A stretch of 45,407 nt of DNA from Trichosphaerium sp. ATCC 40318 (Eukaryota; Protista; Tubulinea), in assembly GCA_038496445.1 (NCBI GenBank), contig JALMLS010000464.1, forward strand, positions 1-45,407. Direction: 5' to 3'. Positions 1 through 45,407 of this stretch are shown one piece after another. Made by a program: the position numbers and the translations under genes. The notes beneath the pieces are model-generated. The model did not search any database. It worked only from the letters and a program-made list of their open reading frames with translations, and was not told where the DNA came from. Every line of letters begins with the position of its first letter. Position 1 is the stretch's first letter.

Positions 1-403
1 TCCGATCACAATACAGGAGTGGATTGCAAATACATTGCAGTACATCTTGAGAGCATGAACTGAATTAGGCAGTTGAGTTGTTTGTATGCTTTGGCACTCG
101 TCGAGGTGCTAGCGCCACCAAGTATGACAACAAAAAATAGGAACAAAACAGCTATGGTGGCGCAATCTTCAATTATGGGAGCAAAGCGCGTTTGTACAAT
201 AATTAAAATTGTACCGGCAGTACAAGAGTTGCATGTAAGCTTTAGATTGCTACAAACAGCTAGTTGCAATTCCATCACTGTTGTCAGAGTTCAAGTGCAA
301 TAGGCGACTACCGCCACCAAAAATGTCACAGCAAGTACAAGTAAACCGTTATTATTAAACCGCCAAACACAAACACACGCTAATAAGAGTCCTTAAAAAG
401 ACT

Positions 404-1510
404 TTACTCTGAAAACTCTTCTTCTTCCTCGAGAGGCATCTCATTGTACTCGTCTACAGCGTCTAAGTCCTCGAAATCTTCATCACCGTCTTCTTCCATA
501 GCATCACCAGGTTCCCAATCGTCGTCTACGCGAACCTTTTTCCTGCTCTTACGTGGAGGTTTGAAGAAGCCAGGATCGATCATCTCGATTTCCAAGTTAT
601 CTTGGTCGATATCTTCGTTGTCGATCATATCCCAACCTTTTGAGAGCGCAGCGATTACAGGGAAGTAATCTCTAGGGATGTGGTCGAGTTCTTCTGGAAC
701 AAAGTATCCGTGCTCGCCACGGGTTTTGTTTAAGAAAATACCATCAGCGCCATCGTTATCTGCAATGTAGAGGCCAGAACCACTATGCGTAGAAGATAAG
801 AAAAGGAGTGCTAGAAGGACGGAATTTCAAAAAGAAAACTGAAAAAAAAAAAAATTAATCGCTTTTTTGGTCGTTCGGTTTTTAGTTGTGCCGGTAAGAA
901 AATCTCTTGGAACTGGACAAAAAAAAAAGTTTTGGGTTTTTTTTACATGTGGTGTGCTAATAATCGCAAAAAAGGTAAAATTGCTCCTCAGTAGGAGTGG
1001 TGCACCTCTACGCATTGTTTTTGGATCGCAGAATTCGCTACGAAAAAACGAAAAAAAAAACTATCTCGCTACGCACCGATACTCGCTAAAGTTAACCAAA
1101 TCGCCATACTTGATTTTTCCAAGGTCGCTGGCGTGTGATGGGAAGGTATCGATTAAATATTTCAAGCGCAGGTGCATTGAAAATGCGTTCATCTCCTCGA
1201 GTGCCTGTGCCATAGCAGAGTTGCAAAATTCGAATACTTTGGCCTTTCCTTCTTCTCTAAGGGGTGGGTTTTCTTCAACTATTGGCTCTGGAGCTGGTGC
1301 TGGTTCTGGTGCCTCGGTTGGTGCTGGTGTGACTGGTGTGATGGCCTCAGTAGCCGTAGTTGTAGGTACTGAAGGAGTTTCAGAAGCAACAGGCGTAACC
1401 TCCTTTGGTTCTTCTTTGGCAATTGGTGCGTCCTCGACCTTTTGCTTTTTAGTTTCTGGTTCGGTTGGGCTTGGTTCGCCTTCCTCTCTTTCACGTTTTT
1501 TGTCCGACAT
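404..1510 (-). CDS. Hypothetical protein: Lys/Glu/Pro/Thr-rich N-terminus, small globular core, acidic C-terminus (2 exons: 1510-1077, 782-404)
   Basis: ORF 1061..1510 joins ORF 404..628 in frame through a GT-AG intron at 1076-783, giving ...KYGDLVNFSEYR|GSGLYIADNDG...EEEEFSE*. Confidence 0.7.
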
Positions 1511-3372
1511 GCTCTAATACCACTCGTGTGAGTTCGCAAAACGACTGTTGATTGGTTTTAGGGAAAAAGAAAGTAAATTTTGAAAAAAGTGTGCAGTGCT
1601 GGGTTCATCGTCGCTTTGCCGTACCTGAAATGTTATAGATCTAAAGATGTAAGGTGCGTATCGCTGTTGGGGGTAGCAAAAGAGCTGATGCTTTTGATTA
1701 AAGCGATAAGTGCGGAAATTATCCAAAGAGTCTCAAGTACGAAAAAAATAACCGTTAAGTCCAACAAAAACTCTAAAATGTAACGGTAGTATCATGGCTC
1801 CTTTCGATTTGTTACCGGAATGCTTTAAAACAGTGATTAATGGTCGCCTTAACACTAAACACGTTTATGAGGGCTTCACGTCTAGAGAGGTGTGGAAAGA
1901 AGGTAGGATAAGTGGTAAGAAAGCGATTGAGGAGCGTTTCGTTTTTGGTTATTTCAAATTTGTGCAGTTTTTTTCTATAATCGTCTACAGTAACGTGTTA
2001 AGGCCATGGGTGAATACTGGAGGAAACGGACCACTTCATCAATTCAAAAAAGGCATAAAACAATTTATGACGCTCAAACTTCAGCAATCATCAAAGCACG
2101 TTATTTTAGAGCCTCGTTTTTAAAAAAAATTCTTTGTTCGTTGGTTTTCTGGACTTTTTTCGCTGTTTGAATTCTCCTATCTACAATTTCTTCTATTGAG
2201 CTTTTGAGACGTTTTTAAACGTTTGTGGTTTGATAAACTTTTTAACCAAACAGAAGGCTTTTATGTACACTCTGAAAATGATTTATTACTTCTACGCCGG
2301 CGTATTAATACGTCTAGCTAAAACCTTCTGCTGGCAAGTTTTTGTTTTCACAATTTCTTTTTTTTTTTCAAGAGTACGCATAACAAGAATACAACCCGCG
2401 CTAAGTACGCTCTTTTGGTATCTTTCTACGTCGGCGTTTTTTTTTATATGCCAATTGCTTCCCAAATCTCCCCGTAGTACTTCTTTTATGGGTTATTCAC
2501 GCTGAAATACGCTTGCTTTGATCCTATGTAGACAACCATGTAGAGTGAGATTTGTCTTGTTCTTCTCCATTGACGTGTGATATAATTGGTGATTTAACGT
2601 AGTTTACGCGTATTTTGGAGCGTTCGTACGTCTAGCGTCATCTTACAAAGATATCACTACTGGGATGTGTATCTTCCTCCCGGTTCATCTTGTAGAACGC
2701 CGGAGGAATAACAGCGCATTAGAGCACTTTTTCGCGAAGAAGAAAATTGTTGGTGGCACCTCACAACACGTAAATACCTGGCACGTACGAGTTGAATAAA
2801 AAGCAATTTCTAGATAGTATTGTAGTTTACAGCTCTTTGAAGAAACCGTCCAACAAATTGTAGAGGTTTTTTTCTTCAGAGACCTTACACGGTTTCGTAT
2901 GACACTACAGTCAATGGGGAAAGCTTGGGTAGTCTTCTAGGCAATTAATACAATTGTAAAGCATGATCTTGGTCATTTGTAGGACGCGTAGCTGAGTTGC
3001 GCATCCCGTTACCTTATTGAAAAACTATTTCAGAATATCGTCGTATGACGATTGAATGGATTCCATTGAGTGTTGTCTTTAGACATAGCTTACTCTTTTA
3101 TGTTATAGACAATGGTGTAGAAGCAAAAGCTTCAACAGTGGTATTAAGGTACCCCTTGACGAAGCGGTAGCTACTCTGTTCTGTGGATTGTTGACAGCGA
3201 AGCAAACTTAAATTTATACGAATACAGCACAATAAGATCCATACCGCAGAACATTATTGAACTTTTGCCAAGTCTCAGACCTTTTGTAATGTGGCCATCT
3301 AAAGAAGAACCCACTTCACTTTATTTCTGAATCAGATGTAGGTAATATTAATTACAATTATTATAATCGTAT

Positions 3373-4610
3373 TTAACGAGTTAACAGTGCTATTCTCTCT
3401 TCAGTTAATGATGCCAATTCCTTTGTTGATCGTTTACTAAAAACAATGTATGTGAATATTCACAAGTGGAAAGTTATCGTTTTTTTTCTCTACCTTGATA
3501 CACATGGAGGTATGAAACCTGGATAGAATAAAGGAATATGTCTGCTTATTGGAAATGTAGTATATGGTGTTTGAGTGCCTACAGTTTTGAGTAAAACAGT
3601 GAGGCCAAACAACAACTTGAAGAAAACAGCAAAAAGAGAAGGTTTTGGTACCTGTTGTTTTATCAATTGCTATCGAATCTCGTGTTCCAATGGTATCACT
3701 CCTTACTGCTAAAATTCTATCACTATCAAGCCCTGTTAGAAAGTAAATCGCGTTAATAGGAGAACCCAAATCAGTGAATGACGAAGGTTCAAGAGCACAG
3801 TTGTCTGAAGGAGGAGAAAGCAATGTTGAGGTTTCAATTGTTTGAAACACAGTATTACTTCTATCGGTAACAGCTATAGTAGTTGTTTCACCATCAACCA
3901 CCACTACGACCAAAACAAGGTTAACACAAACCCAAGAAACCTTTTTTTTTGACGTACATCCAAAAATTTGATCGAAACTGTTAGTTAATGTACATGAGTA
4001 TATTACAGATACACAGTTATTCGTGTTTGTCACATCAAGTTTGTATGTTCTTAATGCCCCAGAAAATATAGCAATGAACGTTGTATCATCAATAAACTGA
4101 CCTCCAATACCAAGAAATATATCTGAGAATTCGCCAGTGCATATTAATGTGTTGTCAATTGATTTAACTATTACTTTTAGTACGTTGTAGCGAAACAACC
4201 AGCAACAAGTATGCCTGTAAATAAGAATATTAGTGTGACAAAAAAAAAAAAAAAAGTGAAACTTGTACTTACCACAAAATCCGGCTAGAATAGGCGTAGC
4301 TGGTCCTTTATTTAACGGTGACTTCATCATCATTGCTACTGTGATAGGTACTACAGGTATCAAAGTACCACAGGCAATACCAGCTGCGGCTTGATGACCT
4401 AAGACGCGATTACAAAAACAATCGCAAAACGAAAAAAAAAAAACCGTTGTTATTTTGCTGTACCTTCTGGTAGACTAGCAACAGCATCTGCCACTGTATT
4501 CCACTAGATTCAAGCATTGCAAAAAGAATCATTGAGCCACCAAATCTCTCCCGGATATGTTTATGGTGGCTTCATCATTATCTGGCCCTGATTTCATACA
4601 GACTTAGAGT
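3373..4610 (-). pseudogene. Scrambled copy A of the secreted hypervariable-loop family
   Basis: 3' exons (KVIVKSIDNTLICTGEF...IAIDKTT|GTQTPY...ERIALLTR*) are on the minus strand. The exon is interrupted after ESSGI by a ~316-nt foreign insert (4180-4495). A deleted exon-1 fragment lies inverted on the + strand at 4540-4610. No signal-peptide exon found. Confidence 0.8.
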
Positions 4611-4932
4611 GTAGCCACTTGACTTGCTTCACAAGTGGTTGTACTGATGCAATTATTGTAGCAGTTGTACTGAGTGAATTGCACATTGTCAACAAGAGTT
4701 TGTCAGAGCTTAGGTTGCACTTAAACTTCTTATACACAAAGTCTAAGTGTTGTGGAGTGTATCACTACGCTACAGGACTTATATACGCACTCTATTTAGA
4801 GTATGGTGGAACCTTACACGATATAAGCTGTAGCACCTTTAGCCACAGCTGACAAACAACTTAACGGCCGTAACTTAGTTCTATTCATTGAACTTCACTT
4901 TAGTGTTCTTATGCAAAGTGTTAAGACGTAAC

Positions 4933-5753
4933 ATGTCGATGAATGCACGGGAAGCAGCTGTGTACCAAGCGAGTATTGCTGAACAGGTAAACGTCTTTTT
5001 AAACAGATTTACGATTATAACTCATTTTAATTTCAGTCAGAGCAGTATGAGGATATGGTAGAAGCGGTGGAAACACTTGTAGCCTTAGTAAAAGAAGATA
5101 GAAAGAAATTATCTGAAAACGAGAGAAATCTCGTTTCCGTTGCGTTTTCCAATGTTATAGCAACATTGAGGGCATCTTACCGCACAATATTTCGTTTAGA
5201 GCAGTTACGCTTTTTGTTAACCAACCCTCAATGTAATGTGGTTCTTAGGCTGGCAGATGAATCTAATGTGTATGTAGTAACAGCATACAGAAAGAAACTT
5301 GAATTTGAAATCATAGAAGCAAGCAAACGTGCTATCAAAGTATACGACACTATTCTTTCAATTAAATATCTGTACAGTCTTTACAGCGAAACTAAGTTTA
5401 TCTACACATCCATTAAAAACAAATACTATGGATATATCATTGAGGCTTCATATGGTGATGATAGAGAGGAGTATACACAACAATCTATCCAAGTATTACA
5501 AGACATTTATGATTGTATTTCAGAGTTGTATCCATGTTGTCCTCCTGTTCTTTCTTTTCTTTTGGCACAAAGCAGGAAACAATATGATCTTGGAAATAAG
5601 AATGAAGCTATTGAAATGGCACAGAAGGCTTTTGATGATGGTGTAAGTAACATTGATAGAGTAGATGAAGATACATATAAAGAAGCAACCTTAATTCTTC
5701 AATGGCTACGGGACAACATTGCTGAATGGAAAGCTGCTAATGACTTGACTTAG
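4933..5753 (+). CDS. Divergent 14-3-3-like protein
   Basis: MSMNAREAAVYQASIAEQ|SEQYEDMV (intron 4987-5036). Motifs LSENERNLVSVAF, AQKAFDDG and YKEATLILQWLRDNIAEW match the 14-3-3 family. Probable in-frame 45-nt intron near 5204-5248. Confidence 0.9.
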
Positions 5754-6401
5754 AAGTTTGGTTATTTGTATATCTATAATAAAAAAGAATGAACCTGACA
5801 GATAATACCTTTTGTAGCTGAAGTCAACAAACATTTTAGGACAAAGCGCGACATGTCAAGGTTTGTTAAAATTTCTCTTGTTATATTAGTTATGCCACAA
5901 ACATGTACTTCTTGGAGAGATTGCGGGTTTCGTAAAGCAATGCCTTAGAGTGACGTGAAATTTCCTGAGATTTTCGTAAAAAATTTGAATTCGGGCTCAT
6001 TTGAAGGCGGTTAGTCAGTTACTAATTTTGGTAGCAGGCTAAGCTAGGCTGGACAACTACTATGTACATTATATTCATACTTTGCGGATACTATACATAT
6101 GTATGTATTCTCTTGTATTGAACAAGACAGTAAATAACAACAACTAGCAAAAAACGTGGCAATGATCTAGAACCTTGACTACTGGTACGGAGTTATCTTT
6201 TTGTGCATCCACACAACGAGGACAACTTCCGGTTCAGTTTACAAGGTGGAGAGTGTACGATTGAGAAGTTCGTGGATAACCGTGATTTTGTAGTAAAATA
6301 CTAAAAACTAAACAAACTTAAGTTTAATAAACTACAACGAGGTTATGACAAGAATAATAGCAAACGAATAATAGGCGGCTATGACGTTTTGCTAGTGATT
6401 A

Positions 6402-6443
6402 ATCTGCTTCCGTGATATCAAGTGCTTTTTTTATCACTTAAGC
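6402..6443 (+). promoter_or_regulatory. Conserved upstream block of the secreted family
   Basis: ATCTGCTTCCGTGATATCAAGTGC...ATCACTTAAGC recurs upstream of copy D (~43145) and, with small changes, copy C (~32570-32610, reverse). A second block GTTCGTGGATAACCGTGAT is shared by 6268 and 43025. Confidence 0.5.
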
Positions 6444-6525
6444 AAACACAATTGTTTTGAAACCAATCACATTACACCTCTTGTTACATCACAGCGTCTC
6501 TTATTACATAAATACCTTTGATCAC

Positions 6526-7685
6526 ATGCATTTTACATCTGTACTGGTGTTATTGGCCTTAATTATATCTATTTCTTGTCGCGAAATATCTCCTGGATAT
6601 ATTTATGGTGTTGCTTCACCAACAGGTCCTGAAAATGTTGAATTATTTTATACAGACTTAGAGCTTAACAATGGTAAAATTACTCTTACGACCTTGTTTC
6701 ATACTCATATATTACAGCTCCTACTCCTTTGGGCGTGACTGCTACGTTTGATACTCCAGACACACAATTTCCAATCATAAGTAAGCCAATTTTTTGATGT
6801 GCTGTTTTTACAGGCTGATGACACTTTCTAGTACCTTCATTAGATGGCTCAATGATTCTCATGTCGAAGTCAGAAACCGATGGCACACGAAAAGTAATAG
6901 TTAAATCAATTGACAACACCTTAATATGCACTGGCGAATTCCCAGAATTTGTTGTTGCTGGTCAATTTATTGATGAAACAACAATCATTGCTTTGTCTTC
7001 TACATTTACAACAGTGCAAACATACAAACTTGATATAACAAATACAAACAACTGCGTATCTAGAATATATTCATGTGCATTTAGGAACAGTTTTGGTGTT
7101 GATTTTCTCGGGTGTACGTTTGTTACCAATATTTTCGTTCTTCTTTTTTTCTTAATAGTATTGCTAACTTTTTCGCCCATAGTGGTAGTTGATGGTGAAA
7201 CTACAACATTGGCTACATCTGAACGAGCATTTACTTTAATTCGTACTATTGATACATCAGCTTTTTTTGTTCCAGGACCTTGTACTATTGAGAGTACATC
7301 GTTTAATTTTGTTACTTCTATTTATGGTACTTATGTACTAACAAAGCTTGATGATACTAGAAATATTGGTATCAAAATAGTATCACAACCACCACGAATG
7401 TCAATAGCAATTGATAAAACAACAGGCACTTATCTTCTCTTCAATCGTTTATTGTTTATTATTTTTGGGCTTACATGATTTGTAGGCACTCAAACACCTT
7501 ATGGTACATTTCCATTGACCCTTGGTTTGCCTACGTTCTATCCTGGTTTCATAGCTACATGTGTATCAAGGTTACAAAGAAAAACTATCCACTTGTGATT
7601 CCTCGCTTACCTTGTTTTTAGCAAACGATCAGTAATGGCATTGGCATCATTAACTGAAGAGAGAATAGCACTGTTAACTCGTTAA
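6526..7685 (+). CDS. Secreted protein of unknown function, copy B (signal peptide, beta-rich, Cys-containing; 6 exons)
   Basis: Signal peptide MHFTSVLVLLALIISISC. Five short introns restore one frame ending SKRSVMALASLTEERIALLTR*. Intron 7426-7485 has a GC donor. Paralogous to 31313-32485 and 43231-44393. Confidence 0.85.
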
Positions 7686-8230
7686 ATACTACGATCATTT
7701 AGTCAATTACGCAAATTCTTTGACGTTCAATAAAAGTATTTTGTTCTTAAAGTGCAACCTAAAGTTAAAGAACTACTTATCCAATCGGTTGGAAAGACCT
7801 GGCGCTGGTCACAACTTTGGTATAAACGCTGTTAATCGTATACTGAGATATCTGCAGCCCCAAGTTGCAGTAACGTGACTTATAGTAGTTTCACTATAGT
7901 CTAAACTACAAGATGGAACTGTAAGAAATAAGAAGCACCACGTGGTCAGATAATAGCATTTCAAGGGTTGTAATTGTTGTTTTCGTATTAAGGGAAAAAA
8001 ACGTGCAAGGAGTGTATGGTTGGCATCACAAGTTAAACGAGCTTGGTTATATTTCATCCACAAATATTATGCTTTTTTGAGGTTCCCATTACCAGCCCAC
8101 CCTTTCTGCTCATTGATTGATCAATCCGTATCAGGTTTAAGTATACTTAAGTCATGAGTGGTAAGTTGATTGATTTACTTCAACCTTTTACCGTACAGCA
8201 CCGCAACACTACTTGTGCATAGTTATAATA

Positions 8231-9443
8231 ATGTCAAAAAAACGCTTAGTAACCGTAACTCAAAGGTACATACACTAAAATAAAATTATCTGTTTCGTTT
8301 GTCTATTTTGTTGTTCTAATATCAAAAAGGAGACAACCAGGCATTCTAGAACTACCTACAGAGATATTAGCTCTAATTTTGAAGCAAACAACAAAAGCAA
8401 GATTTGCGGCTTGTCAATCTTGTCATCATTTTGCATCAATCATTCACGACATCATTGGATATGAAAGTGTTGTTATTTCGACCATCGCACAAGCAAAAGC
8501 ACTCTTAAAACATGCCAGCACTCTTAAGCAAACAAAGATCAATATTGTTAGTTACTCCTCTGATATTGTCAAAGAATTTGCTGGTGTTCATACGATAAAC
8601 CTTTTTAACTGTGATATCACTGATGACAGTATTAAAGCACTATCAGGTGTTCATACTATTACCCTTCAAAGTGATCGCATTACAGATGAGGATATCAAAG
8701 CACTTGCAGGAGTACATACAATTGCTCTTAGTTGTTGTGACAGTGTTACAGATGAAGGAATCAAAGCGCTTGCTGGTGTTCATACTATAAACCTTAGAGA
8801 ATGCTTTGAAATAACAGACGAAGGTGTTAAAGCACTGGCCGGTGTTCATACAATTAATCTTGGATGGTGTATGGGTATTACAGACGAGGGCATCAAACCA
8901 CTTGCTGGTGTTCATACTATATGCCTTAAAAGCTGTGAACTTATAACAGACGAAAGTCTCAAAGTGCTGTCAGGTGTTCATACCATAGACCTTTCTGGGT
9001 GCAAACTTATTACTGATGAGGGTATCAAGGCACTTGCTGGAGTACACAGCATTACCATGAAGGAATGTGACCATGTAACCGATGAAGGTCTCAAAGCAAT
9101 TTCAGGTGTCCACACTCTAGACCTTATGTGTTGCAATATTACAGATGAGGGTATTAGGGCAATTGCTGGCGATGTTCACACGATTAGTATTTATAGGTGT
9201 GAAGGCATCACTGATGAAGGTATTAAAATGCTTTCAGGTGTCCATTCTATTGACCTTGCATGTTGTGACAGGATTACAGATGAGGGCATCAGGGCACTTT
9301 CTGGTGTGCACACCGTTAAGCTTAAATTTATGGAAGGCATCATTGATGGCAAGGAAGCTCTTTCTGGTGTCCATTCCTTATATATTTTTAATGGCAACAT
9401 CCTTTCATCTGAGGGTATCAGGGCACTTTCTGGGCGTTTTTAG
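8231..9443 (+). CDS. F-box / leucine-rich-repeat protein
   Basis: Exon 1 8231-8265, intron 8266-8329, then F-box-like GILELPTEILALILKQ...CQSCHHFASII and ~13 LRRs of consensus GVHTIxLxxCxxITDEGIKALx. Confidence 0.9.
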
Positions 9444-10561
9444 ATGTATTAGATACTGTAGCGGCACTACAAACAAAGCTGAAGACTAAGTGGTATTGCA
9501 CTCTCTATTTCCAACCACTCTGACACTACAGCTTCTATCTATCCACTATCTCATCTGACGTTGACTATTCTACAACCAACAGTGCCATCTAGTACAATAT
9601 CAAACCTGTAATGTGCTATTCTTCAATAAAGTTTATGTTTGGGTAAATTGATCCTGCAATTTTCTTAGTACATCTTGCAAGATGTGCAATTTATTTTAAT
9701 ACTAGGCATATGTAAGTAGGGGATCTAGAGCACGCAAATACATTGATGAGTAGTTTATATTTGCTCATTAAGCTCGAACATTGTTGTATGCATTAAAGCA
9801 ACAATATCTTTCAGATATTGCAACAACTTGTTCTTTTGTTGGACAAAAGAACATCCTCAAAAATACGTGTGTCAGTGACGCAAAGACAAAACAACGTTTA
9901 GGGTAAAGATGACAGAATTCTAAGGCTTAGGCCCTACAAGACCTCTTTATTCAACAAGTTAAATGCGTGCAGTGCCAGCTAGTTTTGCCATGTTACATGT
10001 AGACTTTGATAATAAATTTGTGGCACAATACATAGGGAAAGTAGCTAAAAGAACAAAATTCTAACGCTTGAGAACACCTCCCTGTTTTGCTCAATCACAA
10101 GTTGTTAACAAGAGCTCAGTGAAAACACGTGCAAAAACAACTATGAATTTAAAATGTACGAGAACATTGTTTCAATGCTTTCTACAAGATGACGTAGTAA
10201 TTGAGGTATCTCAGTACCCACTCTTCTCAATCGTAGATTTGCTTCTTTTTCAAAAAGAACAAGATATCTCACATACAGCCAAGGATATCTCAGGAAAAGT
10301 AAAATACAAGAGTAAGCGTACAGCAAGCCAACAAATGTATTAAAATTTCTAGAAAAGCTCCTTATTATACACTGGTTAATAGACGCTCAAACTCTTATTG
10401 ACGCTATTTAATCTTGCTACAAGACACTAAGAAATGTTGTTATTGATGCTAGCATTTTACTTGAAGCTCTATCTCGTTGCGCACAACTAAAATAGGTCAA
10501 TCCATTTTGTATTGCAGTATTGCCCTGTACGTTTCCAGAGATACTGTGTTATTTACTTTAG

Positions 10562-10845
10562 GCAACAAGCTGACCCAAATGAAGTATGCACTAACACATG
10601 CGCTCAGACATTAGCACCTTGTTTACAAGGCGCAAGAAATGGTGATGAAAGAGAACGTTGTTTCGATGTCTACGAAAACTGTCACGTAAATTGTCACCTG
10701 GAACAACCGAACCTCCTACTGTTGAAGATCATTGCTTCGAGTTTGCCCAACAGCATTTACAAATTACAACGATCGCGGAGACAACATATCGATTGCCTTC
10801 ACTCTTATTCAACGTGTTTTGACACTGAATGCTATGTGAGCTCTA
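10562..10845 (+). other. Cys-rich coding-like segment, possibly a degenerate exon
   Basis: After a TTTAG acceptor: QQADPNEVCTNTCAQTLAPCLQG...CFDVYENCHVNC...CLHSYSTCFDTEC. No complete gene model could be built. Confidence 0.3.
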
Positions 10846-12099
10846 ATAAAACCACATCCATCACTTTCATCACATTCATTGTCTTTTTCTCTTCCCGTTG
10901 TGTTTGGTGTAAAGATTGTACCAAACAGCATTTCAACAGGTCAAACAATTTTTGCGTATAACACAATTAGCTTAGAGCAAGTGTATTGGTTTCTATTATG
11001 GACCTGGAATATTACGATGTTATCATATTCAGCAGACAAATTACAAGACCATCCGGTATATGTCTAAAGCACGTGTTGGAGTAAGTGCTGTTGGTGCTAT
11101 TGTTGGAGCTGCTGTAAGTGCTAGTATTTTTTTCCATGTAGCATTACAACAAAACCATTGGTACTAAGCATTTACTAAGCATTCCTTAGCAGTAGCACTG
11201 CAAAAAGCTACGTTGAATTAAAAAACAACTCACCACACGATCGATACGGATATTCGTACACTCGATGTTGAAAATGTGGATGCTAACCACAGACGGCATC
11301 CATAGTATCAACACCATAAGTTTCGTGACAGATGTCCAAGATCTCAGATAAAATCATGGATAAAGGTCATCTGCCACGTACTTCATGGACATGTACTTTG
11401 CCTTAGCTGCGGTCATAAACAAGTGACAAAGCGCTATATTAGCGCCTATATCTACTATTGCATCTGTTAAAGTATCAGAACCCTCATTTATCACAATGGT
11501 TATAAACTTGTGGAAAACGCTGCTATTTTGGGAATTTTTTCGGAATAAGTTATAAGGTCACCTTGTAAATAAAGGTAATGCTTATGACTACCAGTAGAAG
11601 CCCTTAATAACGTCTACTAACACTTAAAGACAATTCATGCACGCTGTACCAACCTACAAACTAGCGAGAGCCAGTATGACTGAAAAAAAAAAAAGTGGAT
11701 TTGCACAGAGTGTTTGTACTTTAGGCAATTTTTTCTGGCACAACAAGCAACTGAAGTGTTCTCCGTTATATGGGTAGGGATCACATTTCATGCACTTGCA
11801 TTTTGCAATTACTCAATATTGTATTGAAACCGCTGAGAGTCAGTTGAAACTCTACAACCAAATGTTGATTTTGGATGTTTTTTTTTTGGATTATTTTCAG
11901 AATAGTGTTGAAGACGTCATAACTCATAACAGTAAAACTTTATCGAGTAAAACGAACTCTGAGCACTTCCTAATAGCTTATAAATACCCTCGGATATGCT
12001 CGGATCACGCCTAGGTTGTAACTATAGCCGGTAGTGTTCCTATCATTTAAATGAATTTGGAATGGGAAAAAAAAAGTAATTACTGTTATTACAAGAACT

Positions 12100-12172
12100 G
12101 GGCGCGTGGTGTAATTGGTATCACGGTCGCTTTGCATGCGACAGGTACCGGGATCGAAGCCCGGCGTGTCCA
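12100..12172 (+). tRNA. tRNA-Ala (anticodon TGC)
   Basis: 73-nt cloverleaf: acceptor GGGCGCG/CGTGTCC with G3:U70, anticodon arm GTCGC-TTTGCAT-GCGAC, T arm CCGGG-ATCGAAG-CCCGG, discriminator A, T-runs downstream. Confidence 0.95.
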
Positions 12173-13552
12173 CTCAGCTTTTGCTTGCAGCGTTGTTTTT
12201 TAGCTTAGGAACGTTGTTGTGAACAGTTTTGGGTTTGAAGTTTTTTTTTTGAAATGAAATTTTTTAATTTTCTACACTTTTTCTGTGCTTAGTTAAACTA
12301 CCCACCATCACTCGCTATGCGCATTTAAACGCTATAGTGGCATTATATTGCTGCTATGTTACTGTTTAGTATTTTTACTTATTTAAACCACACTCTACGC
12401 TTCTAATACTCTTATTACACGCGTATAGATCGCATCTAGCATATTTGCGCAAAGTTTGAACTGTTCTACCTTTAAAAAGCTTACACGTTGTGACCAATAG
12501 TGAAAATACTATTGAAACAACACTCAAGTGTTGTTTTACAAACTTTCACTTGGAATTGTTAACGGCAGACAACCACACCTGAAATCTGCAAGTAAAACGT
12601 GAAGTAGTCACCGTTATCTCCAATTGACACTAGCACTCTAGCGGTGCACATATTACAAGGTTCAGTTATTATTACAGCACATTTTCTTGTGGCTATGCAG
12701 TAGCACTTTACTATCTAAGGTGTCGGTTCTATTGCAATGTTGATAGGGAACTGTAGTACTACTCTTTGTCTTATAAGCGGAGCTTCAGTACAATCAATGA
12801 TAGTGCATTTGGAGCACGTGTTTTACATGAGTGGTACTAGTAATATCCCCGTATTTACAAGTTTGGTACTAGCAAAGTGTGATGAAGCAACTAGCATTCA
12901 TAAGTGTGAATCAGTATAAGTACTAGCAAACTGTGGCGGTAACAACTCCCGCATTTTATTATGCATATTGGCGAGTGAGAGAAGCGTTAGTAAAGAACAA
13001 CAGGACTTATAGTAATGTCGAACTGTGCAATAATAATTGCTTACATAACCGATTTCTTATCGCCTGCAATGAGCAACACAATAATTATAAAGTATTGATT
13101 GGTAGACTAGCTTTAGATTACTTACTATGTAGAAACGCAGTCAGTGCCACCTCCATTCAGAGCGTGATGTCAACACATGAAGCACGCCATACCATCAAAA
13201 GGTAGGTACAAGGGACCATCTGGATAGAGTCCTAACTCAACATTGATAAGGATGTTAAGAAATGGTTTTGGACAGTAGCAAGGATGTAATTTTTGTCGTA
13301 TTGTCTCACCATAAAAGCGAGAAGAATATATTCGAATAAGCCAGAAATTTTTTTTCAATACTTATCTATCCGGCTAGTTTGTACAGCCCTGTACATACAT
13401 GAAAAAGTTTCCTGAGACAGCTGTGGTTGTTGTCTGGGTTTAACACAGTGTTATCACTTTTGTTTGATTGTCTAATGACTGATTTGATGTGTTGCAAAAG
13501 TGGTGTAAACACAAAAACAGTTTTTTGCTAAATGTAGTGATAAACTATTCAT

Positions 13553-14749
13553 TCATTCATATGTTGTGTGAGTACCTAACTTGTTAACAGCTTCATATGT
13601 AACACCTACACACCGGCTAACATGAATAGCATGTACACTTGAAAGCGCTTTGACACCTTCATCTGTAATACAAGTACAATGGGAAAGAGTTATGGTATGG
13701 ACACCTGAAAGTGCTTTTAGTCCTTCATCTGTAATGCCTCTACACCATTCTATAGCAATGTTGTGAACACCTGAAAGTGCTTTGAGTCCTTCATCTGTAA
13801 TTCCTCTACAGTGGGAAAGAGTTATGGTATGGACACCTGAAAGTGCTTTGAGTCCTTCATCTGTAATGCCTCTACACCATTCTATAGTAATGTTGTGAAC
13901 ACCTGAAAGTGCTTTGAGTCCTTCATCTGTAATGCTATAACAAGCATCAAGAGTAATAGTATGAACTCCAGAAAGTGCTTTGAGTCCTACGTCTGTAATG
14001 TGTCTACACTCACTGAGTTTGATGGTGTGAACATCTGAAAGTGATTGGATGCCTTTGTCTGTAATGTAGCAACCACAAACAGTTATTGTATGAACACCTG
14101 ATAGCGCTTTGATACCATCATCTGTGATGTTTTCTGAAAGGTGGATAGTATGAACACCAGCAAGTGCCTTTATGCCTTCATCTGTTATACCTTCACAGCA
14201 TCCAAGATCAATAGTATGAACTCCTGCCAGCACTTTAATACCATCATCTGTAACATTACATTCAAACAGGTCTATTGTATGAACACCAGCAAGTGCCTTT
14301 ATGCCTTCATCTGTTATACCTTTACAGCATCTAAGAGCAATTGTATGAACTCCTGCCAGCACTTTAATACTGTCATCTGTAAAACAGTCTAAAAGGTTTA
14401 TCGTATGAACACCAGCAAATTCTTTGACAATATCAGAGGAGTAACTAACAATTGTGATCTTTGTTTGCTTAAGAGTGCTGGAATGTTTTAAGAGTGCTTT
14501 TGCTTGTGCGATGGTCGAAATAACAACACTTTCATATCCGATGATGTCGTGAATGATTGATGCAAAATAATGACAAGATTGACAAGCCGCAAATCTTGAT
14601 TTTGTTGTTTGCTTCAAAATTAGAGCTAATATCTCTGTAGGGAGTTCTAGAATGTCTGGTTCTCTTCTTTTTTTGATATTAGAACAACAAAATAGACAAT
14701 TTTATTGAATATACCTTTGAGTTACGGTTACTAGGCGTTGTTTTGACAT
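13553..14749 (-). CDS. F-box / leucine-rich-repeat protein, inverted paralogue of 8231-9443
   Basis: Same exon 1/intron layout (exon 1 14749-14715, exon 2 from 14666), near-identical F-box region, and an LRR array with internal 132-nt and 129-nt period duplications. Confidence 0.9.
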
Positions 14750-15218
14750 TGTTAACTCCGGGTATGTTGTTTCGTTGGGTACCAAGTGTAATTGATGTTT
14801 AGGAACGGGAGGAATGGGAATGATATTTACACAGGGAAGAATTACAAGGACCGCCTAAACGCATTGGTATTGTGGTTCTTTTTTTTCTTTCATTAATTTG
14901 CTTTTAGGCTGGTATGCTACTTGTGAAAAGCACACTGATATCGACAGAGGCTAGTACAATATCTTAAGCCAGTAACAAGGATTAGTCAAAATAGATAGCA
15001 CAGGCGCACTTGCCTGAAAATACGGAAAATAATAAAATTTACCAATACTGGTGCAGAATACCACGTGACCAAAATATCGGTTAACCTAAAACAGGTAAAT
15101 TTCAAGAAAATCAAGGCCTTGCAAAATAAGGAGTCGTTGAGTTTTTGAAATATCACGTGGCTATGTTAAAATACCATACAAGTGTAAATGACGTAAATGA
15201 CCCTGATTTTGATTTTAG

Positions 15219-15480
15219 GATATTTGTAATTGCATCAAGACCTGACACTTGTGGCAACAGAACAGAAACAACGAACGTTGGCATGGTGCTTGGTATAACT
15301 TTTGGTGTTCTTTTATTGGTATGTAGTTATCTTGTTTTAAGCTTAGCTTGATCACTATTTTTGACTTGGCACTAGGTGATCATCGGTCTTATTGCCATCT
15401 TCTTTGTTCCAAAGTTGAGACATGCGATTGTACCATACTCATTACGTAAAAACACACTTAAAGTCACCTCTACTGAAAGT
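15219..15480 (+). pseudogene. C-terminal fragment of a single-pass membrane protein (2 exons)
   Basis: IFVIASRPDTCGNRTETTNVGMVLGITFGVLLL|VIIGLIAIFFVPKLRHAIVPY with a GT-AG intron. No convincing upstream exons. Confidence 0.4.
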
Positions 15481-16117
15481 AAATTGTTCTTTTCAATAAA
15501 CGGTAGATACCCTACTTCACTCTCACGTAGGTTGTTGAGAGGTAGTTATTAACATTGCGTTTTACACCGGTTCCTATTTTTAGCTCGTGTTAGGCTATTA
15601 GATGAAATTGTTGGATCAAATACTTTACCAATGTCCATACTTACAATTGCTTTAGGAAGGTAGTTTTCGGTTCAAGTTAACGTAAATGCAAACCACAGAA
15701 GCTTGTACAAAATTGGTGTATTTGTTAATCATACGGAGACTACAGGTCCAACAAACTCTCTACTTTACTATACTCCTTTCACTAGACAGTTACACCAGCT
15801 GAAGTGTTCGCTAGCAGAAGTTCACATTCGATTTGTACTTGTAAGCACAAACATGATCTTATCGTGCCTTTGTGGAGAGCAAGAACTACAATGCATTCAC
15901 CAAATATTTTTGTGAATATAGTCCTTTTTTCCAGCCTGTACGTTGTGGAAACGCTACATCAGTTTTAACATTTTCGTTGAAGAACAATGTGAAATCTTTG
16001 TGATATTATCCTGTAGATGTGAGGAAATCACTCATAACTGCTCTTTGTGCGTTCAATAGAGCATGTCGGGTCTTAAGAAGCATATAGTCCGTAGAATGAT
16101 GTGTTTCTGACGGAATC

Positions 16118-16231
16118 GGGATCTCCCGGCCTTGGATCCCGGTACCTGTCGCATGCAAATCGCTGCCGTCTAGGGGCGCATTTCCGTCGCTTTGCATGCG
16201 GCAGGTACCGGGATCCAAGGCCGGAGAACCA
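16118..16231. repeat. tRNA-Ala-derived palindromic element 1
   Basis: 34-bp inverted arms 16126-16159 and 16191-16224 with 1 mismatch and a 31-nt spacer. Arms match tRNA-Ala 12131-12164 except GATCGAAGC->GATCCAAGG (plus one A->G in the right arm). Confidence 0.9.
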
Positions 16232-17055
16232 AATTGCGAAAGTTGCCGCCAACCAATTTTAGAATCTCGTTGGTACTGAAACTTTATACAACAACGAACT
16301 GTTGTGACTAAAATAGTATTTTGGTGTGCCATTAGCTTAACAGCACTTTTTGAAAAAAGTAAATTTGGCAGTTTTATCACGCTGCTATTAGTAATTTGTT
16401 TTTACTATGATTTGGCGCACACACAATACATTACTCAAAGGGCGTATAAGATGTGATTTTGAGAACAGGCAGTGTTCTTGGTTGGTTCCATGAAGAAAGT
16501 GAAAAAATGCGTTTTATGGCTGAAAGCGGAGCACGAAGAGCTCTACAAAAATATTTTTGAATACTATACACTATCTGATGATATAGACAAGATAGTAGTA
16601 TAGCCATTGCAGAATTACAATCAGGTAACAAACATAGTTGTACAGCTGTATTGTTCAAAACTCGAAATTTGGCCCTTTTTAGGTGGTTTTTTTGGGTGCA
16701 GCCATACCCGCCCTTGTCAAGTGCATTTACGTATACTAACCGGGTACATAATGCAGTATATCGTGTATTCAAGTTGTGTAAGAAAAAGTAGGTGTTAAGC
16801 ATGAGCAAAAATCACTCGTTTTTTTCAAAAGTGTCTAAAAATTAAATTGACTGTTTTACCTTCTCTAAGTACAACCCATATGCTAAAATTAGTCATGATG
16901 TACACATCATTATTCCATAGCACACATGGACAAATTTGCAATTTAAAAACAGTTCTTGTCTCAAAGAAAAACTCAAACTATTAAAACTCATTTTTTCAAA
17001 CAAGTGCCATTAGCCTGATGGTCAAACATCGATTATATTGTTTTTGGTCAGAATC

Positions 17056-17168
17056 TGGATCCCCCGGCCTTGGATCCCGGTGCTATCGCATGCAAGTTGT
17101 ATGCATTTTTCTGTCATTTCAAGCACTTTGCATGCACTTGCACCCAGGATCCAAGGCCAGAGGATCCA
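17056..17168. repeat. tRNA-Ala-derived palindromic element 2 (more diverged)
   Basis: TGGATCCCCCGGCCTTGGATCCCGGTGCTATCGCATGCAA ... TTGCATGCACTTGCACCCAGGATCCAAGGCCAGAGGATCCA. Similar spacer length and the same CATTTC motif position as element 1. Confidence 0.85.
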
Positions 17169-17523
17169 AGTTGTAACTGTGAAAGTCTGAAGTTGTACAG
17201 TTTGTTGAATGAATGGTTAAAAACTCAGGGATGGTATGGGAAACTGAAATAGTAAAAAGTACAAAATTTTTTAAATTCACTGTTTCAAACACAACTTACA
17301 TAATATCAGGAATTTGATTTGTTGATGTTGCTCTACAAGAAGTGTAAAGTGTGAAAATGGGCCCAGAATTTTGCTAAAAACTGTTGCAAATTGGAATGTA
17401 AATACTGAAATATTTCACTTTTTTCTTTTTTTTCATTTCCATACCATCTCTAGGAGTATGCAACCAATTTTAGATACAAGAGGTGGAGCTACTCTTGTAT
17501 CTTTCTTTATATTTCTATCCTTT

Positions 17524-17659
17524 GTACCTGTCGCATGCAAAGCGACCGTGATACCAATTACACCACGCGCCCAGTTCTTGTAATAACAGTAATTACTTTT
17601 TTTTTCCCATTCCAAATTCATTTAAATGATAGGAACACTACCGGCTATAGTTACAACCT
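17524..17659 (-). pseudogene. Truncated tRNA-Ala copy (first 49 nt) plus 87 nt of its upstream flank
   Basis: Reverse complement of 12013-12148, apparently identical. It stops at GTAC after the variable loop; T arm and 3' acceptor strand are absent. Confidence 0.9.
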
Positions 17660-17716
17660 GTTTATTTTTTTTTCCTTTATTTCAAATCTTTTCATTGTGT
17701 ACATGTGTACATACAA

Positions 17717-17993
17717 CAGTACCAATTTCAAAAATGGATTTCAACATGGAAAACATAGGATTCGATTTGAAGGCTACAAAAAAAAAAAACCAAACCTTGC
17801 CTTAAAAAAGTTGTATTGCCAATAAACTAGTAGCATGAAATACTTATAACCCTTTTAATTTTACAATAGAGAAAGACAAGCCAAAAAGACAATCCTACTT
17901 AATTTATATTGATTTCAGGAAAATCACATCAACACGAATTCATAAAAAAATCATATTGAATTCCTAAAAAATCCGTTTTTGAAATTGGTACTG
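17717..17993. mobile_element. MITE-like element, 25-bp TIRs, 3-bp CAA target-site duplication
   Basis: CAGTACCAATTTCAAAAATGGATTT ... AAATCCGTTTTTGAAATTGGTACTG (24/25 match). CAA on both sides (17714-17716, 17994-17996). AT-rich non-coding interior. Confidence 0.8.
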
Positions 17994-18447
17994 CAACAAA
18001 CCAGAAACAGAAAGGCAACATTGTAAAAAAAAACAACCTTTATGAAAAAAAACCAAATAAATTTTATTTAATGGATGTGAGATGTTTGTTCTGTTTTCAA
18101 GCACTTCTTTAATTGATGATAAAAATCTTTGATCTCATCAATAGAAAACTGACAATCTAAGTACTACCTCTCTCAACACTTTCTGCCAAATAAGTAACTT
18201 GGAGTTTCCTTATCATAGCTCTTTGCTAATGCTTTCTTGTAATGTCACTGTGTATGTGTTTTAGCCTTTTGGTTTCGTTTTTTCAGTATGCACAACACAT
18301 TGGTTGTTACAGTTGTACACTATCGTGTTTTGCTTGGACCCATATTTGCCTATTTCACACAGATACCCTCAGGCTCGGAAAGGTGAAACGTACAATTTGC
18401 AAAGGTCTGGATCGATCCAAATTTTTGCAACCTTGGATTTACGTTGT

Positions 18448-20162
18448 TTATGGCATAGTCAGTGATCCTGTAAGTGCAACATGTCTTGTTCTAAATTTTG
18501 ACAACTCTAGTTTACTCCCTGGAAATACTTCTCCTAGACACTGTATCATAAACCTAAACATTAACATCAAACCAAGAAAAAGAAGAAAGAAAAAACAGTT
18601 TTATAAACCAACCAAAACATACTTTTGTCTTCCACGATGAGATAAGAACTTATGCCACTCCCAATTAAACTCAGTGTGTACATGCTGTAGTGCATATGGC
18701 CAATACCTTGTAAGAATTGGTGTAGCACCAAGGCTCATAAGTTCACTCACACGCGTATTATACCTAAAGAAAAAACATACTTAATTTATTTTTTTCGTGA
18801 AAGAATTTAGCGTACCAGCCACTAGCGGTTGTTATATTCAGCTTCTCTTTTACTGAGGTTAAGAACTGGTGTTGGTGTTCTATTTTATGCCAAAAATTCT
18901 TCGGTGGATTACTTGAGGTATGTTGTGAGTATGTATTTTGAAAAAAAAAAACGTACACAAACAACCAAGGTTTCCAAGAGTTTTGTGGATACAAAGCTGC
19001 CAAGCAAGCTGATATAGACCCACCATAGCATCCACTAAAAGTGTAAGAAAATAATTTAGAGTGTATAAAGTGACATACATAGCTGAGAAGCCTCCACGGT
19101 TAATAATTGTTTTAGATGAGATTTTGTACCACTCTGACAAGTCCTTAATCTCTTCTAACTCGGCAATATGTTCTATCATTTCTCTTTGGTTCTTCTTCGA
19201 ATGCCAGTGGTTCTTTGGTACGCTCCTAAGGTATATGTCAGCAAATCAATATTGACAAGTACAACGCCATAAAGTCATTAAAGAAATCTTGTATTTTTTG
19301 TCGTACACAAACTTGAAATCTTGCCACTCGATATGCGGATAAATGTCTTTCAAACCATTCGATAATGATCCAGCATAGTGATTTCTATTGATAACAATAC
19401 GCATTAGAGAAAAACATTTTTGAGGAAGAATTTGCAATTTCTTACGTTATGCCAGCACCTCCGTAGTGAAGAAATTGATGAAAGTAAACTTTATACCAGT
19501 CATCAATGATTTTTACATTACACACCTTTGCGATGTACTCAAATATTTGTTTTCTATTATACCTATCATCCCAACCATTCTTAGGCACTATCCTATAAGC
19601 AACATACATTAAACACGTCGAACAAGAAAGACATCAAAAGCAAAAAAAAAAAGAAAAAAACTTTTGAACAAAAAACACATTAACAGACATACTTGAAGCG
19701 CCATCCTTCCCATCTATAGTCACTATATGCCACTGATAACGCAGCTGTCAAAGAGTCGTTAAAATTCCATCTAAAGGATAAATTAGCGGTAGAAGCTTAA
19801 AATCACGTGATTTTGATCAAAAAACTTCACTTTGTCGTACAAAATATTAGGACCAAGTAACTTGAACAAATCTCTTCCACATACGTTGTACCATTGAGAC
19901 AAGTCTTTAATTTGCATTATTTCTGAAGCGTACTCGAAAATGTCTCTGGGAGACCTTGCAAGTCTATAAAACCCTTAATCGTTACCGGTAGTGTATAAAC
20001 ATACGTTGTATTTGTTGCTCCTCTGGCTGGGTAGGTTTTTGTGCGTTGGCGCAGGCGGTGTATGTGGTTATGCCGTATTTGAGTTGTTGCCGTTTGTTTG
20101 TAGCTAGTTTTAGTTCTAGATGGTACGCTTATTGCATTTGCGGTTGTGAGTTTTGGTATCAT
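18448..20162 (-). CDS. Multi-exon protein with Trp-rich ~60-aa repeats (WY...GG...YP..W..WKF...P.NFW); both ends approximate
   Basis: Exons translate to e.g. LEEIKDLSEWYKISSKTIINRGG, ALYPQNSWKPWLF, PPKNFWHKIEHQHQFL and DIYPHIEWQDFKF, separated by GT-AG introns. Confidence 0.7.
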
Positions 20163-20420
20163 GGTTATTGGTATTGAATTAATAGGTAGAATGTCTTTAA
20201 CGGCGTTCCAAGGTTTTTTGATGATCGTTTGGAGCGTTTATTCAAAAAAAACGATATTGTTCTTTTATAGGCGCTATTATCTTTTAGAATACTCTCGGTA
20301 GTATCGTTTACGAAATTAACCGGGCTAAGAACTATTTAGACTTATTTACAGTTATTTTTTGACCGTTCGCAGTTTACGTTACTACTCGGCCTTCTCAGTT
20401 GTTGGTTCGTATATTGCAAC

Positions 20421-23400
20421 ATGAGTAGACCTGTAAGAGGAGAGTACGTAATTAATTATTCTTTTTATTGGATATGACCCCCTAAATACATCATAGATGC
20501 TCTCCCAGCGAAGTGGAAGGTCCAGGTATTGACCAAACGAAAGTTAATGTTAAAGAGTTGGGTATATTTACAATAACGTTCAAAGGAAGCGATATTGGTA
20601 CACAAGACGTCGTTGTAGCAAAATAGTCTTTTTTTAACCTAAAAACCTACAGGCGCTAGTGAGAAACAGTTAGAAGTATTTATAAAAGGACCAGGTAGCG
20701 TTTAAAGACAATGTAAACGCGGTAGTTCAACTAACTGAAGCTTGTAATAGAAAAGGTTGACGTAGAAATTTTTGACAACGACGACAACTCTTTTGATGTT
20801 GAATGGACGCCACCAGCACTTGGAAAGTATGAAATACACATCAAAGTAAAGAAGAGACATGTGTATATTAGCCCTATCATTATGACAGTTGGTGAAGTTA
20901 CGGATGGTACGCTAGAGCTCTTTTCGTAATACAACAAATTTTTTCCAAGTCAATACTTGTCCATCGATTTGTTAGCGTTTTCTTCTACTGTCGTTGTTAT
21001 TGTTATTCTGTAGCTCACTTGGCGTATAGATGAAGAAGCTTCTGCTATTGAACTCAAAGTAAATGATATTTTAAAGCAAGTACAGGTGTACAATGTGCCT
21101 TTAAAAAGAGATCAAGTTGATAATATTTACAAATTTAATCCTGACATAACAGTACGTTTTATTTTATTATTAATAATCTATTTTTATTATTCTTGGTGCT
21201 GGGGATTATAATTAAATATTGTGCAACGTCATAAACAAACTTACAGCGTTTAGATTACAGAACACTTCGAGAATTTCGCTAAAAAAGAAAATCGAGATTT
21301 CCAAGGTGTTGAAGGTATTGCCACTACCCAACCTGTTTTGGTTTCGTCTTTTGTTCAGCATGGATAATATAGTAACTGTGATTAGGTTCATTCGATGAGA
21401 ATGCCAATTGGACTGGTACAGGGATATTGTACTACTCTGAGAAAGTTGGAAAGAAGAAATATATTGGAGAGTGGAAAGATGGTAAATGGGACGGCGAAGG
21501 TGTTGAGTATTACAAAGATGGCGTACCGTTTTACAAGGTATGTAGATGTTACCTATTTAATTCTACCTACAATCTTGTATTTGGCTTGTTTGTCATCGAG
21601 ACAGATTGACAGACTTGTTTTATTACGAAACGAATAAGATTAGGTTTTTTTACCACGTGATGGCTCGCAATTACTAGAGAATCACTTGTGCTAAAACATG
21701 ATTTGTAGGGACTATTTAAAAACGGGTTGAAACATGGTCAAGGTGTTATGTATTTTCAAGATCGTAGTAAGTGGTATGAAGTACGTGTGATCAATTTAAA
21801 GAATTTTTTTGATACAATAAAAATCACGTGATATCTAACAGGTAACTTCCTTAGGGGGATTTTATTGAAGGAATGTTCCACGGTAATGGTGTGATATTCT
21901 ATCAAGATTCTGGAGCTAAGAAGAGGTTTGCTGGAGCATTTGTGGTAAGTTATTTTGGCCGGAAGCAATGCCTTCTTACTCTTTGCTTAGAAAGGAAAAT
22001 TCGAAGGTGCAGGTGCTAGCTATCAAAAGGATGGATACACGAAAATATACCATGGTGATTTTAAGGATAGTCAGTGGCATGGCAAGGTAATTAGCAGCTT
22101 CGACTTTTTTTTTTTTTTCACATGCTCTTTGAAAGTTTCAGTGTTTGTACTGCAATACGCTTATCTAACGATTGTTTCAAAGGGTAATGAGTACTTCATG
22201 GATGGTACCACAAAATACAGCGGTACTTACGCAAATAATAAACGCCATGGCAAGGGTGTTGCGTACTTTGTTGGCGGTAAGAATAAGTGGTACGAAGGTG
22301 ATTGGAAAGAAGGTCATTGGGATGGTGAAGGTGTAGAATACTACCAAAATACCAAGCGTTGGTATGTAGGTGAACTCAATGCAGGTACGTAACCAACACA
22401 CAAACTTGTTGAAATCGCTGTTTCCGTAGTAGAAGTTTCAGGCGGAAACTTACACAAGTTTTGTTATTCAGGTAAACGTCATGGAAAGGGTGCATTGTTC
22501 TATTATGATGGATCTATTCTGTGGAGCGGTATTTTCAAGGAAGGTGTCCGTGATGAAGAGATGGAGGTTGAGGTTCCAAAAATAGAGCCTATACAAGCAT
22601 CAGAACCACCAAAAATCATAGAAACAACTCCAAGAGGACCACCAAAGACTGAGACTAAACCAACACGTTCGCAATCTACAACACCTCGTGTCTATACACC
22701 AGAACCAGCAAGGAGAGTACCGACTCCTTCTAAAAAGAAGCAAGCCGTTCGACCTCCTGCAAGGAAGAAGTTTGTACAGCGTGCAGGGAGTGCATCTAGA
22801 AAAAAAGCCGGAGGCGTACGTGCTCGTTCGTTGTCTTCTTTTTTTTTTTTGGTAATGTTTTTTGCTTTGATTAGAGACGGCCTGCTGCTTCTGCACCTGT
22901 TAAGAGAGCTGTTCAAAAACCTTTGTCTATTGCTACTAATGAAACCATCTCTGGTGATGGTATGTGGGGAAAACCATTTGTTGCTGGATCTCTACAAGTA
23001 TTTACAATAGATGCCAAAGATGCATCAGGTTAGTTTCCTTTTGTTTTTTTTTCAAAACAGCTCCTCGATTATTCACACTTCTTAATAGGTAAATCTGTGC
23101 CTTTGAAAGAGTCTAGCATTAAAGTTCGTATCCGTGGACCACAAGAAATCTCAACTGACATTTTTGATAATGGCACGTGCCAGATACCATCGTAGTTGCT
23201 TTTTCGGTCGTTTTTCTAATAATATGCGTAGAGGACGGCACTTTTGATATAGAATATACTAAGCCTATTTCCAATGGTTTATTCTTTCTTTCTATCACTC
23301 ATCAAGGTGCACCTGTATTTTGGCCAATAGCCTTTGAAGTGAGAGGTACGAAGAAGCGCATAAAATACTTCCAGACATAAGCACTAACGAAAACTTTTTT

Positions 23401-24282
23401 CAAACAGGTAGCGATGTCGTTCGATTTAATGTTAAGAGGCCTGCTGGTGTAGCAGCACCTCCTCAGGCGTCTACCAAGCCGATACCAAAGCCCGCTGGAC
23501 CAGTAAAGGCTCAACAGGTTGCTGAGACTAAAGTCTCGCCGCTTCCAGTAAAAGCAGTAAAGGATGAGAAGACGTTAACGAGCAAGAGTTCTAGGTCTGG
23601 TATTAAGTCTTCAGACTCTGCTAGAGATAAGAAAGAGTATGCTAAAGAAAAGAAGGAATCAGCAAGAGCTCTTAAACAGAGTAAAGAAGCTGCAAAGATT
23701 GCAGCAAAAGCAAAAAAAAAAGAAGAAGCTGCGGAAGCTAAAAAGAAGAAAAAAGAAGCTAAAGCTTTAAAGAAGGATAAGACACCTAGACAGGATAAAA
23801 AAACACCTAGGGATAAAGATGCAAGCGATGATGTACTCGATGTATCTTTTGAGGAGTCAACACTTTCTGGTGATGGTTTGGTGAGTACTTCAAAGGCGTG
23901 ACAGTAATGATTGAAATTAACTTTTTTTTTTCTAGGACGAAGACAAGGTTAAAGTCCAAGAGCAGAATGTCTTTATCATTCAAATCAATGACCAACTTGG
24001 CAACCCTTTTAAAGTATCAGAGTATAAGCTCGATGTTGAGATTAAAGGACCAAGATATGCTCGTAAGAGTATAGACGACAAGGGTACGAGCAGCGGCCAG
24101 CGATTTTGTTTGAACTTTTTTTTTTGACATATTTTTTTAAAGGTGAAGGAAAGTTTGAGGTTACTTGGAAACCTAAGGTGGAAGGTGCTTATAAAGTATC
24201 TGTTGTTGCACGTAAGAAGATGTCACGTGAAAAGGGGCACATAAACGGATCTCCATTTACCGTTAACGTGCCAAAGTCTTAA
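20421..24282 (+). CDS. Filamin-type Ig repeat + MORN repeat protein with Pro-rich and Lys-rich linkers
   Basis: Three filamin-like repeats (VEGPGI...FDVEWTPPALGKYEIHI; DGTFDIEYTKP...; FEVTWKPKVEGAYKVSV...HINGSPFTVNV) flank a MORN array (YIGEWKDGKWDGEGVEYY, YEGDWKEGHWDGEG). Many short introns. Confidence 0.85.
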
Positions 24283-24584
24283 ACGACTGAAAAAGGCACT
24301 CCTATTTTTGGGTTTTGTTTGTTCATTCTTGTACTGTATTTTCTTGGCTTTGTATTGTGTTAAAAAGCTTTGCTTCAGTACTGAGTAGCGTTATTCTTGA
24401 TAATGAGCCATAACGGGAGGAAGGTAGTTGAGATACTGACCAGTTTTTGGTTTGACAAAATTCTGTGAAGAAGAACAAAATGGACTCTTGAAAAGGTCTT
24501 TGTTTTCGCTTGTTTCGCTTTGTTAACGCGTTTCTCTCGTATAATTAAACAAGTAATCACTTGGTAAACTCTTTAAACGCAGTT

Positions 24585-26397
24585 ATGGCAGATTCGCTAG
24601 GTGGTTTGTCTTCCTTGTACCCTTTTGATTCAAATACGGCACAACAAGGAGCAGGAAACTCGTTCCAGGAGTTTGATCCCTTCCAAAAGCCAAAGGAAGA
24701 AGAACCCATTATCAAGCACGAGGATTTAGGCTTCTTCGACTCACCAAAGAGTACGTTAAACGTTAACGCTGTATTTAACGCATTTATTAGAGGAAGCTAC
24801 ACCTCCATCTGCACTACCTGCGGCTTTCTCGCCACAAAAACCAGCAGCGCTTACTAGATCTGCCACGGTATGACTTTTGAGAACCGAAAACGCATTGTTG
24901 TGGCAAAAACTCCCAAAATTGCTAACGTCGCTATTTTCATGCCAGCTACAGTCCTATACAGGATTTTTCTTCGTTAGAATCTATTTTCTACACGTAGCTA
25001 ACCATTTTCTTTAAAAGGCTCCTGGAAATGTATCAATGCCTCTTTTCGCTCTTTTAGACGCGTCAGGATCACCTAACGTTACGCCTATGAAGGTGAGTCG
25101 CAATTTCTTATTTTCTCGGCCAAGTAACCTGACTTTAGCCTGCAAACAAGCCAGAGTACATGAGTGATTCAGCTTTACCTATACAGACACCACTAGGTAC
25201 TGATTGACAAACAACAAACGTTAAAAAATAAAGTCCAAAAAAAAAGCAATTTTTTTTTCGGAAAAAGGAAACTCGACTTACACTTCTTGTCTTGTATAGA
25301 AAGTCACTTATTCAGTAATAATGGAGATATCTCGCCTGAAGCTACAACTACAGATACTATTTTACCGTTGACACCTGATGCCAATGCGACTAATGAACAA
25401 TTTCCTCGAAGCACTCCTCCTTCAAAACTTTCTGGTTCAACATCGTCAGCTACTACTTTACCTCTTGTTGATCCTATTCTTGGTTCTACCAAGAGTGATG
25501 ATATTATCCCTGAACCTGAAGATTTGACAAACTTGCTTGATACTATTGAGGTATTTCACAAATTCTTTCAAGGAACACGTGTTCGAAAAGACATTTTTTT
25601 TTTTCAAATTTTTTTCTTATTTTTTTTGAGACACGTACGTGCTTCATGTCTAGTCTTATATGTTATTAGCCTCTTCCTAAAGATAATGGTACAAAACGTG
25701 CAGTATCGTCGAACCATTCAGGATCTCGTAAGAGCTCTGACGCTGTGAAACCAGTAGCGAAAGTGAAGCCAGTAGTAAAGGCTAAGCCTGCTGTGAAGGC
25801 AGTTAGTCGTGTTGAACCTAAGAAAGATACATTGCGTAAGAGTTCTTCTGGTTCTTCTGTGAGCGATGTAAATAGACATCCTGTAATTGATGATAAGAGT
25901 GACGCATTAGCTCAAAAGATATCAGCCTTACTTGAACTTCATTCTGCTAGCATTAAGGTAAGCAACCTATTTCTTTTTTTTTCTTTTTTTTACTTTTTAG
26001 TCCTTTCGTTGTTTGTTATTTTTGTTGTTGTGTATTGATGTCATTTAGGCTCATGTGGTGCGTGTGGAGAAAAAGAACAGTGCTCTTGAAAAACGCGTTA
26101 AACAACTGGAGGTGAGTTTTTTTTTTGTACTTCTATCAGCAACTCTTGTGTATTTTTTTTATTCAGCACTCTTGTTAATTGCTTCTTAGGCACAGAACAA
26201 AAAGTTAGAAGCTCAACTTACTGCTGCTCAGAAGAAGAGCGCTGAGGTATGGATTTCACTAAAAAACCTTAAGACACAACGCTTAAGATGACTTTGCTTT
26301 AAAACTCTCATTAGTTTTTTTTCTCTAAGTTTACTTTTAGGATACAACTACGTTGGGTCGCCTTAAAAATGCATTCTTTAATACTACAAATGCTTAA
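24585..26397 (+). CDS. Hypothetical low-complexity protein with C-terminal coiled coil
   Basis: MADSLGGLSS...FDPF, Ser/Thr/Pro-rich exons, KPV repeats, then AHVVRVEKKNSALEKRVKQLE|AQNKKLEAQL...NA*, joined by GT-AG introns. Internal exon boundaries are partly uncertain. Confidence 0.65.
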
Positions 26398-26717
26398 ACA
26401 CAATATTTTGATCTCTTTGTACAATAGCAACATGCTTGTTTGTTGCAACACAGCAACGCAACGAAGCTTTAGTAAAAAAAAAAATACCAAAAAAAACCAT
26501 CAATTTTCTTTGTTGTCACTTACTACCAAAGTAGTTTCACAAAAATTTCGCCTCTGCACACGTGAATTCTTTCCTAATAATATTTTGATAGGCCGTGTTA
26601 ATACGGTACTCATGCAAATGAACATAAAAACCGAAAACAAGAAGAAAAAAGGAAGTACTTGATATTGAGGTGAAAAAACTATTTATTTTTTATGTAGTTT
26701 TTTGTTACAAGTTGAGT

Positions 26718-28352
<1,635 letters not shown>

Positions 28353-28362
28353 TTTTTGAAGT

Positions 28363-28400
28363 TTGTTGTTGTTGTTGTTGTTGTGTTGTTTGTTATTGTT
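28363..28400. repeat. (TTG)n microsatellite just 5' of the actin start codon
   Basis: TTGTTGTTGTTGTTGTTGTTG followed by degenerate copies. Confidence 0.85.
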
Positions 28401-28860
28401 TAATAATATGATTGTATTTGGGCTTAAAAGTATTCGAATAAGTTTACCTTTTTGATTGTATTCTCAGTGAACAGAAAATCATTTTTGGAAGAAAAAAAAA
28501 AACCAAGAAACACAGAATTCTCGAGTTTTGGGAGAGCTACGGGAATTCCATGCTTGCAACATACTATTACAATGGCACATATACAATAATTACGGTATCT
28601 TCACAACTTCGTTTATATTAATTTTCATCCAAATTGCCGTTCATGAAGGAAAATAAAATAAAAAAAGTAACTGAACGACTCTATTTTCTCAGCAAAAAGA
28701 TGCATGCAATGAACCGAATATTAGCCTAAACTTGCATCTGTACGCCGCTGTCGCCATTTTTATAGCCAATACTGAATGAGACGCTGAAATATAGTAAAAA
28801 ACGCCAAAACTACGCCCACAAGTTGTAAATTGATAGTGTTTAGAACCAGCGTTTGAGTTG

Positions 28861-30634
28861 ATGTTGAGAAGATGTTTGACTTTGAGTATTATCCACAACC
28901 GGCCGTATAGCGCCGTACGGCGTTTTAACCCGCTCTCTATGCTTGTTAGATCGAGCGTAGGCCTATTTAACGCCAGAAAATCTCGTTTAAAGCTTCAAAA
29001 ATTACAATCGGTTAATACTGTAAAATATGGTCTGTGGAGTAACTATTACGTAGTGTGCGGTAATCTAACTAATTTTACAGCCAGTTCGTACATACTCGCT
29101 AACCAACGAATGGAAATGGACTCTTGGGCAACAGATCTTGGCGTGAAAACAGCTGAGGGGTGGTATGACGTTGATAAAGCAACATTGAAGCGAGAAACGG
29201 TCAAAGCCACTCCACCCGCTTTATTAAAGCTGTAAGCTACGCTTTGTACCGACTATACAATTAAAAAAGACGTTTTGGTGCAGGTTCGAGGGTTGTATGC
29301 CAACCGCTCTCATGTCAATTTACAGCAATTACAATTGGCAAGTTTGGAAGTTCAAGTACGCCTTACTCTTCGCTCTTTAGTGAACTGAGTTTTTAATTGT
29401 TGCAGCTTTACTTTTCTTGTTTCTTTCTATCAACGTGCTTATCACGTGACAATGTTTTTGTTGTGCCTGATTGATGCGATTATGTTTAACTGACTTTTTT
29501 GGAACTAGACTTACGCCGACTGATTGTTGGACAAGGAAGAACTCTAGAGCTTATTTTGAACATATGGCTGTGACATTAAAAGTTATGCTAATGACTGATT
29601 GGTATAAAGTGAGTGGATTTAGCTTGTGTCTTGTTGAAGGAAACTCGTCGCTCATTGGCAAGTACGTACCAAAAATCATGGAAGAACTTTTCTGCTGTAG
29701 CCTGTTGGAATAGTCTAAGTAAACCTTAGATACAATAGATCATATTCAGCTGCACTGATGGATGCTTACCCTGAGTATGAGTGGGTAATATGGCGATTCG
29801 AGTGCGGTGTTTGTATTTTCTTTGTGACCTTATATTTTGTTCAGAAACATGCCTGGTGGATGGTGGGAAGATAAACACAATCAAGGCTTATTCTTGAACG
29901 GAGTTGCCAAGGATATTAATTTCAAAACTCTAGATGATTGGTATACTATAAGATGTGGAACAATAAATAATAGAGGTGGCAGGACACTTCTTCTGATGTA
30001 CGTTAAGGGAGAGTAATTTTCGATTTTTTCTGTTTTTGTTGTCAAGTTCGCTCTTTACTGTCAAGTTTCTTATTCATTTAGTTATAATGATTCTCCTTCT
30101 TATATGTTAAAATCAGTATATCCTGATTATAACTGGCAAGCTTCAGAGTTCAGGTACACAGCATATTTCATGGAAACACTTTTTTCATGTTTCATCTTTT
30201 TTTTTTGACACTTGTTTTTCTGGTTAGTAAGAAGCCAAATATGTATTGGGCAACTACAAGGAATATTGTAAAAATTTTAAACAAGATAAAGAAACGATTA
30301 AATCTGCAAAAACCGAAGGACTGGTACACCACATTTGTGTTCTTTCTCAAAATTTTCTGATTTACTATTGACTAACAAACAACAAGGTACCGTGTTTCAA
30401 CTCAAGATATCACTGATGTTGGTGCACCTGGTCTTGTAAGGAAATGGCCTCGAATTTTATTACACTTGTATCCAGATGAAGAGTGGGATTGGAAGAAGTT
30501 CTCAGATGCATCAAGCAAAAGAGCGAAACAAAGGTAAGTAAAAAAAAACCAACGATCGTGCTTATAAAAAAAAAGGGGATTACTTACACATACAAACTCT
30601 CTATTGAAGGGTACAAGTTAAGTACCAATCATAA
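28861..30634 (+). CDS. Second Trp-rich repeat protein, with a mitochondrial-presequence-like N-terminus
   Basis: MLRRCLTLSIIHNRPYSAVRRF (Arg/Ser/Leu-rich, no acidic residues). Repeats such as DAYPEYEWVIWRF, PGGWWEDKHNQ, TLDDWYTI..GTINNRGG and LYPDEEWDWKKF. Confidence 0.75.
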
Positions 30635-31312
30635 AACCGGTAAATTCCATGTCGAAAAACACTGTACAAACTGTAATAGTAAATTTCCTTAAAACCCTTC
30701 ATTTGTGAAAAAGAAACAGACCTAGTAGTTTCCCACTCTCAAAAATGTGAGAAAATGTTGTTTATATTTTTATCGGTCTAATCATCTGTCAAAGTACCAT
30801 ATTATGAGACTGATAATGTGAAGAGTATTGCCAAAGAATTATCTGTAAAATAAGGTTTTTGGTCAAGTGCAATTGCCAATTCCAAGTGCAGTACTAGAAC
30901 AGTCAAATTGTTTTACTTAAGCCTTCTTACCTCTCAAAATCTGCCGAGCTTGTAAAATTAAAAAGCTGCTCCAAGTTGACCATTGGAGTGGGTCCAGGTT
31001 GCCCTGTTAGTCATTAATTTCGGTTGTACAAACTAGATATTCGAAGGCAGCAACATTGTATGACTTAAAGCGGAATGGGGAATTTTCTAAGCAAATAAAA
31101 TCGGCCTCAACAATGTTTACCACTAATTGTAGTTGTCTAGCAATACTGGATATGGTGACCTGATCAATAATAGCATCACACTAGACTCTTTACTTACCAT
31201 TGTAAGCGTACAAGGCCAGTGACTATTACGCTATAGTACAGCGTATTTAGATAAATTCATGACACAGTTTAAAAAGCACTTCAAGTATCAGTTTATTAAA
31301 CAACCCTAGTAC

Positions 31313-32485
31313 TTAACGATGTAGCAGTGCTATGCGTTCTTCATTTAATGACGCCACTGACTTTGCTGACCGTTTACTAAACAAGTTAAATGAGTATCGA
31401 AGATGAATCTTTTTAAAGTCACCTTGATACACACGGAGCTATTAAACCTGGGTAGAATGTTGGAATAGTGATGCTTGGTGATTGAATTGTTCTATATGGT
31501 GTTTGAGTGCCTACAATTCTTGTAAGCCAAATATAATAACCAATATATGATTGAAGAGAACATAAGTACCTGTTGTTTTATCAATTGCTATTGACACTCG
31601 TGGGGTGGCGGTATTAACGTCGATACCAATATTTCTGGTATCATCAAGCCTTGTTAACAAGAAAATACCCCCAACAGTACCTAAAGTATTGACAGATGCC
31701 ATGTCAATAACACATGCTCCTGGAACAAAAAAAGCTGGTGTATCAATAGTATAAAGCACAGTGTCTCCAGAGCTTTGAAAAACAGCCACCATTGTTGTTT
31801 CGCTATCAACTACCACTGTAACCGAAAAAGTAAGCCATATTAAGCGAGAAAAAAAGCAGAAAAAAGAACAAATTGTTGTTCGCCAACGTACTTCCAACAA
31901 ATCCAGGAGGTCTTATTGGTGTTCCGCATGAGTATATTGAAGATACACAGTTATCCGTATTTGTTATGTCAAGTTTATATGTTGCCACTGTGAATGTCGA
32001 GCTAAACCAAACAATGAATGTTGTATCATCAATAAATTGACCGGCAGCAACAAACTCTGGGAATTCGCCAGTACATATTAATGTGTTGTCAATTGATTTA
32101 ACTATTACTTTAAATCCACTGGCATCTATCATTGTCAAAAGAATCATCGAGCCATCAAATGAAGGTACTAAAAAAGTGTCATCAGCCTGTAAAAACAGCA
32201 TATTTGGTATAAACAACTTTGGCTTACTTATGACTGGAAATTGTTCTATTTGAAGCGTAAACGTAGCAGTGACGCCCAGAGAAGTAGGTTCTGCAAATGG
32301 TTAAGTACGAAACAAAGGTGTAAAGGTATTTTACCATTATTAAACTCTAAGTCTGTATAAAATACTTCAACATTTTCAGGATCAGTTAGTGATGAAGCCA
32401 CACCATAAACATATCCAGGAGGTATTTGGCGACAAGAAATAGCTATAATTAAGGCCAATAACCCCAATATGGACGTAAAATGCAT
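31313..32485 (-). CDS. Secreted protein of unknown function, copy C
   Basis: MHFTSILGLLALIIAISC. Same six-exon structure as copy B, all GT-AG, intact frame ending ERIALLHR*. Confidence 0.85.
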
Positions 32486-33022
32486 GTGATCAAAGGTATT
32501 TATTTAATAAGAGACGCTGCGATGTAACAAGAGATGTGTGATGTGATTGGCCTTCAAAACAATTGTTTGCTTAAGTGAACAAAACGCACTTGATTTCACG
32601 AAGCAGATTCATCGCAAAAAACAAAAAGTCATGGCGTAATATTTGCGCCAATTTTATATAGTGATAAGTTAGATGTCACAGCATACTTATAGTTTAAATT
32701 TTGTCCAATGAAATCTCGTGTTTGGTTAAAAACCACGAACTGACAAGAATGATCCGGCTACACAGATCGAACTGTAACGAGAGGATTCGAGATACCTATT
32801 CAATGAATGTATCAGAGGTATCACGTGCTCCGAGACACCGTGTCTATATCGTTATCTAGCGATTGCGAATTGTAAAAATACAACGTCAATAGTGTTTGGG
32901 TTTTCCTATTGTTTTCACGACTACTTCTTGATGCAGATGAAAGAAAACGAATTTCAATTGAAAAAACAGTAATGTTTATGACTCAACTCTCGTATTACAC
33001 AGTCCACTACAGTTTTATACAA

Positions 33023-34750
33023 CTACCCCATACAAGCCATGATGGCCATTGCACTTAAAGATACAGTTAAGATTGCTGCAATGTACTGATAGAACAATAA
33101 CGCAGACACTCCATTTGACATATTTCCATGAATAGTTGCCATTACAACAACAGTGACGGATGTAGGTGCACCTAACCATAACGTTACAAGAACTTACTGA
33201 ACAGTTCATATACTACTTACATCCTTCTATCATAAGAACAAGCAACATTACTTTATCATTATCGAATAACCCAATTACTTTATGAGCCAAGAAAAACACT
33301 ATACCAAATGTAAACAAAGCAGGTATAAGCACCATCTTGATAAAACAAATTGCTGAAAGCCACTTAAACTTTATATCAGTTTTTGGTGGCCCCTATAAAT
33401 CGTAAGTCGAGTTATAAGCTGCTGTTGTGACATAGAAAAAAAAAAGAAAAAAAGACTTACACGTGCTATTTTACTTCCTAGAATTATCATAGCAAGTGGC
33501 ACTAGGCAGTTACCAATCAGTGTACATGCTGTAGTAATAAAACTCAAAGGCGGAGTGCCACTGAAGTATTTACTTTCATGAAACAAAGCACGGACTTGTG
33601 GTACGCAGCCAATAAAAATAGCTAAAACAGCCTTAGCAACGGAACCTGTAAACAACGTAGTTCTGCGTACCTAATACACCCACACAAATTGGAGGAGTTA
33701 ACATGCCGTAACCTAGCTTTGAGTATCTTTTAATACGTTGCCAGTTGTTTTCTTGTATTTCTTCAACAACAACATCTTCAGCATCTTCAACAACATCTTC
33801 TATTCCAGAGTCTTCAATTAGCATCTCTGTTTCTGTATCGCTTGTGGTTTGTATCATATTGTCAAATGAATTGCTTGATTCTTCCTTCTAAAAAAAGTTT
33901 GTCTTAGTGCTTGTTGAGAAACTAAAGATTTTACATCCTTATTCTTTGCCAAGAGATTAAAACCAATCAACCATGTCGGAAATTGCATGAATATAGCAAT
34001 CAACAGTACATACGATGTGCTACGGTTCTATATTTAATAAGTAAAGCCTTTCAATAAAAAAATAGGATGTACTAAGAGTATCTCGGTGGATTCTTTGGCA
34101 TCGGATTGAAAAAGCTATTGGATGATTAGAAAAACATGTGTCTATTTACGCTCATTACGCACTTGTGGAGAATTTTTTATGAGAGAGGTTGTATAAGCAA
34201 GAGCAAAACTTGCGGTACTTGAGAGTCCAAGAACACACATCAAGTAATACTTAAAGGAAGTCGATGTGCGGAAAATTCTGAGTTTAAAAGGTATAAGGAT
34301 AAGTTTCTTTGATATTCTCACGCACTTTCCTATCGTCCAGCCAATGAAGAGACCAAGTGCAATGTATAAATAAAGAAATACGAATGTAGGCCAGTATTTA
34401 ACAAGTTGAGAAAGTGTTACAACGTCAGACACTTAATGTTTTAAGTCATAACCTTTTTAGACAATTTTGTATTGTTTTTTAGCTTTTTGCGAGAAAAAAA
34501 GGCGGTGGCGGACCTGTTGCGAATAGCAGTGATGGCATAATAAGTGATTTTATAAGGTTTGAAATACTCTGTACTGTATTGTCACTTAAGACGCCTATAC
34601 GAGTCATCGTAATACCTTAAATAAGTGAGTTTACGCGTTTGTTTGTTCGTTGGCAAAAACCTGTTTATTTCACTTACCAGCGGCAACTAAGCAACATATT
34701 TCACCTGTTGCTGCTAAAGCCGAAAACGTGATAACCTTTAACGTAGCCAT
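33023..34750 (-). CDS. Auxin efflux carrier (AEC/PILS-like) membrane transporter
   Basis: Two hydrophobic halves separated by an acidic loop. Motifs LIMPSLLF, LTPPI, LIGNCLVPLAMIILGSKI and VLMIEGCAPTS...VSALLFYQY are typical of PILS/AEC proteins. Confidence 0.85.
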
Positions 34751-34801
34751 AGCCAATCTGGAAGTGTTATTAAGTTCGTTACTTTTTACGACTAAAAAGC
34801 C

Positions 34802-34815
34802 AAGTCACGTGACTT
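34802..34815. promoter_or_regulatory. 14-bp perfect palindrome AAGTCACGTGACTT (E-box core) ~50 nt upstream of the transporter ATG
   Basis: Seen directly. It lies between the divergently oriented transporter and F-box/MORN genes. Confidence 0.45.
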
Positions 34816-35128
34816 TGGATGGACAAACCAAAAACAGATTGTCCGAGTTTACAATTACTTTCATTGCATTGAACTGCATGTAGAAGTTAATCTGGATGAG
34901 AATGGAATCGCCATTAATAGTATTCTGTTGCAATCTGTACAACAGATTTTGACATGCAAACCAATTGGTTTGTGTCAAGCATAAACTCAACCTGTAGGCG
35001 TTGTAACTTTTCATATTTCACGTTTAATGTAATAAAAAAATAAATAGAACACGTGTATTACTCTTCAGTGACTAGGAGTTGGCTGATTTTTAGTCTTATA
35101 AAATCAAAATACTCATAGACCTGCTTTA

Positions 35129-35934
35129 ATGGCGTCAAAACGAAAGGTAGCTGGCTAAAACGTACTATGTAGCATAAACTAACCGGCGACATCCTCGTAG
35201 ATTAATACCTCAGAGTTGGCTGATTACTGCCTATTAACCCTCCCCGTTGAGCTGCACCTAGATATTATCGATTTAGACGGAGAAGTATTCAATGGCCTCT
35301 TTTATCCAAACACATGGCTATAACTACAAGATTCAATAGCACGTTTGATAAGCATGGTAAATGGAGGAAATATTTTAATTGTCCAATGCGCATTCAACGT
35401 TTCCTAATTGAAGGAGAAGGCAACTTGTGGAATGCTGAGCATAAAAGTCTGGTTAAAATGGAATGTTTTTACATCAATAGTAAGAGACACGGACAAGAGA
35501 AGCGTTGGTATAGGAATGGTAGGATGGAATCCACGTGTTTGTACTCGAACAACATAAAAGTTGGAGAAGAGAAAAGTTGGTACATGAATGGCATCAAAAG
35601 AAGTAGTATTTCTTATAGCAAGGCTACGGCTCCGATTAGTAATTGTACAACAATTCAGAAGCTAGAAGGTGATAAAATAGCTTGGCATGATAATGGCCAA
35701 ATGGCTTACAAGTGTTTTTATGTTGATAACAAACAGCAAGGTGAAGAAAAAAGTTGGTATAAGAATGGTCAAATAAAGCGTCAATGCTTTTATGTAAGTA
35801 CACAACAACAAGTCTTTCCACAAAAACAGGGCGAAGATATATTTTGGAGTGAAGATGGTGAATTAAGAACTATACATTTTTATGATAAAGGTCAATTTAT
35901 ACGTGACAAATCGTATTTAGCGATATCGTTTTGA
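35129..35934 (+). CDS. F-box-like + MORN-variant (YwqK-type) repeat protein, with an apparent -1 frameshift near 35300
   Basis: MASKRK|INTSELADYCLLTLPVELHLDII (intron 35147-35200) is out of frame by one base with ORF 35314..35934, which carries GxEKxWYxNGQ repeats. Confidence 0.7.
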
Positions 35935-36379
35935 CTTAGATAGAAATCATTTCTCATAAGATTCACGCGTTCTTGTTGATCTACAATACCAGATTGGAGG
36001 CAGAATATGTCTCACTCAGCTTTAATCCCTGGATCACATACCCAGAGACCCTTCCCATTTATTAAATTGGAGTTATCTCTTGTACATGTACAACAAATTA
36101 CATATATAAATTGAAGAATTCAATCAGCAACACAAAAACTTTTTGCATCATAATGTGCCATTGTATAGAACTGCTACTTGCTGATGTTGTTTTACGATAC
36201 TACTGTACTTAAACAACTATCTCTCACTTATCAAACGCCGTAAAATACCTATTTATACTGTCAAAAAATGAATGAAAAGCACGTGATTACTAACGTTGTA
36301 AACCACCAACTTCCAAGTGAATGTCTATGCGAGCATTGGTTTAGAACGTTTCGACTTTATAGTTTTCGCTCATTTTAAA

Positions 36380-36580
36380 GGTACCTGAGCAAGTTGAATC
36401 TCTAGGCAAGGCTTATTGTTAGGTATTGGTTGTATGGCTAGCTCCAAAGCTTTTATACTGTCGGGCTTATCCAAGAATGGTATTTTTCCTTTATCGTTCG
36501 GAACCGGAATTGACTTAATCGCTTCGTTGTCAAGTTTCTAGAGTACGTTAATGATAGCCTCATCATCTAGTTTGCTCTTC
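36380..36580 (-). pseudogene. Coding-like exon relic with one in-frame TAG
   Basis: KSKLDDEAIINVL*KLDNEAIKSIPVPNDKGKIPFLDKPDSIKALELAIQPIPNNKPCLEIQLAQ followed by a GTACC donor. Confidence 0.3.
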
Positions 36581-37544
36581 TAACTTATGTAGAGGTTTAT
36601 CTAGAGTCCCTTTAAAACTCATTAAAGAGTTAACAGTCGAGCACAAAAGGAAGTTAAGTACCGGCAAACAAGAACTAAGTCATTGTTAATTTTGATCAAA
36701 AAGCAATTCAATTGATTTCGAGTGTCCATGGCGACGCGCAGTGAAGTGGTGTTTGACCGTCTTCCATAGTAACACTTGTTTCGAATTTGTTTTTAAGAAG
36801 AATTTCCAAGTGATTGTGTTTGCCCTTGATGCAAGCCAAATGCATCATTGTACAGCCTATGAAAAATCCAAAAAAAAGCAATTTCCTTGTATTCGATTAC
36901 TTACCGTATGTACTTGGTATAGTGGTTTTAAGTTGTTTAGTAGCTATAAGAGCTTCTATGGCTGTGGTAGAGTTGCACATTATGCTCATGTGAAGTACCT
37001 TACATGACCAGACAACACCAATACCCCTTTGTAGCTACTGCTTTAATTGTATAGAGCTGCTTAATATCCGAGTACTTAGAGATACATTTTCTATGTAACA
37101 AAAACAAAAGTATCCTCCCTAGGTGAGGACACGGTATTTTTATTTGTTTTCATTCAGATGCACTTCCTAGGTAAGGCCGCTGGTTTTTGTTTTTGAGAAT
37201 TCTTTTTTTTTTTTTTGGGTACCAAGTAAGTTCTATGTTCACCGATACTTTAAGATCACGGAAGCCGCTAATAGATTTGTTACTTTTTTTTTTTTTTTTT
37301 TTTTTTATTGGTTTTATAGACCGACCATTATGTGTCTACTTTCGTCAGCCACTACGAAAGGTTTAAGAGGGTTTTATGTGAGTCGCTTCGGTTAGTCAAA
37401 CCGAAACTAGCTGTGGAGAACTACTTCCATCTGATATCGAGAATATTTTCGTTTCTTTTTATACCATTAAAAACTACACAAAAATAAATTGTGGTATTAA
37501 TAGAAGCTTCTAGAAGGTTAGTTCACTGAAAATTCTATTTTAAA

Positions 37545-37750
37545 TACTCAAATATGGATAATGCACATTTCAAAACGCTCCCAAAGGCCTGTGATAGCTA
37601 TTTACACACGTGGAAACCACATTGGACAAGTTTTGTATCTAAAAGCGTGCAACGAAACGAGAACTTCTTTTTTTAGATACTGTTTCGTAATTACTCAAAT
37701 ATGGATAACGCTCGTTTGGAAAACCACAAACCTTGTACTAGCTATTTTCA
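37545..37750 (+). repeat. Degenerate direct repeat, ~147-nt period
   Basis: TACTCAAATATGGATAA occurs at 37545 and 37692, each followed ~35 nt later by TAGCTATTT. Confidence 0.6.
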
Positions 37751-37836
37751 TGTATTTGGAACTGTTTTGACACTATTTTATAAAAAAATGTGGTGCTAGT
37801 GCAGGAAGAGGTAATCTTGAATCACAAGATCTATCC

Positions 37837-38201
37837 TAGCGCCCTTCCGTTATGAATGAATAATTTGAATATTCAAATACAACCTACATTCACAAATATT
37901 CACGACTAAAAAAATTCATTCATTATTCATGCACACAGTAAACGGCAGAAAATTGTGCAATTTGATGGCTGATTTTGACTGGATTTGTGGGTTTTGGTGT
38001 TCTGTTGACTATTCCGATTCGGTTTTCAAATGCAACTTGTTGAATCTATCCATTAGGAACATTGCTAAGTGCTACAAACCAAAGCTCCTCCACATACTGA
38101 CTCACCAAACGCCCATGAATATTCATGAATGAATATTAATGAATATGGCTTACGGGACAATGAATATGAATATTGCTTGTATTCATAACGGAAGGGCGTT
38201 A
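37837..38201. mobile_element. hAT-type MITE (365 bp, 21-bp TIRs, 8-bp TSD)
   Basis: TIRs TAGCGCCCTTCCGTTATGAAT / ATTCATAACGGAAGGGCGTTA (20/21). TSD ATCTATCC at 37829-37836 and 38202-38209. Clustered subterminal TGAAT/ATTCA motifs. Confidence 0.9.
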
Positions 38202-38509
38202 ATCTATCCTTTCTGCTGTGATGTTTTTAGGCAAATTTTCAGTGTTAGTGACTGCTCATCTCAACACACTGTTTGGTAATAATTGATTTACATTATACTG
38301 TCAGCGAAGAACTCGCTGTCAAGCTATTTGACAAGTACAAATTCCCTTTACCAATATCACGTGACAAAGCTAGTTTTACACATTTCTTATCAACTAACGT
38401 TCTGACCGTGATAACTCTTTGTAGGAGGCTGGGAGCAAATATACAAGTCAGGAGTTTGGTTAAGCTACAGTGAGTTTTTAACAAGTTTGACCATTACACT
38501 CATCAAATA

Positions 38510-39429
38510 ATGTCGATCAAGCAAGAAGAAGCTATGAATCGAGTTACACGTCTTCAAAGTATGCCACCAGAGACGATTACTCATATTTTGAGTTTTTTAG
38601 ACAGGAAACAGCGTATTAGAGCTTGTAGAGTATCTAGTGTATTCAAAGACATCATACGTAACAATCTTGGCTTTAATATCATCAAATTACATGATTCAAC
38701 AGATTGTCGTGTTCTCTTTGAAAGTCCTTTGCTCAAAAACACTAAAATTGTTTGTGAGTATCTAGAACTAGAAGGGAACGACTTGAATTATCTTTGTGGT
38801 GTTCGAACCATTTATTTAAATGGTGCCATATTGACAGATGCAGATATTGTTGGACTAGTAAACAAAGGACAACATTTTAGTCACTGCTCCATTCATACAA
38901 TATACTTGAGTGAAACGTCCATCACAGATGTATCTTTAAAGGCACTCAAAGGTGTACATACAATCGATATTAGACATTGCAAGAATATTACTGTTGAAGG
39001 AATAAAGGCACTAAAAGAAGTTCATAAACTTATCCTCTCTAATCCTCAAGACTCATGGTTGAAGTATCTATGTAATGTCCATACGCTCTTTATTGATAAA
39101 GCTAAATGATGACTGATGAAGGATTCTCATCGTTGATAAATGTGAATACCCTTTCCTTGATTAGGTGTCCGAATATAACAGACTCATGTTTGAAGAACTT
39201 GGTCAACCTGAAGCAGCTTGGTGTTTGTGGGTGTAATGGGATTACAGACTTAGGATTAAAGTACTTGGTCAACCTTGAAATTCTTTACCTTATGTCTAAT
39301 GATATGATCACCAATGAATGTTTTGAGCACTTGAAATCACTTAAACGCCTTGTTATTCTAAGTGGTTGTAAACAGATTACAAAAGAAAAAATTGAAATGC
39401 TAGGTATAACTTTTGTTTCATTTTCTTAA
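38510..39429 (+). CDS. Intronless F-box / LRR protein split by a -1 frameshift at 39104-39109
   Basis: F-box LQSMPPETITHILSFLDRKQRIRACRVS. The LRR register continues across ORFs 38510..39109 and 39106..39429 (VHTLFIDKAK/MMTDEGFSSL). Confidence 0.8.
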
Positions 39430-40003
39430 GGGCACTTTGCCCTTAAGTGTAACTTATTAAACCTTACTGCTACATGCCTTGTACTTGTATGTTAATAAAC
39501 TTACCTTGAATACTAGTACCCTGCTTGACGTATAATTATCAGGGATGATGTTTGATTACAAAACAAAACTAATTGACATAATTGAAACAAACTTTCCCTC
39601 AAATACAAAAGATTTAATGAATCGTCACTTAGCATCACTCATGATCTGTGTTCACCAATAACTGACAGTAACAAATAGACTTTAGTTGCTACAAAATCGA
39701 CTTGGAAGCCAACAACACAAAGAGATACACAAATAACATTCTTATACTATGCAGAAGAGATAATCATCATTGAATATCTTTTTGTGGCCTAGTCAATACG
39801 TGTGTATCTGAAGCTTGTCTACATGGATCTTTCATGCATGGTACATCATCTACTGTAACACTAATTGAGCGTGGTGATTGTGATGTAAACAGTATACACA
39901 TGGTACATGGCAGGTCACATTGTAAACAGTAGCAAAAAATAGGCCATTTCAGTTTTGGTGCAAGATCAGTGTTGGAAGAAAAGGCTTGGAGAAGTATTTA
40001 TTA

Positions 40004-42446
40004 CTATAACTTGGTTAATATGTCTTGCCAGTTATTACAGTATGACCAAGTATTGTCATCGAGAGTTTTCATTTCAAGAGGTACATTGAACTCAAGAACA
40101 TCAGAATCAGAAAAAAAGCTCTTCCATGGGGCTCCTGGAACTCCTAAAACGGCCATAGACTTCCAATATCTGCAATAGTTATCAAAAGATGTGATTGAAG
40201 TTAAAAATCATACGCTGCCATTGAGTGTGAAACGTAGACGTCATCTTGAGAAAAAGTTCCATTGAAGAACAGACTTTGGTGCTGGAATATGTATGCTACT
40301 GTTGTTTTGTTTGTAAGTATACTAGAAGTTTAAAGAGATAATTTACTTACACTCTGAAGCATGTGTAGCGTTAAGGAAGGAGTTTGGTCCTTCAGGGAAC
40401 TTTGTAAAATGATATCTAAAGTAAGAATCTGGCTGAAATTTTGCTATAAACGGAGAAGCTAAGTGTACACCGCACGCAATACCAGAATCTCCAAAAATCT
40501 TAGAAGCGCCCTCCCAATATCCTCTCGCCTTAGAATACGGCACATACCTGTAAAAAAAACATCACGTGAACAAACTTATAAATACAAACATCACAAACCA
40601 TGACTTAACAAGCTCAATAAAGTCAGAAGAATATCCAGCGAAAGATTCAGCGACTATCTTGTTATACATTGCTTCATCAATACCTAAATACGTTAGAGGT
40701 GTTATGTATAATAACAGCAGCAAAGTCGGTCATACCTTCTGCTGGTGTCTTTCCGCTGTTTTGAAACATAAATATGTTTCCTTCATATTCTTGAGTGCCG
40801 ATTATCATAGGGTACTTCCTATACAATCCATCTTGGAGCAAAGACAATGGTTGAGCGGTGATAGTTGTTCCACCAACAGTGGGGTAGTATGATAACTATT
40901 AGCAGTCAGTAAACCATACACTAGTAAACGTGCTCATACGCCAGATTTCTGTGTTTCAGTCATTAGTGTCTTTGCTGGTACTTTTTTCAGGCATCTGAGA
41001 AATCATCAATTATTTAACAATGTAAACATTGACTGTACTCAGTATTAGAGCAATCAAAAAGTTGTAATACACTCTCTGTAATCTTCATACTAGTTTCTTT
41101 TGAGGGAAGTCTCCATGGCCCAGGACTCTCAGCGATTAATGCCCTCAAACAATTATTAGTACAAAAAGAACGATTGATAAAGTACACGTGGTAGAACAGT
41201 CAGAACAAAAGTAACATTGTAATGATAAAATGATAGATGGTCAGTGTAGAATGTGTCAACAACAATCGCTCCTTTGCTACTGCATCACCTAGTAATGAAG
41301 CACCCACTCAACAACCTACAATAGCTCCAGGTGGAGGTATAATAGATGTATTTATCATGGGAAAGTCAGGAACAGTAGGACTCAGTAGGATTTGACGATC
41401 GGATGATTTCAAATACGAGTGATATTGTTGTTGTAATAAATGAAGTATTGCAACTCTTGTGAAGAGTTCGAATTCAAAAAAGGGTGCTCACCGTATAGGT
41501 ACTGTTTGAATTGTAGGTGGTAGGATACTCTGTAGCAACGTGCTCATACCACCTGCTGATTCACCAAATACTGTCAAGGTACTCGGATTACCACCAAACG
41601 CGTGTATATTTTCGTAGACCCATTTAATAGCTAACGCTTGATCTTGTAATCCAACGTTTTCGTGTTGTTTGTTATCTTCATTGTAATAAAATCCGAAAAC
41701 ATCAAGTCGATATCTACAAAAAGAAATTGACTTTTCGGTCACGTGATATTATTTTTTTCGAAGTTTTTTTTCAACATACGATATGGTGACTACAATGGAA
41801 TCTGTTTGAGCAGCGAGTTGTCCACCAGGGTACAAAGACGTGCCTCCATACAGAAAAGAACCACCATAAACTATTAAGGTCAATACACTCTAGACAAGTC
41901 ACTTCACTTCACGCACTGAATAGTAAAACTGGCGTTTCTGAGTGCATTGGCATAGGAGTGAATACATTAAGGTATAGACAATCTTCTGAAGTTTGATCCA
42001 AAGTATACATACTACCACCTTGAACACAAGCCTCCTTGAAACTACACAAAAAAAACTCAGAGAAAAGTTTTTCGATTTTGTTCTCAATGAATGTACTCTT
42101 TGGCGTCAATGATTTTATTCCAATCGTCTACAGGTTGTGGAGCCTGAAAACGCTTATCTCCAATAGGAGGCGTTGCGTATGGTATACCTAGTGAAACAAT
42201 CGTAAGAAAAAGACGTAATGTTACGAGAATGACGCTCTCACCGTGGAAGTAAGTAAACGGTAGCGCCTCAGTTGTATCTAAACCGATTTAGTATCTTACC
42301 AATAATATGGCGTAGAAAGTACTGTAATATCCTTGAACAGGTCCGTTCTTTGTTTGAACTACAGGCGGAGATGATCCAAAATAATTCAGGCACGTGATTG
42401 TTACTAAAAAGTTCAAAAAGAGGATAGCCAACAAGCTTTTTAACAT
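40004..42446 (-). CDS. Secreted type-B carboxylesterase / lipase family protein
   Basis: Signal peptide, VQTKNGPVQG, GIPYATPP, SEDCLYLNVFTP, YGGSF, GLQDQALAIKWVYENIHAFGGNP, nucleophile motif GESAGG, and a His-containing C-terminal segment (ATHASE). Confidence 0.95.
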
Positions 42447-43230
42447 GAGTAGTGTATGGCTGTTGCTATACAAAAAAAGAGTGTTTCCAGTAAAGGCTAT
42501 TGTCAACGTAGTTCTGTGGTATTAAAGACTAAAGATACAAGCATTCATTCGGCCTCAAGATCCACCAGACTCATGTGCCAGGTTGTAGAGTCACCTTGAT
42601 ACGTTAGATTGGACATAGTCAACACAAAGAAGGTGCATATTGGAGAGTCTTGATGGCTCTATCATCCATGAGGGGATTTATTACACTTAAAAAGAATCGT
42701 GTAGCAAATGATAATTGAATAACAAAACAAGAAAGCATGATCACTACTTGTAATTGTTTTGTAAAAGCTTGAAATATTCCACATTTCATATGAATACAAT
42801 TACAGACTTCAATTGGTTAGAAATAACTGAGAGTGTTACGGATATATTGCGGTTGTGATGGTCCAGCTGTTTCTGAAGCTGCAATTTTGACAATTATAAA
42901 AGGCGTACATTTCGTCACATGATCTCCGCACATGACTGAGGTGCGGAGTTATCATTATTTTTTGCACTACAAAGCTACTTACGCTTCAAATGGAGCAAGA
43001 AGGACGAGTGTGAGATGGAAAAGAGTTCGTGGATAACCGTGATTGTAGTATTTTACTACAAACTAATCAACATAATAAACTACAAAAGAAGGCCAAGACA
43101 GGATTGACACAATGAATATAATGCCATAATGTTTGTTCATGATGATCTGCTTCCGTGATATCAAGTGCCTTTTATCACTTAAGCCAAAAACTATTGGTAC
43201 ACTAAACATCACAACGTCTCTTGAGATCAC

Positions 43231-44393
43231 ATGCATTTTACATCCATACTGGCGTTATTGGCCTTAATTATATCTATTTCTTGTCGCCAAATCTCTCCTG
43301 GGTATATTTATGGTGTGGCTTCATCACTAACTGGCCCTGAAAATGTTGAAGTATTTTATACAGACTTAGAGTTTAATAATGGTAAAATACCTTTACACCT
43401 TGTTTCGTACTTAACTATTTGCAGAACCTACTTCTCTCTGGGCGTCACTGCTACGTTTACGCTTCAATCAGAACAATTTCCAGCCATAAGTAAGCCAAAG
43501 TTGTAAAACCAATTATGCTGTTTTACAGGCTGATGATACTTTTTTAGTACCTTCATTTGATGGCTCGATGATTCTTTTGACAATGACAGAAACTAGTGGA
43601 AGATTTAAAGTAATAGTTAAATCAATTGACAACACATTAATATGTACTGGCGAATTCCCAGAGTTTGCTATTGCCGGTCAATTTATTGATGATACAACAT
43701 TCATTGTTTTACTTCCTCCGTCATCCACAGTGGCAACATATAAACTTGACATAACAAATACGAATAATTGTGTATCTCCAATATACTCGTGCGTAATATC
43801 ACCAGTAAGACCTTCTGGTTTTATTGGAAGTACGTTGATAACCATCAATTTTTTCTTCTTTTTTTCTTGCTTAATATGACTTACTGTTTCTGTTACAGTG
43901 GTAGTTGATAGCGAAACAACAATGTTGTCTGTTGCTCAAAGATTTGGGAGTTCTGAAATTCATTCTGTTGATACATCAGCTTTTTTTGTTCCAGGAGCAT
44001 GTGTTATTGATTCGATTGATACTTTGGGTTCTCCAATTGTGGGTACTATCTTGCTGTTAAGGCTTGATGATACAAATGTTGGTATCAACAGTTTTGCTGA
44101 AACCCCACGAATGTCAATAGCAATTGATAAAACAACAGGCACTTATGTTCTCTTCAATCATTTATTGTTTATTATATTTGGCTTACAAGAATTGTAGGCA
44201 CTCAAACACCATATAGAACAGTTCAATCATCAAGCATCACTCTCCAACATTCTACCCAGGTTTCATAGCTCCGTGTGTATCAAGGTGAATTGAAAGAAAG
44301 AAAGAATACTCACTTACCAGTGTTTTTAGTAAACGGTCAGCAAAGGCAGTGGCGTCATTAAATGAGGAACGAATAGCACTGCTACATCGTTAA
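43231..44393 (+). CDS. Secreted protein of unknown function, copy D (extra CT in exon 2; may need intron-1 retention or be a pseudogene)
   Basis: Closest to copy C. GC donor at intron 44139-44197. Ends ERIALLHR*. Confidence 0.75.
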
Positions 44394-44609
44394 ACACTGT
44401 ACAGTTCAATAAACTTTATACCTAAAAGTGCTTTAATTGGGCAACTTAAAGCAGTTATACACATTTACCAGCTTTGAGGGTTTATGAGCTGTGCCTATGC
44501 TTTAGCTGGACATTTCATTGTTCTAAAACTGAAGGATACTGTACACGATTTGTCATTAATAAAAGTGCTGTATTTAAAGTGAACACAGCACGTGAAGTAG
44601 ATTACACCC

Positions 44610-45317
44610 AAGATATGTAGCGATACCTGAGTACCACGCAGGAGTGCCTGCTTATGATCAGAAGTTATGGCATTACGTATCAGGAAACTCTCAGTATCAT
44701 CCTGGTATGGCTTTTCCTACTACCAGAGAGCTTGGTACATGGACAGAGTTTTTAGATGCTATGACTGAGTTGTTTAATGGCGAAGATATCAGCCAGAGTT
44801 CTTACAATGCTGCTCTGTTTGTTATGTATAAACAAGCTATTGTTGGCAATAGCTATGGGATCTGCAGTAGTGGTTCGTGATACTGTTGTTTATCTTCGTC
44901 CGTTTTTTTTTTTTTGGTTTTTCTTGCTCAAGTGTTTGTTTTTCTTTGCTTATGACAATTCGAAGTTGTTAATTCTACTTCCGGTAGTTGCAGTAGAAAG
45001 AGTATACTACACCAGAGTTTTTTTACAAAGTGAGATTCTAACCATCACGTGTAGATTGATGAAGTACTTTACTCGTACATGTACAGGAAAAGGTTTCCAC
45101 CATCTCTTGGTCAAAAATTTGGAGCCAAAACCTGTACAACAACTCGATTGGTTTCACGTTCAAATTCAAAATGAGGGATAACGTTTCTCCTGTTGTTTTA
45201 TTTTCTTTTCAAAACTTTTTCTAGGTCCACAACAAACTAAAACATCAAAGAATGCTCTTCAGCATGAATCTTGTCTTGGCAACAACAACATCAAGGAAGC
45301 TGTTGGCACGTGATTAG
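44610..45317 (+). other. Probable intron-containing gene or gene relic of unknown function
   Basis: Coding-like exons (VPAYDQKLWHYVSGNSQYHPG...; KGFHHLLVKNLEPKPVQQLDW) separated by T-rich intron-like tracts. No clear start found. Confidence 0.35.
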
Positions 45318-45407
45318 AGGTTGCCGGCTATAAAAATCCGTAGTCTGATAAAGAAAAATGTTGACACTTTCACTTTTCTAAACTTTGTCAATACAAACTC
45401 AATCACC

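Follow-up and report, generated by a model that had tools for sequence, protein, structure and literature searches.

A putatively secreted, propeller-like protein family of Trichosphaerium in which the variable loops lie on one face of the predicted fold

Gene copies and their transcripts

The window analyzed here, a stretch of 45,407 nt of Trichosphaerium DNA, holds four copies of the family, labeled A to D, and no more, according to tblastn searches and alignments. An intact gene has six exons and encodes a product of ~295 aa with a signal-peptide-like leader. Copy B (6526-7685, plus strand) is intact and encodes a 294-aa product from exons 6526-6673, 6718-6780, 6832-7113, 7183-7425, 7486-7570 and 7622-7685; its intron 4 is of the GC-AG type. 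Copy C (31313-32485, minus strand), modeled by projection from B, is likewise intact, with GT-AG introns throughout and an open 888-nt coding sequence for a 295-aa product (exons 32485-32335, 32290-32228, 32167-31892, 31815-31570, 31510-31423 and 31376-31313). Copy D (43231-44393, plus strand) is the sister of C, with 80% amino acid identity and a GC-AG intron 4. Relative to C, it has gained 2 nt in exon 2, in a TC run near 43431-43442, and has lost 1 nt in exon 5, after position 44241. These two frame-breaking indels lead to premature stops, and D is an apparent pseudogene. A 14-3-3 gene is found in the neighborhood of the family copies; a homologue search with it gave no match at E ≤ 1e-20.

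Copies B, C and D share a conserved upstream region of ~130 nt (6397-6525 on the plus strand in B; 32486-32613 on the minus strand in C), from which ~40 nt are deleted in D. B and C are 88.6% identical over 132 nt in this region, as shown by blastn of the flanks. The same comparison gave no matches between the 3' flanks, and similarity ends at the stop codon. On its 5' side, the duplicated unit is delimited by this conserved upstream region.

Copy A (3373-4610) is a composite, 5'-truncated and rearranged relic, with neither a start codon nor a signal peptide in frame. Its 3' part (3373-4177, minus strand) retains an open frame with canonical splice sites and consists of exon 3 from KVIVKS onwards (4177-3958) and exons 4 (3903-3652), 5 (3578-3494) and 6 (3436-3373), the 5' end being missing. 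RNA depth was zero across 3334-4168 in four runs. Next to it lies a foreign segment of 320 bp (4178-4497, minus strand), a piece of another, expressed gene whose product is a small hydrophobic protein. The segment comprises exons 4497-4462, 4398-4272 and 4213-4178 and two introns, and RNA from runs X1, X3 and X4 shows a 4396/4462 joint, with loose ends at positions 4178 and 4497. The transcript sequences beyond the loose ends, which represent the rest of that gene, were absent from the window, and a Pfam scan of the segment gave no match. Beyond the segment, a remnant of the start of exon 3 ("GGSMIL..SSG", 4501-4541, minus strand; tblastn match 4556-4494) directly adjoins an inverted fragment of exon 1 (4542-4609, plus strand; tblastn match 4538-4618). 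Two of the four copies in the window, A and D, are therefore defective, and only B and C are intact. The positions that the earlier note had given for four paralogues are correct, but D is frameshifted and A is a composite.

RNA contigs from two studies confirmed all five introns of copy B, including the GC-AG intron. Joints at 6672/6717, 6780/6832, 7113/7183 and 7568/7620 were present in runs X1 and X3, in which loose ends at positions 7430 and 7484 reflect the spliced junction between exons 4 and 5. A contig from X1 carries a D-type exon 5, so that transcription occurs from D or from a copy resembling it. Retention of intron 4 would append a hydrophobic tail and then a stop in B, C and D.

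The contigs of copy B from these two independent studies differ from the genome at only 0-2 positions each, and the loops are the same except for one codon in the 2015 sample. The sole non-synonymous difference between the 2015 RNA and the assembly is a double change at 7383-7384, in a variable hairpin. This near-perfect match goes against the somatic loop variation raised by the earlier note. Programmed diversification of the loops within an individual, by targeted mutagenesis or templated editing, is an idea suggested by the CDR-like look of the loops alone, and the substitution spectrum of the loops is ordinary and dominated by transitions. RNA contigs lose rare variants and are thus weak negative evidence on this point. 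Taken together, we consider such a process extremely improbable. Biased mutagenesis, DGR-like or other, was rejected on the basis of the same ordinary spectrum.

Predicted fold and absence of detectable relatives

Residues 1-18 of B, C and D consist of MHFTS, a 12-residue hydrophobic core and small residues. Judged by this signal-like leader, the proteins are probably secreted, as the earlier note had proposed. Six cysteines are conserved. A partial AlphaFold (AF2) model covers 197 aa, or ~60% of the protein, including 23 intron-encoded residues, at low confidence (pLDDT 58.8, pTM 0.58). The model is all-beta and built of serial four-strand meanders. When it was compared with PDB, AFDB and Atlas using Foldseek, and with VIA-align, the top matches were all beta-propellers. 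The best of these were MEP50, Nup43 and Cdc4, with Foldseek probabilities of 0.96-1.0 but TM-scores of only 0.3-0.5, and VIA-align Z was about 7 across roughly 80 residues. Language-model features were also propeller-like. Five strand-D motifs suggest five blades, and the family fold is probably a beta-propeller, most plausibly five-bladed. Blade-against-blade comparison with hhalign gave no significant internal repeats, the best pair being blades 3 and 4 (E 0.06). The disulfide-stabilized beta scaffold, possibly a propeller, that had been suggested before is thus partly borne out, by an all-beta partial model that matches propellers only and by the six conserved cysteines.

No relative was found by sequence. 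Pfam scans of the B and A read-throughs and the C and D exons gave no family at E ≤ 10, and the tachylectin, tectonin-repeat and WD40 profiles were among those left unmatched. A word search of 5.8 billion proteins with a 208-aa B read-through gave no match, a profile search of 1.84 billion cluster representatives gave no true homologue, and a sequence profile search of the PDB gave only noise (E > 1). The sole match in the profile search, P0001, was rejected as spurious because it is the translation of a tandem repeat, matches in nine stretches and carries Pfam hits that make no sense. The earlier note had not recognized the family either, and it appears to be a sequence orphan restricted to this lineage.

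When the copies were mapped onto the predicted topology, the variable segments corresponded to the A-B and C-D hairpins, which would all lie on one face. Only 5 of 46 columns (11%) are invariant in these hairpins, against 28 of 46 (61%) in the B-C and D-A loops (Fisher p = 8e-7), with faces assigned topologically from the DSSP string of the low-confidence model and with blade 5 and the loop classes partly assigned by hand. The B-C/D-A face is rich in repeated hydrophobic-Asp-x-Thr-Thr motifs. In the alignment of the copies, in-frame indels are found in the hairpins only.

Distribution of differences and selection

The sequence blocks quoted previously as near-invariant (KVIVKSIDNTLICTGEF, GQFID, TYKLDxTNTxNCVS, IYSC, SIAIDKTTGTQTPY, FYPG and ERIALL) are indeed identical wherever a copy retains the corresponding segment. 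Between C and D, differences are strongly clustered, beyond what is expected by chance: as many as 10 fall within 18 nt (p about 5e-4 by shuffling), the longest identical coding stretch is 87 nt (p about 0.004), and the variance/mean ratio in 30-nt bins is 3.6. The most conspicuous case is the hairpin at 31992-32009 (minus strand), assigned as the C-D hairpin of blade 3, which reads WFSSTF in C and LLPPSS in D (43709-43726), so that all six residues are changed by nine substitutions; B has SSTFT, shifted by one residue. A stretch of ~100 nt of framework had been described as free of synonymous change between these copies, but the framework does show such change, in 8 of the 162 codons with identical residues.

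The earlier note had also stated that the loops diverge faster than introns. Loop dN between C and D is 0.21-0.25, higher than the overall dS (0.125) and than the roughly 5% by which introns 1, 2 and 4 differ (2% in intron 1; 5%, or 3 of 59 nt, in intron 4). The statement fails for introns 3 (14.5%) and 5 (about 47%), the latter with a purine-rich low-complexity run.

Selection was assessed from dN/dS among the four sequences. ML estimates of omega were 0.97 for the structure-defined hairpins, 0.39 for the loops of the other face and 0.49 for the strands, and 0.78-0.92 for a variable class picked post hoc, compared to 0.20-0.24 for the framework. Likelihood-ratio tests against omega = 1 gave no support for values above 1 in the hairpins or the variable class (p = 0.16-0.92). 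Loop omega is thus at or below 1 (0.78-0.97, not different from 1), an outcome that had been named beforehand as evidence against the diversifying selection proposed in the earlier note. With loops that evolve at a nearly neutral rate, the pattern resembles the usual divergence of duplicated genes, with no sign of a hypervariation system.

The alternative is that the hairpin face binds a ligand and that some hairpin codons are selected for new specificities toward prey, microbes or self/non-self, the signal being hidden by averaging over loops. By the Nei-Gojobori method, C and D give an omega of 1.3-1.5 in the variable classes, although these values fail to reach significance and D is an apparent pseudogene. 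The result persists when the site classes are set from the independent B-A pair; C-D, the young pair, is the only one to give it, and the longer branch since their split leads to the intact copy C. Several C-D loops have changed well beyond the neutral prediction, for example by 9-10 changes in 18 nt. This extreme local clustering, the apparent confinement of variability to one face of the model and of in-frame indels to the hairpins, and the strain-level double non-synonymous change in a B hairpin also fit such a repertoire, for which a precedent is the positive selection reported in the five-bladed propeller lectin tachylectin-2 of corals (PMC2880987). Against it stand the ML values, none of which exceeds 1 even for a class chosen post hoc. 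In addition, half of the copies in the window are defective, leaving two intact genes, and copy A gave no RNA signal. The usual candidate for a binding site would rather be the conserved, motif-rich face. On this evidence, we regard a diversifying recognition repertoire as possible, albeit unlikely.

The mosaic appearance of the copies could also reflect gene-conversion tracts, short or long, from diverged members elsewhere in the genome that replace loop segments, homogenize the framework and 5' module, or both. C-D divergence jumps sharply between neighboring introns, as described above, and exon 4 has a synonymous divergence of 0.20, compared with 0 in exons 2 and 5. Between B and C, the 5' module (upstream region and exons 1-2) has accumulated about half the divergence of the remainder, and 14 of 55 four-taxon informative sites disagree with the main tree. 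The other 41 fit the single tree ((A,B),(C,D)), no donor for the C or D loops was found in the window by tblastn, and intron 5 may evolve by slippage in its low-complexity run. Synonymous differences are equally common in the variable and framework classes, with no enrichment in the variable class in any pair. Homogenization of the framework as the main cause was rejected for this reason, and patchwork conversion in general seems highly doubtful to us.

Interpretation and comparison with known systems

We consider it on balance probable that this is a lineage-specific family of secreted propellers with unconstrained loops on one face and with turnover of its copies. The mature protein of ~277 residues would fold into a beta-propeller, most likely a five-bladed one, with the N- and C-terminal strands closing it and up to three disulfides holding it together. 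Purifying selection would act on the strands, the B-C and D-A loops and the basic C-terminal tail, in which a KR is conserved as a candidate cleavage site. The shared function probably resides in these elements and may be to bind a common ligand outside the cell, for example a sugar or a metal-bridged one. On the opposite face, the A-B and C-D hairpins may accept almost any substitution as well as short in-frame indels. The alternation of framework and variable loops would then arise because the hairpins drift almost neutrally while the scaffold is under purifying selection. Turnover would involve the duplication of units of 1.3 kb that reach from -130 to the stop codon, the decay and rearrangement seen in D and A, and a degree of exchange among the copies. 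A bolder scheme, which we think quite unlikely, would make this orphan five-bladed propeller a germline-encoded recognition repertoire of an amoeboid protist. Selection, and possibly also patchwork exchange between numerous scattered paralogues, would diversify the hairpin face so that prey, microbes or self and non-self can be told apart, while the conserved face and tail would couple to a common downstream partner.

If the favored reading of constrained scaffold and drifting hairpins is correct, a poorly annotated protist lineage gains a family of secreted beta-propellers that is orphan at the sequence level, and a clean case of face-specific constraint, with one face frozen and the other free. 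To our knowledge, little is known of how amoeboid protists recognize prey, microbes and self/non-self at the molecular level, and a repertoire built on propellers, should the free face be under diversifying selection, would be a new solution to recognition. As the evidence stands, no special mechanism is required to explain the pattern, since purifying selection on the scaffold and neutral hairpins reproduce it.

Proteins of the tachylectin-2 family are close in general character: small, secreted, single-domain propellers, probably with five blades in our case, that are multi-copy and have raised amino acid diversity. The Trichosphaerium family is plausibly an extracellular binding protein. 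It differs in having no sequence similarity to tachylectin-2 (Pfam scans empty at E ≤ 10) and a loop omega not above 1, and in that tachylectin-2 has five near-identical 47-residue repeats, whereas the blades here have no detectable mutual similarity (best E 0.06). Tectonins and tachylectin-1 are six-bladed propeller lectins, first described from the plasmodial surface of Physarum (human tectonin: PMC2707011). They share an amoebozoan or innate-immunity context and are thought to bind surface glycans, but the present family has no tectonin-repeat match and is unlike them in repeat length, motifs and predicted blade count. The WD40-like propellers that gave the best structural matches (MEP50, Nup43 and Cdc4) have similar four-strand meander blades; they are cytosolic or nuclear scaffolds, whereas the Trichosphaerium proteins are predicted to be secreted and disulfide-bearing and have neither a WD/GH signature nor a Pfam WD40 match. 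The hypervariable WD40 repeats of fungal NLR/HET proteins, such as Podospora het-d and het-e (PMC11761791, PMC4986451), likewise combine a beta-propeller scaffold with variability gathered on one face. These proteins are intracellular, and their near-identical repeats are shuffled by recombination, unlike the dissimilar blades seen here. Their variable sites lie on the D-A/B-C ("top") face and are under demonstrated positive selection, while those of the Trichosphaerium family map to the A-B/C-D face, with an omega close to 1.

Gene copies and their surroundings

The window is eukaryotic DNA of ≈36% G+C with very short introns (43–76 nt). A tblastn search with the two intact proteins as queries returned exactly four copies of the family, at the places where the earlier note had put them: A (3373–4610), B (6526–7685, + strand), C (31313–32485, − strand) and D (43231–44393, + strand). 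They are dispersed across the window in both orientations, and C and D are 80% identical, the remaining pairs 57–68%. Interspersed with them are F-box/LRR genes, comprising an inverted pair (8379–9443, +; 13553–14617, −) and a further copy (38510–39109, +), a MORN-repeat gene (35314–35934, +) and a 14-3-3 gene; lineage-expanded repeat-protein genes are abundant in this part of the window. The divergent 14-3-3 gene (4929–5791, +; Pfam E 5e-33), between A and B, is expressed and spliced in RNA run X2 (introns 4984–5033 and 5204–5248), and a second contig, from run X1, carries 10 differences, which points to a paralogue or allele.

The duplicated unit starts at about −130 and ends at the stop codon: the copies are similar upstream of the gene, and comparison of the flanks revealed no similarity among them 3′ of the stop codon. 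An upstream module common to B, C and D (6397–6525, 32486–32613 and 43131–43230), of which D lacks ≈40 nt, includes two candidate promoter or 5′UTR elements of the family, the motifs ATCTGCTTCCGTGATATCAAGTGC and TATCACTTAAGC.

Gene models were obtained by aligning the four loci and then choosing splice sites that kept the frame. The family gene has six exons, and the frames are clean in B (294 aa) and C (295 aa); the intron 2 acceptor lies 19 nt downstream of an obvious CAG, and intron 4 is of the GC-AG type in B and D. All B junctions were matched by spliced RNA contigs from X1 (2023 study) and X3 (2015 study), among them the one at the downstream intron 2 acceptor (joint 6780/6832) and that of the GC-AG intron, for which RNA loose ends at 7430 and 7484 reveal the exon 4/5 junction. 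B is thus a genuine gene that is expressed.

D has the same exon structure, with 2 nt gained in a TC run of exon 2 and 1 nt lost from exon 5. Each indel leads to an early stop; barring assembly errors at both sites, D is a pseudogene. Transcripts of D or of a D-like copy exist, since an X1 contig carries exon 5 of the D type. An X1 contig in which B exon 4, at 7430, runs into a D-type exon 5 is probably chimeric, a product of k-mer assembly through a 39-nt block identical in B and D, yet it shows that such an exon 5 is transcribed.

In A, exon 3 survives from KVIVKS onwards and exons 4 to 6 are still present, the frame being open and the splice sites canonical; these exons had zero RNA coverage in four runs. 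Upstream of them are 320 bp containing three exons of another expressed gene, and beyond these the initial 40 nt of exon 3 and then an inverted exon 1 fragment. The insert (4178–4497, −) comprises three exons and two introns of a gene for a small hydrophobic protein, matched by RNA contigs at 100% identity. The 5′ and 3′ continuations of its transcripts were not found in the window, which suggests that the insert is a segment copied recently from a gene located elsewhere. At 4501–4609, the start of exon 3 (−) lies head-to-head with the exon 1 fragment (+), a signature of inversion or hairpin-type rearrangement. Two of the four paralogues are thus intact.

Clustered divergence and tests of selection on the loops

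The alternation of framework and variable loops is real. All of the invariant blocks quoted in the earlier note are present, and its counts of 3 differences in 59 nt for intron 4 of C and D, and of nine substitutions between the loops WFSSTF and LLPPSS, were reproduced. Differences between C and D are strongly clustered, reaching 10 per 18-nt window (shuffle p ≈ 5e-4) with a variance/mean of 3.6; elsewhere 87 consecutive coding nt are identical (p ≈ 0.004). That loops diverge faster than introns is only partly right: C–D introns 1 to 5 differ by 2%, 7%, 14.5%, 5% and ≈47%, and the pooled value of 14% is not far below the 20% per nucleotide of the loops. Nor is the framework free of synonymous change, since 8 of 162 identical-residue codons differ synonymously between C and D.

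In every pair, intron 4 (7426–7485 in B, 31511–31569 in C, 44139–44197 in D) has changed less than any other intron (5–14% divergence). Its retention in B, C or D would append a hydrophobic tail, TYxLFNxxLxIIFGL, ended by a stop. Such a tail could yield a membrane- or GPI-anchored isoform, or be no more than a consequence of T-rich intron sequence; none of the RNA contigs was seen to retain intron 4.

Whole-gene ω by the Nei–Gojobori method was 0.52–0.85. Splitting codons by variability, which is circular, gave 0.84–1.59 for the variable class and 0.17–0.33 for the framework; with classes taken from the independent B–A pair, C–D ω was 1.49 in variable and 0.56 in conserved columns, the excess over 1 being marginal. 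Maximum likelihood (GY codon model, four taxa) gave 0.78–0.92 for the variable class and 0.20–0.24 for the framework, and, for structure-defined classes, 0.97 for hairpins, 0.39 for other-face loops and 0.49 for strands. Neither the hairpins nor the variable class could be distinguished from 1 (p = 0.16–0.92). Among identical-residue codons, synonymous differences were equally common in variable and framework classes in every pair. Hence the loops are no older than the framework, and all of their excess divergence is non-synonymous, accumulated at a roughly neutral rate.

The earlier note had proposed diversifying selection, naming loop dN/dS ≤ 1 as evidence against it; the maximum likelihood values of 0.78–0.97 leave that claim unsupported and make a selected recognition repertoire rather unlikely, although these tests, on four sequences including one pseudogene, are compatible with a minority of positively selected sites.

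Four-taxon informative sites favored ((A,B),(C,D)) by 41 vs. 7 and 7. Synonymous divergence between C and D was 0.20 in exon 4 and 0 in exons 2 and 5, their introns 3 and 5 are far more diverged than introns 1 and 4, and the 5′ module of B and C (130 nt upstream plus exons 1–2) shows roughly half the divergence of the remaining gene. This unevenness hints at exchange between copies; a patchwork driven chiefly by conversion seems improbable.

We also considered somatic diversification of the loops. The B contigs of both studies match the genome with 0–2 differences each and contain nothing suggestive of somatic variation, which is weak evidence, as contigs hide rare variants. The 2015 sample departs from the assembly at one synonymous site and at two neighboring positions, 7383–7384 (Ser to Arg), the latter within the hairpin between strands C and D of blade 5 in the predicted fold described below; the 2023 contig has a single synonymous change. 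We give this explanation very little credence.

Predicted fold and the variable face

No Pfam family was matched by any piece of the A–D proteins, and neither a word-indexed search of 5.8 billion proteins nor the PDB sequences yielded a match. A profile of exons 3–4 from all four copies had a single match among 1.84 billion cluster representatives, a translated tandem repeat that was rejected as spurious. B, C and D share six conserved cysteines, of which one coincides with the predicted signal cleavage site, and exon 6 encodes a conserved basic tail opening with a KR pair.

B exon 3, the in-frame intron 3 and exon 4 (197 aa) were folded with the paralogue alignment. The resulting model, of modest confidence (pLDDT 58.8 overall, 70–80 over exon 3), is all-β, with serial four-strand meanders; the helix modelled for the 23 intron-encoded residues is unreliable. 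Five blades are suggested by five strand-D motifs with the pattern hydrophobic-x-hydrophobic-Asp (FYTDLE, VKSIDN, YKLDIT, YTIDT and IAIDK); one blade would be shared by the two N-terminal and two C-terminal strands. Profile comparison of blade against blade detected no significant similarity.

In a meander blade, one end of the sheet carries the A–B and C–D turns and the opposite end the B–C and D–A turns. When the model strands were transferred onto the paralogue alignment, the variable segments corresponded to the A–B and C–D hairpins of each blade, and would thus all lie on one face of the propeller, while the conserved non-strand segments, with repeated Asp-x-Thr-Thr-like motifs, were the B–C and D–A connections. 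Given a low-confidence model with blade 5 partly assigned by hand, 5 of 46 columns were invariant in the hairpins vs. 28 of 46 in the connections (Fisher p = 8e-7), placing the variable residues on one face, in line with the check proposed in the earlier note; mean pairwise identities were 0.25–0.34 and 0.75–0.77, respectively, and 0.63 in strands.

Our simplest account, which we somewhat favor, is a lineage-specific family of secreted propellers in which one face is constrained and the other is not, and whose copies would duplicate, decay and occasionally exchange sequence. The propeller with variable loops on one face, guessed at in the earlier note, appears to hold up in the strand mapping and in structure searches: for the low-confidence partial B model, Foldseek (PDB, AlphaFold DB clusters and ESM Atlas) and a separate, independent VIA-align scan covering 48,161 chains returned solely β-propellers, no single match standing out, and language-model features were likewise similar to propeller clusters.

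Follow-up and report, generated by a model that had tools for sequence, protein, structure and literature searches.

The stretch of DNA analysed here (45,407 nucleotides of a Trichosphaerium sp. contig, hereafter ‘the window’) is AT-rich eukaryotic sequence of 35-42% GC, in which open reading frames are sparse and encode a 14-3-3 protein, F-box/LRR proteins and MORN-repeat proteins. The 14-3-3 reading frame (5055-5753, forward strand) is intronless and matches its Pfam family at E=5e-33; no relatives at E<=1e-20, nor the protein itself, were found in a collection of 5.8 billion proteins, and the protein is an unusually divergent member of its family. Two F-box-LRR genes form an inverted pair (8324-8612 and 14384-14672) whose 5' parts are 96% identical and whose 66-nt (22-aa) LRR modules have been reshuffled; the large reading frame at 13553-14617 is an F-box-LRR paralogue. 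Between the members of this pair sits an intact tRNA-Ala(UGC) gene, the sole tRNA gene found in the window by ARAGORN and Rfam. A coding-looking segment of ~1 kb occurs three times (6474-7572, 31421-32537 and 43225-44286), with copies 80-96% identical and in mixed orientation, and has no Pfam match; the three segments apparently make up a local multigene family. Just upstream of an F-box gene, two inverted repeats of 21 nt (37837-37857 and 38181-38201), 95% complementary and 323 nt apart, form a candidate MITE. A domain scan of 26 reading frames between 10 and 30 kb, among them three short ones in the 12.2-16.2 kb interval (12933-13202, 15145-15348 and 15703-15912), returned only Actin, MORN and DUF7845, and detected no recombinase, transposase or reverse-transcriptase domain.

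Downstream of the F-box-LRR pair (8.3-14.7 kb), at least 3 kb are devoid of convincing coding sequence, and it is here that a sequence-only reading of the window had described two homologous foldbacks. Both are real features of the sequence: no short-range inverted repeat in the window ranks above the two elements, E1 and E2 (Table 1). The core arms of E1 (16126-16162 and 16188-16224) are 37 nt long and 95% complementary across a gap of 25 nt, within a weaker palindrome that reaches 16111-16238 and brings self-complementarity to 76.5% over 132 nt. Those of E2 (17047-17080 and 17144-17177) are 34 nt long and 79% complementary across a gap of 63 nt, with self-complementarity of 68% over 132 nt. 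As single-stranded DNA, E1 is predicted to fold at -53.2 kcal/mol (z-score -9.45 against shuffles) and E2 at -33.7 kcal/mol (z-score -6.64). Arms of ~55-65 nt flank a spacer of 21-33 nt and make up most of the unit, as they do in foldback elements. The CATTTC motif noticed earlier in both spacers is indeed in register, at a distance of 936 nt, and all six GGATCC sites of the window fall inside the two elements. The GGGCGC of the E1 spacer is also the sequence of the opening 6 nt of the tRNA acceptor stem, which may be coincidence. Searches of the 45-kb window returned these two copies only; a 19-nt similarity to the inner right arm of E2 at 11782-11800 was considered as a third relic and dismissed as not significant (E=0.35).

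Table 1. Features of the foldback elements and of the tRNA-Ala sequences in their neighbourhood; positions are those of the window.
Feature	Position	Strand	Remarks
Intact tRNA-Ala(UGC) gene	12100-12173	+	Anticodon TGC; G3:U70; reference for the arms
E1, full homologous unit (foldback)	16102-16248		GC 59%; surroundings 30-37% GC
E1 left arm	16118-16164	-	tRNA-Ala-like positions ~29-73; trailer on to ~16102
E1 spacer	16165-16185		Contains GGGCGC, and CATTTC at 16179
E1 right arm	16186-16233	+	tRNA-Ala-like positions 27-73; trailer on to ~16248
E2, full homologous unit (more decayed foldback)	17040-17186		GC 48%
E2 left arm	17055-17100	-	tRNA-Ala-like positions ~32-73
E2 right arm	17122-17168	+	tRNA-Ala-like positions ~27-73; CATTTC just inside, at 17115
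Invariant 8-nt box TTGCATGC (anticodon loop)	16192-16199	+	Same in all four arms
Mirror copies of TTGCATGC	16151-16158; 17088-17095; 17128-17135	-; -; +	
Invariant 12-nt box GGATCCAAGGCC (altered T loop / B box)	16211-16222	+	Same in all four arms
Mirror copies of GGATCCAAGGCC	16128-16139; 17066-17077; 17147-17158	-; -; +	
136-nt inverted copy of 12013-12148	17524-17659	-	100% identical

The arms are made from the 3' part of a tRNA-Ala gene. A profile of the four arms run against the window matches the tRNA-Ala gene at E=3.9e-9, and the gene used as query recovers the right and left arms of E1 (E1R, 8e-7; E1L, 2e-5) and, with much poorer E-values, those of E2 (E2L, 0.025; E2R, 0.23). All four match tRNA-Ala(UGC) from position ~29 to the TCCA end, and over the 25 nt of tRNA positions 32-56 E1L is identical to the gene while E1R differs by one A-to-G, at a degenerate position of the pattern. 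They are not tRNAs in their own right: neither ARAGORN nor Rfam, even in a permissive search, accepts any arm as a tRNA gene, which bears out the earlier description of the arms as 3' parts and disposes of a separate intact isotype. Nor is the gene at 12100-12173 their direct source, since it is unlike them in T loop, 3' acceptor strand and trailer. Where the gene has GGATCGAAGCCC, every arm has GGATCCAAGGCC, which changes the B box at positions 57 and 61; this shared change, also seen in the first reading, is confirmed by the four occurrences of the box in the window, one per arm and none elsewhere (0.08 expected). Past the T stem, the sequence is roughly RGGATCCA in the arms and CGTGTCCA in the gene, and the ~20 nt of trailer that the arms have in common (GATTCYG...) are unrelated to the gene's own. 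Because the arms continue for ~20 homologous nt past TCCA, and not into CCA, the template was a gene with its flank rather than a mature tRNA. The arms, then, derive from a tRNA-Ala(UGC)-type gene and its 3' flank, different from the present local gene.

This origin separates the elements from the better-known debris of tRNA genes. Like tRNA SINEs and retropseudogenes, including the 3'-truncated ‘tailless’ kind (PMC5322556), they are tRNA-derived dispersed fragments cut at single-stranded regions of the tRNA. SINEs and retropseudogenes, however, keep the 5' part with its A and B boxes and are single-headed, whereas the arms of E1 and E2 have no 5' part, are arranged as palindromes and carry a genomic 3' flank in place of CCA or a tail. 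A tRNA-derived SINE was accordingly rejected, because the arms start at ~27-29, beyond the A-box region (8-19), which they therefore lack, and their B box carries changes. A permuted or split tRNA gene was likewise discarded, as no 3' half is found upstream of a 5' part in the same orientation and the acceptor strands fail to pair. Treating E1 and E2 as the direct terminal repeats of a TRIM or LTR element also failed, since reading through the sequence revealed no primer-binding site complementary to the 3' end of tRNA-Ala, no polypurine tract and no TG..CA ends.

Conservation among the four arms is unevenly distributed. The unit follows a pattern of GGCCTTGGATCC, ~12 nt, GCATGCAA, ~32 nt, TTGCATGC, ~12 nt and GGATCCAAGGCC, and its invariant columns fall into one run of 12 and one of 8, a clustering to which permutation gives P=8e-5 overall and 0.004 when the tRNA-like part is taken alone. 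Such clustering may reflect constraint, for example at putative binding sites, rather than neutral relics, and may equally be the product of one complex mutation in the E2 variable loop combined with the near-identity of the E1 arms. Between the mirrored TTGCATGC boxes there are 33 nt in E1 and 32 nt in E2, where a palindrome built on the dyad of the D arm (index 17.5) should have 30 nt; provided that indels have not changed the net length of the spacer, the symmetry centre projects to the D loop at index ~16.5-17. As the spacers no longer resemble a D arm, this spacing backs a snap-back at the D-arm hairpin just mildly. Towards the outside symmetry fades, the outer ends being the least conserved part of E1 and E2 and the palindrome strongest internally.

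Comparison of the two elements separates an early copying event from later changes within each copy. E1 and E2 share 72% identity over 138 nt in the same orientation and 66% in the opposite one, and neither blastn nor nhmmer finds homology between their flanks; the unit of copying was therefore the ~145-bp element itself and not a larger segment, and a larger tandem duplication was rejected on the same grounds. Among the informative four-arm site patterns, six are side-specific (left agrees with left and right with right), three are within-element and one is crosswise, with the side-specific sites mostly in the outer parts of the arms. Together with the same-orientation identity, these six sites imply that the palindrome was already asymmetric before it was duplicated, and that it was copied whole. 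The inner arms have a different history. In a hand alignment of positions 27-65, both arms of E2 share G30A, C43T, the loss of one G at 45/46 and T47C, a concerted change larger than the one first claimed, for which ~0.45 such coincidences would be expected by chance (an estimate); these four derived states indicate homogenisation from arm to arm. E1 is a similar mosaic, in which the inner 37 nt match at 95% and the outer ~19-25 nt, compared by hand, at ~50%. The outer arms thus appear to keep a left/right difference that predates the split of E1 and E2, and the inner parts to have been homogenised separately in each element, so that the earlier statement that symmetry is maintained stands for the inner arms, which change in concert, and falls for the outer ~25 nt, which are side-specific. 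Of the two, E2 has drifted further (48% GC against 59%), and at least six of its changes affect one arm and break pairing.

E1 and E2 are not the only tRNA-Ala debris in the region. The perfect inverted copy listed in Table 1 lies ~350-355 nt past E2 and comprises 87 nt of upstream flank followed by tRNA positions 1-49, cut in the variable loop after GGTAC; a tRNA retro-copy would not bring such a flank with it. An interval of 1.5 kb therefore holds three tRNA-Ala-derived pieces, at a distance of 4-5.5 kb from the tRNA-Ala gene, and the 136-nt copy and its source bracket a segment of 5.4 kb. Its complete identity points to recent short-patch copying, on a nucleosome-sized scale, of the tRNA locus in this region; the pair could be a driver of inversion, a recent repair patch or an assembly problem.

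The interval from 16.1 to 18.0 kb is a cluster of inverted-repeat DNA. Two further inverted-repeat pairs adjoining E2 and the truncated tRNA copy, 17717-17741 / 17969-17993 (25 nt at 96%) and 17227-17258 / 17420-17451 (32 nt at 72%), are candidate small TIR elements. A hairpin at 17474-17504, with a perfect 11-bp stem (AGATACAAGAG, a 9-nt loop and CTCTTGTATCT), is separated by 20 nt from the point at which the truncated copy breaks off, and supplies a false T arm to a 25-bit Rfam tRNA match; that sub-threshold match (17471-17572, reverse strand) was rejected as the truncated 5' part joined to an unrelated hairpin, with an unpaired acceptor stem. An exact 14-nt direct repeat, CAACCAATTTTAGA, is found just right of E1 (16250-16263) and again at 17461-17474, 50 nt left of the truncated tRNA copy, where ~0.01 such repeats would be expected by chance in 2.3 kb (an estimate).

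Genes for tRNAs are sites of replication-fork pausing and fragility, and the explanation of E1 and E2 that we tentatively prefer, without giving it an even chance, is a fold-back inverted duplication at a copy of the tRNA-Ala gene, followed by local unit-wise copying, arm-to-arm conversion and decay. It formed no part of the sequence-only reading, and fits the anatomy at least as well as the origins proposed there. The sequence of events would have begun with a break or a stalled replication fork in the D-arm region of a tRNA-Ala(UGC) gene copy, where a nascent or resected 3' end would have snapped back and copied its own strand. The 5' third of the gene would thereby have been replaced by an inverted copy of positions ~29-73 with ~20 nt of 3' flank, leaving two outward-facing 3' parts and a dead gene without its A box. 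The ~145-bp unit would then have been copied whole, in the same orientation, to a site 936 bp away, presumably as a short templated repair patch like the one that may have given rise to the perfect 136-nt copy of the tRNA locus. Later, gene conversion between the two arms of each element would have partly homogenised their inner portions, with the outer parts and the spacer drifting towards AT, and the remains would probably have no present function.

Precedents for the first step come from yeast, where hairpins of single-stranded DNA have mediated foldback inversions and where foldback priming at double-strand breaks has been proposed as a route to inverted duplications (PMC7467729, PMC10622511). 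Such foldback inversions and quasi-palindromes are, like E1 and E2, inverted duplications whose arms are separated by a spacer; they form round a short natural hairpin, as E1 and E2 may have done, and need no element-encoded enzyme for their origin. They differ in scale, the yeast events studied being rearrangements of chromosome scale and ours a local palindrome of ~145 bp that was later duplicated as a unit (PMC7467729, PMC10622511). That the hairpin in our case was the tRNA D arm is something we infer. The degenerate outer ends, the opposite of what a cut-and-paste terminal inverted repeat should look like, count in favour of a fold-back scar. So do the template of gene plus flank, the position of the symmetry centre, the unrelated flanks without target-site duplications above chance, the crowding of tRNA-Ala pieces near the gene with a recent 136-nt patch among them, the lack of further copies in the 45-kb window and of transposase or recombinase domains in the 26 reading frames scanned between 10 and 30 kb, and the decay of E2. 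Against it, the spacers keep no convincing D-arm sequence, arms of 45-65 nt are long for a simple template switch, and the invariant columns cluster in two boxes that could be constrained, putative binding sites. The differences from the local gene in the T loop and acceptor strand, found in all four arms, also count against it.

If those boxes are indeed bound by a protein, E1 and E2 might instead be members of a dispersed, non-autonomous family of foldback or MITE-like elements with tRNA-Ala-derived arms, in which the symmetric TTGCATGC and GGATCCAAGGCC would be putative sites for a transposase or recombinase encoded elsewhere. We regard this as the main rival and a serious possibility, if an unlikely one. 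The elements have much of the outward form: like foldback elements and MITEs they are small and non-coding, with inverted arms that take up ~80% of the unit and a strong potential to form hairpins, and there are at least two of these discrete units in unrelated flanks. The clustering of the invariant boxes beyond chance, the confinement of the window's GGATCC sites to the elements and the presence of other short inverted-repeat elements in the same 2-kb interval all speak for such a family. In contrast to foldback elements and MITEs, the arms of E1 and E2 consist of the 3' part and flank of a tRNA gene, their termini are less conserved than the internal boxes and a linked transposase was not found. 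The conserved terminal inverted repeats expected of a MITE are missing, the outer ~25 nt being specific to one side or the other. A systematic scan of boundaries detected no target-site duplications above chance: the best candidates were a 6-mer for E1 and, for E2, an 8/9-mer with one mismatch at non-homologous boundaries, where about 0.5-0.9 such matches are expected by chance over the boundary pairs scanned (an estimate). That both copies in 45 kb lie near a tRNA-Ala gene and a third tRNA-Ala fragment also sits poorly with dispersal, and the proposal of a MITE-like family made in the sequence-only reading is correspondingly weakened.

Searches further afield were no kinder to this family, returning chance or satellite matches only. 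Scans of viral collections gave no matches and a scan of prokaryote genomes gave five, none of them in a tRNA, with about 7.6 expected by chance (an estimate). Four metagenome matches to the mirrored 12-nt boxes were rejected as unrelated, all being GGCCTTGGATCC-type tandem satellites without a tRNA part; the marine metagenome contigs concerned (L001-L004) are tandem satellites on GGCCTTGGATCCAA-type units, which matched solely through having the 12-nt box in both orientations. No description of a tRNA-derived foldback or MITE was found in the open-access literature searched as full text. The bolder form of the idea, a genome-wide family of tRNA-Ala-derived foldbacks in which a recombinase or transposase aimed at the tRNA-Ala genes themselves would recognise TTGCATGC and GGATCCAAGGCC, is in our judgement improbable. 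If true, a family recognised through its boxes would tie the palindromes and the truncated 5' copy of tRNA-Ala together, and would amount to a mobile element of eukaryotes that imitates the very tRNA target it breaks. Were the family dispersed and its boxes bound by protein, it would be, to our knowledge, the first foldback transposon built from the 3' part of a tRNA.

A targeting enzyme is also central to the quite improbable reading of the tRNA-Ala pieces as att-type sites, or their scars, left by an element of the tyrosine-recombinase type with tRNA-Ala genes as its integration targets. Its two junctions would survive as the truncated 5' part and as an arm of E1 or E2. Extra copies of tRNA sequence from the anticodon to the 3' end, near an intact tRNA gene, are just what the attL and attR sites of prophages and genomic islands provide. 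The overlap between the truncated copy (tRNA 1-49) and E1L (~29-73) forms a 21-nt direct repeat with one mismatch, and the intact tRNA shares its 3' part with E1R and E2R as a direct repeat at a distance of 4-5 kb. This geometry is automatic, however, because E1 contains both orientations, so that any nearby tRNA-Ala fragment is a direct repeat of one arm or the other. Whereas att duplicates are single direct repeats flanking an integrase-bearing element, E1 and E2 hold inverted pairs that are old relative to the intact gene. The direct repeats are thus present and the recombinase-encoding element that they should bracket is not: the 10-30 kb domain scan, with its three reading frames in the 12.2-16.2 kb interval, returned neither an integrase nor any other recombinase, and the suggestion of recombination sites for a tRNA-targeting element loses ground with it. 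The 3' parts, moreover, are not complementary to the 5' acceptor strand. Their T loops have changed, whereas the 5' copy still matches the live gene at 100%, so the ages of the would-be junctions disagree; and the trailers of the arms show homology among themselves and not with different host flanks.

The strength of the predicted hairpins invites a further reading, very unlikely in our view, in which the foldbacks would be transcribed hairpin-RNA genes (a pre-miRNA or a source of siRNA) yielding small RNAs antisense to tRNA-Ala or its fragments. As RNA the elements are predicted to fold at -91.7 and -73.9 kcal/mol, with z-scores of about -9, one arm of E1 holds a perfect 25-nt match to the tRNA, and the double changes shared by the arms of E2 keep them paired. 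Set against this, the A box is absent and the B box altered, and Rfam offers generic, sub-threshold hairpin matches only (44.6 bits against a gathering score of 100). The strand that folds better is not the same in E1 and E2, at least six one-arm changes in E2 are left unpaired, and a DNA palindrome under gene conversion leaves the same signature of paired change. An assembly artefact, whether foldback chimera or mis-join, is scarcely credible: the neighbouring 136-nt inverted copy is 100% identical, as can occur in mis-assemblies, but artefactual foldbacks are long and perfect, and E1 and E2 are imperfect, asymmetric, mutually diverged (72%) and set in unique flanks.

What the elements mean for the genome that carries them depends on how they arose. 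If they are local scars, as fold-back duplication at a tRNA-Ala gene copy would make them, they would not be surprising, and would nonetheless offer a clean natural case of a tRNA gene turned into a quasi-palindrome whose arms were then homogenised with one another, and a useful one for viewing tRNA genes as fragile sites in protist genomes.
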